Positions 1 through 64,000 of a stretch of 64,000 nucleotides of DNA are shown one piece after another (within the stretch, counting starts at the first letter, position 1; every line of letters starts with the position of its first letter). The notes below the pieces were generated by a model. That model worked only from the letters and a program-made list of their open reading frames with translations, searched no databases and had not been told where the DNA came from. The translations under genes were made by a program, and so were the position numbers. This stretch comes from Candidatus Uhrbacteria bacterium. GTDB lineage: Bacteria > Patescibacteriota > Patescibacteriia > UBA9934 > GWF2-40-263. Location: contig JACPHU010000010.1 in assembly GCA_016188495.1 (NCBI GenBank), positions 349-64,348 on the forward strand, read 5' to 3'.

Positions 1-161
1 CCTTCCACAACAATCCAAAATTCTGATCTGCGTTGATGTCTTTGATAAGAATTGCGTTTGCCTGGATAAACTGTGTGACGTTTCACCTGATAACCAGGGT
101 GCGTTTCAAGAATAGTATAAAACCCCCAAGCACGAACATTTTCTGAAGGTAAGTCAGACAT
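1..161 (-). CDS. cupin-domain protein, 5' portion only (mannose-6-phosphate isomerase type II / GDP-mannose pyrophosphorylase C-terminal cupin-like); gene runs off window edge
   Basis: Reverse translation gives MSDLPSENVRAWGFYTILETHPGYQVKRHTVYPGKRNSYQRHQRRSEFWIVVEG; pattern 'WG.Y..L...Y.VKR..V.PG.R.S.Q.H..R.E.WIVV.G' typical of cupin_2 mannose-6-P isomerase-like proteins. Confidence 0.55.
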   Translation of the reverse strand, partial: MSDLPSENVRAWGFYTILETHPGYQVKRHTVYPGKRNSYQRHQRRSEFWIVVE

Positions 162-174
162 AACAATGATGTTA

Positions 175-325
175 AGAGATCTCTTTCAAAACTCGATGAG
201 ATTGCGGTGCACGGGCTGCTGAGCTACGCGAACCCTATTCAGAATAGGGAGAGCGGAGTCAGCCCGCCCGAACGACTGAACAGAATTGCTCGTCGTTCAG
301 TCGGGCGGGCGGGCGCCGAGATCTC
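175..325 (+). repeat. Family-1 structured palindromic element, divergent copy A with nested hairpin insertion; right end overlaps rnhB stop codon
   Basis: Left arm AGAGATCTCTTTCAAAACTCGATGAGATTGCGGTGCACGGGCTG shares the subterminal motif with copies at 24175, 32135, 45641, 54433; terminal GAGATCTC repeated at both ends. Confidence 0.6.
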
Positions 326-932
326 AAAAATGAAAATTTAATCGATGAATATCACAGAGACCTTGTAAACTAATCGCTTGTTTATGCTCAATCGTTCCAT
401 ATCCTTTATGTTTCTCAAATCCATATCCTGGATATTGTTGGGAAAGAGTCTTCATTAAACGATCCCTAGTGACTTTAGCAATAATAGAGGAAGCGGCAAT
501 AGACTTGACCGATTGGTCTCCACGGATAATCCCTTTTTGAGGACAAGAAAGATCCGGAATCGTCCAGGCATCCACTAACGCATAATCAATCCCTGACAGA
601 TCTTCCACAGCCCGGCGCATGGCCAAATAATTTGCTTGTCGAATACCCAAGGCATAAATCTCATCCACACTCGCACTCCCAATACTCCACGCAACGGCTC
701 GTGCAGTAATTAATGTATAAAGCTCTTCACGTTGAGATTCGCTTAAAAGCTTACTGTCTCTCAGTCCTCCAATACGAGAATTTAAAGGTAAAATAACCGC
801 TCCCGCCACTACAGGGCCAGCCAAAGCCCCGCATCCTGCTTCATCCACGCCAACAATTCTTCGATACCCGTGACCCGCAAGCATTCGTTCGTATTTAAAT
901 GTGGGAACTGTTTTGATTGACATGAAACTCAA
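324..932 (-). CDS. rnhB: ribonuclease HII
   Basis: 202-aa ORF; N-terminal '[21 protein letters not shown]' RNase HII catalytic motif and overall RNase HII layout. Confidence 0.9.
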
Positions 933-1000
933 TTTTTCCTAATATATTGACGTATTTCTTTATCAGGATCGCCCAACGATCTTTTATACCCACATTCATT

Positions 1001-2992
1001 ATGACCATTATACAGTACGCTTTAGCCGCCGGAGTCCTTGCTATTGCCTGGGGCGCTGTTCTCACCCAATGGATTCTTAAGCGTCCCGCAGGAGAAGGAA
1101 AAATGAAAGGTATTGCCCTTGCTATCCAAGAAGGAGCCAATGCTTACATGGCCCGTCAATATAAAATGATCACCCTCATTGGAATAATCATCTTCCTGAT
1201 TCTCGGTTTTACCCTTACCTGGACCCTTGCCCTTGGTTTTCTTGTAGGAGCCGTTCTCTCTGGACTTGCCGGATATATCGGTATGTCTGTTTCTGTCCGG
1301 GCCAATGTGCGTACAACAGAAGCGGCAAAGAGCGGACTGTCCCAAGCCCTTGACGTAGCGGTCCGCGGTGGAACCGTCACCGGACTGTTAGTGGTGGGAC
1401 TCGCCTTATTGGGAGTCACTGGCTTCTATGCCCTTACCATGGATATCTCCGCATTGATTGGTCTTGGATTCGGCGGATCTCTTATCTCCGTCTTTGCCCG
1501 ACTTGGTGGAGGAATCTTCACAAAAGCGGCTGACGTAGGAGCTGACCTGGTTGGAAAAACAGAAGCAGGTATCCCGGAAGATGATCCACGCAACCCAGCC
1601 GTGATTGCCGACAACGTCGGTGATAACGTCGGTGATTGTGCAGGAATGGCTGCTGACTTGTTTGAAACCTATGCCGTCACTCTTGTGGCTACCATGGTCT
1701 TAGGAAACCTTCTTGCCCCAAACTCCGATGTGCTTGTGATGTATCCTCTGGCTCTTGGATCTATCGCCATCGTTGCCTCCATCATTGGAACATTTTTCAT
1801 TAAACTCGGTAAAAGCCAAAACATCATGGGGGCCTTGTATAAAGGTCTCGCTGCTGCCGGAGTACTGGCGGCTGTAGGATTTTGGTTCATCACAAAAGGA
1901 TTTAATTTTTCCGGAACAGGAATGGAAGCAATGCCTTTGTTCTGGTCAGCCCTCCTTGGTCTTGCTGTCACAGGTTTTTTGATTGTCATCACAGAATATT
2001 ACACAGCCACGCACTATAAACCGGTTCAAAAACTCGCAGAAGCTTCACAATCAGGACACGGAACCAACATCATTGCAGGTCTGGCTCTTTCCATGAAATC
2101 AACAGCCCTGCCAGTGATCACAATCGTTGCTGGAATCTTAATTGCCTATGATCTTGCAGGACTTTACGGAATTGCCATTACCGCCGTTGCAATGCTTTCT
2201 TTGACAGGAATCATTGTGGCTATGGATGCTTATGGTCCTATCACAGACAACGCCGGCGGAATTGCAGAAATGAGCGATCTCCCTCCTGAAGTTCGCGCGG
2301 TCACAGATCCATTGGACGCCGTTGGAAACACCACCAAAGCCGTAACCAAGGCTTACGCCATCGGCTCAGCAGGACTTGCCACGCTCGTGTTATTTGGCGA
2401 CTACGTTCATACCATTGAAGCCACTGGGGCAAAAATCGTCTTTAGTCTTGTGGATCCACAAGTGATTGCAGGACTCTTTATCGGCGGACTTATTACATAT
2501 CTTTTCGCCGCTATGGCAATGGAAGCGGTAGGAAAAGCCGCGGGTGCGGTTGTGGAAGAAGTTCGACGTCAGTTCCGTGAAATTCCAGGAATCATGCAAG
2601 GAACCGCTAAACCAGAATATGGAAAAGCCGTAGATATCGTGACAGCCTCAGCCGTCAAATACATGATTGCCCCTTCATTACTAGCTGTATTTTCTCCTGT
2701 AATTGTAGGATTTGGATTAGGAGCCGAGGCTCTTGGAGGATTATTGATTGGTTCCATTATCACAGGACTGTTTGTAGCCGTTTCTATGACCACAGGCGGT
2801 GGGGCGTGGGACAATGCAAAAAAATACATTGAAGCAGGAAACTACGGTGGAAAAGGATCTGATGCCCACAAAGCCGCGGTAACTGGTGATACGGTTGGTG
2901 ATCCATACAAAGACACTGCCGGACCTGCCATCAACCCAATGATTAAAATTCTCAACATTGTAGCCCTCCTGATCGTAGCTCTGATTGTCTAA
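1001..2992 (+). CDS. hppA: membrane-bound proton-translocating pyrophosphatase (H+-PPase). Start set at the internal ATG ([11 protein letters not shown]...) rather than ORF-track 947.
   Basis: Motifs '[43 protein letters not shown]' and '[18 protein letters not shown]' are diagnostic of V-type H+-PPases; multi-TM protein about 660 aa. Confidence 0.9.
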
Positions 2993-3003
2993 GTGTAAAA
3001 AAT

Positions 3004-3038
3004 AAAACACCTTGGCTAAAAAGCTGTGGTGTTTTTTT
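3004..3038 (+). terminator. rho-independent terminator after hppA
   Basis: AAAACACC...GGTGTTTTTTT stem-loop plus T-run. Confidence 0.6.
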
Positions 3039-3092
3039 AATTTAAGAAGGTAATGAAACTCCCCGCGAGCCAAGCTGACGGGGTATCAGGCT

Positions 3093-3141
3093 GCATATTC
3101 CCTGAGCGGAGGAACGTTGCGACGAACCGTAGTCGAAGGGT
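3093..3141 (+). repeat. Family-2 short dispersed repeat, copy a
   Basis: GCATATTCCCTGAGCGGAGG...GTAGTCGAAGGGTG; same conserved ends as copies at 18047, 31945, 44791(-), 52374. Confidence 0.7.
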
Positions 3142-3282
3142 GCAAATACAGCCTTCGACGGATTCGACCATTCGACAAGCTCATGGCAGGCAGCTCACCG
3201 CAGACAGGCTCAGGCAATAAAATACGCAGCCGTTCGATCTACTCACGACAGGCAAGCTGACGGGGTATTTACCCTGAGGGAA

Positions 3283-3311
3283 TAAAAAACGACTCTCCAT
3301 CAGAGAGTCGT
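3283..3311 (-). terminator. rho-independent terminator for minus-strand gene 3341..3913
   Basis: CGACTCTC-CATCAG-AGAGTCG hairpin followed (on minus strand) by T-run. Confidence 0.55.
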
Positions 3312-3340
3312 CACGTGAACCGGAAAGAAAAAATTCTTGA

Positions 3341-3913
3341 CTATCCCTGGTCGACCTGAGCCAGTGGTCGATATCGACACTCTCCGAACTCTACGCCCGA
3401 CGACTGAGCAAAGGTGTCCAGAAGTTTCCGGTACTCGGTCTTGATCACCGTACGGGAAGACACCCTGTCAAACTCGGTCACCCCATGCAGATAGATCACG
3501 TTGTCTGGTTCCAATTCTGTACCGCCCCACCAGATCTGTATGCGATACATACCGTCGGACATTCCCCCTATCCTTTCGATGCTCTTAGCCCCCATGTTTC
3601 GAAACTGCTTTATGAGTAGAAGTGCACTGTTCGTCATGGGTATACTGAATGAACAGTCCGACGGCGGGGTAATATTGATGCGGAACGAACCATCTAAAGA
3701 CAACGAATCCTCCGCCAAGGGCACAGTTTCCAACTCAACGAGCACTCTATCCTTCAATGACGTAAGCTTCTGGAACTCCACCTGGAATTCGGTCACGACA
3801 GGAGGAACAGTTAACCCTTCCTCTGCGAGTTGGTTAAGATATCCCAACACCGCATCGAAAGAAAATCTAAAACCATCCGCCACGTGATTACGCACACCGA
3901 GCTCTTTGGACAT
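3341..3913 (-). CDS. hypothetical protein (190 aa), first gene of the candidate island, divergent from the rest
   Basis: Long ORF with no recognizable motif; divergently oriented relative to 4091..; downstream terminator present. Confidence 0.5.
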   Translation of the reverse strand: MSKELGVRNHVADGFRFSFDAVLGYLNQLAEEGLTVPPVVTEFQVEFQKLTSLKDRVLVELETVPLAEDSLSLDGSFRINITPPSDCSFSIPMTNSALLLIKQFRNMGAKSIERIGGMSDGMYRIQIWWGGTELEPDNVIYLHGVTEFDRVSSRTVIKTEYRKLLDTFAQSSGVEFGECRYRPLAQVDQG

Positions 3914-4006
3914 GACGTTCTCTTTTTATTAAGGAGTGTTCGTAAATCCGTAGTTTTACTTCCAGGACGGCAGGAAGTTGAAAATATATTACTTTCTTCA
4001 ATTTTT

Positions 4007-4022
4007 GTCAAGTATTCTTGAC
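4007..4022. promoter_or_regulatory. 16-bp perfect palindrome GTCAAG-TATT-CTTGAC in divergent intergenic region (candidate operator / -35 overlap)
   Basis: Seen directly; lies between divergent ORFs 3341..3913(-) and 4091..6073(+); contains TTGAC -35-like hexamer. Confidence 0.35.
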
Positions 4023-4090
4023 TTTTTTACCTTCAAAATTTACACTCACCCCTCGTTCTTTTACAAGTAAAACTGCTTAAGGAGCTAAAA

Positions 4091-6073
4091 ATGGCAAAAA
4101 AAGTTGGACTTAGCAATCGAGACAGACAAACCGCTCTGGTTCACGCGACATTTAATCATGGCAATTCTCTCTCAGGCAACGTAAAAAAAGTTCCTGGAAC
4201 TTTTTCAGATACCACGAGTCTTCAAACACAGTGGTTTCTAGAAAACACACAAACAACGGCCATGAAGGACGCCCTGCTCATACAACAGGTGCTCATGCGT
4301 ATGGTAAGGATGAAAAAAACCCAAAGAAATACCCTGTCAGAACCGGAACTTTTAGAAAAACTGGTAAACCGACTCATCAAAATAGCACGGCCGGAAATTA
4401 TTTCTTATCTGGAAGAAACAGAAAAACATCATCTCTATTTTAATGATTTAAACCAGATGATGTCTGTTTTTTCCTGGATTCAAAAAAAGGTGGGGGAAGA
4501 ACTTGGATATAAAGGTGGGGGAAGACAAATCCCCGGCAGCAACCATAGAGCAAAAGATGATGTCTTTTGGAAAAACGTTTATTCCATGAGCTGCCAGCTC
4601 TTTGGATTTTTCCAAGATCATTGGGGATGCTTCTGCACAGAAAAGGAAGCGGTCCCTATTCAGTCGGCCCAGATAACGATTCGCGCGTTTGAAATTATCT
4701 ACAAACTCATGAGCACTGTGCCTCCCTGCAAAGTACTTCGTCTGGTCCAAAGCGCCCATCAGGCAAGAATAGACTTACAGCAGATAGAACGTATTGCTCT
4801 GAGTCATATCCCCATGCGAATAGACGATTTCATCCAGCTTATGGCTGATAAAATCCTTACGCCAAAAACAAGCATACTCTTCCTCAAGTATCCGGAACTC
4901 ATTGACGCACTCTCTTATGAAGGAATCCGACATCTTTTCAGACGATGGAAAGAATCCGAGAGGAAAACAAATATCCTTGTCTTTGCCCAATCGATCAGAC
5001 AGGAACTGTATCCCGATACGCTTCCAGACGGAATAAAAACGGAGTGGGAGATATTGGAACATCCGCGATTATTTTCATTCCTTCATGCGTTGCACGGAAC
5101 AACACAAGGAGAAATATCCTTTTCTTTTCCTGACCACGCCTACGCACCCGGTCTCTATACACCCAGTAATGCGATGATCCTTCTTCCTAAAACGGTTCCG
5201 ATGCTTGTCGCAAGGCAGGACCAACCCCTGATCCAAGCATCACCTCGCCAAGAAGAAGGCGAGTATGATTACCCTATTCTCGATCTGGATGAAGATGAGA
5301 ATGAATCTGATGCACTGACTCAGATAACGTGTATACAGACCGCAGAAAATTTCTTCTGTGAAGAAGTTTTCTCTCTCTGGACGGAACGAGCGGAAGCCTA
5401 TTCAGCGTCACATGAGAATCCTTGCCTACTCACTTCAAAATCGGAAACCTCTCTTTGGGAAGAATCTGCTGATGTGGAAAATCCCTGGGACGTTGTTATC
5501 TATCTGATCGAAGAAGATCTGAAAGAAAAGCTTGTTGCTTCTGCGACTGAAGATCCTGATCTAGTGGATTTGATGCAAGAAATGCAAGCCGTTCATCGTT
5601 TGCTAAACTTCGCTCGCGCGGGAGATGCTGAGGGAGTCCTCGATTGTTGGGCCTCCTGGATCGATCCCATCCGCGGTCGAATAAAAAAACTCGATGGGCG
5701 ACTTAAACAGACAGAGAAAGAGGTAACGATTTCAACTCTCTTGAAAGAAGAGGTTCTGCCAATTTCTCTGGTGGAGGAGTGTGAAACAGAAGAAATGACC
5801 GTACAGGAAACACCTGCGGTCTCCCTCCAAATACAAGAACCTTCTCCTGTCCAAGAATTGACACCCAGCGTGGAAATCCCTGCTGAAAGTCAACTCGTGA
5901 CACAGACAAGGGAACTCCTTGCTAAGCTACCTGTGGGATCCATGCGCAAACAGCTTAAGAAAAAGCTGGATACGCTCATCGGGGAAGCGACGCAAGGCGA
6001 AGGCGCATCCCTAAAAGCAGCCTTCACACATCTGCAGGGAGAAATCCAAAGCCTGCTTGACGTTATTTCCTAA
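4091..6073 (+). CDS. hypothetical protein (660 aa), acidic C-terminal region, no recognized domain
   Basis: Long uninterrupted ORF directly upstream of the SNF2-MTase gene; C-terminal Glu/Asp-rich low-complexity segment. Confidence 0.55.
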   Translation: MAKKVGLSNRDRQTALVHATFNHGNSLSGNVKKVPGTFSDTTSLQTQWFLENTQTTAMKDALLIQQVLMRMVRMKKTQRNTLSEPELLEKLVNRLIKIARPEIISYLEETEKHHLYFNDLNQMMSVFSWIQKKVGEELGYKGGGRQIPGSNHRAKDDVFWKNVYSMSCQLFGFFQDHWGCFCTEKEAVPIQSAQITIRAFEIIYKLMSTVPPCKVLRLVQSAHQARIDLQQIERIALSHIPMRIDDFIQLMADKILTPKTSILFLKYPELIDALSYEGIRHLFRRWKESERKTNILVFAQSIRQELYPDTLPDGIKTEWEILEHPRLFSFLHALHGTTQGEISFSFPDHAYAPGLYTPSNAMILLPKTVPMLVARQDQPLIQASPRQEEGEYDYPILDLDEDENESDALTQITCIQTAENFFCEEVFSLWTERAEAYSASHENPCLLTSKSETSLWEESADVENPWDVVIYLIEEDLKEKLVASATEDPDLVDLMQEMQAVHRLLNFARAGDAEGVLDCWASWIDPIRGRIKKLDGRLKQTEKEVTISTLLKEEVLPISLVEECETEEMTVQETPAVSLQIQEPSPVQELTPSVEIPAESQLVTQTRELLAKLPVGSMRKQLKKKLDTLIGEATQGEGASLKAAFTHLQGEIQSLLDVIS

Positions 6074-6210
6074 TGCACGCCTCAAGACCGTCCTTTTATA
6101 AAAAGGGCGGTTTTTAATAGACAAAATCAAAACTCTCTGCTAAAAACAGGGGTCGCGTAAAGACCTCTCTCTTAACGCGAAGCCCTTTCCAAACCAACGG
6201 AGCGATACCC

Positions 6211-9200
6211 ATGTCTATCACCCAAAAAAGGATGCTGAATCTTCTGTCGGGTATGACCGATGGGGAACGCAAATTCGAGTTCTTCAAATATCTCTTTGAA
6301 CGCAATGAACTGACAGAACATGACCTGTATGAACTTCTGGTAAAGTCTATTGAGCGTAATCCGAGCTATTATTTCGAACAGATCACCAAGAACGATCTGC
6401 TCAAATATCTTTGGCACCGATTTCAAGCCTATCCTGAAACGCTCGCCAGAGCACTCGTACGAGTATGTCCAGAACTGTTCTACGGCAACCATGAATGGGT
6501 CACGCGCCTTATTATTCGCCTCCAAAGCGACAAACGCCTGGGAACAGAACTGGGCATGATTACCGTGGCCCCCAAGCAGGGAACAGGCCAAGGATCCAAC
6601 CGACTGACGGTGGCAATCAATGAGAAGCTGATACAATCCATTCCTCGTGACGTACGGGATCTTGATGTGGAATGTCGTATACGGGAACTCTTGTACTGGT
6701 ATTCACGCGACCCGAAACTAGGAGCGGAATATACCCAGGAACAGATCGACAGTGCAAACCCTTATGAAGCACAGGTGTGGAATCTGGCTCGAACGCATCT
6801 GGATCACTACCTCAAAGAATCTTTCCCACAGACCGTATCAAAGATGAATGACCGACTCTTTCCGGCCATGCATGTGCGCTGGTGGCTGGATCGCTCTGCC
6901 GCGCAAACGCGCGTTCTCAACATTGGCGACACTGGAACGTATAAAACCAGTTACTCGGTCCTGGCGATGCGTCAAGCAGAAGCAAAAAAAGTACTGATCT
7001 TTTGTGCGGCTAACGCCAGAGCGAACTGGGAACAGGAACTGAAACTCTACCTACCCCATCTTCGGGCTGTCGGTCGAGTAGAAATCGTACAAAACTCCAG
7101 TCATGTTATTGCCGATAATGCAGAATTCATTATCGTAGCTTACACGACGTTGGTCCATCGTCCCGTCATCCAAATGCTCAAAGAGCAAAAAATCGATGGA
7201 ATTATTTGGGACGAAAGTCATTACGGGAAAAACGTGGTAGGAACCACTCCTGCCAAACGTGCTTTGGGAGCATTGGAAATTATTCAATCCCATGTTCCGT
7301 CTCTTAAAAAAGTGGTTGCCAATTCTGCTACACCTTGGGAAAACAGTCCGGAAGAAATAGCTGCTCTGGCGTGCATATTGCGCCCCGAGCTTTTTCCAAA
7401 CCCTCGAGAATTTCTGCGGTCGGGCGCCTACGCCAGTCCGCGATTCCTGCGAGCCTTATTTGAGACGTGCATCCTGGATATCGGGCTACATGAAGTGCGG
7501 GAACTACCCACGATTGATCCAAAACCTTGGGAAGACCTCTTTAATCCTGTCGCGATCCGGATGACCCCGCCTCAGGCAGTCCTCTATCAGCAGCTTCTGC
7601 ACCAAATCCCTGATCAAACAGATGAGGAAGATTCTCTCAAAATCATCAATGGTGTGGATGGGAGCCAGAAAGTCCGTTATCTCTTATATGCCTGCGATAT
7701 GCCTCATGTGCTCGCGCGCGTGGCAGAATACGATTGGCCCGCAGAGATCGAAGACGCGTTTGAAGACTGGAGCTTCTCGGCCAAGCTCGTGTGGCTAAAA
7801 GACCAGATCGATCAAAACATCGGAACAGCCAAAATCGTGGTGGCGTCTGGAATGTATGTTTCTGGCATCACCAAACCGATCAAAGATGATGAAGAAATCC
7901 TCTGGATCGGACGTCAGTTACGGGAATGGTATGGAGAAAAAACAGTCTTGATTTTAGATGGGGATGTACGCATTGGCGAGGATCGCAACGATCTGATCAA
8001 ACAATGGCGAACGCAAGAGTCTGCCCGAATCCTGCTGGTCTCCATGAAGACCTGTCCGGATTCGATTAATCTGTCTGTCACTATTGAAGACGATCCCACA
8101 CTCAAAGAACTCCTCGTCATCGGGTTTGCTCTGGATTGGAAACCTTGGAAACAATTCCTCGGGCGATTCTGGCGTGAGGGATTACGCATTCCTATGCGTT
8201 ACGTCTGTCCTGTGCTGCAAGGCACGATCGACGAAGCCCGCATGGAACTGAATCGCCGAAAATGGAAGTCACTCACGCGTTTCCGTTCTCGAGTTCCTCC
8301 CACAGACGAGGAATGGACGAACTATTCAAAATCAGACAGCGCCACGCTTTCAGACCTTATGCGCAGCCCAAAAGAATGGGTGAGCATCGTCAATAACGAT
8401 GTCCGAGGCATCGGCGAGGAAGCCGCGCGCTGTTATCTGGATAAAGAAAACGGTCTCTCCACTCAGGGAGAACAGTTCGCCAGAAGCTTCCTTGCCGCTC
8501 AAGAACACATGGCCTCCGGTCACATCGCCCGCCATATGCGCTACGTGTTGCAGCAAGGCCTCATTCCTGGGGGGATCCTCACGGACTCCACGCGGATTTT
8601 GGACGCGGGATGCGGACCAGCAACACTAGCGCGAACACTCCAGATGCCCGTCACAGGTGTAGATCTCAATCCTTGGATGATCACTGTGGCGCGCGAAGCA
8701 AATCCTGAGCTCACCCTCAATTGTCAGGTTGGAACCGTGAGCCAACTTCCACCTTCTTGGACAGGACGATTTCGTTTAAGTGTCTGCTCCATGGTTCTTG
8801 ATTGGACACAATTGGGAACGATCCAAGATTCACAAAGAATCAAAGCTCTTATGGAATTGATTCGAGTCACAGATCCTCATGGACTCATTTGGTTAACGTT
8901 CAATGAAAAAGCTTTAGACGAGTCACTGTTTAAAACATGGACCCAGGCTCTGAAAAAGAGCGGTTGTGAACTCTCACCACTCACGGGTTTCGTCGTCCCT
9001 GTAGAACAGGCGGGAAAAAAGAAACCAGACTTCGCTTTCTGGTCGATCGTCTTCACTGCCGCTGGACATCATCTGACTCCGTTTGACCCGTTATCTTTCC
9101 GATTCCGGTTTGAACTTGAACAGATGAAATACAAGCAGGCAAAGACAGGTTATTCTTCTAAGTCCTCAAAGGATCTAGAACCGACCTGTTATGAACGGTT

Positions 9201-9396
9201 CGTCATCAAAGATCCTGGAGCCTATGAGACATCAGACACCGTGGGCGTCCGACAAACACTCCTTACAGAACTCACACGATGGAGCAAGGTCGAAGGAAAA
9301 CCCATCAATATCTCCCAACAGGTGACAGACTTGTTTGGAGCCGATTGGAGAATCCTTCAACAGCTTCAAAAACGAGGAATTATCTCCTTCACCTGA
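6211..9396 (+). CDS. SNF2-family helicase fused to class-I SAM-dependent methyltransferase domain (1061 aa)
   Basis: Helicase motifs: I 'NIGDTGTYKT', Ia 'LIFCAANARANWEQE' (SNF2 '...NW..E'), II 'IIWDESHYGKN' (DEAH-x-x-KN), III 'SATPWENSPEEIAALACIL', helicase-C 'LLVSMKTCPDSINLSV'. MTase motifs near aa 795-930: 'ILDAGCGPATLA', post-I 'VTGVDLNPWMITVA', 'FRLSVCSMVLDW', 'LIRVTDPHGLIWLT'. Confidence 0.75.
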   Translation: MSITQKRMLNLLSGMTDGERKFEFFKYLFERNELTEHDLYELLVKSIERNPSYYFEQITKNDLLKYLWHRFQAYPETLARALVRVCPELFYGNHEWVTRLIIRLQSDKRLGTELGMITVAPKQGTGQGSNRLTVAINEKLIQSIPRDVRDLDVECRIRELLYWYSRDPKLGAEYTQEQIDSANPYEAQVWNLARTHLDHYLKESFPQTVSKMNDRLFPAMHVRWWLDRSAAQTRVLNIGDTGTYKTSYSVLAMRQAEAKKVLIFCAANARANWEQELKLYLPHLRAVGRVEIVQNSSHVIADNAEFIIVAYTTLVHRPVIQMLKEQKIDGIIWDESHYGKNVVGTTPAKRALGALEIIQSHVPSLKKVVANSATPWENSPEEIAALACILRPELFPNPREFLRSGAYASPRFLRALFETCILDIGLHEVRELPTIDPKPWEDLFNPVAIRMTPPQAVLYQQLLHQIPDQTDEEDSLKIINGVDGSQKVRYLLYACDMPHVLARVAEYDWPAEIEDAFEDWSFSAKLVWLKDQIDQNIGTAKIVVASGMYVSGITKPIKDDEEILWIGRQLREWYGEKTVLILDGDVRIGEDRNDLIKQWRTQESARILLVSMKTCPDSINLSVTIEDDPTLKELLVIGFALDWKPWKQFLGRFWREGLRIPMRYVCPVLQGTIDEARMELNRRKWKSLTRFRSRVPPTDEEWTNYSKSDSATLSDLMRSPKEWVSIVNNDVRGIGEEAARCYLDKENGLSTQGEQFARSFLAAQEHMASGHIARHMRYVLQQGLIPGGILTDSTRILDAGCGPATLARTLQMPVTGVDLNPWMITVAREANPELTLNCQVGTVSQLPPSWTGRFRLSVCSMVLDWTQLGTIQDSQRIKALMELIRVTDPHGLIWLTFNEKALDESLFKTWTQALKKSGCELSPLTGFVVPVEQAGKKKPDFAFWSIVFTAAGHHLTPFDPLSFRFRFELEQMKYKQAKTGYSSKSSKDLEPTCYERFVIKDPGAYETSDTVGVRQTLLTELTRWSKVEGKPINISQQVTDLFGADWRILQQLQKRGIISFT

Positions 9397-9484
9397 GATG
9401 CGCACGCATCTCTTTTTTATTGACCAGATTCAGCAAAATTGTTAGGATTTTTTCTTACAACTTTTGTAAGAAAAGGAGGAGATC

Positions 9485-10084
9485 ATGTCTTTATCCAAAT
9501 CGCTCTTTCAACTAACCGTCCAGGAACTGGCCAAGATTCTGCAAGGACAGGACCTAGAACTCCCTGACGGGAGAGTGATAAAGATCCTTAAGACGGATTA
9601 CTACACTCGGACAGAAAACGAGAAGGGAAGTTACAAACCCATGCTCAACATGGAACCGGGAAGCGTCTATGTTGCGCGTATCATGAATGCTTTTTTGTTT
9701 TTGATTGTGGCTCTGGAAGGAACCGACTCTGGAGCCTGTGTGCGAGTGACGAGCATCCAAACTCAAAACGGAATCATCAAAGGACCGGGGCGCGTAGGAA
9801 CATGGATAGGCTTCAATATGCATCAACAGACAGGTCGTCTAATGGAACGTGAAGGGAAACCTTTGTTACTCAGTATGGAGGGAGTTCTGACACCGGAAAT
9901 TCTTCCTGTTCAGAAGACTGTGCTCATCCCCATAACAGACAGCGTTCTCTCAAAATACACGGATCATCTTGCGATCCACTTTATGTCAGAACGTTTGGAT
10001 GAAGCCTACGAAGAGTTTCTGGAACGGATAAAGAGGGAATGGATTACGGAAGACGAATTAAAAAAACGTCTAGGGATCAGTTAA
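9485..10084 (+). CDS. hypothetical protein (199 aa) in island
   Basis: ORF with AGGAGG RBS upstream (GAAAAGGAGGAGATCATG); no recognized motif. Confidence 0.55.
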   Translation: MSLSKSLFQLTVQELAKILQGQDLELPDGRVIKILKTDYYTRTENEKGSYKPMLNMEPGSVYVARIMNAFLFLIVALEGTDSGACVRVTSIQTQNGIIKGPGRVGTWIGFNMHQQTGRLMEREGKPLLLSMEGVLTPEILPVQKTVLIPITDSVLSKYTDHLAIHFMSERLDEAYEEFLERIKREWITEDELKKRLGIS

Positions 10085-10100
10085 TTCAAGGAGGATCTCT

Positions 10101-10472
10101 ATGACACTTGAGCAGACGCTCATGGCTAAAATCCAGGAATCATTTGAATACTGGAATCGGTCTGGAAGAAAAGGATTCTTCTCTACTTTTTTGGAAAAAC
10201 AAGAACCAGGAATTCTGGAATTGCTAGAAGAACTTCCGAGAATCCTGACAAAGCTGGATCGAAAAATACTCAAAGAGCTGAAAGCAAAACCTGCTCAGCG
10301 GCCTCTGTGCGATGCCATCCTAGCCCTCTACATGCCTCAAATGACTCTGCTCTATCAGCAAAAAAAGGCCAAAAAGACTTTCGAAGAATTTCTCGATCAT
10401 CTCAGACGAGAATGCCCCACAGCCGAAGCCCTGGAAAACTATCTGAAAAAATTATCTCCTCAACAGCTATAA
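10101..10472 (+). CDS. hypothetical protein (123 aa) in island
   Basis: ORF 16 nt after previous gene with GGAGGA RBS; no recognized motif. Confidence 0.5.
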   Translation: MTLEQTLMAKIQESFEYWNRSGRKGFFSTFLEKQEPGILELLEELPRILTKLDRKILKELKAKPAQRPLCDAILALYMPQMTLLYQQKKAKKTFEEFLDHLRRECPTAEALENYLKKLSPQQL

Positions 10473-10590
10473 ATGGCTGTTTTTAAATAAAAATTAAACA
10501 AAAATGATTGACATAACAAGGCTGGTTTGTTAGGTTCTAGGGTCAGATTGTTCCTTTCAATCCGAAAACTTCTTTTAAGAAGGAGAAAAA

Positions 10591-11652
10591 ATGTCTCTCA
10601 AAATGATTGAAATTCCTGGTATTTCGGTCATGAAACAAGGTGAACAGTATCTTCTCGTCTTCGTCGTACCGGCTCAGGTACTAGTCGAAATTGGGATCAC
10701 CCTGCGTTTTAATGAGCATCCCCTGGGAGTCAATAGGGGACTTACCGTTCATCGAGCAAAAGATATTCTTGCCCACATGAAGGCAGGAAAATCCAATAAC
10801 CTGATGCGTGATCCCATCCAAGGATGTCTCTATGTAGGAGACGGGCATGAATGGATCTTTGACGAAAAAAACCGTGTCCTCAGAGGCGAGGTAGAAACGG
10901 ATCCGGACAATCGTTTGGATGCTTGTTTCCTCGTCATCGATGACGGACAGCATCGATTTGCCGCATTGGAAATGTTATCCGGTGAGAATCGCCAACACTG
11001 GAGTTTCACGGTCATCGCCGGAATGAACATGTCTGTTGAAGAACGGACCGAGCTGTTCATGCAGGGTGAAAAAAGACAAAAGGTCTCTCCGCGTTTACTT
11101 TTGCAGATGATGGATGCCAACGACACCTTTGCAAATGAGTCGACGGCAACGGCTTACCGCATGGCAAAGGCTCTCAACGAAGTAAATGGATCACCCCTTA
11201 AAGGAAAGATCTACTTCGAACAGGGTCCTCGAGTTCCCAGCGGTATGGTCAGCGTGTCTTCCTTGCTTGGCCAACTTAAATACTGCGTGGGGAAAAATTC
11301 GCGCCTTATTCCCTATACCAGCGAGCAGCAGCGACAAGCTCTCCTGAATCTGTTCATCGCTGCATCGCGTCAGTGGCCCCAGGCTTGGGGACAAGAAGAT
11401 AAGACGTTGGGGAAACATATAGGTTACCTGACGCTTATCACTCTCCTTGCCCGCAGCGGCAATCTGCATAGTCTCTTGAAGGAAGACCTATCCCTAGACT
11501 CTTTCAAGAAAGCTATGGAATTTGCAAAAGGATTTCGATGGGAACAGGCCGGCGTCAAGGACGGATCAATCAATCATAACCGTCTGGCCGTCTTGTTGGA
11601 TGATCATATCGGACAGGCAATCGCCGCCTCGCAAGCTGATCTGAAAAAGTGA
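10591..11652 (+). CDS. DGQHR-domain protein (DndB-like, ParB-nuclease superfamily)
   Basis: Signature 'LVIDDGQHRFAALEML' (DGQHR motif) preceded by 'GEQYLLVFVVPAQVL', as in DndB/DpdB-type DGQHR proteins. Confidence 0.7.
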   Translation: MSLKMIEIPGISVMKQGEQYLLVFVVPAQVLVEIGITLRFNEHPLGVNRGLTVHRAKDILAHMKAGKSNNLMRDPIQGCLYVGDGHEWIFDEKNRVLRGEVETDPDNRLDACFLVIDDGQHRFAALEMLSGENRQHWSFTVIAGMNMSVEERTELFMQGEKRQKVSPRLLLQMMDANDTFANESTATAYRMAKALNEVNGSPLKGKIYFEQGPRVPSGMVSVSSLLGQLKYCVGKNSRLIPYTSEQQRQALLNLFIAASRQWPQAWGQEDKTLGKHIGYLTLITLLARSGNLHSLLKEDLSLDSFKKAMEFAKGFRWEQAGVKDGSINHNRLAVLLDDHIGQAIAASQADLKK

Positions 11653-11660
11653 TCGTGTAA

Positions 11661-11695
11661 CGACCGTACACAAATCTGTGTACGGTTTTTTATTT
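11661..11695 (+). terminator. rho-independent terminator ending island operon
   Basis: ACCGTACACAAATCTGTGTACGGTTTTTTATTT. Confidence 0.65.
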
Positions 11696-11722
11696 ATTCG
11701 CTTAATTTTCTACTGTATTCGT

Positions 11723-11759
11723 TGACAATCCACAGTAAAATCGCTATTCTCCCCCCGTT
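11723..11759 (+). promoter_or_regulatory. candidate sigma70-like promoter for tig (TTGACA - 17 nt - TATTCT)
   Basis: Hexamers read directly; about 45 nt upstream of tig start. Confidence 0.3.
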
Positions 11760-11800
11760 ATCTTTCACCTATTTTTGCAAAAAAATATCATCAATTTGTT

Positions 11801-13090
11801 ATGCCAAACGTTGAAAAAGAATCCTTAGAAAAAAATATCCTCAAGCTCACGTTCACTATTACCCAAGAAGAGGCCCAACCTTATTTTGAGGAGGCTGCGA
11901 AACGGATTTCCCAACAAACTTCCATTCCAGGATTTCGCCCAGGACATGCGGACTATGCGGTTGTGAAACAACGTGTGGGAGAAATGAAAATCATGGAAGA
12001 GGCTTTAGAAAGCCTGGTCCGCAAATCGTTTGTTGAGACCATTCTTGCTGAGAATATCGATACCGTCGGTTCTCCTAAAGTGGACGTGATTAAACTTGCC
12101 CCAGGCAACGATGTTGTCTTCACCGCAGAAGTTACTCTCATGCCTAAAGTTAAAAGTCTTGCCGACGTAAAAAAACTCAGCGTAAAAGCTCAAACAGCCC
12201 ATGTTGAAGACAAAGAAATCGATTTGGCTTTGAGAGATCTTCAGCGTATGAGAACCACCGAAGTCCGTGCCACAGCAGAAAAAACGACAACCCAAAAAGA
12301 TAAAGTGGTCATTGCGATGAACATGAAGCTTGATAATGTTCCTTTGGAAGGAGGACAATCACCCAACCACAGCGTTTATTTGAATGAAGAATATTACATT
12401 CCAGGATTTAAAGAAAAATTGGAAGGAATGAAAGAAGGCGAAGAAAAATCCTTTACAATCCCCTTTCCAAAAGAACATGCACAAGAATTTTTGGCAGGAA
12501 AAGAGGTCGCGTTTGATGTCACTCTCAAAGAACTTTACCACCTTCAACCCCCTGAATTGGACGACACCTTTGCCGTAACGCTGGGTACAAAAGACATGGC
12601 AACCCTGCGCGAAATCATTCAAAAAAATCTTTTGACAGAAAAAGAACAGGAAACCAAGTCAAAAGAAGAAAAAGAAATGCTCGAGCTCTTGGCAAACAAA
12701 TCTCAATTTGAGGATATTCCCAATCTTCTGATAAATGAAGAAATCAACAAGATGATTCTCGAACTCCAGCGAGGTGTGGAGGCCCAAGGACTTGAATTTG
12801 ATACATATATCAAAAATCTTGGAAAAACGTTGGCACAAATGAAACTCGATTTTACGCCCCAAGCTTTGATGCGTGTAAAAGTAGCTATTGTCATGCGTGA
12901 AATCGCTAAACAAGAAAAAATCGAAGTTGATGAAAAAGAACTCGACGAGGAATTAGACCGCATTGCCGGCCAATACGAAGAAACCAAAACCAAAGAGCAG
13001 GTCTATTCTCCACAATATCGAGACTACATGGAACAGATCCTCCGAAACCGAAAAGTAATAGAACACTTAAGAGGAATCATTATCAAATAA
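11801..13090 (+). CDS. tig: trigger factor
   Basis: N-terminal ribosome-binding region with 'GFRPGH' motif (cf. GFRKGK), length 429 aa, FKBP-like middle and C-terminal chaperone arm-like composition. Confidence 0.85.
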   Translation: MPNVEKESLEKNILKLTFTITQEEAQPYFEEAAKRISQQTSIPGFRPGHADYAVVKQRVGEMKIMEEALESLVRKSFVETILAENIDTVGSPKVDVIKLAPGNDVVFTAEVTLMPKVKSLADVKKLSVKAQTAHVEDKEIDLALRDLQRMRTTEVRATAEKTTTQKDKVVIAMNMKLDNVPLEGGQSPNHSVYLNEEYYIPGFKEKLEGMKEGEEKSFTIPFPKEHAQEFLAGKEVAFDVTLKELYHLQPPELDDTFAVTLGTKDMATLREIIQKNLLTEKEQETKSKEEKEMLELLANKSQFEDIPNLLINEEINKMILELQRGVEAQGLEFDTYIKNLGKTLAQMKLDFTPQALMRVKVAIVMREIAKQEKIEVDEKELDEELDRIAGQYEETKTKEQVYSPQYRDYMEQILRNRKVIEHLRGIIIK

Positions 13091-13096
13091 TATCAA

Positions 13097-13122
13097 TAAA
13101 ACAGGCCTTCGGCCTGTTTTAT
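13097..13122 (+). terminator. rho-independent terminator after tig
   Basis: AAAACAGGCCTTCGGCCTGTTTTATT. Confidence 0.7.
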
Positions 13123-13198
13123 TATAAATTTCTATTCTAGCCAAAATTAAAAACAAACATTAAAGTACACTCATTATCAATCTCAATGAAATGTTTTT

Positions 13199-14050
13199 AT
13201 GCTCTTTGGCGCTCATGTAAGTTCTGCGGGAGGATTATGGAACGCTCCAAAAAATGCCGCGGAAATCGGATGTGAGGTGTTGCAGCTGTTTTCCCGTCCT
13301 CCCCAGGGAGGAAAACCAAAACCTATTACAAAAAAAGTCGCTGAACAATTTAAAGAAAAAATGAAGAAATACTCTATCCAACAAGCTTATATTCATGCGC
13401 CTTATTTTATTAATCTAGCTTCAAGTAATGAACGTATCCGTCATAGTTCTGTGGTTATTCTGCGCGAAGAACTTGAACGTGGCTCTCTTTTAGGATGCAA
13501 AGCCATGATGTTCCATCCAGGATCTGCCAAAGATGTGGGTCAAGAAGAAGGGGAATCTCTTGTGATAGAAGGCCTTAATACGATCTTGGATGGTTACGAG
13601 GGCTCTTGCCAACTCTTAATCGAGATTTCAGCGGGTGCAGGTATGGTAATGGGGGATACATTTGAGGAACTTGCACGATTTATCCACCAAACCAAACAGG
13701 CCGAAAAAATCGGAATTTGCTTTGATACCCAGCATGCCTTTGCCAGCGGTTACGATATCCGTACACAAGAGGGACTGGATCGCGTATTAGCACAATTTGA
13801 TGAAAAAATAGGGTTAAAACGTCTTATTGCAAGTCACTGCAACGACTCGAAAGTAGATCTTGGAACCCACAAAGACCGTCACGAACATCTAGGAGAAGGC
13901 TTTATGGGACTAGAAACTTTTAAACAGTTTATCCACCATCCAAAAATTCAGCATTTAGATCTCATTTTGGAAACTCCTATAGACGAGCAGCGCAAAAAAG
14001 AAATGGAACTCTTGAAATCATTCCGTTTAGAAATTCAAAAATACGTATGA
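13199..14050 (+). CDS. nfo: endonuclease IV (AP endonuclease, TIM-barrel)
   Basis: N-terminus 'MLFGAHVSSAGGL...' matches Nfo 'IGAHVSAAGGL'; His/Glu metal ligands distributed as in Nfo. Confidence 0.85.
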   Translation: MLFGAHVSSAGGLWNAPKNAAEIGCEVLQLFSRPPQGGKPKPITKKVAEQFKEKMKKYSIQQAYIHAPYFINLASSNERIRHSSVVILREELERGSLLGCKAMMFHPGSAKDVGQEEGESLVIEGLNTILDGYEGSCQLLIEISAGAGMVMGDTFEELARFIHQTKQAEKIGICFDTQHAFASGYDIRTQEGLDRVLAQFDEKIGLKRLIASHCNDSKVDLGTHKDRHEHLGEGFMGLETFKQFIHHPKIQHLDLILETPIDEQRKKEMELLKSFRLEIQKYV

Positions 14051-14277
14051 TTTTAACGGTTTACGTAAAACCAAACGCCCATAAAGAACTTTTAGAGTGG
14101 GTTGATGAAGATACTTTAAAAATATCAGTCACTGTGCCCCCAGAAAAAGGGAAAGCAAATAAAGCGGTGATAGAGTGTCTTGCACAGGAATTACACATCG
14201 CTAAATCAACGATCGAACTCATCCGGGGAGGCACGACGAGGATAAAACAATTTAAAATACCGACTAAGGAAACTTAG
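14047..14277 (+). CDS. DUF167 (YggU-like) family protein
   Basis: 76 aa; 'VKPNA...KISVTVPPEKGKANKAVIECLAQELHIAKSTIELIRGGTTRIK' follows the YggU/DUF167 pattern. Confidence 0.6.
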   Translation: MILTVYVKPNAHKELLEWVDEDTLKISVTVPPEKGKANKAVIECLAQELHIAKSTIELIRGGTTRIKQFKIPTKET

Positions 14278-14524
14278 TCGGTATTTTCTTGAGCGGAGGT
14301 TCATCTATTCCACCGATCGAAAAAGGATTACATCGGACAATCCGCTGGAAAGTCAGAAAACTTCCTTTAAAGACCCCGTGACTTTTAATGCAAAGATATC
14401 CGTATTCAGAACAGGATGGATAAAAACGACAATAACCATCGGGGAAAAAACGACTCAACGGACCATGATCCAGAGAAAATATCCTTTGATAAAGACGAAT
14501 CATGATCAATAAAAACGTTCTCAT
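14264..14524 (-). CDS. yidD: membrane protein insertion efficiency factor YidD
   Basis: 'RFYPSCSEYGYLCIKSHGVFKGSFLTFQRIVRCNPFSIGGID' = YidD Cys motif. Confidence 0.85.
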   Translation of the reverse strand: MRTFLLIMIRLYQRIFSLDHGPLSRFFPDGYCRFYPSCSEYGYLCIKSHGVFKGSFLTFQRIVRCNPFSIGGIDEPPLKKIPTKFP

Positions 14525-14865
14525 ACAGAAAGAACTCGGGCTTTTTTTAAACTGTACACCACCTGTTTTGAAATTTCTTCAAAATCCTTTCCAATGGCTT
14601 CTTTTTTTAAAAAAAAGAGAACATCGTATCCTGGCTTCATGTGTGGAAGATAGGCTTGGATAACCGCGCGCACTTGTCGCTTTAGGCGATTGCGCACAAC
14701 GGCTTTCTTTGACACTTTTGTTCCAACCACCACAGCAAAACGAGAAACGGAAAGCTTATTTGGTTGAAATTTCATTCCTAGCCAGATACCAAAGACGCTC
14801 TTGCCACGGGCAAAGAGCGCTTTGATATCTTTTTCGTGTCTGAGTCGATACTCAGAAGAAAGCAT
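14521..14865 (-). CDS. rnpA: ribonuclease P protein component
   Basis: 'RLRHEKDIKALFARGK...' and basic 'VVRNRLKRQVRAV' RnpA motif; positioned between rpmH and yidD. Confidence 0.85.
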   Translation of the reverse strand: MLSSEYRLRHEKDIKALFARGKSVFGIWLGMKFQPNKLSVSRFAVVVGTKVSKKAVVRNRLKRQVRAVIQAYLPHMKPGYDVLFFLKKEAIGKDFEEISKQVVYSLKKARVLSV

Positions 14866-14868
14866 AGA

Positions 14869-15012
14869 TTAAGAAGAAACGGTAAGGCGTTTTCGGCCCT
14901 TTGCACGACGACGTTTGAGAACGTCCTGACCTGTAGAACTCTTCATACGAGCTCTGAATCCATGAACTTTGACTCGTTGTTTCTTTTTTGGTTGAAACGT
15001 ACGCTTTGACAT
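14869..15012 (-). CDS. rpmH: 50S ribosomal protein L34 (not in ORF track, 47 aa)
   Basis: Reverse translation [47 protein letters not shown], canonical L34; 3 nt upstream of rnpA. Confidence 0.9.
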
Positions 15013-15083
15013 AAAAACAAGACAATTACGATCTAAACCATTAGGACAATAAACATTTCTTAAAGCAAAAAGATGCTAACACA

Positions 15084-15143
15084 CTATCCACAATCGATCA
15101 ACTAAATCTCGTATGACCTGACCGCTTGCCCACATGTGGATAA
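15084..15143. promoter_or_regulatory. DnaA boxes upstream of dnaA (CTATCCACA at 15084-15092; perfect TGTGGATAA at 15135-15143)
   Basis: Direct match to TTATCCACA consensus (8/9 and 9/9 reverse). Confidence 0.6.
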
Positions 15144-15208
15144 TTAGTCTAAACTACAGACCACGTGTAACTTTTGAGAAGGAAACTATCTCATTCATAC
15201 TCGATGCT

Positions 15209-16615
15209 ATGAATACTAATGAACTTTGGCAAGCCGTTCTCGGAGAACTCGAACTTTCTTTAAGTAAGGCAAACTTTACCACGTGGTTCAAAAACACTTT
15301 CATTTCTGATGTAGAAGAACACGCCATTACCATTGGAGTTCCAAACATGTTCACCAAGGCTTGGTTAGAAAAAAAATATACGAAGGAAATTCTTCGCTCT
15401 CTCCAAGAACTGACAAAAAATTCTATTAAACAATTGTCTTATCGAGTGGAATCACGCCCCATCAATCCACAAGGGCTACCGCTCTTTGAAAAGGAACAAC
15501 GCCAAGAACCATCAGTGGCTCCTTCGCATCAACAATCTTCTTACTACCAACCTCAACAGGCAACCGAGGTAAAAGAGATACGTACAGGTGAATTTTCTTT
15601 AAATGGAAAGTATTGCTTTGAAACATTCATCGTAGGAAAACAAAATGAACTCGCCCACGCCGCAGCACAGGCTGTTTGTGCCCAACCAGGAGGTATCTAC
15701 AATCCTTTATTTATCTACGGTGGTGTAGGACTGGGAAAAACACATATTCTTCAAGCAATCGGGAACGAACTCATCCGAAAAAACGCGAGTACAAAAATTC
15801 TCTACGTAACATGCGAGCGATTTACCAATGATTTTATTGGAGCATTGCGTTCAAATAGAATTGTAGAATTTAAAAATAGATACAGAACGGTCGATGTCTT
15901 GCTTGTAGACGATATCCAGTTCATTACAGGAAAAGAAGGAACTCAGGAGGAATTTTTTCACACATTCAATCAGCTTTACCAAAATAATAAGCAAATCGTT
16001 ATTTCCTCCGACCGTCCTCCAAAAGCGATCCCAGCTCTTGAAGACCGTCTTGTTTCACGCTTTGAATGCGGTATGTTGGCCGACGTCGGTTCACCAGATT
16101 TTGAAACGCGCTGCGCCATCTTAGACACAAAATGTCTGGAAAAGCAGTATTCTCTAGAACGAGAAATTTTGCATCATATCGCCACCGTCGTTCAAACAAA
16201 CGTCCGCGAACTTGAAGGTGCTCTGAATAAAGTCATTGCCTTCCATCAGTTTAAAAATACGCGCCCAACACTTGAATCAGTAAAGCCTATTCTTTCAAGT
16301 TTTCAACCAACATCTACTAGAAAAAACGTGACGCCAAAACAACTGATCGTCACGGTTGCCAACTACTTCGATATCCATATGGAGGATTTGCTTGGAAAAA
16401 GCCGCCAAAAACGATTGGCCTTTCCACGCCAAATTGTGATGTACATCATGCGAGAAGAAATGAAAGCAAGTTATCCCTCTATTGGATTAGAACTTGGTGG
16501 AAGAGATCACACAACAGCCATGCATGCCTACGACAAGATCACAACCTGTCTTTTGGAAGATGAAAAACTTCAACACGACATCGAACTGATCAAACAAAAG
16601 TTATACGCACTGTAA
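15209..16615 (+). CDS. dnaA: chromosomal replication initiator DnaA (start moved to internal ATG MNTNELWQAVLGELE...)
   Basis: N-terminus 'MNTNELWQAVLGELELSLSKANFTTWF', AAA+ Walker A 'GGVGLGKTHIL', Walker B 'LLVDDIQF', C-terminal DNA-binding 'HTTAMHAYDKI'; ORF-track start 15134 overlaps a DnaA box. Confidence 0.9.
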   Translation: MNTNELWQAVLGELELSLSKANFTTWFKNTFISDVEEHAITIGVPNMFTKAWLEKKYTKEILRSLQELTKNSIKQLSYRVESRPINPQGLPLFEKEQRQEPSVAPSHQQSSYYQPQQATEVKEIRTGEFSLNGKYCFETFIVGKQNELAHAAAQAVCAQPGGIYNPLFIYGGVGLGKTHILQAIGNELIRKNASTKILYVTCERFTNDFIGALRSNRIVEFKNRYRTVDVLLVDDIQFITGKEGTQEEFFHTFNQLYQNNKQIVISSDRPPKAIPALEDRLVSRFECGMLADVGSPDFETRCAILDTKCLEKQYSLEREILHHIATVVQTNVRELEGALNKVIAFHQFKNTRPTLESVKPILSSFQPTSTRKNVTPKQLIVTVANYFDIHMEDLLGKSRQKRLAFPRQIVMYIMREEMKASYPSIGLELGGRDHTTAMHAYDKITTCLLEDEKLQHDIELIKQKLYAL

Positions 16616-16902
16616 ATCCACAGAGTCTTCCACAGATTATCCTAATAATATTTAAGAGGATAAACCTCGGTATAACGTTGTTCATAAGAGGGTGAACGAT
16701 CTGAATAAGTTTAGGAGAACATTCTGAAGTCATATCTATCCGCTTTCTATTCACGCTGTTCCCCTCTAATAGTACACAAATCCACACCCTTTTTTAAAAC
16801 TGATTTTAGCTAAAAAAAGGACTTATCCCTGCTGTCCACACCCCTTATTACTACTTCTTTATTTATTATCTATTAATTTATTAATAAAGAACTCAGGTTG
16901 AT
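16613..16902. other. candidate oriC between dnaA and dnaN (weak DnaA-box-like nonamers plus AT-rich DUE)
   Basis: AAATCCACA at 16613 and about 16775; AT-rich 'TTATTACTACTTCTTTATTTATTATCTATTAATTTATTAATAAAG' at about 16846-16890. Confidence 0.45.
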
Positions 16903-18039
16903 ATGAAGCTTTCCTGCACAAGAGATAACCTCCATCAAGGATTAAGCATTACAAGTCATCTCATGACAAAGAATGTAAATCTTCCTATCCTTCAAAATGT
17001 TCTTGTAAAAGCAGAAGGGGGATCTATTCGATTCATTGCAACAAATCTTGAAATGGCGGTTAACTGCTTTGTAAGAGGAAAAGTAGAAGAACCTGGAGAG
17101 TATACGATTCCATCCAAACTTTTTTTTGATTACGTGTCATTACTTCCAAATGAAACGATCCGTATTCAAGCTGATGATCAAACCGTTCATATTGAATGCG
17201 GAACACATAAAACAAAAATTAATGGATTAAGTTCCTCCGAGTTTCCGCTTGTTCCTCGTGTAGAAGGAGGGACCTCTTTCCAGATACCTGTTGAAAGCTT
17301 CAAAAAGGCTCTCTCGCAAGTTTTATTCGCTGTTGCGACCAACGAGTCTCGTCCCGAGCTTACAGGGGTTTCATTCCAATTTTTTACTCTTGAGGGAGAA
17401 GGACGTTTAACCCTTGCTTCCACCGACTCTTATCGATTAGCAGAAGCAACGATTCCAGTTATTTCTGAAGTAGGAGAAATTCTTTCGTTAGTGGTTCCCT
17501 CTAAAACCCTTGCGGAAGTGAATCGTATTTTATCGGTGTTCAAAGATGATGTGGAATTACCTTCCGCGGTCACACTTACTCTTTCCCATTCTCAGGTTGT
17601 TTTCACGTATGGGTCTGTAGAATTAATCTCTCGTACGATTGATGAGCAATATCCAGACTATAAGCAAATTATCCCTACTCAATTTCAAACACGAGCCTTG
17701 ATTGATAGAGACGATTTCATTAAGGCAGTAAAAACAGCCAGTCTCTTTTCTCGCGTAGGAATTTCTGACGTGACATTAGGATTTGATGCTGAACAAAAAC
17801 AGATCTCTGTCAGTGCAACCGATGCCACTCGTGGTCAAAATACAACACAATGCGGAGCTGATATTTCAGGAGTGACTAATCATGTTACGGTGAACTATCG
17901 ATATCTCTTAGATGGTCTACAAGCGATCAATCAGGATCAGGTTCTTTTTGAAATGATCGATCCATCCAACCCTTGTCTTCTGACTCCTGAGGGAAAAACC
18001 GAAAGTTACCGTTATATTGTGATGCCTATCAAACAATAA
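16903..18039 (+). CDS. dnaN: DNA polymerase III beta sliding clamp
   Basis: 378 aa, three-domain clamp; 'MKLSCTRDNLHQGLSITSHLMTKNVNLPILQNVLVKAEGGSIRFIATNLEMAV' typical DnaN N-terminus; follows dnaA. Confidence 0.9.
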   Translation: MKLSCTRDNLHQGLSITSHLMTKNVNLPILQNVLVKAEGGSIRFIATNLEMAVNCFVRGKVEEPGEYTIPSKLFFDYVSLLPNETIRIQADDQTVHIECGTHKTKINGLSSSEFPLVPRVEGGTSFQIPVESFKKALSQVLFAVATNESRPELTGVSFQFFTLEGEGRLTLASTDSYRLAEATIPVISEVGEILSLVVPSKTLAEVNRILSVFKDDVELPSAVTLTLSHSQVVFTYGSVELISRTIDEQYPDYKQIIPTQFQTRALIDRDDFIKAVKTASLFSRVGISDVTLGFDAEQKQISVSATDATRGQNTTQCGADISGVTNHVTVNYRYLLDGLQAINQDQVLFEMIDPSNPCLLTPEGKTESYRYIVMPIKQ

Positions 18040-18046
18040 GGAATTT

Positions 18047-18093
18047 AATATTCCCTGAGCATAGCGACCAGTGGAAGCGAAGTCGAAGGGGTA
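18047..18093 (+). repeat. Family-2 short dispersed repeat, copy b
   Basis: AATATTCCCTGAGCATAGCGACCAGTGGAAGCGAAGTCGAAGGGGTA. Confidence 0.7.
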
Positions 18094-18102
18094 TTATTCA
18101 AA

Positions 18103-18134
18103 CAAAAACCGAGAGATAGACTCTCGGTTTTTGT
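18103..18134 (+). terminator. rho-independent terminator after dnaN
   Basis: AAAAACCGAGAGATAGACTCTCGGTTTTTGTT. Confidence 0.7.
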
Positions 18135-18190
18135 TATCTTATGAACAAGAGTATTGTAAATAAACACTCTTTTGCCTTATTGGATTCCTT

Positions 18191-18736
18191 ATGCCCTTAC
18201 TCCTTCATCAACCAAAAGAAGTTTGTTTGAAGATAGAACATTTTTGGGATGGGTCTTTAAATATGGATGAACGCCTTTGGGCAGACGTTTCGTTGAGTCA
18301 AAATAAACAAGGGATTGTCATCACAGCTCTTTCGCCTATCCTCGCTGATCAAAATATTCCTCAATTTCCTCTCGGAACACGAGTAGATGGTCTTTGGAAT
18401 CATGATGTGGTAGAAGTTTTTTTTGTGGGTCCTGGACATCAATATCTTGAAATTGAGCTAGGAGCCGGAGGTCACTTTCTTGTGCTTGGCTTTGATTCTA
18501 TCCGTCATTGTTCAGATACCTTTGAATCTCTGGATCCACATCTGGTTTTTGATCGGACAGATGGGCAAAAGTGGAAGAGTGAAGTATTGATTCCTTACAA
18601 AATCATTCCTGAAAATATCAGAGCTCTTAATGCGTTCGCTATTTTAAATCATCAATTTTTAGCCTACGCCCCAGTTCCAGGAGATAAACCGGATTTTCAT
18701 CAACCAGACCGTTTCCCTTTTTTTACTCTCCAATAA
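18191..18736 (+). CDS. hypothetical protein (181 aa)
   Basis: ORF only; weak resemblance to carbohydrate-binding (CBM9-like) folds not verifiable. Confidence 0.45.
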   Translation: MPLLLHQPKEVCLKIEHFWDGSLNMDERLWADVSLSQNKQGIVITALSPILADQNIPQFPLGTRVDGLWNHDVVEVFFVGPGHQYLEIELGAGGHFLVLGFDSIRHCSDTFESLDPHLVFDRTDGQKWKSEVLIPYKIIPENIRALNAFAILNHQFLAYAPVPGDKPDFHQPDRFPFFTLQ

Positions 18737-18784
18737 AAAAATCCAGCCTAGAGGGGCTGGATGTTCCGTGTCGTAGAGTGTCTA

Positions 18785-19639
18785 TTACTTTTCCTGCTTC
18801 ACCAGATCGTCGTCGATGCGCCGGAAGGCCTTCTCTGCTCTTCTCTGGAATTCCCCCTTGAGTGCTTCCAGTAGCGCCTGGAAGATGCGTCTTATGGGAT
18901 CATTGAGAATGGTCCAGGTTAAGGACCAGGGCCACCAGGTCATCCACATAAGAATTCGTTTCTTGTGGTTTTCCATGGATGGAATGAGAGCATTTTTGAA
19001 CTCTGGACCGGCTAACAGAGTGCGAAACTCTGTCTTGATTTCTTTCGGAAGGGTAGATTCACAGACGTATTTGATCTTTTCCGAATATTCACGATGGAAG
19101 ATTTGATTCCATTCCATCTGTTCCTCGGAGATAGGGGGTTCAGGATTACCCCTCTCTCTTGTTCCCTGAACGGAAAAGTTTGACCTCTTGCTGTCTTTTT
19201 CATATTCCGGATGTTTACGAGCAAAACGCTCCAGCGTTCGTTCGTAGGTTTCCGGACAGAAATCGAGTAGGAAGGCTTCCTTTAATTCTTCGGGGATCGT
19301 TGTGCCATACTCACGGTTCAGTTTCAGGAATACGCTCTTCTTTTTTTCGTAACGTTTCCATTCATCTTTGGTGAAGAATCCCCATTTTCCGTACAGGGCC
19401 CAGAAACAACCACCGATGAAGTAACCGATAACGTAAAGAATGGTCACGACCGGATGTTCGACCACTGCACCGATGATATCAATCCCTGCCACAAACTGCA
19501 GGGCAATGAGCGTACCGATCACGGTGATCGTAGCGATGCCGGACCTCTCTAGTTCGATGAGAGCGAATAGTCCGAGAATAACCACAGCACTCAGAATGAG
19601 CGCCCACAGAGGAACCCCGAACACCAGTGCAAGAAACAT
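18785..19639 (-). CDS. hypothetical membrane protein (284 aa, N-terminal TM helices)
   Basis: Three hydrophobic helices at N-terminus followed by charged soluble domain. Confidence 0.55.
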   Translation of the reverse strand: MFLALVFGVPLWALILSAVVILGLFALIELERSGIATITVIGTLIALQFVAGIDIIGAVVEHPVVTILYVIGYFIGGCFWALYGKWGFFTKDEWKRYEKKKSVFLKLNREYGTTIPEELKEAFLLDFCPETYERTLERFARKHPEYEKDSKRSNFSVQGTRERGNPEPPISEEQMEWNQIFHREYSEKIKYVCESTLPKEIKTEFRTLLAGPEFKNALIPSMENHKKRILMWMTWWPWSLTWTILNDPIRRIFQALLEALKGEFQRRAEKAFRRIDDDLVKQEK

Positions 19640-19779
19640 GTCTTTTTCCCCTTTCTTTTCCTTCTTCTTGTTTTTTTACCTTCTGTCCTGCGACAACGCA
19701 GTGAAGGAGAATAGGTAAAAATTCATTTTTTGTCAAGTGATTTGTTTAAAAACACCCATGTGTGGGTGTTTCGTCTTTA

Positions 19780-20190
19780 TCAATCTCCTTCAGTTGGAGG
19801 GGTTCCGTTTCCCCATTCATCATCATCCCACGAGAAGGGGACGGCCCAACCAACCGTTTCTGTCCCATCGGTGATTTCTGTCAGGGAAGTGAAGAGGTTC
19901 GGATCCCAGATCAGGGTCTTTGATTCGAACCAGAAATTTTCTTTTTCCAGAGAAACATCGATCTGATCTTTTTCAAAAATGTCCCCGGTTTCAAAGAACT
20001 CATCGTCCAGGACCAAACAGTCGCTGAAGCCGTTGGATCCAGGAGAATATCTAGTCTCTCCATTAACGGAGATCGTAAGGTTTTCTACACAGGTATCGAC
20101 AGAGATGACGATACCTGTGGGTTGTCCTTTCTGACAGCCTGCCATGCTTAAGAGAAGTAACAGAAAGAACTTCAAAGAACGTGTCTGCAT
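19780..20190 (-). CDS. lipoprotein, hypothetical (start at MQTRSLKFFLLLLLSMAGCQ)
   Basis: Signal peptide with lipobox 'SMAGC'; AGGGAG RBS upstream of this ATG. Confidence 0.6.
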   Translation of the reverse strand: MQTRSLKFFLLLLLSMAGCQKGQPTGIVISVDTCVENLTISVNGETRYSPGSNGFSDCLVLDDEFFETGDIFEKDQIDVSLEKENFWFESKTLIWDPNLFTSLTEITDGTETVGWAVPFSWDDDEWGNGTPPTEGD

Positions 20191-20271
20191 CTTAAACTCC
20201 CTGTGCATGTTTAGGACCATGGATGCGAAAGGACATTAGGAAAAAAGACAGGAAAAGTCAATAGTTTGAAA

Positions 20272-23265
20272 CTAGAACAGTTTAATTTCATCTGTTGGTA
20301 GAAGGATTTCAGAATCTGTTTCTTTTGTCTCTTCAGACGTTGTATTTTCTTGCGTCTGGGATTTTTTTTCTTCAGGGGACGGAATGATTTTTACGATAGA
20401 ACCTGCTGTGGAAAGGCTATCTGAGCCTGTCTTTGAAACAGCGCGGGCAGAAAGTGCCCAAGTTCCAGACTCCGGCAGAACCCAATCAAAGGTCAAAAAA
20501 GGCGAGCTCGGGTTAAGTATTTGGCCTATGAGTTCCTGGGAGCCATTTCCTAATGTTTCGCTGTAAACGCTTACAGACTGAAAAGACTCAGGGTTTTCTA
20601 CTGAAACGACAAGCGTATAGATATTTTTTATACGTTCAATAGTTTGGCCATTTTTTGGATCGATTAGCTCCAATGCTTCTTGACCTCCTTCCGTGTTTAT
20701 TTGAACACTGATGGTGTCGGTTCCCACGTTCTCGATATCGTCATAAGCAATCGCTTTGAGTGTGTGGACCCCGCGTGAAATAGAACTTGGGATAGATGTT
20801 GAGAGAGTAAATGGGGAAGAGTTGTCTGATCCTAAGTATTGGCCATCAATAAAGAATTCTGTTCGAGCGACTCCTCTTGGGGCGTTTGCGGAAACCGAGA
20901 TGGTGAGCGAACGGGAGTTAATTTCCTCATTTTTTTTCGGAGAAGTGATTTCAACGGAAGGAAAGTTGGATGGAATATGCAAGTCGTCTGATTCTGTCGG
21001 CGGAGCTTCGCTGAGAATTTCTATCCCCGTTTCCTGTTGTTTCTTTTGGATCCAGGTTTGGATCCCCGTTTCCCAAGCTGTGTAGTTTGAGTCTTCTTCG
21101 GGGTGTTCGGGAGGTTCGCCTGTTGGATCTTCATGATTCACATAATGCAAAATAGAATGATATTCGGCATACACCCGTTCTTCTTTATAACTATCCGGAG
21201 TGTATTCTGTGGCAAGTTTTCCAGAAGCTTTATCGATCACGAGTTTTTTTGAACTGATTTGTCCATCCAGAACCGCTTTTCCTGTGGGTTTTATTTCTGG
21301 AGCCGTGAATGTTTCAATCGGAGTTCCTTCTAGGGCTCTGCGCATGAATCCATTCCAAATAGGTGCTGCGATGACAGATCCATCCGCTCCACGGACCATT
21401 TGCGTGTTGTCATTATTTCCTGTCCAAACCCCTACGGCTAAAGAAGGAGTATATCCAACGGTCCAGGCGTCTTTATAATCGTTTGTTGTTCCTGTTTTAG
21501 CCGCTACAGGACGTTCGCCAAGTTGCAGGTAGGAATTGGGCCCGAAGACGTAGGAGCGGGCATTATTATCTTTAAGAACGTCCGTAATCATTCGGGTAAC
21601 GTTTTTATCAAGAATCTTTTTTCCTTCGCGCGTTTTCCATTCTTCAAGAATGGTTCCGTATGAATCCTCCACACGCAGAATGCTCACGGTATCGTTTTTT
21701 ACACCTTCATTAGCAAAGGTTGCATACGCGTTCACATGCTCTAATAACTTTACTTCCCCTCCTCCCAATACCACAGAAAGCCCAAACGCGCTGTGGTCTG
21801 AAAAGGAAGAATATCCTAACGAGGTAGCAAAGTTTAAGGCATTTTCTACCCCAACAAGATAAACCGTTTTGACAGCGGGAATGTTAAGGGAGCCCTGAAG
21901 AGACTTGCGCATGCTTAAAGGTCCGCGTTCTCCGCCATCATAGTTATGAGGCGTATAGTTGCCAGTCACGGTAGGGAACGTTGTTTCCACATCCCAAAGG
22001 ATGGTATTTGGTGTGTAACCCATTTCAAACGCTTTTGTATATACGATTGGTTTGAAACTACTGCCTGGCTGGCGCAGGCGAGTCGTGACATTGACCTGTC
22101 CGTCGATGGTGTTATCGAAATAATCTTTTGATCCGACCATCGCAAGGATTTGTCCTGTTCTTGGATCCAGTGCCACAAGAGCTCCGTTTGAAAAACCATA
22201 TCGGTCAGAAAGATTTTCTACCCCCTTAAGGACTTCTTCCTCAGCTATTTTTTGTTTGTCATAATCTAGGGTCGTAATGACTTTTAATCCACCTTCTTCA
22301 ACGGCGCGGCGACCATAGATTTCTTCTAACTGTTCTTTTACATAAAGAACGAAATGGGGAGCTTCAATGTTTGTGAGAGACACTTCCACAGGAGTGTTTT
22401 CCAACAAAGCCGCGTCATGTTCCTCTTGAGTGATAAACCCAAGATCGAGCATCTCTCCTAAAATGTAATCCCGTCTGGCTTGGAGACGATCGGTATTGTT
22501 GAGATAAAATGTCGTCGCTTTTGGTAGTGCTGCAAGCGTGGCCGCTTGGGCGAGCGTCAATTCATTTACCGATTTTTTATAATAATTTTGAGTGGCGGCT
22601 TCTATTCCGTAGTAGGTTGAGCCATAAGGAATTTCGTTCAGATAAATTTGAAGCATTTCGTCTTTGGTATAGCGACGTTCAAGTTCTATAGAAAGAATGA
22701 GTTCCTTCACTTTTCGTGTGATCGTTTTTTCTCCGGAAAGAATGGCATTTTTCACGAGTTGTTGAGTCAGTGTTGATCCTCCCACGCGATTTCCCATGAG
22801 ATTTTGAAGAACCGCACGCGCCAACCCTTTAAAATCAAAACCTCCGTGTTGACAGAAGGAGTGGTCTTCGGCGGCGATGGTGGCTTGTACAACGAATAAA
22901 GGAATTCCACTTGCGTCTAGTTCAAGTTCAGAACCGTCTCCGCAAAAACTTGTTTGAAGCTGTTTGAGTGTTCTGTTTTCATCGCCAAAAATTTCATATA
23001 GGACATGCTCACCTGTACGATCATAAATTTTTGTTGTTTGGCTGACACTGCGTTCGGTGAGGAAATTTGGATTAGGGAGATCCCGAGAAATAAATGCCAT
23101 GAATCCCAAAAGGGCCAGCGAACCAGCAAAGACCGCAGTCACCACGATAAGAACAATGTTTTTAAGAGGAATACCCTTAAGACCTATTTTTTTCAGAGGA
23201 GATCCTGTTCGTTTAAGCTGTTTTTTGTGACTCCAACCGTGGCGATTGTATGGATGTGTAGACAT
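20272..23265 (-). CDS. penicillin-binding protein 1A (bifunctional glycosyltransferase/transpeptidase) with C-terminal Ig-like repeats and Ser/Thr/Glu-rich tail
   Basis: GT51 motifs 'EDHSFCQHGGFD', 'GGSTLTQQLVKN', 'RKVKELILSIELER'; transpeptidase 'SSFKP', 'SLN', 'KTGT'. Confidence 0.85.
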   Translation of the reverse strand: MSTHPYNRHGWSHKKQLKRTGSPLKKIGLKGIPLKNIVLIVVTAVFAGSLALLGFMAFISRDLPNPNFLTERSVSQTTKIYDRTGEHVLYEIFGDENRTLKQLQTSFCGDGSELELDASGIPLFVVQATIAAEDHSFCQHGGFDFKGLARAVLQNLMGNRVGGSTLTQQLVKNAILSGEKTITRKVKELILSIELERRYTKDEMLQIYLNEIPYGSTYYGIEAATQNYYKKSVNELTLAQAATLAALPKATTFYLNNTDRLQARRDYILGEMLDLGFITQEEHDAALLENTPVEVSLTNIEAPHFVLYVKEQLEEIYGRRAVEEGGLKVITTLDYDKQKIAEEEVLKGVENLSDRYGFSNGALVALDPRTGQILAMVGSKDYFDNTIDGQVNVTTRLRQPGSSFKPIVYTKAFEMGYTPNTILWDVETTFPTVTGNYTPHNYDGGERGPLSMRKSLQGSLNIPAVKTVYLVGVENALNFATSLGYSSFSDHSAFGLSVVLGGGEVKLLEHVNAYATFANEGVKNDTVSILRVEDSYGTILEEWKTREGKKILDKNVTRMITDVLKDNNARSYVFGPNSYLQLGERPVAAKTGTTNDYKDAWTVGYTPSLAVGVWTGNNDNTQMVRGADGSVIAAPIWNGFMRRALEGTPIETFTAPEIKPTGKAVLDGQISSKKLVIDKASGKLATEYTPDSYKEERVYAEYHSILHYVNHEDPTGEPPEHPEEDSNYTAWETGIQTWIQKKQQETGIEILSEAPPTESDDLHIPSNFPSVEITSPKKNEEINSRSLTISVSANAPRGVARTEFFIDGQYLGSDNSSPFTLSTSIPSSISRGVHTLKAIAYDDIENVGTDTISVQINTEGGQEALELIDPKNGQTIERIKNIYTLVVSVENPESFQSVSVYSETLGNGSQELIGQILNPSSPFLTFDWVLPESGTWALSARAVSKTGSDSLSTAGSIVKIIPSPEEKKSQTQENTTSEETKETDSEILLPTDEIKLF

Positions 23266-23402
23266 ACGTTTATCTCTAAGATTACACGAAAAGTACATGA
23301 TCGAACAGTCGAATTGATTGACAAAAAGGGTATTTTATGATATCCTTATGATACTTCCTAACAGGGAAGTTTTTTCTTTTCAGAGTTCTGTCTCTATTTT
23401 GC

Positions 23403-24062
23403 ATGCCCAACGTTGACTGTAGGAGGAAGACGTCGGGTATGTTGAATAAAACAATCACACAATTTCATCGTATCTGGGAGGAAGATGTTTGTTATAGTCG
23501 GACAGTCATAACATGGGTTTATCAATGTCTGGTGCGTTTAGAGATTTTTCTCAAACCTCTTCGCCGCCAATCGGTAAATATTTCCACCTTAGTGTTTGTT
23601 CTGGTCGCAGCGGCTTATCTGCTTTTTCCAAAACTCACGAATGCGGATATGGAATTAGAACAAGCGGTTTTAGATGATGAAACGGTCTCCATGATTGTTT
23701 CCTCAATGCAAAATGAAACCACAGATTACGGTCGTCTTCCTAAATCTGAGAATGCTCCGGCTCGTGATTATTTCACGATTCCTCTCACCGCTTATACCTC
23801 TGACCCTGCTCAAACGGATGATACTCCTTGTATTACCGCTTCGGGACTGGATGTGTGTGCACGAAATGAAGAAAACGTGGTGGCGGCTAATTTTCTTCCA
23901 ATAGGAACACGTGTGCGTATCCCGGAACTGTATGGGGATCGAGTGTTCTATGTGGAAGATCGAATGAATGCCCGTTATCATTATAAAATGGATATCTGGA
24001 TGAAAGATCTTCAGGATGCGAAAACCTTTGGAGTAAAGTACGCAACGATCGAGGTTTTTTAG
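23403..24062 (+). CDS. 3D-domain protein (MltA/RlpA-like double-psi beta-barrel), membrane-anchored
   Basis: C-terminal 'TASGLDVC...VAANFLPIGTRVRI...YVEDRMNARYHYKMDIWM' matches the 3D domain three-Asp pattern. Confidence 0.6.
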   Translation: MPNVDCRRKTSGMLNKTITQFHRIWEEDVCYSRTVITWVYQCLVRLEIFLKPLRRQSVNISTLVFVLVAAAYLLFPKLTNADMELEQAVLDDETVSMIVSSMQNETTDYGRLPKSENAPARDYFTIPLTAYTSDPAQTDDTPCITASGLDVCARNEENVVAANFLPIGTRVRIPELYGDRVFYVEDRMNARYHYKMDIWMKDLQDAKTFGVKYATIEVF

Positions 24063-24074
24063 ACATAAACAAAT

Positions 24075-24106
24075 AAAACACCCTCGCCATTTCGGTGAGG
24101 GTGTTT
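24075..24106 (+). terminator. rho-independent terminator
   Basis: AAAACACCCTCGCCATTTCGGTGAGGGTGTTT. Confidence 0.65.
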
Positions 24107-24174
24107 CGATTATTGATCTCTCTTACATATTTTGATACGCTCCATGCCAACAATGAATACAGATTCGAATGAGA

Positions 24175-24306
24175 GAAGTTTTATGCTATGAATGACGAAA
24201 CTCGATGAGATTTGCGTGAACGGGCTGGCAGCCCCATCAGACGTACCCAAACGTACGTCTGATGGGGTGCCTGGGCGCCCGTGAACGCAAAGATCGCGAG
24301 TTTCGT
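24175..24306 (+). repeat. Family-1 structured palindromic element, copy B, ending 3 nt before tRNA-Cys
   Basis: 132-bp imperfect palindrome; outer arms GCTATGAATGACGAAACTCG / CGAGTTTCGTCATTCATAGC perfect; subterminal ATGAGATTTGCGTGAACGGGC vs GCCCGTGAACGCAAAGATCGC asymmetric. Confidence 0.75.
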
Positions 24307-24309
24307 CAT

Positions 24310-24384
24310 TCATAGCTATGGCCACGTGGCGAAGTGGGAACGCAGGGGTCTGCAAAACCTCGATGAGTCGGTTCAATCCCGACC
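24310..24384 (+). tRNA. tRNA-Cys (anticodon GCA)
   Basis: Cloverleaf folded by hand: acceptor GGCCACG/CGTGGCC, anticodon stem GGGGT/ACCTC with loop CTGCAAA, T-arm GTCGG-TTCAATC-CCGAC, encoded CCA. Confidence 0.8.
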
Positions 24385-24466
24385 GTGGCCTCCAACAAAA
24401 AACGATAGAAATTTCTATTGTTTTTTGTTATTATATACAAGGAATTAAATTTGAATCTCTGCATTT

Positions 24467-24736
24467 ATGTCTTTAGAAAAAAAGGAAGGTTTTCCTGATT
24501 CATTGGTTGAGTTTAAACAAAAAATTCGAGATTTTTCAGACAGAAACGACAGTGATGAAAAAATGTCGGAAACTAAAAGAAATTTAGAATTACTCCTCTC
24601 TTCTTTAGAAATTCTTATTTCTGAAGCTGCTTCAAAGGACGATAAGGCTTGGAGATACGATGATTTGAAAAAACAATTAGAAGGTTGTAATGAAGTTTTG
24701 AGGGATATGGGTTTAAAAATCGAATTTCTAAATTAG
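24467..24736 (+). CDS. hypothetical small protein (89 aa)
   Basis: ORF only. Confidence 0.35.
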   Translation: MSLEKKEGFPDSLVEFKQKIRDFSDRNDSDEKMSETKRNLELLLSSLEILISEAASKDDKAWRYDDLKKQLEGCNEVLRDMGLKIEFLN

Positions 24737-24762
24737 ATTCTAATTTAGAAGAAAAAAACGAC

Positions 24763-25206
24763 TTAGAGAGTCGTTTTTTGAATCCGTTCCAATATTTCTG
24801 GTAGAGGTTCTTTGGTGAGGAGTTTTGGAATTTTTTCTACGAGTCGTTTCTGTACATCGTTATGGAATGCTTCCGTAAATTCGTTCAGATGTTCATGTGG
24901 GGCCGTGAGGATTAGCTCTTCGTAGCTGTGCTGCTGTAGGCGATGAAGAAGCTCTTTGGCAAGAATTTGAGAGAAGCGTCGTTCTTTTTCCATGCCAAGA
25001 TTTTCACTTTGTTCAGCAGAGTGCATGCCGCTTGGGGTCATGGTTGAAGTGCGCTCAAGGTTATCTTTTGGAGGATAATCGATCGTAATTTCTCCGGATG
25101 GCTGGATTTCTCGTTGGTGTAACGAGAAAAAGAGTGCGTGTTCGCCATCGGCAACCACTAGGAGAGTTGGCTTTTCATATGGAAGCAGGGGTTCTGGGAT
25201 GTGCAT
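24763..25206 (-). CDS. host-attachment-protein-like (eRF1/Pelota-domain-like) family protein
   Basis: N-terminus 'KPTLLVVADGEHALFFSL' resembles the Host_attach family start 'WVLVADGEKARFF'; assignment by recall only. Confidence 0.4.
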   Translation of the reverse strand: MHIPEPLLPYEKPTLLVVADGEHALFFSLHQREIQPSGEITIDYPPKDNLERTSTMTPSGMHSAEQSENLGMEKERRFSQILAKELLHRLQQHSYEELILTAPHEHLNEFTEAFHNDVQKRLVEKIPKLLTKEPLPEILERIQKTTL

Positions 25207-25211
25207 AAGGA

Positions 25212-25826
25212 TTGATCCTATTTGATGATAAAATGGAGAAGATCTTTTCTTATCTTACTCCTAATCTTATGGATGGAAAAACATTACAGCACGAAATTGT
25301 CGATTCAATGAGAGAAATCGTTTTCGGCTTGGAGGATTCACTCGTGTCTACTCTTGGAACCATTACAGGGATCGCTGTAGGAACCCAAAGTCAGTACATT
25401 GTTATTCTTTCAGGGCTCGTCTTGATTGCTTCGGAAGCCACGTCTATGGCGGCTGGAAGTTATCTTTCAACCAAGCATGCGACCGAAGCAGAAGCCATGT
25501 TTCACGAGCGTCATGGTCTTGATGCTCATCCGGAACCAACTCACCCGATGCGTGCAGCTTTGGTGATGGGGGTATTTTATGTACTCGGGGGCGTTATTCC
25601 TCTTTCATGTTACTTTTTGCTTCCTGTTGGCCAAGCGATGGTTCCTGCGGTTGTGGTGACGGCTATCTCATTGTTTTTTGTAGGAGTGTGGGCTGCCTCA
25701 TTTACCCGTACTTCAAAAATAAAAAGTGGAATCGAGATGATGGCCGTGTCATTGGCCGCAGCATTGATTGGATACGCGATCGGTTACGCGGTGAATGCTT
25801 CTTTTGGAGTAAATTTTATAAACTAA
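25212..25826 (+). CDS. VIT-family (CCC1-like) iron/manganese transporter
   Basis: 'FGLEDSLVSTLGTITGIAVG' matches the VIT1/CCC1 'FG..DGLVS...LV.GVAG' motif; 5 TM helices. Confidence 0.7.
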   Translation: MILFDDKMEKIFSYLTPNLMDGKTLQHEIVDSMREIVFGLEDSLVSTLGTITGIAVGTQSQYIVILSGLVLIASEATSMAAGSYLSTKHATEAEAMFHERHGLDAHPEPTHPMRAALVMGVFYVLGGVIPLSCYFLLPVGQAMVPAVVVTAISLFFVGVWAASFTRTSKIKSGIEMMAVSLAAALIGYAIGYAVNASFGVNFIN

Positions 25827-25835
25827 AAAAATATT

Positions 25836-26036
25836 ATGAACGTGATAGAACACGAGGTAGGGGAGCTCATCGATGAATGCGATGTGTGTGGGCTCCCTAT
25901 AGAGAATCTGGATGAGGTGATTACGCAAGATTACGGAGGCAAACTTCTGAGTTTCTGTTCGCAGTCTTGTTTTGATCTTTATTTGGAAGATCCTGCCCGT
26001 TATGCGGAGTTTGAAGATGATCAGGAGGTAGAATGA
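25836..26036 (+). CDS. YHS/TRASH-domain small metal-binding protein
   Basis: 'CDVCGLPI...YGGKLLSFCSQSCFDLYLEDPARY' fits the YHS/TRASH Cys pattern. Confidence 0.5.
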   Translation: MNVIEHEVGELIDECDVCGLPIENLDEVITQDYGGKLLSFCSQSCFDLYLEDPARYAEFEDDQEVE

Positions 26037-26094
26037 CAGATTTCATAAAAAGGCTTGAAAAAAGAGCCTTTTTTTGTTACGCTTTTTGACGCTT

Positions 26095-27297
26095 ATGAAA
26101 CCAACCGTTTATCTAGATCATGCAGCCACAACTCCTCTTGACCCTCGGGTCTATGAGGCGATGTTGCCATATTTAACCGAACATTTTGGAAATCCTTCCA
26201 GTTTCCACTCTATCGGAAAAACCGTGAAAGATGCTGTTGACCAAGCGCGGGAGCAGGTGGCCCACCTTCTTCATGTCCGAAGCGATGAGATTTTGTTTAC
26301 CTCAGGTGGAACAGAATCGGATAACTTGGCTATTCTTGGCTATGCAAGAAAGAATCAGGAGCAAGGCAAACATCTTATTACCACCCGTATCGAGCATCAT
26401 GCAGTGTTGGAAGCCATGTTGCATCTTGAAAAAAAAGAAGGGTTTGAGGTGACGTATCTAGAAACGGATCGTGATGGTCTGATCTCTCCAGAGCAGGTCG
26501 AGGCTGCTTTGCGCGAAGACACCATTTTGGTTTCCATCATGTATGCCAATAATGAGATCGGAACGATAGAACCTATCGCGGTTATTGGGAACATGATTCA
26601 AAAATGGCGAGAGGTACGCAAGCGTCCAGCACTCAAATTTCACACCGACGCCTGTCAGGCATCCGAGTATCTTGAACTGGATGTGGAATCATTGCATGTA
26701 GACATGCTGACCCTTAATGGTTCAAAAATGTATGGACCAAAAGGAATAGGACTGCTCTATGTAAAACGTGGAATCAAACTTCAACCTCTCCAATTTGGAG
26801 GAGCTCAAGAGCGAGCATTGCGTCCCGGTACAGAGAATGTCGCCGGAATCATTGGTATGGCCAAGGCATTAGAACTGGCCCAGAAAGATCGAGAAAATGA
26901 ATCAATACGTCTTATTCCTTTACGTGACCGTTTGATTGAAGGCATCCAATCTTCTTTGAAAAAGACACGTTTGAATGGTCACCCGCAACAAAGGCTTCCC
27001 AATAATGTGAATATTTCCATTATGGATATTGAGGGAGAAGCACTCATTCTCTATTTGGATGCCCATGGAATTTATGCTTCTACGGGTTCTGCCTGCACAA
27101 GCGCTTCGCTTGATCCAAGTCATGTCATTCTGGCTTTAGGGCTTCCTTATGAAGTGGCTCATGGTTCCGTACGTTTTACTTTAGGGCACTCAACCACTAA
27201 CGAAGATATCGAATACGTGATTCAAACGCTCCCTGCGCTGGTCCAAAAACTGCGCTCACTCTCTCCTGTGAGGGTTGATGAAAAATATTTTTTATGA
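26095..27297 (+). CDS. cysteine desulfurase (NifS/IscS-like, PLP-dependent)
   Basis: 'VYLDHAATTPLDPRV', 'SGGTESDNLAI', PLP-lysine region 'TLNGSKMYGPKGIGLLYV', 'GSACTSASL' active Cys loop; start moved past upstream terminator hairpin. Confidence 0.88.
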   Translation: MKPTVYLDHAATTPLDPRVYEAMLPYLTEHFGNPSSFHSIGKTVKDAVDQAREQVAHLLHVRSDEILFTSGGTESDNLAILGYARKNQEQGKHLITTRIEHHAVLEAMLHLEKKEGFEVTYLETDRDGLISPEQVEAALREDTILVSIMYANNEIGTIEPIAVIGNMIQKWREVRKRPALKFHTDACQASEYLELDVESLHVDMLTLNGSKMYGPKGIGLLYVKRGIKLQPLQFGGAQERALRPGTENVAGIIGMAKALELAQKDRENESIRLIPLRDRLIEGIQSSLKKTRLNGHPQQRLPNNVNISIMDIEGEALILYLDAHGIYASTGSACTSASLDPSHVILALGLPYEVAHGSVRFTLGHSTTNEDIEYVIQTLPALVQKLRSLSPVRVDEKYFL

Positions 27298-27965
27298 CAC
27301 ACAAGCAAGAACCCATTGCTGGCACCCAAGGCGATGTCACCACGCACGACAACGCGAAATCTTGGTTTTATACCGACGTGGTGAAGGATCATTTTTTTCA
27401 TCCTCGGAATTTTATGCATGAGGATGCTAACGAGAGTGATTATAATGCCATTGGAAAAGTAGGATCACCTGCCTGCGGAGACGAGCTGCGTGTCTGGATG
27501 AAGGTTGATCCGGGGACGCAACGCATTTTAGATTTTCGCTGGAAAACGTTTGGGTGCGGGAGTGCGATCGCTTCGACGTCTATGGCAAGCGTGATGGTGA
27601 CAGAAAATGGTGGAATGACGCTTGAAGAAGCGCGTAAGCTTAAACCTCAGGATATTATGGAGCGATTGGGTGGACTTCCGCAGAGAAAATTCCATTGTTC
27701 GGTCTTATGCGATAAAGCATTACGCGATGCCATTAATGATTACTATCGTCGGACGCAGCAATTTGATCATCTCGTTGTTGAAGCGTCGCGTATCATCGAT
27801 CCTGTTTCCAAGGTGACCGATCACGATATTGAAGAAGCGGTCTTAGAAGGAGCTCATACTCTTGAACTGGTTCAGCAAAAGACAAAAGTGGGAATCGGAA
27901 ACCCCAACTGTCTTCCTGCTGTAGAAGAGCTGATCCGTTTTTATAAAGAAAAATATTTCGGTTAA
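27294..27965 (+). CDS. Fe-S cluster assembly scaffold (NifU/IscU-like N-domain with C-terminal extension)
   Basis: 'GSPACGDELRVWMKV', 'FKTFGCGSAIASTS', 'HCSVLCDKALRDAI' = IscU three-Cys signature. Confidence 0.8.
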   Translation: MTHKQEPIAGTQGDVTTHDNAKSWFYTDVVKDHFFHPRNFMHEDANESDYNAIGKVGSPACGDELRVWMKVDPGTQRILDFRWKTFGCGSAIASTSMASVMVTENGGMTLEEARKLKPQDIMERLGGLPQRKFHCSVLCDKALRDAINDYYRRTQQFDHLVVEASRIIDPVSKVTDHDIEEAVLEGAHTLELVQQKTKVGIGNPNCLPAVEELIRFYKEKYFG

Positions 27966-27989
27966 TAATTCTTTTTTTGAAGAAAATGT

Positions 27990-28259
27990 ATGCCAAAAAT
28001 TCGCGTGCTCGTTGATCCTGACCTGTGTATTGGTGCTGCTTCTTGCGTCACGATCGCCCCTGAAACGTTTCAGCTCAATGAAGAAAATAAAGCGTGGGTG
28101 TTAGATCATGGGTCCGAACCAGACGGACACACCTACGAGCGATGGCTCGAGGTCACAGAAGAAGAAAAGGAAAATATTATCCTTGGAGCCCAGTCTTGTC
28201 CGACGCTTGCCATTTTTATTTTTGATGAAGCAGGGGTGCAGTTGTTTCCTGAACGGTAG
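27990..28259 (+). CDS. ferredoxin (single-cluster 4Fe-4S/3Fe-4S type)
   Basis: 'VDPDLCIGAASCVTIAPETF' plus distal 'CP' Cys; about 89 aa. Confidence 0.65.
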   Translation: MPKIRVLVDPDLCIGAASCVTIAPETFQLNEENKAWVLDHGSEPDGHTYERWLEVTEEEKENIILGAQSCPTLAIFIFDEAGVQLFPER

Positions 28260-28268
28260 AGGTGACTT

Positions 28269-29456
28269 ATGAAATATGTCATTATCGGCGGAGGAATTTC
28301 CGGAACAACCGCAGCGGAAGAATTGCGTAAACGGGATTCTCACGCTGAGATCACCATTGTCAGTGAAGAACATCACCCGTTGTACTCGCGTGTTCTTTTG
28401 CCTCATTACATAAAAGGAAAAATTCCTCGTGAACGCGTGTTTTTGAAGAAAGAGACTTGGTATGCGCAGCAACGCATCGAATGGTTGCCTGGGGTCATTG
28501 CCCAACATCTGGATCCGCGTAATAAATTTGTGGGGTTATCAAACGGCCGCGAATATCCTTACGACAAGCTTCTGGTTGCCACAGGCGCGGAAGTGCGTTC
28601 TCTTGAAGGTGATGCGCGGGGCGTTTCCTATTTTAGGACATTGGACGATGCAGATCATTTTTTACAGCTAGTGATGCAGCATCAAGAGATTCCTCGGGGA
28701 GCTGTGTATGGCAGCGGGTTTATTGCCTGCGAGTACATCAACCTTTTCCATCACTTCCGTATCCCGACCACGCTAGTCTACCGAGGGAATTTTTTTTGGA
28801 ACCGGGTATTAGAACCTGTGTGCGGGGAGCTGATCACGCGTCATATTGTTGAACATGGAGTAGACCTCCATCCCAACGAAGAACTCAATACCATTATTGG
28901 AGAGAAAGAATTAGAAGGATTTGCCACCAATAAGCAAGAGTATCTCGCTCATATTTTAGGAATCGGTATCGGGCTTGAACCATCGTTTTCTTGGCTTAGA
29001 CAAGCAGATGTAGAGGTGAACGCCGGTATCAGGGCTAACGAATATCTTGAGACGTCTGTGCCAGACGTTTTTACGTCAGGAGACGTGGCAGAGTTTTTTG
29101 ATCCTCTCGTGGGAAGACATTTGATGGTAGGAAATTGGATGAATGCCATGAGTCAGGCAAGAACGGTCGCAAAAACAATGACAGGAGAACGGACACGGTT
29201 TGAACTTGTTTCTTCGTATGCAACCAACGTGTTGGGACTGGAAATTATTTTTGTGGCAGACGTTGAGAAAGCTTCCGCTGACCAGATTTACCTTGTCGGA
29301 TCGCTTGACCAAGGAGGGATCACCCAAGTATTTGAACGAAACGGTCAGGTGGTGGGGGGAGTCATGATTGGCCGAAATAAAGATCGTATGCCTATCACTC
29401 AAGCGATTCAGCAGAAACATTCTTGGATTCAACTACAGAAAGAACTTATTTTTTAA
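28269..29456 (+). CDS. FAD-dependent pyridine-nucleotide-disulfide oxidoreductase (ferredoxin/rubredoxin reductase-like)
   Basis: 'MKYVIIGGGISGTTAAEEL' FAD Rossmann GxGxxG; second dinucleotide fold 'AVYGSGFIACEY'; 'TSGDVAEF' FAD motif. Confidence 0.75.
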   Translation: MKYVIIGGGISGTTAAEELRKRDSHAEITIVSEEHHPLYSRVLLPHYIKGKIPRERVFLKKETWYAQQRIEWLPGVIAQHLDPRNKFVGLSNGREYPYDKLLVATGAEVRSLEGDARGVSYFRTLDDADHFLQLVMQHQEIPRGAVYGSGFIACEYINLFHHFRIPTTLVYRGNFFWNRVLEPVCGELITRHIVEHGVDLHPNEELNTIIGEKELEGFATNKQEYLAHILGIGIGLEPSFSWLRQADVEVNAGIRANEYLETSVPDVFTSGDVAEFFDPLVGRHLMVGNWMNAMSQARTVAKTMTGERTRFELVSSYATNVLGLEIIFVADVEKASADQIYLVGSLDQGGITQVFERNGQVVGGVMIGRNKDRMPITQAIQQKHSWIQLQKELIF

Positions 29457-29582
29457 GCGAAAAGATGAGATTGTCTCATTGACAGTTTTCAAGGAATCAG
29501 ATAAAAAAAGACCTTCTTTTAAAAGCAGTTTTGCTTAAAAGGAAGGTTTTTTGTTTCTTCACCCTTCAATGAGGAGGAATCC

Positions 29583-31793
29583 ATGGCTTCATCGCTGGCA
29601 GGTCATCTGACAAGGAATGTAATTCAGCGACATTTTGAGGAACTCGCCGAGCGGACCATCAACCAAGGCATCGCTGCCGGTGATAATGAAAACACGCTTG
29701 CCAAACGTGTTCTGAAGGCGACGTTTGGTCAGGATTCTCCTCTTGTGACTGCAGCCCGAGCCATACCGGGGTTGAACTACGCCCCTAATCTCGTTATCGC
29801 TGCTGTAGCAGAGGTTTTGAATGAACAGGCGTTGAATCTGTGGCCTGGAGATAATCGTCCTGCCATCAAGGCCCTTCGGATGGTTCTCAAGAATACGGCT
29901 CCAGCTCTTCTGGGGATTGGAGACGCTACTGCCGATGTGTTAGAGCGTCGGATCGATGAGGCAGTTGGAAAAGTCGTTTCTCCTTCGACGGCGGCACCTG
30001 CCGATCGAAAAGGAATATTGGATTTAGTCATGGTCATTCCAGGCTCCCGTTTCGGCATGCGTCCATTTTTTCCTGTCAAGAAAGATGCTGAGGGAAAAAT
30101 TGTCTTTACTGAACAAGGAGCGCCTGTAGTTCTTGATCGGGAGTTCACGAACTTTGCCGTCGATTGGATTCGAGAACATCCAAAAACCAAAATCACCACA
30201 GGTGGAGGACGCGATGGTCGGGCTCCGACCACGCAAGAAATCGCTCCGACCGCCCCGTGGCAGGTCTACTCGTTTCAGGAGTGGCTGCTTCTTGTGGATG
30301 GCGCGGATGAGATCGGGTCCGGGGTTGTGGAGAGTCTGCGCAAGCAGTTCGCTCCACCCAAGGGATGGGATCAGCAGATTTCTGAAGAGACATGGGCCAC
30401 GTTTCGGGCAGCCATCCGAACCCGTCATGCTCTGCAATGCGCAGGCCGGCGCAATTGGATGGATCGTCACGATTTCGAAAAGGTGATCGAAAAGATGCTG
30501 CAGGTTCAGCCTCCGGCGTTGCGCGTCAATCAGATGATCGGAGTCGCGTTTTTTCACCGCATCGGCCAAGAGGGTGCTTCGCCCGGTTTCTTTTCCGAAG
30601 AGGCACTGGGCGAATTCGAGGAGACGTTAGACGTCTTTTTGGGTGGAGAACAGGATAGGCTTACCAAGCTCATCCGTGCGGCCTGCCATATCAAACGTGC
30701 GGCAGCCAAACAGGAGATGCATCCGGTCAAAGCACTGCTTGCGATCGCAGGTCTCACGAGCGTGATCTGGTTGCCGATTCTCATCGCCGTTAGTTTATTG
30801 CTTCTTTCCGCCATGATGTTTATCCAGGGCGTTTTTACTCCATTGGAAGGTACTGTTTCGTATCTTGGGATGGATGTCAGCGCCAAGGCGTTCGCGTTAT
30901 GGATGACGTTTGGGGCTGGATGGCTGGCTTTCGTGGTGACGATTTCGTTCCCCATTTTTCAAATGGCTACCTCATGGATCCGCAGATTTTTTCCAGGTAT
31001 GAGAGACGATTGGCTTACGTCCATTGGGAGAAAAATCGTTGCCTTCGGACTTCTGGTATGCAGCGGGATGGAATTTTATGCTGTTGCCCTTAACCTGAGT
31101 CCGTTGATGCGCATGGTCATTCTCGCTTCTGGTGGGGTAGGTATCGCTCTTTCTATGTCGCTTGTTGAAGTCGGATATCGGGCTGAGGCAGAGCGTGCCG
31201 TAAAGAATTCTTATAAGCCTCTGTTGTTCCTTTTCGGGATTGTACCGTTAGGGATCGCCTATGTTTACGGAACGTATGAGGGAAATCCGCAGACGGGTAA
31301 GGCAATCGTCGACAGCTTCTCAGACGTTTGGAACATCATACAGTCCTCCAAGATGATTCAATCCATCGTATTCCTTTTGGGAGTCATTGTATTGGGAGCT
31401 CTCGTAAGGCTTTTGGAAAGGGCTCGAGTGGTCGACGGGTTTGCGGTCAAAGAACGCATCCCCGGCTCTCGCTGGGCAATGGGAATTCTGACGATCATCG
31501 GATTGATCGCGATCTGGTTTCATGAGCCGCCTAAGAAAAATCTCCCTTCGGTATGGAACTCACAGGTTCAGTCGACAGACCTCACCTACGAGGGACCAAA
31601 CGGTAAGGTAAGAGTAAAACAGCAGGTGTATGAAGACGGACTGAAGAAGACTCAGGTCAAGGGTGATATTGAGATTGCTTCACCAACACCTATTCTTCCA
31701 GCTCCAGCTCCTAAAATATCAAACAAAGAACTTTGTGCTGAAGATCCTCCGCGTCTTCCCTTCAGTATCTGTCATGACTTAGGTTACAAATAA
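29583..31793 (+). CDS. hypothetical large membrane protein (736 aa; N-terminal soluble about 370 aa, C-terminal multi-TM), GC-rich by eye
   Basis: Long ORF; many shadow ORFs on other frames consistent with elevated GC; about 8 hydrophobic helices after aa 380. Confidence 0.55.
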   Translation: MASSLAGHLTRNVIQRHFEELAERTINQGIAAGDNENTLAKRVLKATFGQDSPLVTAARAIPGLNYAPNLVIAAVAEVLNEQALNLWPGDNRPAIKALRMVLKNTAPALLGIGDATADVLERRIDEAVGKVVSPSTAAPADRKGILDLVMVIPGSRFGMRPFFPVKKDAEGKIVFTEQGAPVVLDREFTNFAVDWIREHPKTKITTGGGRDGRAPTTQEIAPTAPWQVYSFQEWLLLVDGADEIGSGVVESLRKQFAPPKGWDQQISEETWATFRAAIRTRHALQCAGRRNWMDRHDFEKVIEKMLQVQPPALRVNQMIGVAFFHRIGQEGASPGFFSEEALGEFEETLDVFLGGEQDRLTKLIRAACHIKRAAAKQEMHPVKALLAIAGLTSVIWLPILIAVSLLLLSAMMFIQGVFTPLEGTVSYLGMDVSAKAFALWMTFGAGWLAFVVTISFPIFQMATSWIRRFFPGMRDDWLTSIGRKIVAFGLLVCSGMEFYAVALNLSPLMRMVILASGGVGIALSMSLVEVGYRAEAERAVKNSYKPLLFLFGIVPLGIAYVYGTYEGNPQTGKAIVDSFSDVWNIIQSSKMIQSIVFLLGVIVLGALVRLLERARVVDGFAVKERIPGSRWAMGILTIIGLIAIWFHEPPKKNLPSVWNSQVQSTDLTYEGPNGKVRVKQQVYEDGLKKTQVKGDIEIASPTPILPAPAPKISNKELCAEDPPRLPFSICHDLGYK

Positions 31794-31944
31794 GACACTC
31801 ACAGCAGCCGTTTACACACGAGCTGCTTTTTGTTTAAAGATTTTGAACCATCGTTAGCTATTTTTATATCATTCGGGATCAAGCGGTGTCCATCCTTTCC
31901 GTTGACGGTGACGTAGGGCAATGATACGGTTTGCGAAAATAAAA

Positions 31945-31995
31945 GAATATTCCCTGAGCCTGCCTGCCGTGAGCGTGTCAAACGGTCGAAGGGTC
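31945..31995 (+). repeat. Family-2 short dispersed repeat, copy c
   Basis: GAATATTCCCTGAGCCTGCCTGCCGTGAGCGTGTCAAACGGTCGAAGGGTC. Confidence 0.65.
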
Positions 31996-32128
31996 AAAAT
32001 TCGATGAAAGTAAAACGTTCAAAATTGGATGAGTTGCGCCGGGCTGGAGGAAAAAAATCCGTGAGTCGTAGCCAAATCTACGGCGAACGGATTTTTTCCC
32101 GAGACCCAAGCAGATCGCGGATAATTAT
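31996..32128 (+). repeat. Family-1 element, degenerate copy F (tandem to copy C)
   Basis: Left CAAAATTCGATGAAAG..., right ...AAGCAGATCGCGGATAATT, internal hairpin AAAAAAATCCGT...ACGGATTTTTTC. Confidence 0.45.
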
Positions 32129-32134
32129 TTTAAT

Positions 32135-32261
32135 GAGATCTCTTCAAAAATCGATGAGATTTCGTTGAATGGGGAAATCAGTGATAGAGCCGTATTCAAA
32201 ATACGGTGACGAACCGATGGGGCCCCATGAAACGAAAGATCGCGATTTTTGAAGAGATCTC
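32135..32261 (+). repeat. Family-1 structured palindromic element, copy C, ending 3 nt before tRNA-Ser
   Basis: Outer arms GAGATCTCTTCAAAAATCG / CGATTTTTGAAGAGATCTC perfect 19 bp; subterminal ATGAGATTTCGTTGAATGGGG vs CCCCATGAAACGAAAGATCGCG. Confidence 0.75.
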
Positions 32262-32264
32262 TAT

Positions 32265-32357
<93 letters not shown>

Positions 32358-32388
32358 CGACTACCGTTGTATTGTTTAGAACGGTAGT

Positions 32389-32416
32389 CGAATGCCCTGA
32401 GCCTGTCGAAGGGCAG
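32389..32416 (+). repeat. Family-2 repeat, truncated copy d
   Basis: GAATGCCCTGAGCCTGTCGAAGGGCAG, ends conserved, centre minimal. Confidence 0.5.
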
Positions 32417-32489
32417 AAGTGTAATGGTATACAACCGCTCATGGTCGTTGACCATTCAAATTAGAGAATCGTGCTCTTTAACTCCGTGT

Positions 32490-32753
32490 ATGCAAAACTT
32501 GTTTTTTGTCTATATTCTAGAATGTTCTGATGGAAGTTATTACGCGGGTTCAACAAATGACTTGGAGGAAAGGTTAAAACGGCACAATACAGGTGAAGCA
32601 TCAGAATGGATAAGTAAACGTCGACCGATAAAAATGATCTATCAATAAGGATATGTCTCATTACTCTCTGCACGACAACGAAAGGAACAGATAAAAGGCT
32701 GGTCTCGAAAAAAGAAAGAAAATCTTATCAATGGTGTTTGGAAAAAAATATAA
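32490..32753 (+). pseudogene. GIY-YIG nuclease family protein (UPF0213/YhbQ-like, 87 codons) interrupted by in-frame TAA at 32646-32648
   Basis: MQNLFFVYILECSDGSYYAGSTNDLEERLKRHNTGEASEWISKRRPIKMIYQ*GYVSLLSARQRKEQIKGWSRKKKENLINGVWKKI; both halves in the same frame match the GIY-YIG and C-terminal 'QIKGWSRKKKENLI' pattern. Confidence 0.65.
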
Positions 32754-32791
32754 CAACCCTTCGTGGGGTTTTTTGTTAAGGTGATATCAAG

Positions 32792-33526
32792 ATGTCTATG
32801 AATAGTGGATTTGAAAAATTTCAACCAACACTGACGCAAGATCAGGTCGAGGGGTACCTGCTCTATTGGTCTCGAAAAGGATACCGGGTTGTTTATGGAC
32901 GAGAGCCTCTTGTAAACGGGTGGACAGTGTTTTTCAAACCGATGTGCATGGTAGGCATTCGACCGGGCCAATGTCCTGGGTATTGGTCTGTTCATGTCGG
33001 CCATCTATTGCGATCAATTGGGGCGATCGGAACTCTGGAGGAATTAAAACAATACTTTGAAACGGCATGCGCCTCTCAGGAAATTTCTCTGGAAGCATTG
33101 CCTTCTCAACATCACACCACAGCCGAAGAACCACTCACGTTTTGGATTAAATTAAAATCCATGATCGGCTCCGCGCAGATCACCGCCATATGGGATCCGT
33201 TTCTCACGTCAGAATCCATTGCCAATCTTCGAGACTTAAAGGGTTTAGGGTGTAATTTTTCAAAAAATTTAAGACTTTTAACATCATCAACAGGATCACT
33301 GTCTAAAAACTTTGTTGATAAATTTAATTTTGAAATGGGTATTGCAACCGAATTAAGGTACGGTCAAAAGAAACACGTACGAGTGATTTTTTTGAATGAC
33401 GGACGATGCATATCTCCAGATTTTTCTCTAAATAAGGAACAGCTTGGAACGATCAGTGTTGTGGAGACGGCTCCAAAGCTCGCACTCTTTGAACTAGAGT
33501 GGAAAACTGCGAACCCAGCCATATAA
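32792..33526 (+). CDS. hypothetical protein (244 aa)
   Basis: ORF only. Confidence 0.45.
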   Translation: MSMNSGFEKFQPTLTQDQVEGYLLYWSRKGYRVVYGREPLVNGWTVFFKPMCMVGIRPGQCPGYWSVHVGHLLRSIGAIGTLEELKQYFETACASQEISLEALPSQHHTTAEEPLTFWIKLKSMIGSAQITAIWDPFLTSESIANLRDLKGLGCNFSKNLRLLTSSTGSLSKNFVDKFNFEMGIATELRYGQKKHVRVIFLNDGRCISPDFSLNKEQLGTISVVETAPKLALFELEWKTANPAI

Positions 33527-33736
33527 ATCGACCTGCATGCCTCAAAATCGTCGTCTGATAAAATCTTCTAAACCCTCTCAAACATCTCGCTAGTTTCGGT
33601 ACCTAACCCTTCCCGTCACCTCCACATAAAAACACCGACTCTGTTCGGTGTTTTTATGTGCCCGTGCTGATCTTTGTCTGTCGACTTTACGTGGTTTGAT
33701 CTTAATCTGTGTGTTGTCTGTATTACATGAGATCAT

Positions 33737-34657
33737 TTGATAGACTATACAGATATGACGAGAGAATTTTTTTCAGAAAAAGGAAGGAAGGAAACCGGTC
33801 GACAAAAAAAGTTTCGTTTTGTGATCGAAACGCTCTCTCGGCAACAAACGCCGGAACAAATCCCTGCGTCTGCCCAAAAGCTTCAAAAGGAATTAGAACA
33901 CTTTCCTTTTCAGTGGTTGTTAGAAGAACTTCAAAAAATAAATCGCCGTGTTCAAAGCAATAGTGATTTCCAAGACCATATTGAAGGAATAAAAGGCATT
34001 CGATGGAATGAAGAAACGCAAACGCTGGGATCATATAAGGTCATCAATAATATCATTCAATTAAATCCAAAAAGAATTGAAGAAAAAATCGCCTGGGCCG
34101 TTGAGGATGGATTACCAGAAGAACAAGCAAGAACGTTAGTACTGACTCGTATTCTCATCCATGAATTTCTTCATGTGTATTCAGTAAATCATTGTTATGG
34201 AATGGAATTGTTAACAAACAAAAAAACCGGGGAGATGAACATCGTCAGAGGTGTCCAAGAATCCAAACACCCTGTAGTGAAAGGCGAATGGGCAGGACCT
34301 GAAAAGGTCTATTTTGAAGATTTGAACGAAGGAATTGTAGACCTCATCTCAGATGCATTTTTTCGAATATACATGGAGGATACGGGCGTACCCGAAAAAG
34401 AACAGGAACGTTTTTTGGATTTTTTTGAAACGATAGACTCGAAAAAAGAACACAAATTGTTTGTATTAGATCTTATTCAAAAAATAGCAGAAGACACCGG
34501 TGTTTCGTGGGAAGTGGCCTATGAAGGGTTCATCCACCAATTGAAAAAGGAAGGAAAATTGAATCAGGAACTACAAGAATGGTTCGTGCAATTAGTGGGG
34601 GATGAATTATTTCAAAAAGCAAAATTCGGGGGATTATCTATACAAAATCATGAATAG
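33737..34657 (+). CDS. hypothetical protein (306 aa) with HExxH-like motif 'IHEFLH'
   Basis: Possible zinc-metallopeptidase motif; otherwise unassigned. Confidence 0.45.
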   Translation: MIDYTDMTREFFSEKGRKETGRQKKFRFVIETLSRQQTPEQIPASAQKLQKELEHFPFQWLLEELQKINRRVQSNSDFQDHIEGIKGIRWNEETQTLGSYKVINNIIQLNPKRIEEKIAWAVEDGLPEEQARTLVLTRILIHEFLHVYSVNHCYGMELLTNKKTGEMNIVRGVQESKHPVVKGEWAGPEKVYFEDLNEGIVDLISDAFFRIYMEDTGVPEKEQERFLDFFETIDSKKEHKLFVLDLIQKIAEDTGVSWEVAYEGFIHQLKKEGKLNQELQEWFVQLVGDELFQKAKFGGLSIQNHE

Positions 34658-34749
34658 CCATAATATTCATTGACTTTTCTTGTATTTTTTGGTATCAGTC
34701 TAGCCAGAATTCAGTTCATTAATTTTCAACAACACCCAGGAGACTTTCC

Positions 34750-35553
34750 ATGAAGACGATTCCTGTTGAAGAACTCCATCGATTTCTGTTGATCGAAGCC
34801 TGTGCACACACATCTACCTGGCTCTATGCCTTGCGATGGTCCCCGGCGCGATCTGCGTTATCGAAACTCCTCAAACAAGCGCGAATCATGGTCCCAAGAA
34901 TTGGAACCAATACCGATGTTGCCCGAGAAGCTCGTAAGCTGGCTTATACCATCGAAATGGATGGGGTCGGAGTCGGTGGCTTTACAAAGCTTCCTTCAAC
35001 TCTGTGGCCTAAGGAATTCTCGCAGAACCCATGGGATTACGCGGACAAATATCCGCATATGAAACGCGAACGAATACAGTTTTTGTGGGAGCGTTGGAAC
35101 TTGCGACGAGATTCATTTCACCGACTCACAGAGCGTATAAAGCAGATTCTGCGCGCGATCGAGTTCTTCGATAATCCCCGCGATTGCGGTGAACCGCCCT
35201 ATCAAGGCAATGTAGCCAAAGGGTATCATGCACGATATTGTTTGACCCAGCAGATTGCGATGCCAGATCTTCATGGTTTAGAGAACCAAATCAATATGCG
35301 AATCGTTCGCCCAACGACCGGTGTGGAATGGCTTCATGTGGAAAATAATGAGCAGGCAGAATTTGACGATGAAGCATTGATGCACATCCGAGAAAAAGCC
35401 TGGCAACAAGGCATTCGCGGCATCTTCTTCGTTCAGCATATACCTAATTCAAAAAGAGAAGTCATACTGCGCAAGCCTGCGTCTGACATACGACTACGAC
35501 ACTGGCTGCCGTACGACCAATGGAGACCAGAATACTACTCAGTCTCTCTCTAA
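34750..35553 (+). CDS. hypothetical protein (267 aa)
   Basis: ORF only; terminator-like hairpin CACAC..GTGTGTTTTTTG downstream. Confidence 0.45.
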   Translation: MKTIPVEELHRFLLIEACAHTSTWLYALRWSPARSALSKLLKQARIMVPRIGTNTDVAREARKLAYTIEMDGVGVGGFTKLPSTLWPKEFSQNPWDYADKYPHMKRERIQFLWERWNLRRDSFHRLTERIKQILRAIEFFDNPRDCGEPPYQGNVAKGYHARYCLTQQIAMPDLHGLENQINMRIVRPTTGVEWLHVENNEQAEFDDEALMHIREKAWQQGIRGIFFVQHIPNSKREVILRKPASDIRLRHWLPYDQWRPEYYSVSL

Positions 35554-35726
35554 GAAATCTCACACTCATTGTAAACGCAAGGGTGTGTTTTTTGTTACAA
35601 GGGGATACGGTTAATAAACTATCAAAAAAATAGATAAAGAAAACGTGCTATACTAAAAAAGATCTATGAAATGCTTTGATACATTTCTTGTGCCACTGAG
35701 CGGATTTCATTGTTTATTCAAAACCT

Positions 35727-35757
35727 CAACCATCGGTTGAGGTTTTTTTATTCACCC
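35727..35757 (+). terminator. intrinsic terminator hairpin immediately upstream of ribA start (possible attenuator)
   Basis: AAAACCTCAACCATCGGTTGAGGTTTTTTTATT located 8 nt before the ORF start. Confidence 0.5.
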
Positions 35758-35764
35758 ACCCCCT

Positions 35765-36364
35765 ATGTTCACCCAAACTACTCTTGCGACTAAGTTCGGA
35801 ACGTTCATGATCCGCGTGTATGAAGACGCTCAGGGAAAAGAAACGATTGTCCTTTCAACGCAGCAACTAGACATCACGGTACCCGTTTTTGTACGGATCC
35901 ACAGCGAGTGCATGACCGGTGACACGTTTGGAAGCTTACAGTGCGATTGCGGACAACAACTTGAAACGTTCTTTGAAAAGATGGCACAAAGTGAAAACGC
36001 GGTGCTCATTTATTTACGACAAGAAGGACGCGGGATTGGCTTGTTTGAAAAAATAAAAAGTTACCAGCTTCAAAAAAAGGGATACGACACCTTCGATGCT
36101 AATGTGTTATTAGGACACGGACCCGATGAACGGACCTACGAAAAAGCAAAAATGGCACTGGAGGACTTAGGGATCACTCGCATTCACTTGCTCACGAACA
36201 ATCCTTCAAAAATCCAGGAAATGACAAGGTTGGGAATTGAAATCGTAGAACGAGTTCCGTTGGTCATACCCGCTAATACGCACAACGAGCGCTACTTCAT
36301 TTCAAAAAGAGACAAATTCCATCATCTTTTTAGCGAAAATATAAGTGTACCTTCACGTACTTAA
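35765..36364 (+). CDS. ribA: GTP cyclohydrolase II
   Basis: 'RIHSECMTGDTFGSLQCDCGQQL' zinc-binding Cys triad and 'RQEGRGIGL...KGYDTFDAN..LG...DERTY' GCH-II motifs. Confidence 0.85.
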   Translation: MFTQTTLATKFGTFMIRVYEDAQGKETIVLSTQQLDITVPVFVRIHSECMTGDTFGSLQCDCGQQLETFFEKMAQSENAVLIYLRQEGRGIGLFEKIKSYQLQKKGYDTFDANVLLGHGPDERTYEKAKMALEDLGITRIHLLTNNPSKIQEMTRLGIEIVERVPLVIPANTHNERYFISKRDKFHHLFSENISVPSRT

Positions 36365-36614
36365 AAACCTCACAATCTTCTCTGCTCATTAAAATACCTT
36401 CAAACACACTCTACAAAATGATCAATCCCTCCTCTTCTGGAAAACACACTCTCAGCATTGAGTGACTATAAACACACAGAAGCCTATGGATTTGCGTTTG
36501 AGTAAACAGATTATCTTTTTTCAAAAAATTCGAATATCCGGTGATCTTTTTTCAAAAAAATCTGTTAAAATAGAACTATATTGTTCTACTTTTAATTTAC
36601 TTACACTCATTTGT

Positions 36615-37073
36615 ATGAAAAGATCTGCTTTTCTCTTTAGCTTTCTTTTTATCACGAACGTTGTTCTCACCGGAGTTGGCTGTATCACCTCCAATTCACA
36701 AGATGAAAATCCGAATTCATCTTCGGCGGACATGAAAACAACTCTCGATACTCCGTTTACGTTGGCTCCGAGTCAGAGCATAGAAGTGAATACTCCTGAG
36801 AATTCTGAATTAACAATGACGTTTGCCTCTGTCGAAAACGACTCACGCTGTCCCATTGGCGCACAATGCGTCTGGACAGGAGAAGCAACAGTACAATTAA
36901 CGATTTCATCCGCCGCCATGACGGAACAAAGCATTTCTCTCAAGACGAATAATCAACCTGTTGAATTTAATGGGTATCTGATCACGCTTATAGACTTAAG
37001 CCCTGTTCCCATAATGGATGCGGAAACGGATCCAAACGACTACAGAGCAACGCTCTCCGTTTCAAAAAGATAA
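36615..37073 (+). CDS. lipoprotein, hypothetical (start at MKRSAFLFSFLFITNVVLTGVGC)
   Basis: Signal peptide plus lipobox 'LTGVGC'. Confidence 0.55.
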   Translation: MKRSAFLFSFLFITNVVLTGVGCITSNSQDENPNSSSADMKTTLDTPFTLAPSQSIEVNTPENSELTMTFASVENDSRCPIGAQCVWTGEATVQLTISSAAMTEQSISLKTNNQPVEFNGYLITLIDLSPVPIMDAETDPNDYRATLSVSKR

Positions 37074-37098
37074 AAAGCTCCGTGTATAATAGCGTGAT

Positions 37099-37428
37099 AT
37101 GAAACCTGTTTTGATTATTGCTCTCTTAGCTGTCATGAGTGCTTTTGGGGATCTTTTTATCAAACTTGCCGGACAAGGACCGAAATTCATCGACCTGAAA
37201 TGGTTCATTATCGGAGCTGTCTTGTATACATCAACCATTTTCGGATGGTTTTATGTCATGAAACATATTGAACTTTCATCTGTAGGGGTGATCTATGCCA
37301 TCATGACGATTCTGTTGCTTGTCACCATCGGCGTTGTGTATTTTCATGAAAAACTCAACGGATATGAAATTGTAGGTTCTTTGATCGCTATTGTCTCTAT
37401 CATTCTCCTAAGTCGTTTCTCTTCTTAA
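37099..37428 (+). CDS. small DMT/SMR-superfamily membrane protein (EamA/ArnE-like, 4 TM)
   Basis: 109 aa, four helices, 'MSAFGDLFIKLAG' N-terminal pattern of EamA-like small transporters. Confidence 0.55.
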   Translation: MKPVLIIALLAVMSAFGDLFIKLAGQGPKFIDLKWFIIGAVLYTSTIFGWFYVMKHIELSSVGVIYAIMTILLLVTIGVVYFHEKLNGYEIVGSLIAIVSIILLSRFSS

Positions 37429-37465
37429 AAAAATACGACCTTTTTCAAGGTCGTATTTTTTTAAT
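37427..37465. terminator. bidirectional intrinsic terminator between convergent genes
   Basis: AAAAAAATACGACCTTTTTCAAGGTCGTATTTTTTTAA. Confidence 0.7.
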
Positions 37466-37877
37466 GAATCGTGACATCTCCTTTTTCTGTTGAGAACATA
37501 TCATCTTTTAATCTGCGACTCATTTCTTCCAAAAGAAGTCTTTGTTTCTGAGGATCATTTTCCTTAAGAGTTCGAAGACATAAGTCACGAAATCCTTCTT
37601 CTCCATCTGTTTCTACTTCATTATTCTCCCACATCTCTCGAAATGTTTTAGGTCCCCCCTTATCAATCCAGGTAAGAAGAGGAGGCTGTTCATCCTTATT
37701 TGAAGTGGGAAATGCATCTCCATACACCTGTTGAACACGTAAGAAAAGTTTATAAAGATCAATTTCCCTAAGAGGTTCGCCGTTATACAAACGATCTATT
37801 GCATCTTGAAGCTGATCAAGAGGCCTTTCTTCTTTTAACGGTTTAAATGCAGGCGCTGCTTCCATGGATGGCGACAT
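37461..37877 (-). CDS. hypothetical protein (138 aa)
   Basis: ORF only. Confidence 0.45.
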   Translation of the reverse strand: MSPSMEAAPAFKPLKEERPLDQLQDAIDRLYNGEPLREIDLYKLFLRVQQVYGDAFPTSNKDEQPPLLTWIDKGGPKTFREMWENNEVETDGEEGFRDLCLRTLKENDPQKQRLLLEEMSRRLKDDMFSTEKGDVTIH

Positions 37878-37979
37878 ATCTTGAAAAAGAATTTAAGGTT
37901 ATAAAACAACTTTATCAAAGACCTTGATTATTGGCGAGGGAGATATCAAGAGCCTTAAAAAACGATTACAATGTGACTG

Positions 37980-38564
37980 TTGCAAACAAAAATCAAACCT
38001 ATGTTCAATCACAAAAAGAAAACCATTTACGCAGATGATGACACGGAAACCGTACCCCTTCTGCTCAGACTACGGTTGCCCTCTCTATTCATCGGACTTT
38101 TTTTGGGTATTGGAATTTCTTTTCTTACATCGCGATTTGAAGACGTGTTGGAAAAAAATATCCATGTGGCTTTTTTTATCCCTTTTGTCGTTTATCTTGC
38201 AGACGCGATCGGCACACAGACGGAAACGATTTTTTCACGGGACCTTAAAACAGGCAAGGCCTCTTTTCATTCCTATCTGATAAAAGAAGCTTGCATCGGT
38301 TTTGTGGCCGGACTTCTGTTTGGAGGAATCTCTCTGGGAGTCGTTTTGTGGTGGTTCTCTGACTTGTCGCTTGCTTTAAGTGTAGGGATCTCCACGTTTC
38401 TGGCTATTTTTTTTGCACCCCTCATTGCTCTGTGCACAACGCAGGTTCTGAACAATCTGAAGATCGATCCTGCTGCAGGAGCCGGCCCTATTACCACCGT
38501 CATCCAGGATGCGACCAGCATTATCATCTACGGGATCGTTTCCAGTCTCTTTTTTCTTTCCTGA
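37980..38564 (+). CDS. MgtE-like divalent-cation transporter membrane domain protein (no N-terminal CBS region)
   Basis: 'FIPFVVYLADAIGTQTETIFSRDL' and 'DPAAGAGPITTVIQDATSIIIYGIVSSLFF' match the MgtE TM-domain motifs. Confidence 0.6.
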   Translation: MQTKIKPMFNHKKKTIYADDDTETVPLLLRLRLPSLFIGLFLGIGISFLTSRFEDVLEKNIHVAFFIPFVVYLADAIGTQTETIFSRDLKTGKASFHSYLIKEACIGFVAGLLFGGISLGVVLWWFSDLSLALSVGISTFLAIFFAPLIALCTTQVLNNLKIDPAAGAGPITTVIQDATSIIIYGIVSSLFFLS

Positions 38565-38638
38565 GGAATGAGTAGTACGTAAGAACTGTTTTCTGATCCA
38601 TCGTTTTTGCGATACAATTGAAGAGATCTCACAACTCT

Positions 38639-39514
38639 ATGAAAATTCGAAAAGCTATTATTCCTGTTGCAGGAATGGGAACGCGCTTTCTTCCAGCTTC
38701 TAAAGCCCAGCCTAAAGAAATGCTCGCCGTCGTTGATAAGCCCGTCATCCAATACATTGTCGAGGAAGCGGTTGCCAGTGGTATTGAAGAAATCATCTTT
38801 GTCACAGCCATTGGAAAACGCGCCATCGAAGATCACTTTGACCGAAACTTCGAGCTTGAATATCGCCTTGAACAAAAAAACAAAATAAGTGAACTCGATA
38901 TTGTTAAACAAATAGGGAAACTCGCCCACTTCGCCTTTGTACGCCAAACCAAACCTTTGGGAGATGGTCACGCCGTTTTATCCGCCCTTCCTTTTATCGA
39001 CCAGCATGAACCCGTTGCCGTCTTGTTTGGAGACGACATTATCGATGCGCAACGCCCTGCATTGGCCCAGCTGATAGACATCTACGAAACCTACGGCGAT
39101 CCTGTGATAGCCCTGCAAAAAGTTCCGAAAAAAGAAGTCTCGCGTTTTGGCGTGATCGGAGGCAAACGCCTCAACCCCAACGTCTGGGAAATCAATCAGT
39201 TCGTGGAAAAACCAGAGGTAGAAAAGGCGCCCTCGGATCTGATCGTCATCGGACGCTACATCCTTACTCCAGAAATTTTTGAACTGCTTCCGCAACAGGC
39301 TGCAGGCAAAGACGGAGAAATCCGATTGGCTGATGCCTTTATTACCCGACTTGAACAAGGAAAAGCTCTCTACGGCTGTAAGTTTGAAGGAATACGTTAC
39401 GACTGCGGAAGCAAGCTAGGATTCTTGAAAGCTCAAGTAGAGTTGGGGCTCAAACATCCAGAAATTGGTTCGGAACTAAAACGGTATTTAACACAACACA
39501 AAAAAACTCTGTAA
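38639..39514 (+). CDS. galU: UTP--glucose-1-phosphate uridylyltransferase
   Basis: 'MKIRKAIIPVAGMGTRFLPASKAQPKEMLAVVDKPVIQYIVEEAV' = GalU signature N-terminus. Confidence 0.88.
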   Translation: MKIRKAIIPVAGMGTRFLPASKAQPKEMLAVVDKPVIQYIVEEAVASGIEEIIFVTAIGKRAIEDHFDRNFELEYRLEQKNKISELDIVKQIGKLAHFAFVRQTKPLGDGHAVLSALPFIDQHEPVAVLFGDDIIDAQRPALAQLIDIYETYGDPVIALQKVPKKEVSRFGVIGGKRLNPNVWEINQFVEKPEVEKAPSDLIVIGRYILTPEIFELLPQQAAGKDGEIRLADAFITRLEQGKALYGCKFEGIRYDCGSKLGFLKAQVELGLKHPEIGSELKRYLTQHKKTL

Positions 39515-39522
39515 ACGTTTCT

Positions 39523-40896
39523 ATGAAGACGCTTTGGCGCAATCTCTCCCTTCTTTGCCTCATGCTCATGCTTGTCGGAGCTGGCTGTGGTGGCAATACG
39601 CAAGCACAAACGCTTGCCACAAAACCTGTCACTCTGACCATCTGGCGGGTGTTTGACGATGACAGCACCTTCTCAAACATCATGAGTTCTTACCAGGCTC
39701 TTCATCCGAATATCTCTTTTAATTACCGAGAACTCCGGTACAACGAATACGAGGACGAACTCCTGCGGGCGTTTGCCGAAGGAGAGGGACCGGATATTTT
39801 TTCCATCCATAACACCTGGATCGGAGAATATAAAAGTTTGATCAAACCCTTGCCCAATTCATTAAAGATTCCCTATTCAGAAACCAGAGGAACGATCAAA
39901 AAAGAAACCGTGTACACCATTCAGGAAGAACCCACTCTTTCCCAAAGAGCCCTCAAAAACGATTACGTAGATGTCGTTGTGCAAGATGTCCTGCGCTCCT
40001 ACAGAGCGAGTGCAAAAGCCGATGTGGAAGAACGCATTTTTGCCCTCCCTTTGTCTGTGGATTCCCTCGCTCTCTATTACAACAAAGACCTCTTAAACGC
40101 CGCAGGAATTCCGGAACCCCCTTCGACATGGACGGAATTTCAAGACAACGTAGGCAAGCTCACAAAAATTGGTGTCGACGATAAGATTATTCAGGCAGGC
40201 GCTAGTATCGGAACAAGCAAAAATGTGGAACGAGCGTTTGATATCCTTTCCATTTTGATGATGCAAAACGGAACACAAATGACAGACAGTCGATATCAAG
40301 CCACCTTTGGTCAGGAAACAGAAGCAGGATTCCTGGCTTCAGAAGCGACTCGTTTTTATACAGATTTTGCCAATCCGCTCAAAGCGGTCTATACCTGGAA
40401 TGCCGATCAGCCCGATTCGTTTGATGCCTTCGTTAAAGGCAACACGGCATTCTTTTTTGGATATAGTTATCATGACGCGTTTATTCGCACAGCGAATCAA
40501 AAACTCAATTACGCTATCACTGCTCTTCCTCAAATTGATGGAGGGAAAACTGTTAATTACGCCAACTATTGGGTTGAAACGGTTGCCAAGTCTTCCAACG
40601 CCGGGGATTGGGCCTGGGATTTCGTGCAGTTTGCCGCTGATAAGGACCATGTCGGATCCTATATAAAGGCGGCAAAAAAACCCGCCGCCCTGCGCTCCCT
40701 CATCAGCGCTCAATTGGAAGACGAATTGCTGTCCATCTTCGCTGGTCAAACCCTCACGGCGCGTTCCTGGTACATGGGCAATAATGCCAACGTCGCAGAA
40801 GAAGCCTTTTTGGATCTGATCGACGCTTATCTCAAAGGAAGCGATCAAGAACGAGCTCTCAAAGACGCTCAAAATAAAGTGAATCAAACTCTATGA
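39523..40896 (+). CDS. ABC-transporter extracellular solute-binding lipoprotein (family 1, sugar-type), no adjacent permease genes
   Basis: Lipoprotein signal 'LVGAGCGG'; size and composition of SBP family 1. Confidence 0.55.
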   Translation: MKTLWRNLSLLCLMLMLVGAGCGGNTQAQTLATKPVTLTIWRVFDDDSTFSNIMSSYQALHPNISFNYRELRYNEYEDELLRAFAEGEGPDIFSIHNTWIGEYKSLIKPLPNSLKIPYSETRGTIKKETVYTIQEEPTLSQRALKNDYVDVVVQDVLRSYRASAKADVEERIFALPLSVDSLALYYNKDLLNAAGIPEPPSTWTEFQDNVGKLTKIGVDDKIIQAGASIGTSKNVERAFDILSILMMQNGTQMTDSRYQATFGQETEAGFLASEATRFYTDFANPLKAVYTWNADQPDSFDAFVKGNTAFFFGYSYHDAFIRTANQKLNYAITALPQIDGGKTVNYANYWVETVAKSSNAGDWAWDFVQFAADKDHVGSYIKAAKKPAALRSLISAQLEDELLSIFAGQTLTARSWYMGNNANVAEEAFLDLIDAYLKGSDQERALKDAQNKVNQTL

Positions 40897-41618
40897 GAAA
40901 ATCTCTCTTTCTCATTGCTCTTTTCTTCCTCACAATCTTGCCTCAAACGGGATTCGCCTATAATTCCAGAATTTGCCAACAAAGCAGTGTCTGTTTGGAA
41001 AAAGAAGTGGGAGTCTTTATGCAAGGAATCTCTAAAGGTTGTGGAAACTCTGGGGATTGTACGTTGGCAGACATCATGACTGTATTCGTGAACGTGGGAA
41101 ATTACGTGGTTGGAATCATTGGAGGAATTGTTTTATTGATGTACGTTATCGGAGGCTTCTTCATGCTTATTTCAGGAGGTAACAGTGAACGTGTGAAAAA
41201 AGGAAAGCAATATATGACGATTTCAACCGTGGGATTGCTCATTGTCATGTTTTCCTACTTAGGAATTTATGCGTTACGAGGGGTTCTCCAATACGGTTCT
41301 GTCGCGCTCACGGATGCCGAAAACGAATATGTCGCCTGTTCAGGACCGACGGTGGAAGGAAAATCCTGCGACCTAAATTCAACCTGTACCAACGGAGGAT
41401 ATACGTGCGAGTCTCTGTGCCGGCAAAATCACCCCCTCTCTACAACTTCAACAACCCAGGATACGACGATCACCGAATACTACGACTGTGTGGATAGGAA
41501 ATCGACTGCGAGTTCAAGCGAAGAAGGGGGGAACGTCTACTACGTTGAAAGTAGTTGTGAAAAAAATCTCTGTCCTGGAGATGTAGACGTCCAATGCTGT
41601 CAGCTCAAACGCAGATAA
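40893..41618 (+). CDS. VirB2/TrbC-like (T4SS-pilin family) small membrane protein paralogue 1, with Cys-rich (15 Cys) C-terminal extension
   Basis: Shared core 'VLLMYVIGGFFMLISGGNSERVKKGKQYMTISTVGLLIVMFSYLGIYA' aligns with the other four paralogues. Confidence 0.6.
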   Translation: MRKSLFLIALFFLTILPQTGFAYNSRICQQSSVCLEKEVGVFMQGISKGCGNSGDCTLADIMTVFVNVGNYVVGIIGGIVLLMYVIGGFFMLISGGNSERVKKGKQYMTISTVGLLIVMFSYLGIYALRGVLQYGSVALTDAENEYVACSGPTVEGKSCDLNSTCTNGGYTCESLCRQNHPLSTTSTTQDTTITEYYDCVDRKSTASSSEEGGNVYYVESSCEKNLCPGDVDVQCCQLKRR

Positions 41619-41654
41619 TCCTTTCACTCTTTTTCTTTCTAGAAATTTTGAATC

Positions 41655-41999
41655 ATGAACTCACCTATGCATAAACGAATTCTATTGCTGTTCTACCTTT
41701 TTTTCATCATTCCTCACACGACCCTTGCCGCTGAGCTGACAAACCCGCTCTATACGACAGATATCCGAGATGTGATCGGGCGTATTATCCAAGCGGTTTT
41801 AGGTGTGACAGGAGCGGTCGCTCTTCTCATGTTCGTCTACGGAGGATTTCTCTGGCTTATTTCCGGCGGCGAAACGGAAAAAGTAAAAAAAGGAAAAGAT
41901 ACCATGAAGTGGGCGATTCTGGGATTAGCCGTCATCATCGGTGCTTACATGATTGTCAGCACCATCATCAATGCCCTAGAAAAAGGAACGGTTGCTTAA
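41655..41999 (+). CDS. VirB2/TrbC-like pilin-family protein paralogue 2
   Basis: Signal peptide plus 'ALLMFVYGGFLWLISGGETEKVKKGKDTMKWAILGLAVIIGAYMIVS'. Confidence 0.6.
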   Translation: MNSPMHKRILLLFYLFFIIPHTTLAAELTNPLYTTDIRDVIGRIIQAVLGVTGAVALLMFVYGGFLWLISGGETEKVKKGKDTMKWAILGLAVIIGAYMIVSTIINALEKGTVA

Positions 42000-42146
42000 C
42001 CCGTGTGGATATCTTAGTACTCCAAACACATAAATTTCGGTAAAATAGAATTGAATACAATATTAACTCAACTAATTAGCATTCTCTTTTACTTTTCCTT
42101 CTTTGACTGACAAAGAAGAGAGACCAGTACGAAAGAGGTAACGTTT

Positions 42147-42608
42147 ATGTCAAACATTTTATCTAAAAAGCGTGTCGGTTATTTCCTTGGAGCTCTCATC
42201 GCTTTTTCTTTCGGAGCCACTGCCCTCTTGGGTGTCCATAACGTGCACGCACAAGCGCTCACATCCGACGAGCTCTTTGGAGGAACAGCCACGGGAGATG
42301 AATTTGCCTCAACAGCCGGTTTGGGAGAAGCGGACCTTGTGGATACGATCGGTTCTATTATTCGTGTCGCTTTGGGATTTTTAGGAGTGATTGCCGTGGT
42401 GATTATCCTCTTGGGTGGATTCAAGTGGATGACTGCGGCTGGAAATGACGACAAAGTAAAGGAAGCGAAGAAACTTATTTTTTCAGGAATTGTCGGTTTG
42501 GTAATCGTTCTCTCTGCCTATGCTATCGCAAGCTTCGTGATCAATTCGCTTGTTACAGCAACCGCTGGTAGTACTGAAGAAGAAACAACCACAACAACCT
42601 CCAGCTAA
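42147..42608 (+). CDS. VirB2/TrbC-like pilin-family protein paralogue 3 (Thr-rich C-terminus)
   Basis: 'VVIILLGGFKWMTAAGNDDKVKEAKKLIFSGIVGLVIVLSAYAIASFVI'. Confidence 0.6.
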   Translation: MSNILSKKRVGYFLGALIAFSFGATALLGVHNVHAQALTSDELFGGTATGDEFASTAGLGEADLVDTIGSIIRVALGFLGVIAVVIILLGGFKWMTAAGNDDKVKEAKKLIFSGIVGLVIVLSAYAIASFVINSLVTATAGSTEEETTTTTSS

Positions 42609-42689
42609 TTTCGCCAAAATTTCTTTCGTTTCAAACCCCTGTCGGATACGACGGGGGTTCGCACAAGGGCATGAATCGCGTGCCTTTAT

Positions 42690-43136
42690 GTGAACCCACT
42701 TCAACTTATGACCTTAAAACGTTCAGCTGGTTTAGGAATAATGCTCGTAATCTTTCTTTGTTCGTTTCTGATCGTTTTTGCTCCTCACCCAACATTGGCT
42801 CAAACAGCAACATCTACCATTTCACAGGGATTGCAAAATACCGCCGGCACAACCTATGACACCAACCTGACAGCAACGGTCTTTATAGGAAATCTCATTC
42901 GAGCCCTTATCGGAGCCACAGGTATTCTCTTTCTGGTCATTACGGTGTATGCAGGAATTCTGTATATGACAGCGGCAGGAGACGATACGAAAATCAAAAA
43001 GGCAAAAAGCATGCTCACCAGCTCTGTCATTGGCATCATCATCGTCGTTGGAGCCTATGCCCTCACAAGCTATGTTGTCAGTGCTCTTTCTACGGCAGCT
43101 GTACCAACAACAACAGCACCGGAAAAAACTGATTAA
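42690..43136 (+). CDS. VirB2/TrbC-like pilin-family protein paralogue 4
   Basis: 'LVITVYAGILYMTAAGDDTKIKKAKSMLTSSVIGIIIVVGAYALTSYVV'. Confidence 0.6.
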   Translation: MNPLQLMTLKRSAGLGIMLVIFLCSFLIVFAPHPTLAQTATSTISQGLQNTAGTTYDTNLTATVFIGNLIRALIGATGILFLVITVYAGILYMTAAGDDTKIKKAKSMLTSSVIGIIIVVGAYALTSYVVSALSTAAVPTTTAPEKTD

Positions 43137-43172
43137 TCTTTTATCAATTTCAACTCAATCTATTCATCTCTT

Positions 43173-43559
43173 ATGAAAAATCTTTCTCTCAAGGTAACCG
43201 TCTGGCTCTCTGTCCTTCCGACCCTCTTGCTTCCAGCCGCTGTTTTTGCTCAACTCTCTGATGCACAAACAGATCTTGCAGAAGTCGGTGAGGCTATTGG
43301 AACCGACGCCACGAATAACGATCTTCCAACGCTTATCGGTAACATCATCTCTGCTCTTCTTTCCGTTCTCGGTATCATTTTCGTCGTTTTGGTCGTGTAC
43401 GCCGGTTTCCTCTACCTCACCGCGGCGGGTGACGATACAAAAGTCAAAAAAGCAAAAACGCTTCTTACTCAATCCATCATCGGTCTGGTGATCATCGTCG
43501 CCGCCTACGCGATCAGCGCCTTCGTGATCGATGCTCTTGTCGAAGTAACAGGAACCTAA
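43173..43559 (+). CDS. VirB2/TrbC-like pilin-family protein paralogue 5
   Basis: 'VVLVVYAGFLYLTAAGDDTKVKKAKTLLTQSIIGLVIIVAAYAISAFVI'. Confidence 0.6.
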   Translation: MKNLSLKVTVWLSVLPTLLLPAAVFAQLSDAQTDLAEVGEAIGTDATNNDLPTLIGNIISALLSVLGIIFVVLVVYAGFLYLTAAGDDTKVKKAKTLLTQSIIGLVIIVAAYAISAFVIDALVEVTGT

Positions 43560-43694
43560 GAGAATTTCAAAATTTTGGAAACACTCGATCAGAAATGGTC
43601 GGGTGTTTTCATTTCAAACAAAAAACCCTGGCTTCGACTCACTCCCGCGTGTTTGCGAGAGTGAGTGAGACCAGGGTCTGGAGTTGAGGAAAAC

Positions 43695-44264
43695 CTAGTT
43701 CCATCTCGGGGTCATTTGATAAGCTCCAATCTGGCGGTGGCCGCCGGGCTTACTTACCAATCCCATGTTGCAGGACAGCACGTCTGAGTCCAGCTTGTTC
43801 GTAGGGCGATAAATTGTCTGAAGACCAAGTCCCTTAACGAGTATCTCCTTCGATGGATGGAGATACGTAATCCCCGGTTCATCTCCCGCCCGCCAGGTTA
43901 TCCAGACATCCGTCTGTGTGGCGAGGTCTAGAGCCAAGACAATTCCATCGTACTGACCGTCTCCATCGCGGTCATAATAGACCTCTCTGAATCCGGTCGG
44001 CTTGCGTGGAGGGGCAAAGATGTCAGCAATGGGCACACCGTGATCTGTAAAAATCACAAGCAGTGAACCTTCTCCCCCACAACGCGTCCGGGCATGCGTT
44101 TGATCCAGCGCGATGATGTGAAGAGTATCAGGTTTAACACTTTCAATATTATAAATCGATACGACCGTAGGCCGACTCAGGACCATCCAATTTGCTTGGG
44201 ACTGAGCCAGAGCCGAACCACAGAAAACCACCAGACTTAGAAGTAAACACAGTCTCAGTCTCAT
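43695..44264 (-). CDS. secreted hypothetical protein (189 aa), GC-rich by eye
   Basis: Signal peptide 'MRLRLCLLLSLVVFCGSALA'. Confidence 0.55.
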   Translation of the reverse strand: MRLRLCLLLSLVVFCGSALAQSQANWMVLSRPTVVSIYNIESVKPDTLHIIALDQTHARTRCGGEGSLLVIFTDHGVPIADIFAPPRKPTGFREVYYDRDGDGQYDGIVLALDLATQTDVWITWRAGDEPGITYLHPSKEILVKGLGLQTIYRPTNKLDSDVLSCNMGLVSKPGGHRQIGAYQMTPRWN

Positions 44265-44266
44265 CT

Positions 44267-44770
44267 CTACCTCCGCTCTCGTTCCTGGACAAGAGTCTCA
44301 CCGATAAGCATGGCACAAGCTGCCTGTTCGGCGACCGTCTTTGGTGCGCGATCCTTGGGGCACTCAACGATCGGATCACCCGAGGAAGACTGATTCGCCG
44401 AACCAACGACGGTCCGAGCCGGAGCCAGAGGTGGAAGACCTCCGGATCTACCCGTCCGGACAAATCCACGACCATCGTAAGTGACGGTCGGGGCAGCATA
44501 ACCACCCGCAGACTCACCAACTTCTTCCTGAAACACACCGGTAGTGAGCCGGGTATCTCCATGATGAAGCGTGATCGATATCCCTTTTTTTACAGCCGTT
44601 TCAGCCAATAAGTAAGGACGAGCATCGGTTGCTCTCACTAGATCAGCAGCTCCGCGGGCGGGGCCCGTATAGTTGACTTGTAGGCCCGACTGCGGATCCA
44701 CCTTGGTCAAGGTGGCACAACCAATCATCGACAAGAAAAAAATGCATGCGGACATCAAACCTACTCTCAT
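44267..44770 (-). CDS. lipoprotein, hypothetical (start at MRVGLMSACIFFLSMIGC), GC-rich by eye
   Basis: Lipobox 'SMIGC'; AGGAGA RBS 8 nt upstream; family-2 repeat sits in its 5' leader. Confidence 0.55.
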   Translation of the reverse strand: MRVGLMSACIFFLSMIGCATLTKVDPQSGLQVNYTGPARGAADLVRATDARPYLLAETAVKKGISITLHHGDTRLTTGVFQEEVGESAGGYAAPTVTYDGRGFVRTGRSGGLPPLAPARTVVGSANQSSSGDPIVECPKDRAPKTVAEQAACAMLIGETLVQERERR

Positions 44771-44790
44771 TGATTTCTCCTTAAGTTTCC

Positions 44791-44839
44791 ATACCCCTTC
44801 GACTCCGGTTTGTCGAACAAACCTCCGCTCAGGGAATAT
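44791..44839 (-). repeat. Family-2 short dispersed repeat, copy e (minus orientation), in 5' leader of lipoprotein gene
   Basis: Reverse complement CATCATATTCCCTGAGCGGAGGTTTGTTCGACAAACCGGAGTCGAAGGGGTAT. Confidence 0.7.
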
Positions 44840-44977
44840 GATGATCACCACCACTGCTATCTGATTTGAAGGAACAAATAAGGCATTGAGGTAGAGGGGC
44901 TACTTCTATTTAGAAAATGAAAGTAACACATCAATGCCTTATTTATCCCTTCAAATCATACAAAAGAAGAAAAGACT

Positions 44978-45631
44978 CTACCAATTTTTAACTCTTTTGT
45001 CAACCGACACCGCTTGAAAAAGGATGGATCTGGCCATCTCTAATACTTCTCCTTGGGTTGCTTGCTTGCCGTCCACCGCGATGATGACTAGTCGGTCATC
45101 ATATTCAAAAATGAGTTGTTGGGAAATTTCACAGCGATTAGGGATCTCGTCTTCGTAATTGATACATCGCGGTTTGGTGTCTATGGTCATCAGCCAAGCA
45201 GACCGTTCTTTGGTCAGATGAATTTCTTCTCGTGGATAGATAAACGACGCGAGATATTCTTGAGCGTCCACTTGTGGAAGGTAATCAATTTCTACAAAAC
45301 GGTTATTGTTTTTTGTATAGACAAGCACGATCGTGCCTTTGGGAAAAACACCTTGGGTTTGGGTGTAGAGTCCTGTAGCAAACAGATCTGCACCGAAGGT
45401 TTGAGAGGGAGGGGAGATTGTTTGAAACACACGGGTTGTGTCCTCTAAAACAGCCATCCCTGGGACCTCAGGCAACAGTGATCGAACATCTGAAGAAATC
45501 CACCCTAAGAAACGCAGGAGGATGACCATTGAAAGAATCGTAAGCGTCAAAAACAACAAGACTTTTTTATTGGACAGGTGTTGTTTAGACGGATCTTTTT
45601 TGTTGGGTTTGGGGTGTAATCGAGCAAACAT
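44978..45631 (-). CDS. membrane-anchored hypothetical protein (start at MFARLHPKPNKK)
   Basis: N-terminal TM helix 'VLLFLTLTILSMVILLRF'; family-1 element E lies immediately upstream. Confidence 0.5.
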   Translation of the reverse strand: MFARLHPKPNKKDPSKQHLSNKKVLLFLTLTILSMVILLRFLGWISSDVRSLLPEVPGMAVLEDTTRVFQTISPPSQTFGADLFATGLYTQTQGVFPKGTIVLVYTKNNNRFVEIDYLPQVDAQEYLASFIYPREEIHLTKERSAWLMTIDTKPRCINYEDEIPNRCEISQQLIFEYDDRLVIIAVDGKQATQGEVLEMARSILFQAVSVDKRVKNW

Positions 45632-45640
45632 AACTGAACG

Positions 45641-45768
45641 AGACTTCTGCAAAACTCGCGATCTTGCCTTTCACGGGCGCCCGTTGACCCCGTTCTCCCT
45701 ACTCTGAGTAGGGTTCTCGGGGCTCAACAGCCCGTTCAAGGCAATCTCATCGAGTTTTGCAGAAGTCT
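45641..45768 (-). repeat. Family-1 structured palindromic element, copy E (minus orientation), overlapping the 3' end of ORF 45671..46969
   Basis: Outer arms AGACTTCTGCAAAACTCG / CGAGTTTTGCAGAAGTCT perfect 18 bp; inner sequence close to copy A/B subfamily. Confidence 0.75.
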
Positions 45769-46969
45769 TTAAAGTGATAGCAATCAGGATCCATGTCATC
45801 ACAGCAAGATCATTTTTGAAATAAGGAACATCGACCAGTCCGTGAATAGTCATTTCCAGTAAAGCAAAAAAGGCGATCGTAGAAATGGGGTCTTTTGGAA
45901 CTTTGATGATCGAATAGGTCAGTAAGAAAAAGGCGATCACTCCCAACAGTCCAAGTTCCACCCAGATGTTTAAGAGAATATTATGCGGGTATTGGAAAAT
46001 TTCAAAATGCGTGGCTCGATGATAAGGAATCAACGCTGTTTGGTATCCAGAAAGTCCTGCTCCTAACACCCAATGATCCTTTAAGAGTTCAACGGTTTCT
46101 GTCCATTGAGACAGACGCACTCCTCCTGAATAATCTTGAAGGGTTAATTTTTGTATCACGAGACCGAGCCATGGAGAAATGAGAATAACGAGAGTCGCCA
46201 GAAGACCCAAGAGAATGGTTTTTTTTCTAGAGCTCTGATCAAAGAGTCCTCGTGCAACGACCGTGGCAACAACGGCAACGACCGCTGCTTCTGATTGAGC
46301 CAGGATAATGGCGGTAAAAGACAAGAGACAGACAAAGATCCAAAACAGATTTTTTTTCAGAAAAGAAATTGTAATTCGCTGTGCGATCAATTCCTGAAAT
46401 CCGATGATGAAGATAGGTCCCAAGAATAATCCTACGGCATTAGGATAATCGAAGACGCTGGTCACGCGGCGTTCAATGTCCCATGGAATAGGAAGACCAG
46501 CACCGGTGATCCACTGAATAATTGCCACACTTCCAATAACCATCGCACTCACTCCCAATGCTTTAAACAGTCCTTGAGAGAGAACGTGTCGATCGTTATG
46601 TCGAATTTCAAAGGAAATAATAAAAAACAGCAAAAAAGGTTCAATAAAATAGGCCTTCCAAATACCCACCGCTGCAACGATTTGGGAGGAAACAGCGATA
46701 GATATTGTGGCGGCTAAAATAAGAAGAAGAATAGTGATAAAGATTCCACGTGGAAACATTGGTGTAAATGGGAGTCTATTTCTTTTTATAAACCAAATAA
46801 TAACAAAGGTCAGAATCAACAGTTCCAGAAGGGTTGTGGGGACTGGTCCCATATACGTTCGCAACAAGTAACTCGGGAGAAGAGCGGTTAACAGAAACAG
46901 TCCTTTGTGAAGATCTTTCCAAGTGAGTACGGCGAAAAGACTCGTGAGAATAAGAAAGACAGTGAGCAT
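45671..46969 (-). CDS. O-antigen ligase/polymerase-like (Wzy_C-type) polytopic membrane protein; last about 32 codons encoded by repeat element E
   Basis: Over 10 TM helices, large periplasmic loop; assignment by topology and neighbourhood with Wzx-like flippase. Confidence 0.45.
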   Translation of the reverse strand: MLTVFLILTSLFAVLTWKDLHKGLFLLTALLPSYLLRTYMGPVPTTLLELLILTFVIIWFIKRNRLPFTPMFPRGIFITILLLILAATISIAVSSQIVAAVGIWKAYFIEPFLLFFIISFEIRHNDRHVLSQGLFKALGVSAMVIGSVAIIQWITGAGLPIPWDIERRVTSVFDYPNAVGLFLGPIFIIGFQELIAQRITISFLKKNLFWIFVCLLSFTAIILAQSEAAVVAVVATVVARGLFDQSSRKKTILLGLLATLVILISPWLGLVIQKLTLQDYSGGVRLSQWTETVELLKDHWVLGAGLSGYQTALIPYHRATHFEIFQYPHNILLNIWVELGLLGVIAFFLLTYSIIKVPKDPISTIAFFALLEMTIHGLVDVPYFKNDLAVMTWILIAITLKTSAKLDEIALNGLLSPENPTQSRENGVNGRP

Positions 46970-46972
46970 AGA

Positions 46973-48388
46973 TTATCGACGAGGGAGGAGACTCTTAATT
47001 TCCTTTATTGTAATAGCTTTGAGAATCAAGAGTGATCCGCTATAGAGTACGGCTCCCGTGACTAAATCAATCATGACAGGGACATGCATTTGAGAAAGAA
47101 CAGCATACATGATCAGGGAGGCAATAAGGGATTTAAGAAAAACGGTTGGATTTGGCAGAGCTTTGGAAGATCGATATACAACCCCAAAGGTGATCAGAGC
47201 GATCAATCCTTCAGAAACAAGCGTTACCCAGACTCCCCCCCACATTCCATACTCAGGAATAAGCCACAGGTACCCTCCTACAGAAATGATTGCGACAAAG
47301 ATATATCCGAGCGTCATGATCCGTTGTTTGTTCAGTGCAACAACAAGGTGTCCATACAGAGTTCCAAAAAATACACCAATCAAGGCTAAAAGAAGCGCAG
47401 AGAGCACGGGACCTGCAGAAGCAAAATCATTTCCTGCAATAAAAACCGTTAGTTCTGTTGAAACAAGTTGTCCTCCCACGATCACGGGAACCACGACAAG
47501 GACAAAAAGATCAAAGATACGATTAATTCGTATTCTAAAAGCTTCTTTTTCTCCAGAACTCCACAAAGCAACCAAGGATGGAAGCACGATTCCCATGAAC
47601 ATCGTTGGGAGCACGGTCATGACATCAATAATACGATAGGCCATTCCATAGAGTCCTACCTCGCTTTGATCTCGGAAATAGGCAAGAAAGAGAATATCTC
47701 CTTTAAGATACAGAAGATTAAAGATAATAGAGACCGCGATAGGCCAAGAGTGACTTAAGATGAACATCCATTGTGACCATTCAAACAATGGGTGTATTCG
47801 AACAAACGGTTTTGCAAAACGGATCATGATGAATAGCCATAACGCATTTGAAATCACCATGGCAATGAACATTTCAACGACTCCTGGAGAAAGAAGAGCA
47901 AAGAGAATAACAAGAATCAGAAGCACTCCGCGATTGATCAGCTCTGCCAGGGCTGCCCGCCACATACATTCGTGGCGTTGGAAAACACCAACTAACATGG
48001 AAGCTCCTCCCATGAGAAAATAGGCGACTGCTCCCACGAGTACGGCGGTTTTAACGGTTGAGGACCAGGGAAAGAGTAAAACACTCAAAGGGGCTAAAGA
48101 AAACAGAAGCAAACCTGACACCAGTCGCAGTCCAAAGAAGTTTCCCACCACGCGTTCTTCATCGATTCCAGTTTTTGAAATCATAACGATCAGTGTCAGA
48201 GTGAGTCCAAAATCAACTAGCACGCCGAACATTTGCAGATACGTGATCGCTGTCGTGTGCTCTCCAAAGGCATGTGTTCCCAAAGCTCTAGTTATCACCG
48301 CAATAGAGATGAGACCCACCAACACAGAAACAACCTTTCCCAATAATTGGATGCTGAAGTTTGAAGCAATAGATTTGGCCGTAGACAT
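46973..48388 (-). CDS. polysaccharide biosynthesis flippase (Wzx/MOP superfamily)
   Basis: Start at 'MSTAKSIASNFSIQLLGKVVSVLVGLISIAVITRALG', typical Wzx N-terminus; about 12-14 TM helices. Confidence 0.6.
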   Translation of the reverse strand: MSTAKSIASNFSIQLLGKVVSVLVGLISIAVITRALGTHAFGEHTTAITYLQMFGVLVDFGLTLTLIVMISKTGIDEERVVGNFFGLRLVSGLLLFSLAPLSVLLFPWSSTVKTAVLVGAVAYFLMGGASMLVGVFQRHECMWRAALAELINRGVLLILVILFALLSPGVVEMFIAMVISNALWLFIMIRFAKPFVRIHPLFEWSQWMFILSHSWPIAVSIIFNLLYLKGDILFLAYFRDQSEVGLYGMAYRIIDVMTVLPTMFMGIVLPSLVALWSSGEKEAFRIRINRIFDLFVLVVVPVIVGGQLVSTELTVFIAGNDFASAGPVLSALLLALIGVFFGTLYGHLVVALNKQRIMTLGYIFVAIISVGGYLWLIPEYGMWGGVWVTLVSEGLIALITFGVVYRSSKALPNPTVFLKSLIASLIMYAVLSQMHVPVMIDLVTGAVLYSGSLLILKAITIKEIKSLLPRR

Positions 48389-48453
48389 AGTATGGATAGT
48401 GTAGCAGTCTTTGAACAATGTTTTAAAAAATGATATTCTTTTATAAAGATCGT

Positions 48454-50376
48454 ATGCCTTCATTTCTCTTGAGAGAATTACGAAGCTTCTCTTCAAGAGC
48501 CTCGAATCGTTCGTTGGTTTTTTTTGTTTTATTATTCCTGTTTGTCGCAGGATTTTTTTTATTTCCTACAACCGTTGAAGCGGTGGCAAAAAATGGTTTT
48601 GAAGCCTTGCAAGTAAGTCTTCCTAAATCTGGCTTCACGATGAATCCCGGCGAGACGAAGCAGGTATTGATTACCTTTAAGAATATCGGTCAGAAAACAT
48701 GGGCCAACAGTGGAACCGCTTACGTATCCGTTTACACCTACAATCCAAAATACCGTGTCAGTGATTTTAAGGCAGATAATTGGATCGACTATACACAAGC
48801 CTCTGTATTGAAAGAGTCGTCGGTACCTGTGGGTTCTATCGGTTCGATCTATCTCACGCTCCATGCTCCGCAATCTGCGGGAACATATAAGGAAACGTTC
48901 CAATTGGCTGCAGAGGACGCCGCCTGGATTCCTGGAGGAGAGTTTACGTTAACGATCAATGTTCAAAATTCAACCACTCAGGGAGGAACTGGCGAAACGA
49001 CTTCAGAGCAGGTGACGCAGGAAGAACAAAAACAGGTGACAAATGACGGTCAGGCATCCCCACAAACCGATGGACTTTCTGCCACGATTTTGTTGCGTTC
49101 TGCTAAGTCTCTTACCGCTAAAGCAGGAGAGGTTCTCACCTATAAAGTCGGAATTAAAAATACAGGCACTCGTACCTGGACAAAGCGCGAAATTGTCACT
49201 TCCGGGGTAAAAATTGCTTCTTCAGACACGCAGCATTCATCCTGGGTTTCCTCCACAAAATTAGTCGTAAACGAGCAGGGGACCATTAAACCAGGAGGAT
49301 TGGATTTTCTTTCTTTTACCTTTAAAGCCCCTTCCACAAAAGGATCTCAGACGGTTCGTTATCAATTAGCTGTAGACGATGCACTTATTCCAGATTTTTA
49401 TATTGATATTCCAGTGGATGTCACCACAGGGGCTGCAAAAATAAAGGATGAACCCGTGACCGTAAAAGAAGAGGAAGTTCAATCAGATCGTCTTATTGAA
49501 GAGCCTATTGTTCGTATCGGACTACTAACCATCGACGAAGAAACCGATTGGCAGACAGAAGTCTCTTGCAATACAACCTGGCAGATTAAAGACAGTGAAG
49601 GAGGTTTATTAGGAAAAATGCAGGCAGGGGAAATCGTTCGTGCATTTTATAAAAATCAGCGTTATTACTTTAATCGCGGCAAAGGGATAGAACAGACCTA
49701 TAAATATTTGCGATTTGTTCCAGATACCCAAGACGCCGTGTGTACGGTTGAAAATTTTGATCGCCGCAAGACGCGAGGAGCCGCCTATGCGCTCAATAAG
49801 TTTCGAGACACGCTTGAACTTCAATATATTCCTTATAAAAATGAAACATGGCTTATTAACGAGCTTCCTATTGAGGAGTATTTGTATGGGCTGGGTGAAA
49901 CATCCAACGCCTCCCATCAAGAATTTAAAAAGACGCTTATCACTGTTGCCAGAACGTACGGTCTCTATCATTGGGAACGTAACACAAAGCATAAAGGCTA
50001 TTTTCATATGAATGCCTATGCGGATGACCAAGTCTATTTCGGTTATGAATACGAACAGATCCACCCTCTTATTAAACAAGCCGTCGATGACACGAAAGGT
50101 GTGACCGTGAGCTATCAAGGACGCACAGCATTGACTCCTTACTTTTCTCGATCCGATGGCCGTACGCGTTCTTGGAGCGAAGTGTGGGGCGGGGATGTTG
50201 CCTGGCTCATTGGAGTTCCTGCACCGTGTGATAAAGAACGTGGATATACGCTTTGGGGACATGGAGTCGGACTCGGCGCGACAGAAGCTCTGTGTATGGC
50301 AAATAAAGGAAAGACTTGGGAAGAAATTTTGCATTATTTTTACACGGACGTGGATCTGACAAAGCGATGGGAATAA
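48454..50376 (+). CDS. SpoIID/LytB-domain protein with N-terminal Ig-like repeat region
   Basis: C-terminal 'TPYFSRSDGRTRSWSEVWGGDVAWLIGVPAPCD...GHGVGLGATEALCMANKGKTWEEILHYFYTDVDL' matches the SpoIID/LytB domain. Confidence 0.75.
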   Translation: MPSFLLRELRSFSSRASNRSLVFFVLLFLFVAGFFLFPTTVEAVAKNGFEALQVSLPKSGFTMNPGETKQVLITFKNIGQKTWANSGTAYVSVYTYNPKYRVSDFKADNWIDYTQASVLKESSVPVGSIGSIYLTLHAPQSAGTYKETFQLAAEDAAWIPGGEFTLTINVQNSTTQGGTGETTSEQVTQEEQKQVTNDGQASPQTDGLSATILLRSAKSLTAKAGEVLTYKVGIKNTGTRTWTKREIVTSGVKIASSDTQHSSWVSSTKLVVNEQGTIKPGGLDFLSFTFKAPSTKGSQTVRYQLAVDDALIPDFYIDIPVDVTTGAAKIKDEPVTVKEEEVQSDRLIEEPIVRIGLLTIDEETDWQTEVSCNTTWQIKDSEGGLLGKMQAGEIVRAFYKNQRYYFNRGKGIEQTYKYLRFVPDTQDAVCTVENFDRRKTRGAAYALNKFRDTLELQYIPYKNETWLINELPIEEYLYGLGETSNASHQEFKKTLITVARTYGLYHWERNTKHKGYFHMNAYADDQVYFGYEYEQIHPLIKQAVDDTKGVTVSYQGRTALTPYFSRSDGRTRSWSEVWGGDVAWLIGVPAPCDKERGYTLWGHGVGLGATEALCMANKGKTWEEILHYFYTDVDLTKRWE

Positions 50377-51446
50377 AAGAATTTTTTATCTGTTTTTTGA
50401 TGAGTACAGCCGCAGTTTTTCCTGCGGCTGTTTTCGCACAAGAGGTTTCACCACGCGACGCGTTGACATTGATTTATCAAAGTCGTCCGGATTTGCAACG
50501 TGCGTTTGATGCTCAAACAGGTTTGGCGATCGCAGGCACCAACGCAGGGTTTCTATTGGATTTGGAAGATTGGGCAACGCAATACGGATGGATGGAACAT
50601 CCTGAATTGAAGATCTATGCTCCAACACAGGGGGATGGGGTTCCTGTGCGGACGAGCGCAGAAGAGATCGAATCTTCTATCCAAGCGCAGGCATATCTGG
50701 TGATGGATCGCTCCACCGGAAAAATATTGACGGTAAAAAATGAGAATAAAGTGTGGCCTATCGCGAGCCTCACCAAGCTCATGACCGCTTCGGTTGTTTT
50801 GGATCATGATGTTCTGTTAAATAAAACAGCTTCGGTGCTCAACACGGACAATGTGGGGGGTGCGCGATTGTATGTGAATGACGGAGATGAATTTACGGTG
50901 GAAGATCTTTTTTATGCCACGCTTGTAGGTTCAGCCAACAACGCAGCGAACGCTCTTGCTCGAACCACTGGATTATCTCGCGCGGAATTTGTGCAAGAGA
51001 TGAATGCGCGTGCAAAGGTATTGAATCTTGTCCGTACACAGTATGTGGATCCTACAGGAATCGAATTAGGAAACGTTTCAACGGCTCGTGAGATGGCTCG
51101 GGTGGCGCAAATGGCTTTTTCTCAAGACTCTCTTCAGAGATTCACTACAACAGCAACAAAATATATTAGCGATCTTTCTCAAGGGACAACAAAGAAAATG
51201 ACAAATACGAATTGGATGCTTTGGAAACCAGAATATGATGATTTGTATGTGACCGGCGGAAAGACCGGATATCTGATTGAATCGGGATGGAACCTTGTGG
51301 TTTCGCTTCGTCCGATGGAGGGAGATGCAGATAAAGAACTGTTAATCGTTCTGTTTGGTGCAGACTCTCGCGGAGATTCCTTTATCAATGCTGATCGTCT
51401 TGCTACTTGGGCCTGGGAGACCCATGAATGGCAAAAAGTGCAGTAA
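50367..51446 (+). CDS. D-alanyl-D-alanine carboxypeptidase (peptidase S11)
   Basis: SxxK 'ASLTKLMTA', SxN 'SANNAAN', KTG 'GGKTGYL'. Confidence 0.8.
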   Translation: MGIKEFFICFLMSTAAVFPAAVFAQEVSPRDALTLIYQSRPDLQRAFDAQTGLAIAGTNAGFLLDLEDWATQYGWMEHPELKIYAPTQGDGVPVRTSAEEIESSIQAQAYLVMDRSTGKILTVKNENKVWPIASLTKLMTASVVLDHDVLLNKTASVLNTDNVGGARLYVNDGDEFTVEDLFYATLVGSANNAANALARTTGLSRAEFVQEMNARAKVLNLVRTQYVDPTGIELGNVSTAREMARVAQMAFSQDSLQRFTTTATKYISDLSQGTTKKMTNTNWMLWKPEYDDLYVTGGKTGYLIESGWNLVVSLRPMEGDADKELLIVLFGADSRGDSFINADRLATWAWETHEWQKVQ

Positions 51447-51462
51447 CGTTTTGATCTAGAGA

Positions 51463-51502
51463 AAAAAATAAGCGGGAGCTACGGCTCCCGCTTATTTTTT
51501 TC
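51463..51502. terminator. bidirectional intrinsic terminator
   Basis: AAAAAAATAAGCGGGAGCTACGGCTCCCGCTTATTTTTTTC between convergent genes. Confidence 0.7.
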
Positions 51503-52041
51503 TATGTCATTTTTTTCGCTCGTTTTTCTTGTACGAGTCGATTGATGAGTTGTTTTACTTCCTCAGGGTTGTCTATACTTTTAAAGTGAAACCGGCTTTT
51601 TTCTCCTGCGGTTTGTACGAAGACGTTCCCGTAAGTAAAGATCGTCTGGAGGATCCCGCGGATTTCGGCCGTTGTATCTTGGACAGAAGACAGATCTAGT
51701 TCTGAAGCGGTCCGATTGAATAATCCATTTTGCTCGATACTGATAATGCGTTCATTAGTGATAATCCAAGTATCCAGATAGTAATCCGTGAATTCCAGGA
51801 ACGCAAAGAGCCAAATTGAGAGGAAATAAATGCTTCCCAAAATGACCAGAAACGGTCCTATAACGGGATGATCCAGCCATGTTTGAATTGTGTCCCAGAA
51901 ATACCAGGATCCTAAAAGAGGAATTCCTGTCAGGATAGAAAAAGCGGTCACGATCGTAAGGATGGCAAACCATTGCCGGCGCAGAAATGAAACAACATGT
52001 TCATTGGGTCGTTGGTTTGGAAGCTGATGGAGGTTCATCAT
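51502..52041 (-). CDS. membrane-anchored bacterial PH-domain (bPH_2/DUF304) protein
   Basis: Two TM helices then 'WIITNERIISIEQNGLFNRTASELDLSSVQD...NVFVQTAG' bPH_2 pattern. Confidence 0.55.
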   Translation of the reverse strand: MMNLHQLPNQRPNEHVVSFLRRQWFAILTIVTAFSILTGIPLLGSWYFWDTIQTWLDHPVIGPFLVILGSIYFLSIWLFAFLEFTDYYLDTWIITNERIISIEQNGLFNRTASELDLSSVQDTTAEIRGILQTIFTYGNVFVQTAGEKSRFHFKSIDNPEEVKQLINRLVQEKRAKKMT

Positions 52042-52322
52042 AAGGAAGGAAATAAATCTTCATTATAATAATTTACCGTTTTGTCTAAAGAGATTGGGTA
52101 ACTCCAGTCATATTCCATCAGCAGAAAGACGGATCCCGCTACCAGGATAATCGTTCCTCCTGCAAAGATTGTCACGATCAGATACATCCCGAATCCGTAT
52201 ACGCCATATCGAATGAGATGATAGACGTTAAACAGAGCATAGAGCACATAAAAGAGCATATAGGCTCCGTAGACAATCAAAAAAACAGCGATCGGAATAT
52301 TGATGTCTGGAAAATCAAACAT
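52038..52322 (-). CDS. small membrane protein (94 aa)
   Basis: Three hydrophobic helices; overlaps downstream gene start by 4 nt (operon). Confidence 0.5.
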   Translation of the reverse strand: MFDFPDINIPIAVFLIVYGAYMLFYVLYALFNVYHLIRYGVYGFGMYLIVTIFAGGTIILVAGSVFLLMEYDWSYPISLDKTVNYYNEDLFPSL

Positions 52323-52373
52323 AGTAAGTAAATTGTATCACAAAATCTTCAGATAGTTTGGCTCATGAGATTC

Positions 52374-52421
52374 GAATATTCCCTGAGCGAAGCGACCCAT
52401 GGGAGCGGAGTCGAAGGGGTA
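52374..52421 (+). repeat. Family-2 short dispersed repeat, copy f
   Basis: GAATATTCCCTGAGCGAAGCGACCCATGGGAGCGGAGTCGAAGGGGTA. Confidence 0.7.
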
Positions 52422-52423
52422 GT

Positions 52424-53506
52424 TTAAAGCAAAGTTTGTGGTGGGGTATTTAATCCCAAATGTTTGTATCCATGTTCTGTGACAACGCGTCCGCGTGGAG
52501 TACGGGAGAGGAATCCAATTTGAATAAGAAACGGCTCGTGAACTTCTTCAATCGTTTGTATTTCTTCTTGTGTTGAAGCGGCGATTGTTGAGAGTCCCAC
52601 AGGTCCTCCGTTGAATTTTTCAATAATCGTGGAAAGAATCCGTCGATCGGTTTGATCTAATCCGACGTGGTCTACCGCTAGTTTTTCAAGTGCTTCTTTG
52701 CAGATGCGTTGGGAGATATGACCATCTGCCCGGACATCGGCAAAGTCTCGCACGCGTTTGAGAAGTCTGTTGGCAATACGTGGGGTCCGACGTGAACGAC
52801 AAGCCAGGAGATCGATCGCTTCTGGATCAATAGAAACATGGAGCAATCCCGCGCTGCGTTTCACAATTTGACTGATATGACTCTCTTCATAAAAATTTAA
52901 ATGATGAGTAACGCCAAAGCGATCGCGAAGAGGTGATGTAAGAAGAGAAAGTCGAGTTGTGGCTCCAATAATCGTGAACTTTTCTAAATTCAATCGCAAT
53001 GTTCGGGCTGTTGGACCTTTGCCGACGATGATATCCAAGACGTAGTCCTCCATGGCAGGGTAGAGCACTTCCTCGATCGTTTTGTTGATTCGGTGAATTT
53101 CATCGATAAACAGAATATCTCCCCGATTCAAACTGGAGAGAATGGCGGCTAAATCTCCTACGCGTTCTAAGGCCGGACCCGAGGTAATGCGAATTTGAGT
53201 CCCTATTTCGTTGGCGATAATGTGAGCAAGACTCGTTTTTCCAAGCCCAGGATTTCCATAAAGCAAAACATGTTCAATGGGTTCGTTTCTCTTTTGAGCG
53301 GCTTGGATGAAAATAGAGAGATTATCCTTGATTTCATCTTGTCCGATGAAATCTTTTAAAGACTGCGGACGCAATCCAACTTCAAATGGTTGTTCCTCCG
53401 GAGGAGCTTTTCCCTCCACAATTCGTCCTGGCAGGTTTTCTTCCTCACGTTCGATCATAGTGTCTGTATTATGCCTTCCATTGTTTGCTCTCGCAATAAC
53501 AAACAC
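52424..53506 (-). CDS. ruvB: Holliday junction branch-migration helicase RuvB
   Basis: '[22 protein letters not shown]' Walker A, 'ILFIDEIHR' Walker B, sensor and C-terminal winged-helix pattern. Confidence 0.9.
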
Positions 53507-53548
53507 CCCTGTTTGTAAAGGGGTGTGTCATAAATAGGTTATATTCCA

Positions 53549-53992
53549 TTAACTCAATAAAGAGAGATTTTGATGGATAATGACGGGATGCATTCCTAAG
53601 ATTTCTTCTTTATAGGAAAGTTCAGGGATGGGTTTGAGAAGAAAAATCTTTTTTCTGTGATGAAACGCAAGGCCCATTTCTAAAAGAGTGTTTGCGCCGA
53701 TATAATTCAAAATGCCGTTTTTATCGTGGTTCAAGACCAAAATAGCGTCGGCCCACAGGACTTTTTCAAAATGATTACGCATGGCTTGTTCTTTTGCGTC
53801 CCAAATCCAACCTTCTGTTTCGTTTGTCGTTTTTCGTAGAGCATAATATTCCTTTACCGGCATTGCCTTGCCTTGTTCGTCTAGAATTTCCAATGGAGGC
53901 ATCTGTACCTCATGCCCCGTTGATTCCAGTGTGTTTTTGGCTGCAAGCATTTCATCAATAAAGGCAATGCTTCCACAGAGGGTGATTTTCAT
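53549..53992 (-). CDS. nucleoside 2-deoxyribosyltransferase-like (YtoQ-type Rossmann) protein
   Basis: 'MKITLCGSIAF' start and 'ADAILVLNHD...GANTLLEMGLAFHHRKKIFLL' resemble the NDT-like family; tentative. Confidence 0.4.
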   Translation of the reverse strand: MKITLCGSIAFIDEMLAAKNTLESTGHEVQMPPLEILDEQGKAMPVKEYYALRKTTNETEGWIWDAKEQAMRNHFEKVLWADAILVLNHDKNGILNYIGANTLLEMGLAFHHRKKIFLLKPIPELSYKEEILGMHPVIIHQNLSLLS

Positions 53993-53995
53993 ATT

Positions 53996-54252
53996 TTAGG
54001 TTTTTGGTAACAAGAGATCTAATTCGACTTCCAAATCATCAAACTTTTCTTTAAGCAGTTTTTTACAATCTTTAAGAGCTTTTTTATAGATTTCTTCGCC
54101 AATCATTTCTAAGAAAAATTCAAATATTTTTTCAGCAGCAACAAGACCTATTTTTTCACTTCTTTCGTCTTGGAAGAAACCAATGACATGATTGAGACAT
54201 TTTATTTTTTGTTCTTCAGATTCAAAATCGAATTTATTTTTTTGTCGGACAT
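53996..54252 (-). pseudogene. DUF2164-like small protein, frameshifted in an A7 homopolymer (54237-54243)
   Basis: ATG frame gives MSDKKINSILNLKNKK*. The +1 frame gives ...NKFDFESEEQKIKCLNHVIGFFQDERSEKIGLVAAEKIFEFFLEMIGEEIYKKALKDCKKLLKEKFDDLEVELDLLLPKT, matching DUF2164. A8 instead of A7 would restore a single ORF. Confidence 0.5.
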
Positions 54253-54339
54253 AATTTGTATTGATTATTTCTATTCTACCTTTTGGATTCTGTTATCGTA
54301 AATAATAATAAAGATCCCTCTGTGTAAAGGGATCTTTAT

Positions 54340-54425
54340 TGGTGGGCGAGGCGGGAGTCGAACCCGCACGGAGTTTCCCCCCGGGGATTTTAAGTCCCCT
54401 GCGTATACCATTCCGCCACTCGCCC
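54340..54425 (-). tRNA. tRNA-Leu (anticodon TAA), type II with long variable arm
   Basis: Reverse complement GGGCGAGTGGCGGAATGGTATACGCAGGGGACTTAAAATCCCC...GCGGGTTCGACTCCCGCCTCGCCCACCA; anticodon loop CTTAAAA. Confidence 0.8.
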
Positions 54426-54432
54426 TTACCGA

Positions 54433-54555
54433 GAATGTCACAAAATTCGCGATCTTGTGGTGAATGGGGCCCCATCGGCTCGTCGCCGTACATTTAGGTA
54501 CGACTCTGTCGCCGATCACCCCATTCACCACAACCTCATCGAATTGTGTGACATT
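54433..54555 (-). repeat. Family-1 structured palindromic element, copy D (minus orientation), 7 nt upstream of tRNA-Leu 5' end
   Basis: Outer arms GAATGTCACAAAATTCG / CGAATTGTGTGACATTC (1 mismatch); inner core homologous to copy C (TGAATGGGG...CCGATGGGGCCCCAT). Confidence 0.75.
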
Positions 54556-54665
54556 CTCTAATGAGCCAAAGAGTAACAAACTTCTTTCTATTCGCCAAGG
54601 ATTTGGTTTTTTGATTAGTCAAAATGTAAAATGATGCTTATACTGTCTTGTAAAGAAATAGAAAC

Positions 54666-55730
54666 ATGTACGTTATGGGAAAAGAAAATGGTCAAAGAAT
54701 TTTAGAAGTAGTCATCGAAAGGGAAGGGGAAACAAAAGTTCTTTCTGATAAAGAAAAGCCTTTTGAAGATACAAAACAAGAAATTATTCCTACGTCAGAA
54801 TTGTTAGAAATTCAGCGTGAAAAGGATGCGCAGAGATTGGATGAGGTTCGTGAGGACATCCAAAAGAAATATCTCGTAACCTCTGTTGTTGCGACAAAGG
54901 AAACAACAAGTGTCCAATCTTATATTAAGTCACACCTCCCTCAACATCTTAAACGTCCTTCTATTGTCGCTAAATTTTATACGAAGGCAACAAAACTCGT
55001 CCTTAGTTTTTTAGAAAAATTTGGTCGCTTCAAGATAGAGGGCCGAGAACGGATCCCCGCTCAAGGTCCATGTCTGCTTGTGGCGAACCATACGCGTTTT
55101 TTTGATGAGGGAAAACTGGCGGCTATTTCTGGTCGATCAGTAAAAGTGATCGGAGCGGATATGCATTTTGATAATCCACTTAAGAGATTTTTCATGAGGA
55201 AGATCGGAGTTATAGAAGTTCCCGCAACGTTGTCTCGTCTTTCTCAAGAAGAAAAACGTTCTTTGATGGAACGTGTTCCTAAAGAGGCTCGTGCCTATTA
55301 TCAAAAAGTGATCGCTCGTGATGAAAAAGGAACGTTAGAACGTAAAGCTTTGCTTGCTTTTTTGGAAACCACAACAGCTGCTTTGGCACACGGAGATGTC
55401 GTAGTCTTTTTTCCCGAAGGATTATGGACCTATGAGGGACATGTTTTGCGCCAGGCGTATCCAGGAATTGAATTTATTGCAAAGAAGTTTAAACAGGTTA
55501 CAGGGCAGGATCTTCCTATCGTTCCTGTTGGAATTACCGATGATGGGATGAAGGTGGCTGAACCTATGGTGTTGGAAAAAGATCAGACGGTACATGATGT
55601 CATGAAACGAGTGGCTAGCTGCTTGCCAGAAACAGCGAGAGGATATTTATGCAGACAAGAGCGTATCGTCTTGACGGGACATAGAAAGCACAGCAAGAAT
55701 AAGGATCTATTTATTCGAATCAGCACGTGA
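54666..55730 (+). CDS. lysophospholipid (1-acyl-glycerol-3-phosphate) acyltransferase family protein with N-terminal extension
   Basis: HxxxxD acyltransferase motif 'LVANHTRFFDEG', 'FFPEGLWTYEG' motif III-like. Confidence 0.65.
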   Translation: MYVMGKENGQRILEVVIEREGETKVLSDKEKPFEDTKQEIIPTSELLEIQREKDAQRLDEVREDIQKKYLVTSVVATKETTSVQSYIKSHLPQHLKRPSIVAKFYTKATKLVLSFLEKFGRFKIEGRERIPAQGPCLLVANHTRFFDEGKLAAISGRSVKVIGADMHFDNPLKRFFMRKIGVIEVPATLSRLSQEEKRSLMERVPKEARAYYQKVIARDEKGTLERKALLAFLETTTAALAHGDVVVFFPEGLWTYEGHVLRQAYPGIEFIAKKFKQVTGQDLPIVPVGITDDGMKVAEPMVLEKDQTVHDVMKRVASCLPETARGYLCRQERIVLTGHRKHSKNKDLFIRIST

Positions 55731-55822
55731 GACTCTTGAATGGTATCAAAAAGGTGAACAAGTAATCACCAAGATGTTCATCAGCAATATTATTCTCCAC
55801 TCCATAACTCCATCACTTTTTC

Positions 55823-57553
55823 TTACTTCTTTTTCAAAGCCGCCAAGAATTCCTTGAGCGGTTTTGTATTTAGAATGTCCGTCTTAGTGCACCAGCCCTT
55901 GCGCGCTTGGCCGATCCCGTAATCCAGATGTCCAAAATGCGTTGGATCATGAGCGTCGGAGCTAATGATGAGTTTTACGCCATGGCCTATTGCCTGACGG
56001 ATGTACTGCTCATGAAGATCGAGTCTGGCTGAACCGTTAATTTCCAGAGCCACATGATAGTCGCGTGCGGCTTTGATGATCTTGTCCATATCCACTTCAT
56101 ATCCTTCACGTTTGGTGACCACACGTCCTGTTGGGTGAAAGAAGATGTTGACCAAAGGATGTTTCATCGCACGAATAATTCTTTGAGTCATTTCTTTTTT
56201 ATTCATTTTCGTATGGCTATGAACAGAGATCGAAACGACATCCAATGTTTTCAGTATTTCATCAGAAAGATCGAGTGTTCCATCTTTGAGGACATCGCAC
56301 TCAGTTGATTTGAGAATTCGAAATCCTTTCAATTTTTTGTTGAGGTTATCGATTTCTGCAGCTTGTTGCGTGAGTCGTTTTTCGTCTAACCCTCGAGCAA
56401 TTTGAAGGGAATGCGTATGGTCGGTGACAGCCATATAATTCATACCATAAGCTTTCGCGGCCTTGGCCATTTCTTCAATGGAGGCTGTTCCATCTGACCA
56501 ATCGGTTTGGGTTTGCAGATCACCTTGAAGAGATCCGTATTCGATCAAATCAGGAAGTTCTTTTTTGGCCGCTTTGTCTATTTCGTCTGATCCCACTCGC
56601 AATTCTGGAGCAATCCATTCTAGTCCTAGATGTTTATACACCTGTTTTTCTGTGCGACTCGTGATACGTACCGATCCTTTCCAAAGGCCATGTTCGGAGA
56701 GTTTCATGTTTTTACTGATGGCTCTCTCGCGCAATAAAATATTGTGCTCGCGTGAGCCAGTAAAATGGACGAGTGCTGCCCCGTATTCGTCCGGTGGCAA
56801 GATAAGTAGATCGCCTTGCAGACCATTGATGTAGCGCACCATCAGTTTATTTGAACCTTCCTCCAGAATTTCGTGAATCTGCGGGAGTTTTTTAAACGCA
56901 CTAACCAGAGTTTGAGGATTGGCAGAGGTGGCGAGTAAATCAATGTCACCGATGGTTTCTTTGCGACGTCTCAAAGATCCAGCGATATCAACGTGCGTCG
57001 TTCCTTTTACTGTTTTGAGTGTTGTGACAAGTTCTTGTGCAAAGGGGAGAACATCATGAATAAGTCGTCTTCCGCTATCTTGTTTAAGATACGCGATTCC
57101 TCGAACAATCGTATCCTGACTTTTTTTCCCCATGCCTGGGAGATCAGCAATTTTATTTGCTTTGGCTGCACGTTCCAGATCACGAAGCGTTTTAACTCCA
57201 AGTTCTTTGTACAATTTCATGGCGGTTTTAGGACCGATGTTTTGTATGCTCGAGAGGCTCAACATATCAAAAGGATATTTTTTCTTGAGCTCATCGTAGT
57301 ACGCCAGTTTGCCTGTGGTGATCAGTTCTTCCATTTTTTCCGTCATCGATTTTCCCACTCCAGGAATGTTATCCAAACAGGTCGCCCCGCACGTTTGATA
57401 CAGATCGCTCAGTTCCTGCTGGAGATTTGAAAGGCTCTCTGCCGCTACTTCATACGCCTGAGGCTTGAACGCCACGTCCTCAGCCCTCAGATAAAGCGCT
57501 ATTTCTTGGAAGATCTCAATAGTCTCTTTATTGGTGATTTTTTTGGCAGACAT
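55823..57553 (-). CDS. DNA polymerase/3'-5' exonuclease PolX (Pol beta-like plus PHP domain)
   Basis: N-terminal HhH Pol-X region 'KPQAYEVAAESL', nucleotidyltransferase 'GSLRRRKETIGDIDLL', C-terminal PHP 'MNYMAVTDHTHS...'. Confidence 0.85.
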   Translation of the reverse strand: MSAKKITNKETIEIFQEIALYLRAEDVAFKPQAYEVAAESLSNLQQELSDLYQTCGATCLDNIPGVGKSMTEKMEELITTGKLAYYDELKKKYPFDMLSLSSIQNIGPKTAMKLYKELGVKTLRDLERAAKANKIADLPGMGKKSQDTIVRGIAYLKQDSGRRLIHDVLPFAQELVTTLKTVKGTTHVDIAGSLRRRKETIGDIDLLATSANPQTLVSAFKKLPQIHEILEEGSNKLMVRYINGLQGDLLILPPDEYGAALVHFTGSREHNILLRERAISKNMKLSEHGLWKGSVRITSRTEKQVYKHLGLEWIAPELRVGSDEIDKAAKKELPDLIEYGSLQGDLQTQTDWSDGTASIEEMAKAAKAYGMNYMAVTDHTHSLQIARGLDEKRLTQQAAEIDNLNKKLKGFRILKSTECDVLKDGTLDLSDEILKTLDVVSISVHSHTKMNKKEMTQRIIRAMKHPLVNIFFHPTGRVVTKREGYEVDMDKIIKAARDYHVALEINGSARLDLHEQYIRQAIGHGVKLIISSDAHDPTHFGHLDYGIGQARKGWCTKTDILNTKPLKEFLAALKKK

Positions 57554-57650
57554 AGTGTTTGATTAGATCAATTGTGGATAGAATGGTGTATGAAATCAAT
57601 AAGAATAGTTTAGACTAAGAAGAGTCTTTTTCCGAATGTGAAATAAAAAT

Positions 57651-59300
57651 ATGTCTGAATTTCAACCTATTCATGAACATTCCCAACGAATGCCGTTACA
57701 TGATTTAAAACCGCATGAGTTGCCGCAAGAAAAAGAATCAACAGAAGAATTTAAAATTTTTACAGGTCTTTCGCGCGAGGCGTATGCTGCGCGTGCGGAG
57801 AAAAAACAAGGAGTTGAAGCGCGGGAAATGTTTGAGCGCGTTTGTTCTATTGCAGAGACAATAAGAGAAAAAGGGGGGCGTGCTCTTTTGGTCGGCGGGT
57901 CTGTGCGTGATGAAGTGTTGGGCTTGCCAAGCAAGGATTTTGATTTGGAGGTCTATGGAATACAACCAGATCAGATGGAGGAGTTGTTGAAACCGTTTGG
58001 GAAAATGGATTTAGTAGGAAAGGCATTTGGCATTATCAAAATAACTGATGGAGGGATGGATATTGATGTGTCCATCCCTAGACGCGATTCGAAAGTGTAT
58101 GAGGATGGGGAGGTGCATGTGGAACCTGATCCAACGATGTCGATCAAAGAGGCGGCAAAGCGACGCGATTTCACGTTTAACGCTCTTTCAAAAGATCCGT
58201 TAACCGGAGATATTTTTGATCCGTTCAATGGGATTGAGGATTTGCGCACCCGCACGCTTCGCGTGACCGACACGGAATTATTTAAAGACGATTCGTTGCG
58301 TGTGATGCGCGGGGCGCAGTTTATCGGACGGTTCGGGCTAAAAGCGGATCCCCAATCCATGCAGCTGTTTCAAGAAATGGTTCCTTTTTTGGATAGGCTT
58401 CCTAAGGAGCGGTTTTATCAGGAGTGGAATAAATTGCTGTTGAAATCAGAACGACCGGCGCGTGCGCTTCAGGCACTTTTTGATATGGGGGTTATTGAGA
58501 CCGTTTATCCTGAATTGTTCATTGCGAAGGGGACACCACAAGAATTTGAGTGGCATCCAGAAGGGGATGTTTGGGTACATACGCTTATGGTTGTGGATGA
58601 GGCGAGCAGAATCTGTCAACAGGAGCAGCTAGATAAAACAAAAACAGAGACCATTATGCTTGCAAGTTTGTGTCATGATTTGGGAAAACCAGGAACTACC
58701 CAATGGAAGGATGGTCGTTGGCGTTCGCAAGGACACGAGCCTGCAGGGGAGGAACCAACAAGGATTTTTTTGGAAAAGATCGGAGTGTCCAAAGAACTGC
58801 AACAAAAAGTCGTTGCTCTTGTGAAGGAACATTTGTGGCCAGGAACCATGTATCGACTGCATGCGGAAGGGAGCTTTGTTTCCGATGGAGCCTTTCGAAG
58901 ACTTGCTAAACGTCTTTTCCCCGCAACGGTTGAAGAATTAACGTACGTTGCCCAAGCGGATCATCAAGGACGCGGACCGTTTGCAGACCCTAAAGAGAAA
59001 GATCAATTTTTATTACCGCCAGATTACCCGGCAGGAAAATGGGTCAGATCGCAGGCGCGACGACTGGGAGTAGAAAAAGAACCTCCAAAACCTATTTTGC
59101 TTGGACGAGATCTGATACAGTTCGGACTCAAACCAAGTACAAAACCAGGAGAAAGGTTTGGAGAATTAATAAAATTCTCGGAGCAATTACGAGATGATCA
59201 CAATATTTCGCATGAAGAGCTTCTCGCGTTGTTGGCAGGCATCTCTTCTGTACAAGAGGCAAAGCAAAGAATGGAATCACGGATTTTGCAAAAGATGTAA
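57651..59300 (+). CDS. cca: CCA-adding tRNA nucleotidyltransferase with HD domain
   Basis: Head domain 'RALLVGGSVRDEVLGLPSKDFDLEV', 'RRDFTFNAL'; HD motif 'HTLMVVDEAS...LCHDLGKP'. Confidence 0.85.
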   Translation: MSEFQPIHEHSQRMPLHDLKPHELPQEKESTEEFKIFTGLSREAYAARAEKKQGVEAREMFERVCSIAETIREKGGRALLVGGSVRDEVLGLPSKDFDLEVYGIQPDQMEELLKPFGKMDLVGKAFGIIKITDGGMDIDVSIPRRDSKVYEDGEVHVEPDPTMSIKEAAKRRDFTFNALSKDPLTGDIFDPFNGIEDLRTRTLRVTDTELFKDDSLRVMRGAQFIGRFGLKADPQSMQLFQEMVPFLDRLPKERFYQEWNKLLLKSERPARALQALFDMGVIETVYPELFIAKGTPQEFEWHPEGDVWVHTLMVVDEASRICQQEQLDKTKTETIMLASLCHDLGKPGTTQWKDGRWRSQGHEPAGEEPTRIFLEKIGVSKELQQKVVALVKEHLWPGTMYRLHAEGSFVSDGAFRRLAKRLFPATVEELTYVAQADHQGRGPFADPKEKDQFLLPPDYPAGKWVRSQARRLGVEKEPPKPILLGRDLIQFGLKPSTKPGERFGELIKFSEQLRDDHNISHEELLALLAGISSVQEAKQRMESRILQKM

Positions 59301-59373
59301 ATCTAAATAGGAGATAAAACGAGCTATTGCAACCAAACCGTTGGAATGCTACACTTTTTTCCGCAATTCAGTT

Positions 59374-59448
59374 GCGGAAATAGCTCAGTGGTAGAGCGTC
59401 TCCTTGCCAAGGAGAAGGTCGCGGGTTCGATACCCGTTTTCCGCTCCA
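59374..59448 (+). tRNA. tRNA-Gly (anticodon GCC)
   Basis: GCGGAAA-TA-GCTCAGTGGTAGAGC-G-TCTCC-TTGCCAA-GGAGA-AGGTC-GCGGGTTCGATACCCGT-TTTCCGC-T-CCA folded by hand. Confidence 0.85.
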
Positions 59449-59450
59449 TA

Positions 59451-59484
59451 AAAAGACTCTAGTAAAAACTGGAGTCTTTTTTGT
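59451..59484 (+). terminator. rho-independent terminator after tRNA-Gly
   Basis: AAAAAGACTCTAGTAAAAACTGGAGTCTTTTTTG. Confidence 0.65.
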
Positions 59485-59488
59485 TCTT

Positions 59489-60019
59489 TTATTGAGTATA
59501 AGGAGGCATGGTTTGTACCTTGAATGACCCGTCTTCGGATTTGGTCACCGTAAATGGAAAAACGTTTTGGGATGTTTCTTCAGGAGAGGAACCGTCTGGA
59601 GTATTGATGCGGAATTCTGAGCCGTCTTCATTGGAGAACCAGACGTAGACGATATAGGCGTCATCCTTTTGTCCCGCTTCTAAACTTCTTATTTCTAAAC
59701 AATTGAGTCCATTTATTTCACAGCCATTTTTCCACAGTTGGGCATAATCCGTTTTGTTGATGGTCGGATTCCAGTCCTGTAACTGAGTGTAGTCTGATCC
59801 ATAATAATATGATGCTTCTTCGTATTGTTTGTCGTGCAAACTGGAGAGAAATATGATCACCGCCTCTTTTGCTTTGTCTATGTCCGCTTGATTTAGACTT
59901 TCTTGTACAAGAGAATTTATGTCTGTGGGTTGTTGTACATTTTTTGTAATTAAGAATGTAGCTGCTACAGCGATAGCAATACCGATGATGAGAAATAAAA
60001 AATGGGAACGATTTTTCAT
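59489..60019 (-). CDS. secreted hypothetical protein (176 aa)
   Basis: N-terminal TM/signal anchor 'FLFLIIGIAIAVAATFLI'. Confidence 0.55.
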   Translation of the reverse strand: MKNRSHFLFLIIGIAIAVAATFLITKNVQQPTDINSLVQESLNQADIDKAKEAVIIFLSSLHDKQYEEASYYYGSDYTQLQDWNPTINKTDYAQLWKNGCEINGLNCLEIRSLEAGQKDDAYIVYVWFSNEDGSEFRINTPDGSSPEETSQNVFPFTVTKSEDGSFKVQTMPPYTQ

Positions 60020-60181
60020 ATTTTATCTTGTTCAGAGAGGAGGAACTTTATCCTATTAGTATAACCTGCTTGATCTATGGGCATTAAAAGTTTTTCTCTC
60101 ATCTGATTTTTAAAACAAAACACCCCGCCAGACCAGCAATCATCCGACGGGATGTCTTGTTGGGTAGGACGGGGTAGTAGA

Positions 60182-60475
60182 TTACTTGGTCTCGACGAAC
60201 GTCACGGATCCTTCGACGAGACCAAACGAGCTGTCTTCCTGGAAGACGCTGGTTTCCGGCATCTCGCTTTCTCGCATGGGGCGCGTTAGGTGCCACATAT
60301 CATCATTCTTCCAGGTCACCACTACGAGCTTACGACCCGGCGGCAGGTTGACCGTGATATCACCACCGAATTGTTTCGCGATCTGATTCTGGGTGCAGCT
60401 ACTGAGTAGACTGGCAACGAAGAGGGCAAAAAGACCGAGAGTACCGAAGACAATCGCACGAGTGTGTCTGGACAT
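60182..60475 (-). CDS. small lipoprotein, hypothetical (97 aa), GC-rich by eye
   Basis: Signal peptide plus lipobox 'LLSSC'; strong GGAGGA RBS. Confidence 0.6.
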   Translation of the reverse strand: MSRHTRAIVFGTLGLFALFVASLLSSCTQNQIAKQFGGDITVNLPPGRKLVVVTWKNDDMWHLTRPMRESEMPETSVFQEDSSFGLVEGSVTFVETK

Positions 60476-60636
60476 GGATAGTCCTCCATGAAGTGTGATC
60501 CTGACCTTTCCCGGGGATCGGGATTGTTCAATGGATTTGTCACAATGACGCTGACAAATATTTCATAAAATTCCTTTTTTGTCAAGATTTATTTTAATAA
60601 ACAGATTAAATTAATTGATTATTTTGGTTATATTTT

Positions 60637-60665
60637 TTGACAAAATCATGATTTTCTGTTAATAT
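60637..60665 (+). promoter_or_regulatory. sigma70-like promoter (TTGACA - 17 nt - TAATAT) upstream of CPBP protease gene
   Basis: Hexamers read directly at 60637-60642 and 60660-60665 in an AT-rich intergenic region. Confidence 0.45.
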
Positions 60666-60741
60666 TTCACGTTATTTATTTTTTCTTGAAAAGGAAATAT
60701 TCATTATTTTCTTTTTACGAAGATTACCAGACCCTTGGTAA

Positions 60742-61449
60742 TTGAATGATTCTTCCAGTGCAATTCTATTAGGGGGTAACGTGAATACCATTTTTCTGGT
60801 TCTTCTTCTTTCGAATGTCGTTTGTTTCTTCATTCCTGGTTTCTGGATTCAGGTCTGGACGACCTACCGTTCTTTGCGTTTGCGTCACTTCGGAGTTTTT
60901 CTGGTTCTTCTTGTTATTGTGGCGGTTGGAGCAAACACTATTTCCAATCTTCATCCCGCATTCGCTTGGGGGTGGTCACCCACTGGTGACAACATAGGTA
61001 TCGCTCCGATGTCGAGTGCCATAAAACATGGGGGACTGGAAAAGATTGTAGGTATGCTAGGATTCGTTCTTATTTTGTTGGTCATGCCCAGTGCCGTCCT
61101 ATTCGAGGAGAAAATGTTTCGTTACAAGAAACTTGCGTGGGGAAAGGTTGTTTTTTCATCGATTGTCTTTGGCTTCATGCACTGTCTTCTAGCGGGACTT
61201 TCTCTGGGTATCGGCTTGATTCTGAGTGTGGTCGGTTTCGTTCTCGCCATCCTCTACCGAAAGGCATACTTTCATACCTTCGCCAAACTTGATGGTGAAT
61301 TTATGAGGATTGATGAAGAAGATCCTTCTCCTATCTCGGAGGATATTCGTGCAGATTTGAGTCATGAAGCAGCCCTCAAAGAATCGACTTGTTATCATTT
61401 GGCTTACAATACAAGTCTGATTCTTATCGTGATCGTCGTCAACCTGTAA
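60742..61449 (+). CDS. CPBP-family intramembrane metalloprotease (CAAX protease / Abi)
   Basis: 'EEKMFRYK' (EExxxR) and 'FGFMHCLL' (FxxxH) motifs in TM context. Confidence 0.75.
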   Translation: MNDSSSAILLGGNVNTIFLVLLLSNVVCFFIPGFWIQVWTTYRSLRLRHFGVFLVLLVIVAVGANTISNLHPAFAWGWSPTGDNIGIAPMSSAIKHGGLEKIVGMLGFVLILLVMPSAVLFEEKMFRYKKLAWGKVVFSSIVFGFMHCLLAGLSLGIGLILSVVGFVLAILYRKAYFHTFAKLDGEFMRIDEEDPSPISEDIRADLSHEAALKESTCYHLAYNTSLILIVIVVNL

Positions 61450-61468
61450 TTGAAAAGAAGGAGGTTGT

Positions 61469-61747
61469 ATGCGAATTCTGTACGTAGGAACAGGGATGGT
61501 GATTGGCGGGGTATCGCTCATGATGCCGGTCATACTCCTCTTGGGTTTTTCGAAAATGACTGCCGGTATCGTGGGTATGAGTATTTCCACTATTGGTTTC
61601 GTTATCCAAATGTACGCCATGTTCAGTATTCGGGCTTCTTTTGAACAAGAATCCAAATTGTTAGAGCAGAAGCACGAAGCCGTTATGGAGAAAGCCAAAA
61701 CGCTTCCGCCAGAGGAAGCTATCAACTTGCTATTGAGTGATAAGTAA
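61469..61747 (+). CDS. small membrane protein (92 aa)
   Basis: AGGAGG RBS; two TM helices. Confidence 0.5.
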   Translation: MRILYVGTGMVIGGVSLMMPVILLLGFSKMTAGIVGMSISTIGFVIQMYAMFSIRASFEQESKLLEQKHEAVMEKAKTLPPEEAINLLLSDK

Positions 61748-61944
61748 CATCATGAAACGACGAAGAGACGGAACGTTCCGCCTCTTTTTTATTTTGGTCT
61801 TTAGAATCCGTGCTGATATCGTTTAAACAGCTGATTGTTCTCTCAATCACTCTTTCCTCCCCATAACCTGCGGGAGGATTTTTAAATCCGATCATAGTGT
61901 TGGTGATATGATATATCCATCGTTGAATCAACCAACATATTTTT

Positions 61945-62673
61945 ATGAAACATCAACCGTTTGAACGACTTCATACCATGCTCGATCAACAGCTTCTGCC
62001 TTCGATGATTGAAAAAGGACAGCAGAAAGAAAGAATAAGTAAAAAGAAGATAGATCTTTTTTGTCGCGAATTACTTGAAGAAAATCCTTTATTAAGAGAA
62101 ACAATTACAAAACAGATGTCTTTTTTGAGAGAACATAAACTTCCGTTACCCGCTGTTCATATCACGTCAAAATCTCTTCTTCAGAAAGACGGAACTCAAC
62201 AGAGTACAGGCTTTGTTGAAAATATTAAAAAGAACGGATTTCGCAAGAGAGATACCAACGTAGGAATTTTTATAAGACGGGGTCAGAAACCTGTTCCTGC
62301 CAACCCTGAATTTTTTGAAGTAAACCCTCAGGAGTTTATTAAATCCGTGCGCTTATTTTTAGAAAGATATACTCGCCACGGACTCAGAACCAATAAGCAA
62401 GTTTTAGGAGATTTTAGAGAAAAGGGAAAGGGAATTCCTGCGATGGTTCTGATTCAGGGAAATTTAGCCTTAGAGCATGGGACCGATTACGACGACCACT
62501 TTATTTTAAAAGAAGGAACGAGTCCGGATGAAATTATCGGGAGTATAGATTTGGAAAAACACAATGAACCAACATCAAAAGAAGATCTCACCCATCTCGT
62601 CCAAGAGATACTCAACCAAGTCGATTTTTATTATCGATCTGGTCTGCAAGAGAAGAACGAACTTGCTGCTTAG
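61945..62673 (+). CDS. hypothetical protein (242 aa)
   Basis: ORF followed by terminator hairpin 62693-62728. Confidence 0.5.
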   Translation: MKHQPFERLHTMLDQQLLPSMIEKGQQKERISKKKIDLFCRELLEENPLLRETITKQMSFLREHKLPLPAVHITSKSLLQKDGTQQSTGFVENIKKNGFRKRDTNVGIFIRRGQKPVPANPEFFEVNPQEFIKSVRLFLERYTRHGLRTNKQVLGDFREKGKGIPAMVLIQGNLALEHGTDYDDHFILKEGTSPDEIIGSIDLEKHNEPTSKEDLTHLVQEILNQVDFYYRSGLQEKNELAA

Positions 62674-62742
62674 AGTGGAAAATTTTAAATAAAAGACCCC
62701 ACCAGGCAGATGATCCGGGTGGGGTTTTCGTTTGGTTGTAGC

Positions 62743-63285
62743 TTACCAGAACAAGTTGGTTGCGATGATACGACCATCTGTTGATTGCCCTCGTACGAGT
62801 CCCATTCGAGTTGTCGCAACTTCCTCGCTCGTGAACAGCCTTATGGCTGGGTGCACGTATAACGACCGGAAGATTGTTTTAGGTACAATCATCTCAAACA
62901 GGTGAAAATATCGGTATGAAAAAGGATTTTCATCTGGCTGTGCAGACGCGCGAGGACTGTCCGTCTCGCCAGCCTGATGTAGAGATTTTACGTAACGAAT
63001 TTGAATATCCGCTGCTTCTTCTACAGTCAAAATAGGAGGCATACCGGGAAGTTCAATGGTCGTGAGTTCTTCTTGGATTTCTCGAACAGGATCTGTCTCA
63101 CAAAACTGAGGATCCCGATTGCTAAAGAGATCCATTACCTCTGTGAAGTGTCGCATCTGAACGAGGAATCGAGCATCGTTCCCTTTTTCCATTTTGGCCT
63201 GGAATCGATCCTCTAAAATATGGACGCCCATGTCAGTGAGCTCTGCTGCTCCACCGATGGCACCATAGATCCGTTCGCCTCGCAT
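62743..63285 (-). CDS. hypothetical protein (180 aa)
   Basis: ORF only. Confidence 0.45.
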   Translation of the reverse strand: MRGERIYGAIGGAAELTDMGVHILEDRFQAKMEKGNDARFLVQMRHFTEVMDLFSNRDPQFCETDPVREIQEELTTIELPGMPPILTVEEAADIQIRYVKSLHQAGETDSPRASAQPDENPFSYRYFHLFEMIVPKTIFRSLYVHPAIRLFTSEEVATTRMGLVRGQSTDGRIIATNLFW

Positions 63286-63638
63286 CAGATGTCTGCGGTT
63301 GAGCAGACCAAGAAAATGAGTTCTCCTGTTTCAGACACAATGACTCTTGGAACTAGATTAGCCACGGAAATTCGTATTTCCATTTTATTTCTCTTAAAGA
63401 AAAACGCATCCATGATCAGTAGTATGTCAGCTGCGTGACTGTTGCCGATATGCATGGATGCGCGAGTTGTTGTCGTCTGAATTTGATTTACTTATTCTTC
63501 CAGAACTGCGCCCCGAAGACCATGGGCGCATAAAGTCCGATGAGTGGCCATGCAGATTGTGTAATCTGTACGGCGAAACCGATTGCGACACACATTGCCA
63601 CCATGGATACACAGCCGGCGATATTGCGAGAGATCATT

Positions 63639-63845
63639 TTAGCTCCTTACTGTTTCATTGACGTGGACATGATCATCCTGGGGAACAAGCGTGAATGTTG
63701 TTCCACAATCTTGACAGCGTAGTTTCACGATCTTTTTACGTCTGTTCCCCATCTGCATCTGAACGGGGTGTTTGAAGCTTTCCTCCCCGGTTTCCTCATT
63801 GACGAGACCGTTTCGACGACAGTTACAGACAACGTCAACGAACAC
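63639..63845 (-). CDS. small zinc-ribbon-like protein (68 aa)
   Basis: 'CNC...CQDCG' Cys pairs. Confidence 0.3.
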   Translation of the reverse strand: MFVDVVCNCRRNGLVNEETGEESFKHPVQMQMGNRRKKIVKLRCQDCGTTFTLVPQDDHVHVNETVRS

Positions 63846-64000
63846 GATCCCGTCACCCTTGGCCGTGAACCCAAAAATTCATTTCATCGCTAAGTAAATA
63901 CAAAAAGGACATCTGGTATCCTGTGAGGTGTATAACTCTTCACAAGAAAACCGTATGTCCTTTTTGTATTCTGAGAATATCACTGAACTTTTTATTTGGG

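Follow-up and report, generated by a model that had tools for sequence, protein, structure and literature searches.

Three of the four tRNA genes in the 64,000-nucleotide stretch of Candidatus Uhrbacteria DNA analyzed here (the window) have a hairpin element alongside, which raises the question of whether such hairpins serve the tRNA genes, form an RNA family of their own, or are mobile DNA. Our preferred answer, to which we assign a probability of about 0.55, is that the copies represent a non-autonomous mobile element of about 128 nt whose working form is one folded strand.

Copies of the element in the window

The sequence-only reading had listed six copies (A to F) with one shared pair of motifs. 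Hairpins lie at about those six positions, but only B, C, D, and E are intact; A is truncated, and F is a decayed copy of a sister subfamily.

176..325, +: copy A, truncated, with only the left arm, left core, and 5' half kept; partial match, 18 bits
11781..11782, no strand: empty site, an A-run in the 5' UTR of the gene 11801..13090
24113..24141, +: promoter-like TTGATC-17-TACGCT, about 43 nt 5' of copy B; read by eye, missed by a strict consensus scan
24185..24316, +: copy B, intact family-1 element; 17-bp outer stem; MFE -96.9, z -14.7; 124 bits; left core UCGAUGAGAUU at 24202-24212, right core AAGAUCGCGA at 24290-24299
24320..24394, +: tRNA-Cys(GCA), directly 3' of copy B
31990..32010, +: third and oldest remnant, a left-core fragment only (CAAAATTCGATGAAAG) upstream of F; distal member of the tRNA-Ser pile-up
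32009..32133, +: copy F, family-2 element with core UGGAUGAG...AUCGCG and a decayed right arm; z -3.2; 18 bits
32135..32261, +: copy C, intact family-1 element; cores 32151-32161 and 32236-32245; z -10.3; 115 bits
32265..32355, +: tRNA-Ser(CGA)
45641..45768, -: copy E, intact family-1 element; cores 45743-45753 and 45656-45665; z -11.4; 130 bits
54340..54425, -: tRNA-Leu(UAA)
54431..54558, -: copy D, intact family-1 element; cores 54532-54542 and 54447-54456; z -12.0; 110 bits
54570..54598, -: promoter-like TTGGCG-17-TACTCT, 11 nt 5' of copy D; read by eye, uncalled by the strict scan

The four intact copies reached covariance-model scores of 110-130 bits and RNA-fold z-scores of -10 to -15. 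The two-motif pattern occurred four times in 64 kb, each time within a long hairpin, against an estimated expectation far below 1; hence, its origin by chance is excluded. Copy A, previously taken for a full copy, had its right core deleted and a GC-rich mini-hairpin inserted at 264-308, with the terminal GAGATCTC kept, and is antisense to both neighboring genes. Copy F lacks the motif pair ascribed to it, its core being that of the sister subfamily; it is 84% identical to positions 2692-2807 of locus L051, a sequence itself adjoining a tRNA, and is displaced from tRNA-Ser by copy C.

Copies B and C end 3 nt before tRNA-Cys and tRNA-Ser, respectively, on the same strand, as had been read, but the gap between copy D and tRNA-Leu, also on one strand, is 5 nt and not 7. 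An orthologous copy of B was found at the same tRNA in L035, and the site orthologous to copy D in L102 held a different subfamily member. If functional, the promoter-like sequences at 24113..24141 and 54570..54598 would lead to transcription of the whole of copy B as a leader of tRNA-Cys and of the whole of copy D as a leader of tRNA-Leu. Copy E lies between two co-oriented genes and does end just 5' of an ATG, at a distance of 9 nt rather than 10; the ORF 45671..46969 takes its final ~32 codons and its stop codon from this copy. The ortholog of the empty site in L101 (Uhrbacteria GW2011_GWF2_39_13) holds a 130-bp element.

Fold, covariation, and relatives

Each element was predicted to fold into a single rod of ~128 nt, in which an outer stem of ~16 bp, free to vary in sequence, is followed by the core and then by inner stems with a hairpin at the apex. 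Pairing is between the two halves of the element, neither of which is a palindrome itself. The core is imperfect, with 11 and 10 nt on its two strands, and reads U(C/G)GAUGAGAUU over AAGAUCGC(G/C)A; its family-2 counterpart is UGGAUGAG...AUCGC(C/G). The two motifs had been thought non-complementary, facing each other across an asymmetric internal loop. The predicted fold instead pairs most of their bases (UCG with CGA, and UGA with UCG including one U.G) into an imperfect helix, leaving one bulged A and a tandem G.A/A.G. Invariance of the family-1 core arises partly by construction, as the searches demanded exact motifs.

We demonstrated the covariation of this fold and its strand bias. Double changes were found at 25 of 40 pairs, and 96.8% of the cells were paired, versus 76.8% in shuffles and 31-48% in slid controls; this bears out the earlier claim of compensatory change and is the pairing behavior by which REP/REPIN elements are judged. 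One core pair covaried across families, from C-G to G-C, with the mismatches unchanged. Outside the core, G.U exceeded A.C by 67 to 19, which indicates strand-specific folding, and the sense-strand fold was the more stable in 55/55 copies. The outer arms do differ from copy to copy and pair perfectly, but they are not purely copy-specific, since GAGACCTCTGCAAAAC and CTTGAATTACGAAAC recur in many copies as subfamily markers. Perfect arms could partly reflect quasipalindrome template switching (L038b) rather than selection.

A wider search gave ~90 relatives with strong covariation, in Uhrbacteria and, sharing the core, in other CPR groups, Chlamydiae, Verrucomicrobia, deltaproteobacteria, and Ezakiella, some of these MAGs possibly bearing wrong taxonomic labels. 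An apical CGUAC...GUACG-like hairpin accompanied the core in several phyla, and the element filled many intergenic gaps in CPR genomes despite their tiny, compact nature. Rfam 15 recognized only tRNAs in the window at the gathering score and nothing relevant over copy B at E<=10 or over eight loci from other phyla and L138 at E<=1. No paper matching the element was found in the published literature, and the family is apparently undescribed so far.

That many copies directly follow stop codons, that the hairpins contain unpaired bases, and that AAC...GTT stands next to the core in many copies might suggest that the copies are plain intrinsic terminators or recombination sites like the attC of integrons. 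We consider this explanation practically negligible. An intrinsic terminator is a GC-rich hairpin, sense to the upstream gene, with a U-tract behind it. Only 2/56 copies had six or more T among the 9 nt that follow the stem, orientation to neighboring genes was random, and the tRNAs of this genome use canonical AT-rich terminators. The attC sites have R''/R' boxes (RYYYAAC / GTTRRRY) at the stem base, no pairing beyond them, and a place in arrays next to intI. In the element, many copies have AAG/CTT, AAA/TTT, or AAT/ATT in place of AAC/GTT, 13-26 bp of stem extend outside the conserved part, and neither cassette arrays nor intI occur nearby.

A self-cleaving ribozyme or another RNA-processing module trimming the tRNA leader would account for a conserved core at a fixed, short distance from the tRNA +1, and the GAUGAG string superficially resembles the hammerhead CUGAUGAG. 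The core, read directly, has neither the hammerhead C3/U4 nor the GAA strand, and no relevant covariance-model match was obtained among the Rfam 15 families, which include the hammerhead, twister, pistol, hatchet, and HDV-like ribozymes, even at E<=10. Most copies are not beside tRNAs, and CPR genomes possess RNase P RNA (PMC8172020). We therefore regard such an activity as highly improbable.

Polar placement and mobility

Eleven copies lay at tRNA 5' ends, all sense and 2-5 nt before +1, whereas the copies abutting the 3' ends of tRNA-Tyr, tRNA-Gly, and 23S genes were all antisense. The independent metagenome set repeated this, with four distinct copies at tRNA 5' ends, all sense, and one copy each at the 3' ends of tRNA-His and 23S genes, both antisense; no copy in that set had its left end facing a stable-RNA gene. 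The fixed-orientation association with tRNA 5' ends noted at the outset was thereby replicated. It follows from the two orientations that the right end always faces the stable-RNA gene, which favors polar DNA insertion over a role in tRNA maturation. The suggestion that the hairpins are tRNA-leader structures is weakened, as most copies are away from tRNAs, insertions are polymorphic, and the 3'-end copies have the opposite orientation; the common rule lies at the DNA level, the right end facing the gene.

Many copies were found directly 3' of stop codons. Orientation relative to protein-coding genes was random, and even mixed inside single 8-kb loci, which is at odds with replication-coupled insertion of single-stranded DNA; about half of the copies near such genes were antisense to both neighbors. 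The flanks were heterogeneous at both hairpin ends, where no tetranucleotide that might serve as a target or cleavage site was conserved. At tRNA-Thr, the filled and the empty allele share the promoter motif TTCACA-17-TAyyAT, and the element is downstream of it. A pre-tRNA 5' leader element lies on the tRNA strand between promoter and tRNA +1, and the copies with gaps of 2-5 nt would fit this geometry; for B and D, the putative promoters were assigned by eye, with a negative strict scan.

Genome comparison indicated that the elements are mobile. Filled and empty orthologous sites were paired in L101/window, L012/L099, and L078/L066, one copy was nested inside another with a TAGG(GA) duplication, and single genomes held multiple copies in near-identical subfamilies. 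Pile-ups occurred at tRNAs, as remnant-F-C-tRNA-Ser in the window and as tandem copies in L102 and L051. Presence or absence at orthologous sites, similar copies within a genome, and nested insertion are the general marks of a mobile repeat. At tRNA loci, presence/absence polymorphism among relatives was seen for the tRNA-Val and tRNA-Thr copies, missing from related genomes, but not for B and D, which are kept at the same tRNAs in a genome only 77-92% identical, where the non-tRNA copies are not kept. Target-site duplications at the three resolved sites were inconsistent (0, about 2-4 with an ambiguous A-run, and 4-6 bp) and thus indicate no known transposition chemistry. No transposase was seen in the window, in agreement with the sequence-only reading, and no recurrent neighboring protein or transposase was found among the flanks examined; a search of the window, ~55 CPR loci, and ~0.5 Mb of flanks revealed no Y1 transposase, although a single-copy gene would probably be missed. 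Because no mobilizing gene was found, mobility is deduced solely from the comparison of genomes.

Features that define several classes of repeat are missing here. A classical TIR-type MITE moved by a DDE transposase has a fixed terminal inverted repeat and duplications of constant length, which does not fit many unrelated arm sequences, all paired, together with variable duplications. The distinct subterminal hairpins and the abutting conserved tetranucleotide of an IS200/IS605-derived PATE are absent (a single long hairpin, heterogeneous flanks at both ends), and so is the unit structure of a REP/REPIN (halves that are not palindromes, no conserved tetranucleotide beside the hairpin). For the REP/BIME, attC, and known-ncRNA options raised earlier, the defining features failed or could not be shown.

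An IS200/IS605-type or REPIN-type origin is conceivable. A hairpin of single-stranded DNA would then be recognized and cut by a Y1 (HUH) transposase or RAYT whose single gene copy lies elsewhere in the genome. The substrates of TnpA and RAYT are folded single strands on which an extrahelical base and mismatches mark the strand, and the element likewise folds as one strand with an extrahelical base and strand-marking mismatches. It is non-autonomous, extragenic, and often placed just after stop codons, and its long hairpin is kept by compensatory change, as is reported for REPINs (PMC3116915). We nevertheless judge this origin unlikely, given the outcome of the Y1 search, the lack of a conserved tetranucleotide at either end, one long hairpin in place of two REP or LE/RE hairpins, and orientation that is not uniform along a locus. 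The nested insertion with its 4-6 bp duplication also counts against it, as Y1 transposition makes no target-site duplication.

A structured ncRNA family, whose RNA would serve the host or the element itself, deserves more weight, though we hold it to be doubtful. Transcription of tRNA or rRNA units would carry the hairpin along, and RNase P would generate its 3' end. Once released, the RNA of ~130 nt could act in trans, for instance by guiding, by acting as a sponge, by binding protein, or as a retro-mobile RNA, or else in cis on pre-tRNA stability or processing, and copies dispersed elsewhere would have spread secondarily. The fold is strand-specific, with non-Watson-Crick features and several loops conserved, and the core and the apical hairpin recur across phyla; such loops and cross-phylum architecture look more RNA-like than MITE-like. 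The 11 plus 4 leader copies are all sense and would have to be co-transcribed, since 2-5 nt are too short for a promoter, the L086 copy is sense in a 16S leader, and the conservation of B and D at their tRNAs points the same way. Against it stand the 3'-end copies, always antisense, so that the RNA made there would have a weaker fold without the core geometry, the copies antisense to both neighboring protein genes, the tRNA-Val and tRNA-Thr polymorphism, and the very long perfect stems (L072, L074), unusual among functional RNAs. Its most specific version is rather improbable: a cross-phylum hairpin family with RNA as the active form, riding tRNA/rRNA units, with an RNase P-made 3' end, the RNA directing or templating its own spread or serving the host, and homing to stable-RNA boundaries via the terminal helices. 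If true, bacteria would have in this element their own equivalent of the small retro- or guide elements linked to tRNAs, and the bulged A, U.G, and tandem G.A would form a new conserved RNA motif as a protein-binding or catalytic heart.

Proposed mechanism and comparison with known systems

Under the mobile-element explanation, the core would be the recognition site of a trans-encoded mobilizing enzyme, acting on a single-stranded DNA or an RNA intermediate, and the paired outer stem would bring both ends together at a fixed distance from the core. Insertion would be polar, joining the right (3') end beside gene boundaries, most strikingly those of stable-RNA genes, 2-5 nt upstream of the tRNA +1 or abutting tRNA/23S 3' ends, and repeated insertion at one tRNA would push older copies outward. 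In tRNA leaders, an element between promoter and tRNA would be co-transcribed and cut off by RNase P, making the leaders harmless safe havens in which copies persist.

Fixed polarity a few bases from tRNA and 23S ends implies that stable-RNA genes are read during targeting; to our knowledge, no such mechanism is on record for a bacterial miniature element. The imperfect core common to distant phyla may be used as bait for finding the partner enzyme. Both MAG assembly and the annotation of gene ends and tRNA leaders can be confounded by the family, which also offers markers for strain-level comparison in uncultured lineages.

A REP/REPIN unit is built from REP palindromes, each 20-40 nt long with a GTAG-like tetranucleotide conserved on its 5' side, that are paired in inverted orientation, and a RAYT (Y1 HUH) gene, usually flanked by repeats, is expected in the genome. 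Like REPINs and REP-BIME repeats (RAYT, TnpA-REP), the element is non-autonomous, extragenic, and multi-copy with no linked gene, and it has a long hairpin, compensatory pairing, and probably single-strand action. Unlike them, it is not made of two short REP palindromes and has no conserved GTAG-type tetranucleotide; what is conserved is an imperfect duplex in its interior, between stems of free sequence, its core occurs in several phyla with a polar tRNA/rRNA-end association, and no RAYT was found in the flanks.

With Correia/NEMIS, ERIC, and Rickettsia palindromic elements, it shares the nature of a 100-150-bp palindromic repeat with insertion polymorphism between relatives. As in these bacterial MITEs, copies can be co-transcribed and can extend ORFs, copy E in an RPE-like manner; however, the arms are not fixed TIRs, there is no constant TA or other duplication, pairing with covariation runs over the whole length, and the conserved mismatches are strand-specific. 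IS200/IS605 ends and PATEs also have an imperfect hairpin with an extrahelical base as a strand-specific recognition feature and one end polar relative to the target, but they carry separate left-end and right-end hairpins, whereas the element is a single hairpin of ~128 nt with no conserved flanking target tetranucleotide and no tnpA/tnpB nearby. Integron attC sites resemble it as folded single-strand sites of conserved structure with strand-marking unpaired bases and a variable apical part; the element differs in lacking the R and L box consensus, cassettes, and integrase and in its long extra outer stem.

Finally, insertion close to a conserved gene with both orientation and spacing fixed, the logic of a safe haven, and repeated use of the same site are shared with Tn7/CAST (near glmS or tRNA) and the eukaryotic Ty3/TRE5 (upstream of tRNA genes). 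Those elements are large and autonomous, with known target-selector proteins, whereas the element described here is a bacterial 128-nt non-coding hairpin that sits either 2-5 nt away from the point where the mature tRNA begins or at its 3' end.

Copies in the window and their predicted fold

Six copies of the hairpin element had been claimed in the sequence-only reading. Four of them (B, C, D and E) were confirmed as intact when their sequences were read and folded, with folding energies of -66 to -97 kcal/mol (z = -10 to -15 against shuffles), whereas A has lost a motif and F belongs to a sister subfamily.

Element copies in the window
24185-24316, plus strand: copy B, intact, one rod-like hairpin
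32135-32261, plus strand: copy C, intact, one rod-like hairpin
45641-45768, minus strand: copy E, intact, one rod-like hairpin
54431-54558, minus strand: copy D, intact, one rod-like hairpin
176-325: copy A, left arm, left motif and 5' half kept, right motif gone, GC-rich mini-hairpin inserted
32009-32133: copy F, sister subfamily (family 2), right arm decayed
Directly upstream of F: left-core fragment, a further remnant

The genes for tRNA-Cys, tRNA-Ser and tRNA-Leu (ARAGORN, Rfam) lie on the strands of B, C and D and start 3, 3 and 5 nt past the respective hairpin bases, so the proposed placement just 5' of these tRNAs stood, with the gap at D corrected from 7 nt. The tRNA-Gly gene at 59374 in the window carries no element.

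The two conserved motifs had been described as not mutually complementary and as forming an asymmetric internal loop. In the predicted fold most of both motifs pair (UCG with CGA, and UGA with UCG via one U.G), leaving one bulged A and a tandem G.A/A.G, after which the inner stems follow; as modelled, the core is an imperfect helix rather than an open loop.

Covariation was analyzed in an alignment of 55 Uhrbacteria-type copies. Pair-preserving changes on both sides were found at 25 of 40 consensus pairs, in agreement with the compensatory arms noticed earlier, and paired cells made up 96.8% as against 76.8% with shuffled and 31-48% with slid partners. Outside the core, G.U and A.C pairs stood at 67:19, and the sense strand folded better than its complement in 55/55 copies (-81.7 versus -70.4 kcal/mol). 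The structure of the element is under constraint, on one strand. Core invariance among these 55 copies is by construction, since the scan required the exact core, and copies detected by the covariance model alone give a fairer view of its variation. Family 2 has the core U-G-G...C-C-A in place of the U-C-G...C-G-A of family 1, a compensatory change within the core, and retains the bulged A, the U.G pair and the tandem G.A. In one copy (L038b, positions 2799-2930 of locus L038) the left core has been rewritten so that it complements the right core exactly (CTCGCGATCTT), with the bulge and mismatches erased, which indicates that template switching inside the palindrome happens at the DNA level. 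Such quasipalindrome template switching may contribute to perfect arm pairing without any need for selection. The core mismatches persist in nearly all other copies and are thus presumably under selection.

The GC-rich mini-hairpin CCGCCCGA...TCGGGCGG (31-45 nt; window 264-308 in copy A, and 2601-2631 and 5977-6007 in the related locus L053) was found only within copies of the big element, at their G-rich internal loop, and may represent an expansion segment or else another mini-element nested in the big one. The string TCGATGAG is present also in the variable and T-arm region of tRNA-Cys (window 24360-24367), probably by coincidence.

Relatives and distribution

The exact-pattern scan, run on one genome per species, gave more than 103 loci, about 72 of which were true hairpins, the remainder being chance matches in coding DNA. 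Uhrbacteria hold most of the relatives, in places with several copies per 8 kb. Candidatus Uhrbacteria GW2011_GWF2_39_13 shares four syntenic blocks with the window at 77-92% identity, and copy B with its flanks matches it at about 86-95%; the blocks of synteny mark the window as DNA of a relative of this CPR organism. The same core with other stems occurs in Paceibacterota, Saccharibacteria, Chlamydiae, Parachlamydiales and Verrucomicrobiae, in deltaproteobacterial and Syntrophorhabdales MAGs and in an Ezakiella MAG. One Verrucomicrobiae contig (L097 and L086) carries two tandem 162-nt units of the Chlamydiae/Verrucomicrobia-type variant (UUUUGAUGAGGUU...AAGAUCGCGA; L097 5620-5930) and a sense copy about 340 nt upstream of the 16S rRNA gene (L086 778-886). 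Three loci labelled Lentisphaerae bacterium GWF2_44_16 (MHBF01; L002, L040 and L051) hold Uhrbacteria-type copies with at most 87% identity to the window copies and the same tRNA adjacency; these contigs may be CPR DNA binned in a Lentisphaerae MAG.

A phage origin was rejected: 2.9 million viral contigs gave a single true match, beside a large ORF that by eye resembles a phage portal protein. Rfam, permissive thresholds included, returned no relevant family for the window copies or the loci in other phyla. Literature word searches (motif strings, CPR repeats, tRNA-upstream palindromes), including full text, retrieved no description of the element, the one preprint match to a motif string being a chance 10-mer. 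The family is apparently undescribed.

Mobility and polarity at stable-RNA genes

Filled and empty sites were found in related genomes. Locus L101 carries a 130-bp copy at the precise position that is empty in the window (site 11781/11782, an A-run in a 5' UTR), the insertion boundaries coinciding with the hairpin base; a copy in L012 lies immediately past a TAA stop codon, the equivalent site in L099 being empty; and the tRNA-Thr leader is filled in L078 and empty in L066, so the presence/absence polymorphism envisaged at tRNA loci does occur. In L068 one copy is nested in another with a TAGG(GA) duplication on both sides, and outer arms recur as subfamilies within one genome. These sequence comparisons indicate that the elements are mobile. 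At the tRNA-Leu site the window and L102 copies are of different subfamilies (64% identical, with flanks at 81-99%), consistent with turnover at a hot spot.

All-against-all BLAST of neighbouring ORFs from the non-CPR loci and about 55 CPR loci disclosed no protein family recurring beside the copies, only orthologous neighbours and housekeeping paralogues (ABC ATPases, Hsp70/MreB), and the genes beside the window copies are housekeeping; hence the element appears to be non-autonomous. A search for an autonomous version found no solo arms or core halves on either side of an ORF. Neither a constant target motif nor a constant target-site duplication was found, and since duplication length varies among the three resolved sites (0, about 2-4 and 4-6 bp), the transposition chemistry cannot be named. 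An origin of the arms as inverted duplications of the target was rejected, because no arm sequence is present at the empty site. The commonest outer arm (e.g., L099 7380-7396, GAGACTGTTGCAAAAC) seems to resemble the IS6/IS26-family terminal repeat, GGCACTGTTGCAAA, perhaps by chance; no IS6-type 8-bp duplication was seen.

Two Uhrbacteria genomes with collinear flanks seem to differ by an in-place inversion of the tRNA-Val gene (L012 2704-2780, L099 7189-7265), and the element stands at the 5' end of this gene in the L099 version only. A segment of about 340 bp just past the tRNA-Cys terminator (window 24433-24773), containing an 89-aa ORF (24467-24736) without a Pfam match, is missing from the otherwise syntenic L035.

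Copies tend to adjoin gene ends. Relative to protein-coding neighbours their orientation was random (16 co-oriented with both, 15 opposed to both), and it was mixed inside single loci, which speaks against the element acting in cis in mRNAs; replication-polar or replication-coupled insertion was rejected on the mixed orientation within loci and the lack of agreement with GC skew. For about 17 copies a convergent gene has its stop codon at most 6 nt from the element's right end, often as T|GA with the element providing GA.

At tRNA 5' ends the fixed orientation that had been pointed out was corroborated: all 11 copies (nine independent loci) ending 2-5 nt before the tRNA +1 are sense. Every copy located at a 3' end, whether that of tRNA-Tyr, tRNA-Gly or 23S rRNA, is antisense. 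An independent metagenome scan with the family-2 pattern gave 21 hairpin-forming matches (about 15 distinct sequences), including four distinct sense copies 2-9 nt before a tRNA and antisense copies against the tRNA-His 3' end (one) and about 8 nt from a 23S 3' end (one); in none of these sequences did the left end face a stable-RNA gene. The unifying rule is that the element's right end faces the stable-RNA gene, whichever side it occupies. Sense leaders combined with antisense trailers are predicted by polar DNA insertion; a function at the transcript level would not predict them. We regard a family of functional RNAs as possible but less likely. Pile-ups in which the most intact copy is nearest the tRNA (remnant-F-C-tRNA-Ser in the window; tandem copies in L102 and L051) point to repeated insertions at the same boundary. 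In L138 (2868-2890) a family-2 copy adjoins an apparent isolated tRNA 3' fragment (TTCGACTCCCGCTACCCGCTCCA), called by neither ARAGORN nor Rfam, which may be an att-like remnant.

The 2-5 nt gap is too short for a promoter, so leader copies are probably transcribed with the tRNA. Upstream of tRNA-Thr, TTCACA-17-TAyyAT is conserved whether or not the allele carries the element, and the leader without it measures only about 12 nt; similar promoter-like motifs were seen by eye upstream of B and D and were not called by a strict scan near B, C and D. As CPR genomes have RNase P RNA (PMC8172020), this enzyme would cut the hairpin off together with the tRNA leader.

Overall reading and comparison with known systems

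Altogether, the family consists of mobile, strand-specifically folded hairpins in which an imperfect core is conserved and which show a polar preference for tRNA/rRNA gene boundaries. The best reading, to which we give a probability of roughly 0.55, is that the element is non-autonomous and is mobilised in trans. An enzyme encoded elsewhere would move it as a folded single strand, and a polar DNA insertion step would set its right end against the stable-RNA gene.

Several known classes were rejected: intrinsic terminators (a T-tract in only 2/56 copies), fixed-TIR MITEs, known ribozymes and, on architecture, IS200/IS605 end pairs. Identity with attC or REP, which would have told against the sequence-only reading, was not borne out, the integron attC boxes being unconserved, with an extra outer stem and no cassettes, and the architecture being unlike a REP doublet. 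Hammerhead, C/D-box and K-turn readings of the core failed on required nucleotides, GAUGA lacking a preceding CU and the G.A pairs lacking an adjacent 3-nt bulge. One likeness concerns copy E: the ORF 45671..46969 (minus strand, 432 aa, Wzy_C/O-antigen-ligase domain) lacks a stop codon ahead of the element and reads about 97 nt into it (window 45671-45768, minus strand), taking from it its last ~32 codons and TGA, in the manner of the Rickettsia palindromic elements inside genes.

What the first reader, a model, noticed from the sequence alone, without database searches (positions are those of the whole stretch)
3000..11700. Insertion-like island between hppA and tig: SNF2-helicase/methyltransferase fusion, DGQHR (DndB-like) protein and four unknown proteins
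Two deeply conserved housekeeping genes (H+-PPase and trigger factor) are separated by about 8.7 kb. This stretch holds six ORFs with no housekeeping signature: a 190-aa divergent ORF, a 660-aa protein with no domain, a 1061-aa SNF2 helicase fused to a class-I SAM MTase, two small unknowns and a DGQHR-domain (DndB/DpdB-like, ParB-nuclease superfamily) protein. The left border carries a composite repeat block (family-2 repeat plus 16-bp direct repeats CAAGCTGACGGGGTAT at 3071 and 3253); the right border is a strong terminator. SNF2 helicases and DGQHR proteins recur in DNA-modification/defence systems (DISARM DrmD; Dnd DndB; 7-deazaguanine Dpd with DpdB plus helicases). Here none of their obligate partners are present (no TGT-like DpdA, no DndACDE, no PLD or DUF1998 gene), so the combination looks like an undescribed variant.
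Basis: partly seen in the sequence, partly recalled or inferred. Interest (0 to 1): 0.88.

Follow-up and report, generated by a model that had tools for sequence, protein, structure and literature searches.

The report
Conserved SNF2-methyltransferase and AAG-like gene module
The stretch between hppA and tig is not a fresh insertion but an old, vertically inherited gene module of these ultra-small (CPR) bacteria, built around a DNA-motor/methyltransferase fusion that is always paired with a DNA-glycosylase-like protein; nobody has described it and its function is inferred, not shown.

Summary
The window is a Candidatus Uhrbacteria contig, 3.5 kb from dnaA.

The reading as an insertion-like island holds only in part. 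Five of the six genes lie between hppA and tig in the same order in every related species whose contig reaches that far. They diverge in step with the flanking genes, and the fusion is under strong purifying selection (dN/dS 0.058). Only the 190-aa ORF is strain-specific.

The methyltransferase domain resembles Rrp8/nucleomethylin and Bud23, which are RNA purine-N methyltransferases, rather than DNA amino- or C5-methyltransferases.

The SNF2-methyltransferase gene followed by an AAG-like gene recurs with fusions that share only the SNF2 and methyltransferase domains; one such subgroup is from Roizmanbacteria. The large partner proteins and the DGQHR protein vary between clades.

The module fails the membership tests for Dpd, Dnd and DISARM, and has no whole-protein PADLOC match.

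Best guess, an inference: an ATP-driven DNA purine-methylating "writer" with an AAG-fold "reader", used either for self/non-self discrimination or for marking the chromosome.

The parts
2993..3340 (.). Intergenic block after hppA. It holds 19-nt direct repeats at 3068-3086 and 3250-3268, a dispersed roughly 50-nt repeat core at about 3098-3144, and the terminator-like hairpin of the 190-aa ORF at 3288-3312(-).
   Evidence: no Rfam match
3341..3913 (-). 190-aa ORF. It is strain-specific, is a GC3 outlier (0.59), and has its own promoter-like site and terminator. It is not part of the conserved module. The same slot holds a DUF4419 gene in L007 and a KH-domain gene in L003.
   Evidence: no hit in Pfam, NCBIfam, PADLOC or PHROGs
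4091..6073 (+). 660-aa fast-evolving partner ('group A'). It has a helical body, a P/E-rich linker and a conserved C-terminal helix. No domain or PDB match.
   Evidence: Homologs in the same slot in 7 relatives. Only 50% identical to L007, where hppA is 96% identical. dN 0.355, dN/dS 0.24. Not homologous to the 'group B' proteins of other clades (hhalign probability 0.3%).
6211..9396 (+). 1061-aa fusion. By residue: 1-230 a family-specific helical N-domain; about 231-700 the two SNF2 ATPase lobes; about 786-950 a class-I SAM methyltransferase of Rrp8/nucleomethylin-like fold; 951-1061 a C-terminal domain.
   Evidence: (motifs GDTGTYKT, DESH, SATPWEN, QFLGRFWREGQ, LDAGCGP, D818). dN/dS 0.058.
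9395..9412 (+). Terminator-like hairpin after the fusion, followed by a promoter-like site at 9420-9448. This suggests two transcription units.
   Evidence: consensus scan only
9485..10084 (+). 199-aa protein. Residues 1-135 form an AAG/MPG-fold domain. Residues about 145-199 form a three-helix 'tail'.
10101..10472 (+). 123-aa helical protein. Its C-terminal half is homologous to the tail of the 199-aa protein.
   Evidence: hhalign probability 99.3%, E 3.9e-20
10591..11652 (+). 353-aa DGQHR-domain protein of the ParB/Srx superfamily. The DDGQHR motif lies at nt 10939-10956. It is an accessory confined to this clade.
11662..11687 (+). Terminator-like hairpin that closes the module. The tig promoter-like site follows at 11722-11750.

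Best explanation
The hppA-tig interval holds a lineage-specific, vertically inherited gene module of CPR bacteria.

Its invariant core has two parts. The first is an SNF2-type ATPase fused to an Rrp8/nucleomethylin-like class-I SAM methyltransferase. The second, encoded immediately downstream, is an AAG/MPG-fold protein. In Uhrbacteria a third component is added: a small protein sharing the AAG-like protein's C-terminal tail. This clade further adds a fast-evolving 660-aa protein and a DGQHR (ParB-superfamily) protein.

Proposed mechanism (inferred, not shown):
- The SNF2 motor tracks double-stranded DNA and lets the fused methyltransferase place a ring-nitrogen methyl group on purines (m1A, m3A or m7G type).
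- The AAG-fold subunit flips out and reads that base, or its absence. Where an acidic residue sits at the catalytic position it may also excise the base.
- The shared tail recruits the AAG-like head, the 123-aa protein and, in some genomes, extra DNA-binding-repeat paralogs to one common complex.
- The DGQHR protein is an NTP-gated nuclease or regulator, and the 660-aa protein is a variable adaptor or sensor.

The biological role is most likely modification-based discrimination or marking of DNA, resembling restriction-modification or epigenetic marking.

It is not a Dpd, Dnd or DISARM system.
For: Shown:
- The same gene order occurs in all close relatives whose contigs reach that far.
- Divergence tracks the flanking genes, and the fusion is under purifying selection.
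- The fusion family keeps the ATPase motifs II, III and VI and the SAM-binding motif I and acidic loop invariant across 26 sequences at 37-70% identity to the window protein.
- Weak PF05148 (Rrp8 family) hits occur in distant relatives.
- The 199-aa protein is AAG-fold and homologous to PF02245.
- An AAG-like gene lies directly downstream of the fusion in every Uhrbacteria-family locus with downstream sequence. The same holds for 3 of 5 distant fusions of 1112-2256 aa whose contigs extend past the gene.
- The tail is shared by the 199-aa protein, the 123-aa protein and the extra paralogs, which carry HNH_repeat, INT_rpt or HTH DNA-binding heads.

Inferred: DNA as the target, from established knowledge that SNF2 ATPases translocate on dsDNA, and from the DNA-binding accessory proteins and the ParB-like partner. 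Also inferred: the methylpurine chemistry, from pairing a methyltransferase whose fold relatives include m1A and m7G RNA methyltransferases (Rrp8, Bud23) with the fold of the enzyme that recognises 3mA, 7mG and 1mG.
Against: - There is no direct evidence for any DNA methylation. The closest methyltransferase folds act on rRNA or small molecules, not DNA.
- The position equivalent to the catalytic Glu125 of human AAG varies (D/E in 10 of 19 sequences, otherwise Q/K/R/V/S). The pocket residues H136, Y159, Y162 and N169 are not kept. The AAG-like protein may therefore be no glycosylase at all.
- Walker A is deviant (GDTGT[Y/Q]KT).
- No nuclease activity is demonstrated for any component.
- No PADLOC model matches any partner.
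- Strict vertical inheritance next to the replication origin is atypical for defence islands.
- The fraction of CPR genomes that carry the module is unknown.
Confidence: 0.42

Rival explanations
1. Housekeeping DNA repair or chromosome maintenance. An SNF2 translocase delivers an AAG-like lesion-recognition subunit to alkylated or deaminated purines, as in translocase-coupled base-excision repair. The methyltransferase domain would modify a protein or RNA partner, or act as a SAM sensor.
For: Vertical inheritance, conserved synteny and strong purifying selection. The module lies 3.5 kb from dnaA. Endonuclease IV lies just after tig here and in L013, and two genes after the AAG-like gene in L020. 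uvrB or uvrA lie within 9 kb in L001 and L002, an AddA-like helicase-nuclease lies next to L026, and an AlkD-like gene and an ExoIII-like gene are near L029.
Against: The catalytic Glu of AAG is not conserved. Repair genes are expected by chance in about a third of 20-kb windows of such small genomes (my estimate). Endo IV adjacency is absent in L003, L008 and L009. This reading does not explain the conserved SAM-binding methyltransferase, the fast-evolving and non-homologous large partners, or the variable number of DNA-binding paralogs.
Confidence: 0.25
2. One reading: a horizontally acquired defence island, an undescribed variant of Dpd, DISARM or Dnd inserted between two housekeeping genes.
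For: It contains SNF2, a methyltransferase and a ParB-like DGQHR protein. The 660-aa partner evolves fast. The large partners are swapped between clades. Outgroup loci sit next to toxin-antitoxin genes and a transposase (AbiEii, MazE/PIN, Y1_Tnp). hppA and tig are adjacent in L020.
Against: The same locus is occupied in all close relatives, with host-like divergence. GC differs by only 0.03. No copy is found in IMG/VR viral contigs. All matches to DrmD, DpdB, DpdE and DndB lie far below the curated cutoffs. No partner gene is in the window.
Confidence: 0.12
3. An RNA-directed function, such as ribosome or tRNA biogenesis. An Rrp8/Bud23-like methyltransferase methylates rRNA, with an FMT-C/AAG-fold RNA-binding partner and an SF2 motor acting as an RNP remodeller.
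Against: The motor is SNF2-type, a family known as dsDNA translocases, and the best fold matches are nucleosome remodellers. The partner is homologous to PF02245 at the sequence level, not to Fmt. The accessory proteins carry DNA-binding repeats and a ParB-like domain.
Confidence: 0.1
4. A RapA-like RNA-polymerase-associated SNF2 recycling factor with added domains.
For: Sigma-70 genes sit next to the module in L001, and in the 660-aa slot in L013. Distant fusions give weak RapA hits.
Confidence: 0.05

Closest known systems
DNMT5 (fungal SNF2-ATPase fused to a C5 DNA methyltransferase)
   Different: DNMT5's methyltransferase is a C5-cytosine enzyme. Here the methyltransferase is Methyltransf_11/Rrp8-like. 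DNMT5 has no AAG-like partner, and it is eukaryotic.
DISARM class 1 (DrmA, DrmB, DrmC plus the SNF2 helicase DrmD and the methyltransferase DrmMI)
   Same: An SNF2-family ATPase together with a methyltransferase in one locus.
   Different: The DrmD models score 16.9 bits against a cutoff of 950. No DrmA, DrmB(DUF1998) or DrmC(PLD) is in the window. DrmMI is an N6-adenine DNA methyltransferase and is not fused to DrmD.
Dpd 7-deazaguanine system (DpdA-K, including the DGQHR protein DpdB and SNF2-like helicases)
   Same: A DGQHR protein next to an SNF2-type ATPase.
   Different: The DpdB model scores 24.6 bits against a cutoff of 300. No DpdA (TGT), DpdC or preQ0 genes are in the window. The DGQHR protein is absent from most loci that carry the module.
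Dnd phosphorothioation (DndABCDE, with DndB a DGQHR protein)
   Same: The DGQHR fold and motif.
   Different: PF14072 DndB scores 24.7 bits against a cutoff of 29.1. No DndC, DndD or DndE is present. The DndA-like hit goes with a class-V aminotransferase and a NifU-like gene in the window, read as housekeeping IscS/NifU.
AAG/MPG alkylpurine DNA glycosylases (PF02245)
   Different: The catalytic Glu125 position is not conserved. H136, Y159, Y162 and N169 are not kept. The protein has an added C-terminal tail domain. It is always encoded next to an SNF2-methyltransferase.
Type ISP restriction-modification enzymes (nuclease, SF2 motor, N6A methyltransferase and target-recognition domain in one chain)
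   Same: A DNA motor and a methyltransferase in one polypeptide. Specificity or effector functions could be supplied in trans here.
   Different: There is no nuclease domain and no target-recognition domain. The methyltransferase is not a gamma-class N6A enzyme, and no (D/N/S)PP(Y/F/W) motif is seen in the sequence.

Membership tests
SNF2 family ATPases | Match to the SNF2 N-lobe model above the curated cutoff, plus helicase motifs II (DExH), III and VI (QxxxRxxRxGQ) | tested here: met
SNF2 family ATPases | Canonical Walker A, GxGK[ST] | tested here: not met
   The motif is GDTGT(Y/Q)KT: the glycine before the lysine is replaced, consistently across the family. The effect on ATPase activity is unknown.
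Class-I SAM methyltransferases (Methyltransf_11/25) | Motif I (GxG) and the acidic residue after strand 2; Pfam score above cutoff | tested here: met
   PF08241 scores 36.7 bits against 21.2, and PF13649 scores 35.6 against 27. LDAGCGP and D818 are invariant.
DNA amino-methyltransferases (N6A/N4C) and C5 methyltransferases | Motif IV (D/N/S)PP(Y/F/W), or the PC(Q) and ENV motifs; a match to the corresponding families | tested here: not met
   No such Pfam or NCBIfam hit. The top methyltransferase fold matches are nucleomethylin, TmtA, ChlM, UbiG and Bud23. The motif is not seen in the sequence.
AAG/MPG glycosylase (PF02245) | Homology and fold | tested here: met
   The window protein itself is below threshold (E 0.24); membership holds at the family level.
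AAG/MPG glycosylase (PF02245) | Catalytic Glu (human E125) and the pocket residues Y127, H136, Y159 and N169 | tested here: not met
   Only the aromatic at position 127 is kept.
DGQHR domain proteins (TIGR03187) | Domain model above cutoff and the DGQHR motif | tested here: met
   61.2 bits against 58.85. DDGQHR is invariant in 5 orthologs.
Dpd system | DpdB equivalog score; presence of DpdA (TGT-like) and DpdC | tested here: not met
   DpdB scores 24.6 bits against 300. No TGT family is among the window's Pfam families (the first 25 of 33 shown) and there are no PADLOC Dpd hits. Only this 64-kb window could be checked, not the whole genome.
Dnd system | DndB above cutoff; DndC/D/E present | tested here: not met
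   DndB scores 24.7 bits against 29.1. There are no DndC/D/E hits in PADLOC. Checked in the window only.
DISARM | DrmA, DrmB (DUF1998) and DrmC (PLD) core; DrmD equivalog score | tested here: not met
   DrmD_b scores 16.9 bits against 950. There are no Drm hits in the window.
RapA | Equivalog score; tandem Tudor N-domain; association with RNA polymerase | tested here: not met
Mobile or recently acquired genomic island | Absent from close relatives at the same site; integrase, tRNA or target duplications; deviant composition | tested here: not met
   Present at the same site in 8 related genomes. No integrase or tRNA in 2993-11800. GC differs by +0.03. The direct repeats flank only 163 nt of a dispersed repeat, not the island.

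The most novel reading that the evidence does not exclude
The pair of an SNF2-methyltransferase and an AAG-fold protein is the core of a previously unrecognised, CPR-wide DNA-modification system. In it an ATP-driven translocase writes an N-methylpurine mark (m1A, m3A or m7G type) and a catalytically remodelled alkylpurine-glycosylase fold serves as its dedicated reader or eraser. Clade-specific effectors are plugged in through a shared tail domain: the DGQHR protein, the 660-aa protein and the 'group B' proteins. This would be a new class of epigenetic or immune system, and a new use of the AAG fold.
Probability: 0.3. Interest if true: 0.85.

Novelty: new variant of a known kind. Interest (0 to 1): 0.62.

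Why it matters
CPR bacteria have genomes of about 1 Mb, yet here they spend roughly 1% of it on this module and keep it under purifying selection.

If the module writes and reads a non-canonical DNA methylpurine, three things would follow:
- a new DNA-modification chemistry would be added to the prokaryotic repertoire;
- it would be a bacterial counterpart to eukaryotic SNF2-coupled methyltransferases;
- it would give a non-repair role to the AAG fold.

If it is instead a repair or chromatin device, it would still be a lineage-defining piece of CPR chromosome biology.

Either way, the finding turns four "hypothetical proteins" into a testable three-component hypothesis: ATPase-methyltransferase, AAG-fold reader, and tail-mediated assembly.

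Tried and rejected
- **Homology between large partners.** I compared the 660-aa family with the 513-640-aa proteins that occupy the same slot in other clades. hhalign probability was 0.3%. All-against-all phmmer of 25 large partners gives several unrelated families.
- **Tail motif in the fusion.** I asked whether the fusion's N-terminus carries the same motif as the tails. hhalign probability was 0.3%, so I rejected this.
- **Structured RNA.** Rfam finds nothing in 2900-4200 even at E of 1 or less. The whole window gives only 4 tRNAs.
- **Phage origin.** The six proteins have no PHROG matches except a generic helicase hit. No relative of the fusion is in IMG/VR. BFVD fold matches are generic SNF2 helicases only, with TM-score about 0.3.
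- **PADLOC.** It gives only two weak partial hits: mad2 over the methyltransferase domain and DpdB over part of the DGQHR protein. Ten large partner proteins from related loci give nothing.
- **PDB sequence searches.** The 660-aa and group B profiles give nothing meaningful.
- **DGQHR relatives.** A metagenome scan found only one further short contig.
- **Literature.** Searches for the combination of SNF2, methyltransferase and alkylpurine glycosylase, and for Uhrbacteria plus SNF2, found no description. The Aravind-group Dnd and BREX surveys do not cover it.
- **Not available.** The afdb50 fold library was not on the machine.

Full report
**Observation.** The window is a contig of a Candidatus Uhrbacteria (CPR/Patescibacteria) genome. 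The 1061-aa protein is 100% identical to an NCBI Uhrbacteria protein on a 64,349-bp contig. GenBank calls the neighbouring genes "hypothetical protein" and "DGQHR domain-containing protein".
- H_PPase and trigger factor are confirmed.
- The 1061-aa protein has SNF2-rel_dom (aa 252-403) and Methyltransf_11/25 (aa 796-894).
- The DGQHR domain is above NCBIfam's cutoff.
- The 190-, 660-, 199- and 123-aa proteins have no family at default thresholds.

The 16-mer direct repeat at 3071 and 3253 is real and unique in the window. However, the roughly 50-nt core between the copies belongs to a dispersed repeat also seen at 18047 and 52375, so it does not mark an island border. The terminator at 11662-11687 is present. 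A second hairpin at 9395-9412 and promoter-like sites suggest two units: 660-aa gene plus fusion, then 199-aa, 123-aa and DGQHR genes (consensus scans only).

The rest of the window is housekeeping: rnpA, dnaA at 15134-16615, dnaN, ruvB, a cysteine-desulfurase-type aminotransferase with a NifU-like gene (read as IscS/NifU), and endonuclease IV at 13199-14050. There is no TGT/DpdA, DndCDE, PLD or DUF1998 gene.

**Not a recent island.** The fusion has 27 near-full-length relatives in a 5.8-billion-protein collection, and all named ones are CPR. It also has 17 species-level loci in GTDB genomes. I mapped the neighbourhoods with profile HMMs built from the window proteins. Every relative whose fusion is at least 48% identical to the window's shows the same order, as far as its contig reaches. 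These are L007, L003/L010, L008, L009, L012, L004/5/11 and L013. The order is rnhB-hppA-[660-aa homolog]-fusion-[199-aa homolog]-(0-3 extra paralogs)-[123-aa homolog]-DGQHR-tig. L013 has a sigma-70-like gene instead of the 660-aa homolog.

Identities between the window and L007, L003 and L013 are as follows:

| Protein | L007 | L003 | L013 |
|---|---|---|---|
| hppA | 96 | 87 | 75 |
| tig | - | 76 | 47 |
| fusion | 89 | 68 | 48 |
| DGQHR | - | 62 | 38 |
| 199 aa | - | 52 | 41 |
| 123 aa | - | 52 | 33 |
| 660 aa | 50 | 29 | - |

The module therefore diverges together with its host genes. Between the window and L007, dN/dS is 0.042 for hppA, 0.058 for the fusion and 0.24 for the 660-aa gene, whose dN is 0.355. 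All are real genes under selection, and the 660-aa gene evolves about five times faster than the fusion.

GC differs by only 0.03. Only the 190-aa ORF is unique to this genome and compositionally odd (GC3 0.59). Its slot holds unrelated genes in L007 (DUF4419) and L003 (KH domain).

In a distant relative (L020, fusion 35% identical), hppA and tig are separated by 4 nt and the module lies about 7 kb away. The module's placement between hppA and tig is therefore an old event at the base of this clade.

**What the components are.**

*The tail.* The last roughly 55 residues of the 199-aa protein form a three-helix tail. This tail is homologous to the C-terminal half of the 123-aa protein (hhalign probability 99.3%, E 3.9e-20). 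It also matches the C-termini of the extra paralogs present in some genomes. The heads of those paralogs are HNH_repeat (L003), INT_rpt or HTH arrays (L022), which are DNA-binding repeats. Different heads on a common tail suggest docking to one hub. This is an inference.

*The DGQHR protein.* It has the invariant DDGQHR and GVNR motifs. It scores far below the DpdB and DndB thresholds. It occurs only in the window's clade, and a metagenome scan found just one further relative.

*The 660-aa protein.* It has no detectable relatives outside the clade and no PDB or Pfam match. Other clades carry an unrelated 513-640-aa family in the same slot, and still others have further unrelated large proteins.

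**The core reaches beyond Uhrbacteria.** I ran a profile of the fusion family against 1.84 billion representative proteins. It gave 157 hits at E of 1e-30 or better. Many are 760-2256 aa long and match both the SNF2 and the methyltransferase parts. Eight that I checked have SNF2-rel_dom plus Methyltransf_11/25, and three also show weak Methyltransf_8 (Rrp8 family) hits. None reaches any NCBIfam cutoff. One subgroup is from Candidatus Roizmanbacteria, which belongs to another CPR superphylum.

For the distant fusions whose contigs extend past the gene:
- The gene directly downstream is AAG-like in L026, L027 and L029 (HMM E 3e-29, 2e-30 and 2e-24; precomputed PF02245 in L026).
- It is not detectably AAG-like in L028 or in the nearest outgroup L024. 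L024 instead has a 126-aa protein and many HNH_repeat paralogs.
- L031 has no called gene in the roughly 900 nt after its fusion, so it shows no AAG-like partner either.

The conserved unit is thus the SNF2-methyltransferase plus the AAG-fold protein. Everything else is variable.

**Mechanism.** Three things are shown: an apparently active SNF2 motor fused to a SAM-binding methyltransferase, an obligatory AAG-fold neighbour, and shared tails.

From established knowledge, SNF2 ATPases translocate on duplex DNA. AAG recognises N-alkylated or otherwise altered purines by flipping them into a pocket. Rrp8 and Bud23 methylate ring nitrogens of purines (m1A, m7G). ParB/Srx-fold DGQHR proteins bind NTPs and can nick DNA or regulate (PMC10853773).

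My best inference is an ATP-driven DNA purine-N-methylating writer with an AAG-fold reader, or in some orthologs an eraser. It would assemble through the tails and be complemented by clade-specific effector or regulator proteins. Its use would be to mark or discriminate DNA. I give this 0.42.

The main rival, at 0.25, is a housekeeping translocase-coupled repair or chromatin function. This rival is favoured by vertical inheritance, proximity to the origin and scattered repair-gene neighbours. It does not explain the conserved methyltransferase or the variable partners. The remaining rivals are less likely, for the reasons given under each:
- a recently acquired Dpd, DISARM or Dnd variant;
- an RNA-directed function;
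- a RapA-like role.

**Comparison and novelty.** The module fails the defining features of Dpd, Dnd and DISARM, and has no whole-protein PADLOC match. It resembles DNMT5 and Type ISP enzymes only in coupling a DNA motor to a methyltransferase. I found no description of the SNF2-methyltransferase plus AAG-like pair in the searchable literature.

I rate it a new variant of the known kind "helicase plus methyltransferase DNA-modification module". There is a 0.3 chance that it is a truly new modification system.

**Caveats.**
- Gene calls in the related loci are simple ORF calls.
- The organisms of L026-L029 are not named.
- The frequency of the module among CPR genomes is unknown.
- Only this 64-kb window could be checked for partner genes.
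- No biochemical activity has been tested.

Noticed in passing
window 3098-3144, 18047-18093, 52375-52421: A dispersed intergenic repeat of about 50 nt, with core ATATTCCCTGAGCG.AG...CGA..GTCGAAGGGGTA. It has hairpin potential and no Rfam match. The copy after hppA is embedded between the two 19-nt direct repeats.
   Followed up: partly
window 187-261, 24198-24303, 32147-32251, 45652-45759 (inverted), 54441-54490 (inverted): A second repeat family of 30-75 nt at 73-90% identity. Three copies lie about 15-120 nt upstream of tRNA genes (24320-24391, 32265-32352 and 54343-54425 on the minus strand). It may be a shared promoter, leader or processing element.
   Followed up: no
window 13199-18039: The module lies next to the replication-origin gene set: endonuclease IV (13199-14050), rnpA (14521-14865, minus strand), dnaA (15134-16615), and probably dnaN (16903-18039; DNA_pol3_beta domains are in the window but were not mapped to this ORF).
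   Followed up: partly
window 3341-3913 (-): A strain-specific 190-aa ORF with GC3 of 0.59, against about 0.4-0.5 for its neighbours. It has its own promoter-like site and terminator. The same slot holds a DUF4419 gene in L007 and a KH-domain gene in L003, so this is a small variable hotspot between hppA and the module.
   Followed up: partly
L013 8624-9892; L001 5950-7233: A sigma-70-family gene occupies the 660-aa slot directly upstream of the fusion in L013. dnaG and rpoD lie just upstream of the module in L001. This could be chance or a link to transcription.
   Followed up: no
L003 14104-17944; L008 8561-9898; L009 6619-7383; L022 2020-3327 and 7426-9246; L024 6670-7443 and 13504-16340: A variable number (0-3 or more) of extra genes with HNH_repeat, INT_rpt or HTH DNA-binding repeats. 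In L003, L008, L009 and L022 they end in the same C-terminal tail as the 199-aa and 123-aa proteins. In L024 the tail model found no match. They are inserted within or beside the module.
   Followed up: partly
L001 7707-9404(-), L002 7920-9461, L015 7824-9500, L016 52-1974, L020 7760-9493, L023 3736-5433(-): The 'group B' large partner family. It has a strongly conserved C-terminal region of about 220 aa (for example VVRKETPHLITF and VRSH.RRLP.GQKASEEAR) and no Pfam, PDB or PADLOC match. It could be the effector in clades that lack the DGQHR protein.
   Followed up: partly
L024 17411-18750; L028 490-1205: Toxin-antitoxin genes (AbiEii; MazE plus PIN) and a Y1 transposase sit next to outgroup copies of the SNF2-methyltransferase. 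This is a defence-island-like context, unlike that of the window.
   Followed up: no

Follow-up and report, generated by a model that had tools for sequence, protein, structure and literature searches.

The six copies of a short repeat dispersed through the window (the whole 64-kb stretch of DNA analyzed here) are, with a probability of roughly 70%, an "Ssn-related motif" (SRM), the hairpin elements cognate to a small GIY-YIG nuclease that has a single domain and is of the Ssn type. The Ssn family with its SRM hairpin repeats, for which SsnA and the NTS repeat of Neisseria meningitidis are the prototype, was first described in 2025 (Chenal et al. 2025, Nat Commun 16:2388, PMC11893778). Matched by architecture, the pair of repeat and nuclease is a member of this recently recognized system and not a new kind of element.

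A dispersed hairpin family with a covarying stem

The pattern CCCTGAGC-N(0-30)-GTCGAAGGG matched exactly six times in the window and never in 100 dinucleotide shuffles, confirming that the six-copy family described in the first-pass annotation is real. All six copies lie between ORFs or RNA genes, five on the plus strand and one on the minus strand (Table 1), so the intergenic placement in both orientations and the dispersed, REP-like behavior noted at that stage are likewise supported. The elements are 21 to 50 nt long, with a distal stem that varies set on a conserved base, ATT-CCCT-GA-GC-GRA ... GRA-G(U)C-GA-AGGG.

Table 1. Repeat copies and associated features in the window. Copy spans (3093-3143 etc.) are the pattern match plus the conserved 5′ flank.
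Feature	Position	Strand	Basis	Context
Pattern match sites	3100-3140, 18053-18090, 31952-31993, 32395-32413, 52381-52418	+	exact pattern	
Pattern match site	44795-44834	-	exact pattern	
Copy 1, long form	3093..3143	+	covariance model 42.9 bits, E 8e-16	100 nt 3′ of the H+-pyrophosphatase stop codon (H_PPase ORF 947-2992)
Tentative degenerate inverted partner of copy 1 (CCTTCGAC ... GCTCAGGCAAT)	3152..3218	-	read from sequence	extra words TTCGAC and GCTCA
Tentative collapsed mini-copy (ATTCCCTCAGGGTA on the minus strand)	3269..3285	-	model 16.6 bits, E 2.8e-4	both element ends, without the interior
Copy 2, long form, GCGACC/GGAAGC stem	18046..18093	+	model 54.4 bits	begins 7 nt 3′ of the dnaN stop codon, upstream of a separate terminator-like hairpin (18104-18135)
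Copy 3, second subtype (GAGC-CTGCCTGCC...GG-TCGAAGGG)	31945..31996	+	model 31.8 bits	near-identical design in Uhrbacteria LBWG01 (L033)
Perfect 14-bp hairpin ATTCGACTACCGTT...AACGGTAGTCGAAT	32355..32393	+	sequence	directly 3′ of tRNA-Ser
Copy 4, minimal short form GCCCTGAGC-CT-GTCGAAGGGC	32394..32414	+	model 14.6 bits, E 0.002	after tRNA-Ser, 75 nt upstream of the window GIY-YIG gene, same strand
Small single-domain GIY-YIG nuclease gene, Ssn-like, 87 codons, pseudogene	32490..32753	+	tblastn, Pfam	
Copy 5, long form, 7-bp GGTTTGT/ACAAACC stem	44792..44841	-	model 59 bits	between two minus-strand ORFs, its end 21 nt before the ATG at 44770; identical center in Uhrbacteria LBWG01 (L079)
Copy 6, long form, GCGACC/GGGAGC stem	52374..52421	+	model 62.9 bits	end 2 nt from the ruvB stop codon; antisense to ruvB (52424-53506, minus)

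The hairpin is an inverted repeat with an invariant base helix and a covarying distal helix. Across genomes, compensatory double changes were found in all seven pairs of the distal helix, and none of 500 shuffles reached the observed score. In the distal helix 90.5% of cells were paired, and pairing overall was 95%, compared with 34 to 52% in slid controls. The base pairs and the 5′ flank were invariant, with TATT preceding CCC in all 32 aligned copies. The earlier proposal that the center is under selection for structure is thus upheld by covariance analysis. The folding energy of single copies was unremarkable relative to shuffles, both as RNA (z 0 to -1.8) and as DNA (z +1.1 to -1.2; nearest-neighbor); the case for a conserved stem is the covariation across genomes and not folding energy. 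Hammerhead, K-turn, and sarcin-ricin readings of the core, compared by eye with their consensus sequences, did not fit.

A stem had also been claimed for the center of every copy. It is clean in the copies at 18046, 44792, and 52374. In copy 1, however, the distal stem is decayed (GGAACGT/ACGAACC, with two A.A mismatches), and the center of copy 3 (GTGAGCGTGTCAAAC) looks, from its sequence, like a nested degenerate short element. Beside copy 1 the covariance model gave a weak match at 3164-3220 on the minus strand (11 bits, E 0.078), and copy 1 and its degenerate partner may tentatively be read as a head-to-head doublet. Copy 4, previously described as truncated, is instead the minimal short form (CCCTGAGC-CT-GTCGAAGGG), which elsewhere accounts for 53 of 204 elements and is the commonest form among the matches listed. 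The 14-bp hairpin that precedes it recurs as a module with a covarying stem before a short element after tRNA-Ile in another locus (L102).

The family is not confined to its source genome but spans many phyla. The same core was found in more than 104 genome stretches, mostly from Patescibacteria, and also in Proteobacteria, cyanobacteria, Lentisphaerae, Methylomirabilis, and Actinobacteria. In relatives, stretches of 8 kb hold several copies each, and a Sphingomonas replicon has 14 in 50 kb. The copies at 18046, 44792, and 52374 are near consensus (54 to 63 bits) and 92 to 98% identical to copies in other phyla-level lineages. Elements in viral contigs (21 stretches) were nearly all short forms, and no GIY-YIG gene was found near them. 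A literature search with element DNA strings returned nothing relevant.

As to the setting of the repeats, the window covers the origin region (rnpA, dnaA, and dnaN, with the cumulative GC-skew minimum near 16 to 20 kb) and contains an array of T4SS-pilin paralogs, and many of its ORFs have no Pfam match. Two repeat families are common to the window and "Ca. Uhrbacteria GW2011_GWF2_39_13." Taken together, the shared repeats, the pilin array, and the ORFs lacking a Pfam match suggest a Patescibacteria-like genome. Exact matches to window proteins came only from Logan assemblies of SRR12113418, SRR12113419, and SRR12113422.

Association with a small GIY-YIG gene

In an all-against-all comparison of ORFs from loci selected by the element, a recurrent ORF of about 88 amino acids proved to be a GIY-YIG protein (PF01541, E 1e-16 to 4e-18). 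The gene was bracketed by inverted element copies in six loci (L018, L034, L036, L060, L078, and L098), and an element lay directly beside it in seven of eight loci with homologs of this subfamily. The association was also present in an independent sample of 80 metagenome loci picked by the GIY-YIG protein alone. Correctly oriented elements reached densities of 4.09 per kb upstream and 2.59 per kb downstream within 150 nt of the gene, compared with 0.10 to 0.26 per kb further away. In the 73 loci whose flanks were long enough, a copy in the correct orientation lay no more than 160 nt away upstream in 46, downstream in 25, on either side in 55 (75%), and on both sides in 16; control positions 500 nt further out gave 1 of 59 and 0 of 56. 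The association does not by itself tell which partner depends on which, and the GIY-YIG gene could instead insert preferentially at preexisting hairpins.

The GIY-YIG proteins are 85 to 89 amino acids long, with PF01541 as the sole domain. Their nearest solved structures are the UPF0213 proteins BH0048 (E 1.7e-16) and EF2693 (E 1.9e-14), which may represent a sister group to Ssn. NCBIfam holds no naming model for the protein and gave no match above cut-off. Literature searches on GIY-YIG with REP or MITE, or on COG2827/UPF0213/YhbQ, returned nothing on an association of repeat and gene.

The window has its own copy of the gene, which matched element-flanked homologs by tblastn (E 8e-18) and PF01541 (E 8.7e-14). 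An in-frame TAA at 32646-32648 replaces a conserved Glu codon (..VYLEEY.. in homologs, ..MIYQ*GY.. in the window), and the gene is therefore inactivated; homologs in other loci are intact. An element (copy 4) is present on the upstream side only, with none downstream, and its 5′ flank (GTCGAATG) differs from that of the long copies (ATATTCCC). Matching the window protein to one 5′-flank subtype was dropped because it is about equally distant (40 to 56% identity) from all sampled homologs. An intact nuclease gene for the five long ATATTCCC copies was not found within the 64 kb. With the one linked nuclease gene inactivated, the window copies would either be serviced by a gene elsewhere in the genome or be relics.

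Comparison with Ssn and a proposed mechanism

SsnA is a 94-amino-acid single-domain GIY-YIG protein that binds its hairpin repeat only as single-stranded DNA, and only one strand of it, and cuts upstream of the hairpin (PMC11893778). Cleavage persists when the hairpin is split into two oligonucleotides, so that the loop is dispensable (PMC11893778). The Ssn clade was equated with CDD cd10448 (GIY-YIG_unchar_3) or with SsnA homologs at E < 1e-10 (PMC11893778). The system described here shares with Ssn/SRM a single-domain GIY-YIG protein of about 90 amino acids, a gene bracketed by inverted hairpin repeats of 20 to 50 nt, probably with many further intergenic copies (six in the 64-kb window), and a conserved nonpalindromic 5′ flank that orients the repeat; as in dRS3/NTS, the hairpin base starts with ATTCCC. 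The flanking fractions are similar: in the published NTS-ssnA-NTS architecture, at least one SRM lies nearby in 71% of homologs and on both sides in 42% (PMC11893778), and the metagenome loci gave 75% for either side and 22% for both. The 5′ flanks form a graded series from CGTCATTCCC (Neisseria NTS) through tGTCATcCTGAGC (metagenome loci) to ATATTCCCTGAGC (window).

The two systems also differ. The published SRM pattern, HGTCWYN(0-2)YYVSBRHN(0-5)WNVSBRGN(0-2)RNCYNB (PMC11893778), recognizes Neisseria NTS but had 0 matches in the window; it gave one chance-like match in the 80 GIY-YIG loci and one match in the 50 kb of Sphingomonas. Where SRMs have a simple stem of 7 to 9 bp, the hairpin here combines a base of 4 bp with G.A/A.G steps, a bulged T, a GRA/GRA loop, and a distal stem whose length varies from 0 to about 50 nt. 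The window 5′ flank is ATATT, while that of NTS is CGTCAT. Unlike active Ssn genes, the window gene is a pseudogene. Finally, one core is common to very distant phyla, including Patescibacteria, a name with 0 occurrences in the main text of Chenal et al. 2025 (PMC11893778).

The full unit is (ATTCCCTGAGC..GTCGAAGGG), a nuclease gene of about 88 codons, and (CCCTTCGAC..GCTCAGGGAAT); the dispersed singletons and head-to-head doublets would be gene-less copies of the unit ends, as REPs are to RAYT genes. A mechanism can be drawn by analogy with the characterized Neisseria, N. elongata, N. wadsworthii, and Wolbachia enzymes. When DNA becomes single stranded during replication, transformation, or conjugation, the purine-rich strand would fold into a CCCT/AGGG base helix, followed by G.A/A.G steps of non-Watson-Crick type, a G-C/C-G step from which a T bulges, the GRA/GRA internal loop, and a distal stem whose sequence is free. 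The nuclease is predicted to bind the conserved hairpin base plus the conserved 5′ flank (ATATT in the window, tGTCAT in relatives, CGTCAT in Neisseria) and to nick the purine-rich strand a few nucleotides upstream of the hairpin. The distal stem-loop would only have to pair, and for that reason it would vary and covary. By the same analogy, the enzyme may act in the spread of the repeat or in restricting incoming single-stranded DNA.

If the Ssn reading is correct, the repeat offers a large branch of small GIY-YIG nucleases a candidate substrate defined by its sequence, and each of these enzymes might be a new site-specific cutter of single-stranded DNA. The Ssn-type system would then reach into Patescibacteria-like genomes, include an abundant, cross-phylum motif class missed by the published SRM pattern, and account for repetitive intergenic sequence of a very common kind. 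The same element sequence may also lie behind part of the spurious repetitive ORFs of many bacterial genomes.

Alternative explanations

A bolder proposal, which we consider possible but distinctly less probable, is that the CTGAGC..TCGAAG hairpin moves autonomously together with the small GIY-YIG gene, as a unit of hairpin, nuclease, and inverted hairpin that crosses very distant phyla and seeds gene-less singletons and doublets. Such a unit would parallel REP/RAYT with a GIY-YIG enzyme as the driver, or would be a homing system whose target is folded single-stranded DNA. Recognition would fall to the conserved tandem G.A core, the hairpin apex would be a tolerant slot for inserted hairpins or even further copies, and the published search pattern would have overlooked a second, pan-bacterial SRM class.

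It is rather unlikely that the window copies are inert relics of a once-active element whose nuclease has died in this lineage, leaving copies without present function or mobility. The nonsense codon at the conserved Glu of the sole linked GIY-YIG gene fits this account, as does the degeneracy of copy 1, copy 3, and the pieces at 3152-3285. Spacing from dnaN to the next gene was also identical in three population contigs from separate samples, with no presence/absence polymorphism among these three. Against it, the near-consensus state of the copies at 18046, 44792, and 52374 and their identity to copies in distant lineages point to recent activity or constraint, and the rest of the genome could hold an intact gene. 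The relic account bears on whether the element is active today, not on what it is, and can hold alongside the Ssn explanation.

Slightly less probable still is a structured RNA, in which a transcribed hairpin with tandem G.A pairs would act on mRNA as a 3′-end stabilizer, an RNase or protein site, or a leader regulator. In its favor are the strong covariation of the distal stem and the conserved purine-rich internal loop, the latter typical of RNA motifs. Of the six copies in the window, five run in the sense direction of the adjacent gene, copy 2 lies in the dnaN 3′ untranslated region before a terminator, copy 5 lies in a 5′ leader, and secondary mRNA effects are known for REPs (PMC3733652). 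However, the orientation statistics called for in the first-pass annotation showed no bias relative to genes across 204 elements: 35 were sense and 31 antisense to co-directional flanking genes (24 and 25 for long forms). Equal placement speaks against any RNA role tied to one strand, for instance the marking of transcript 3′ ends. Rfam at the gathering score matched only tRNAs in the window, and at E up to 10 a search with copy 6 gave nothing relevant (one meaningless snoRNA match). Both the lack of orientation bias and the lack of an Rfam match fit a DNA-level element. Folding energies no better than those of shuffles also weigh against an RNA element; the gene-flanking copies are mutually inverted, so that only one per pair could be sense, and characterized Ssn enzymes do not act on RNA (PMC11893778). 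Individual copies might still have a secondary effect at the RNA level.

Very improbable is a classical REP/REPIN family whose mobilizing RAYT (a tyrosine transposase of the IS200/IS605 type) would be encoded in another part of the genome: the elements do have REP hallmarks (short intergenic hairpins, singletons and head-to-head doublets, often near gene 3′ ends; PMC3733652), but no Y1 or other transposase domain was found in the 50 window ORFs scanned (64 kb of genome), no transposase-like ORF cluster recurred in about 700 kb of element-bearing loci, where the recurrent neighbor was the small GIY-YIG nuclease and not a RAYT, the GTAG tag is absent from the 32 aligned copies, and the motif is common to several phyla while REP/RAYT pairs are species specific. 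The parallel with REP/RAYT is one of organization: a single-copy nuclease-type gene flanked by inverted hairpin repeats, dispersed gene-less singletons and doublets, and, by analogy, expected recognition of a folded single strand. The fold is GIY-YIG instead of an HUH/Y1 transposase, and strand-transfer activity is not known for Ssn.

The repeats also resemble the CGTC-tagged REPs, among them dRS3 of Neisseria and RPE-4 and RPE-6 of Rickettsia (Di Nocera et al. 2013, BMC Genomics 14:522, PMC3733652). Those too are short intergenic palindromes, mostly in head-to-head dimers, found in several phyla, often near gene 3′ ends, and without a transposase. They are marked by a CGTC/TGTC tag, perfect 8- to 9-bp stems opening with A-T pairs, loops of 4 to 5 nt, and a CCA tail, all of which the window elements lack. 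Relatives, though, carry tGTCAT.

Hairpin repeats in the window and their covariation

The six repeats in the window (copies 1 to 6) share two conserved ends, ATATTCCCTGAGC..GTCGAAGGG, around a variable centre, and the first-pass annotation's account of them as such a family was confirmed by inspection of the sequences. The end pair occurs no more than 30 nt apart at six sites in the window and at none in 100 dinucleotide-preserving shuffles. Conserved parts of the window copies are the 5′ flank and base, ATATT-CCCTGAGC, and the 3′ end, GTCGAAGGG-GTA; one named type of copy is the ATATTCCC-type. As had also been claimed, all six are intergenic, flanked by ORFs or RNA genes. Copy 4 had been called truncated, but it represents the family's minimal short form.

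The long form can be written ATT-CCCT-GA-GC-GRA-[stem-loop]-GRA-G(T)C-GA-AGGG. Pairs were counted on an alignment (A3) that combines window copies with copies of other genomes, 32 distinct ones in all. The base helix is invariant in A3 save for one C-G to G-C swap, and the distal helix has changes on both sides in 7/7 pairs. Overall, 95% of the cells were paired, versus 34 to 52% when the partner column was slid, and the covariation score was reached by 0/500 shuffles. The proposal that selection acts on a stem in the variable centre was thus borne out. The stronger claim, that every copy has a central stem, held in part: the distal pairs covary across A3, but in copies 1 and 3 the central stem is poor. 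The folding energy of single copies, whether as RNA or as DNA, was not better than that of shuffled sequence. A covariance model built from A3 recovered all six window copies (62.9 to 14.6 bits), as well as two weak, degenerate pieces adjoining copy 1. The repeat family is real, and its structure is under selection.

On our reading of the alignment, the positions between the helices would be purine opposite purine (G.A, A.G, GRA/GRA), forming non-canonical steps; in one window subfamily, tandem G.A is read even within the distal stem. A second subtype, to which copy 3 belongs, carries an asymmetric insert (YTGCCTGCC) on its 5′ side, and its centre, in the window and in another Uhrbacteria stretch (L033), looks like a nested short element.

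A 16-nt direct repeat, CAAGCTGACGGGGTAT, surrounds the entire copy 1 cluster of about 166 bp, which consists of copy 1 and a degenerate inverted partner; a collapsed mini-copy, ACCCTGAGGGAAT, follows the bracketing repeat. The direct repeat could be a duplication from insertion or recombination. No insertion polymorphism was found in three population contigs, in which the spacing from dnaN to the next gene was identical.

Repeats and genes located in the window
Feature	Coordinates	Strand	Context
Copy 1	3093-3143	+	3′ of H+-pyrophosphatase gene
Copy 2	18046-18093	+	7 nt past dnaN
Copy 3	31945-31996	+	3′ of 736-aa ORF
Copy 4	32394-32414	+	3′ of tRNA-Ser
Copy 5	44792-44841	-	flanked by two minus-strand ORFs; directly before an ATG
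Copy 6	52374-52421	+	antisense to ruvB; end 2 nt from ruvB stop codon
Direct repeat CAAGCTGACGGGGTAT	3071-3086, 3253-3268		around copy 1 cluster
GIY-YIG match	32490-32747		75 nt downstream of copy 4
tRNA-linked composite	32355-32470		after tRNA-Ser
~110-nt repeat	189-260	-	
~110-nt repeat	24188-24309	-	adjoins tRNA-Cys at 24320
~110-nt repeat	32147-32249	+	adjoins tRNA-Ser at 32265
~110-nt repeat	about 54425-54457		adjoins tRNA-Leu at 54340-54425
~110-nt repeat	45652-45757	+	
Origin-region gene order	14264-18039		rnpA, dnaA-sized ORF, dnaN
rnpA	14521-14865	-	
dnaA-sized ORF	15134-16615		named by size
dnaN	16903-18039		
1061-aa ORF	6211-9396		SNF2-related and methyltransferase domains
147-aa ORF	24763-25206		matches baeRF_family12 / Host_attach
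Five tandem paralogous small ORFs	40893-43559		

Distribution of the family in other genomes

Species-representative genomes, scanned with ATTCCCTGAGC-N(10-40)-GTCGAAGGG, gave at least 104 stretches, with a few tens of chance matches expected by our own estimate. The matches listed cluster in particular genomes, mostly of Patescibacteria (Uhrbacteria, Portnoybacteria, Saccharibacteria, Doudnabacteria and unclassified members), and also include Methylomirabilis, Lentisphaerae, cyanobacteria, Actinobacteria and MAGs labelled Gammaproteobacteria; a few that fall within long ORFs seem to be fortuitous. Copies in 'Ca. Uhrbacteria GW2011_GWF2_39_13' and in a Lentisphaerae MAG share 92 to 98% identity with some of those in the window.

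When the pattern was relaxed, the DNA fetched for the matches listed yielded 204 elements, the commonest single form being a short one, CCTGAGC-YTG-TCGAAGG (n = 53), in which the pair immediately flanking the core covaries (c..g, g..c, t..a). The short form is tightly arrayed in tandem, repeating every 32 to 36 nt, in some genomes and viral contigs (L008:1639-1735, L097:1505-1590 and several sites in L206), and stuttered 5′ halves, with CCCTGAGC every 12 to 14 nt, are found among these sites, which suggests local amplification or slippage. The motif is rare in viral contigs.

It is unlikely that the elements act as RNA. No Rfam family matches them, and among the matches listed those between co-directional genes were 35 sense versus 31 antisense (24 versus 25 for long forms) on a crude ORF-based map. 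That map puts 67 of the 204 elements inside ORFs, of which some are probably spurious, and a few of the elements match by chance. Elements were also found between convergent and between divergent genes.

A GIY-YIG gene beside the elements and its likeness to Ssn nucleases

When all ORFs of the element-bearing loci among the matches listed were clustered, the standout recurrent cluster comprised ORFs of about 88 aa abutting elements; glycosyltransferase-like proteins, typical of those genomes, also recurred. The ~88-aa ORFs encode single-domain GIY-YIG proteins (PF01541, E values of 1e-16 to 4e-18), whose nearest solved structures are UPF0213 proteins. Six loci (L018, L034, L036, L060, L078 and L098) have one and the same layout, with the gene between inverted elements: the upstream element, in the gene's orientation, stops 8 to 15 nt short of the start codon, and the inverted downstream element starts 1 to 13 nt past the stop codon. 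By tblastn against all fetched DNA, the subfamily was found at eight places, with an element adjoining in 7/8; in the viral contigs fetched, a GIY-YIG gene was never beside the motif. The window contains one of these eight, in which a TAA replaces a Glu conserved in all homologs, so that this gene is a pseudogene. The 5′ flank of the short copy 4 beside it differs from that of the five long copies. No intact nuclease gene is present in the 64-kb window. The suggested link to a REP-associated tyrosine transposase (RAYT) was not upheld, as no transposase was detected among 50 scanned window ORFs and the gene tied to the elements is of the GIY-YIG type.

The association was also seen in an independent sample of 80 metagenome loci picked by alignment of the GIY-YIG protein alone. 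A generalised motif, CTGAGC-N(0-60)-[TG]CGAAG, occurred at 4.09 per kb within 150 nt upstream in the gene's orientation and at 2.59 per kb, inverted, within 150 nt downstream, versus 0.10 to 0.26 per kb at greater distance. Among the 73 loci with enough flank, a correctly oriented copy was present upstream in 46, downstream in 25, on either side in 55 and on both in 16; control windows 500 nt further out gave 1/59 and 0/56. Many of these loci have the 5′ flank tGTCAT ahead of CTGAGC. In a cultivated case, a replicon of Sphingomonas parapaucimobilis, an annotated 'GIY-YIG nuclease family protein' lies between CTGAGC-GAA-GTCGAAG hairpins, of which there are 14 in 50 kb, mostly as inverted pairs.

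Neisseria meningitidis SsnA, the prototype of the Ssn nucleases, has 94 aa with GIY-YIG as its only domain and belongs to CDD family cd10448; it binds the NTS hairpin repeat (CGTCATTCCCGCGMAVGCGGGAATCYRG, which contains dRS3) only as single-stranded DNA and on one strand only, cuts upstream of the hairpin and is inactive on double-stranded DNA and RNA (Chenal et al. 2025, PMC11893778). Cleavage persists when the hairpin is split into two oligonucleotides, and Ssn homologs of three other species cleave their own repeats (PMC11893778). The typical arrangement is NTS-ssnA-NTS; a degenerate Ssn-related motif (SRM) pattern places a repeat near 71% of homologs and on both sides in 42% (PMC11893778). 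The Neisseria system reduces transformation by DNA that carries NTS, and the authors liken it to REP/RAYT (PMC11893778). CGTC-tagged REPs, dRS3 included, had been catalogued as lacking a dedicated transposase (Di Nocera et al. 2013, PMC3733652).

Our elements resemble Ssn/SRM in architecture, protein type and association statistics; as in dRS3/NTS, the hairpin base starts ATTCCC, and the 5′ flanks grade from CGTCAT via tGTCAT to ATATT. Because these features agree, we read the window repeats as probable cognate hairpins of an Ssn-type nuclease. In contrast, the window motif does not fit the published SRM pattern at all, so an SRM search would miss this class of repeat. The family is probably a member of the recently described Ssn nuclease/hairpin-repeat kind; its motif is distinct and its distribution unusually broad. 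Recognition and cleavage would rest on the conserved flank and base as a module; for the distal stem, pairing alone would be enough, which would fit the split-hairpin result. From the likeness to SsnA we infer binding, cleavage and the strand cut, together with any role in copying the repeats or in limiting incoming single-stranded DNA.

tRNA-linked sequences and other window features

A composite consisting, in order, of ATTCGAC-[covarying 7-bp stem extension]-GTCGAAT, a short element and AACCGCTCATGGTC.T.GACCA follows tRNA-Ser in the window and tRNA-Ile at L102:2934-3050, in a MAG labelled Gammaproteobacteria; in L102 it recurs behind a partial tRNA 5′ end. Some metagenome GIY-YIG loci directly adjoin tRNA genes, downstream of the gene in L124, L125, L150 and L167 and upstream in L138, L144, L160 and L172.

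A separate family, with repeats about 110 nt long (AAACTCGCGATCTTTGCGTTCACGGGCGCCC..hairpin..GGGC..CAGCCCGTTCACGCAATCTCATCGAGTTT), also has conserved ends and a central hairpin that varies among copies. It is probably the 'first' dispersed family of the first-pass annotation. Besides the window copies, one lies at L079:5261-5382, and the family is common to 'Ca. Uhrbacteria GW2011_GWF2_39_13' (81 to 89% identity).

The replication origin probably lies within the window, since the cumulative GC-skew minimum falls near 16 to 20 kb. Many ORFs near the 1061-aa and 147-aa ORFs had no match at all in the Pfam scan. Two of the five tandem ORFs match Pfam T4SS_pilin, one above the curated cut-off (E = 6e-9) and one 0.1 bit below it (E = 7e-6).
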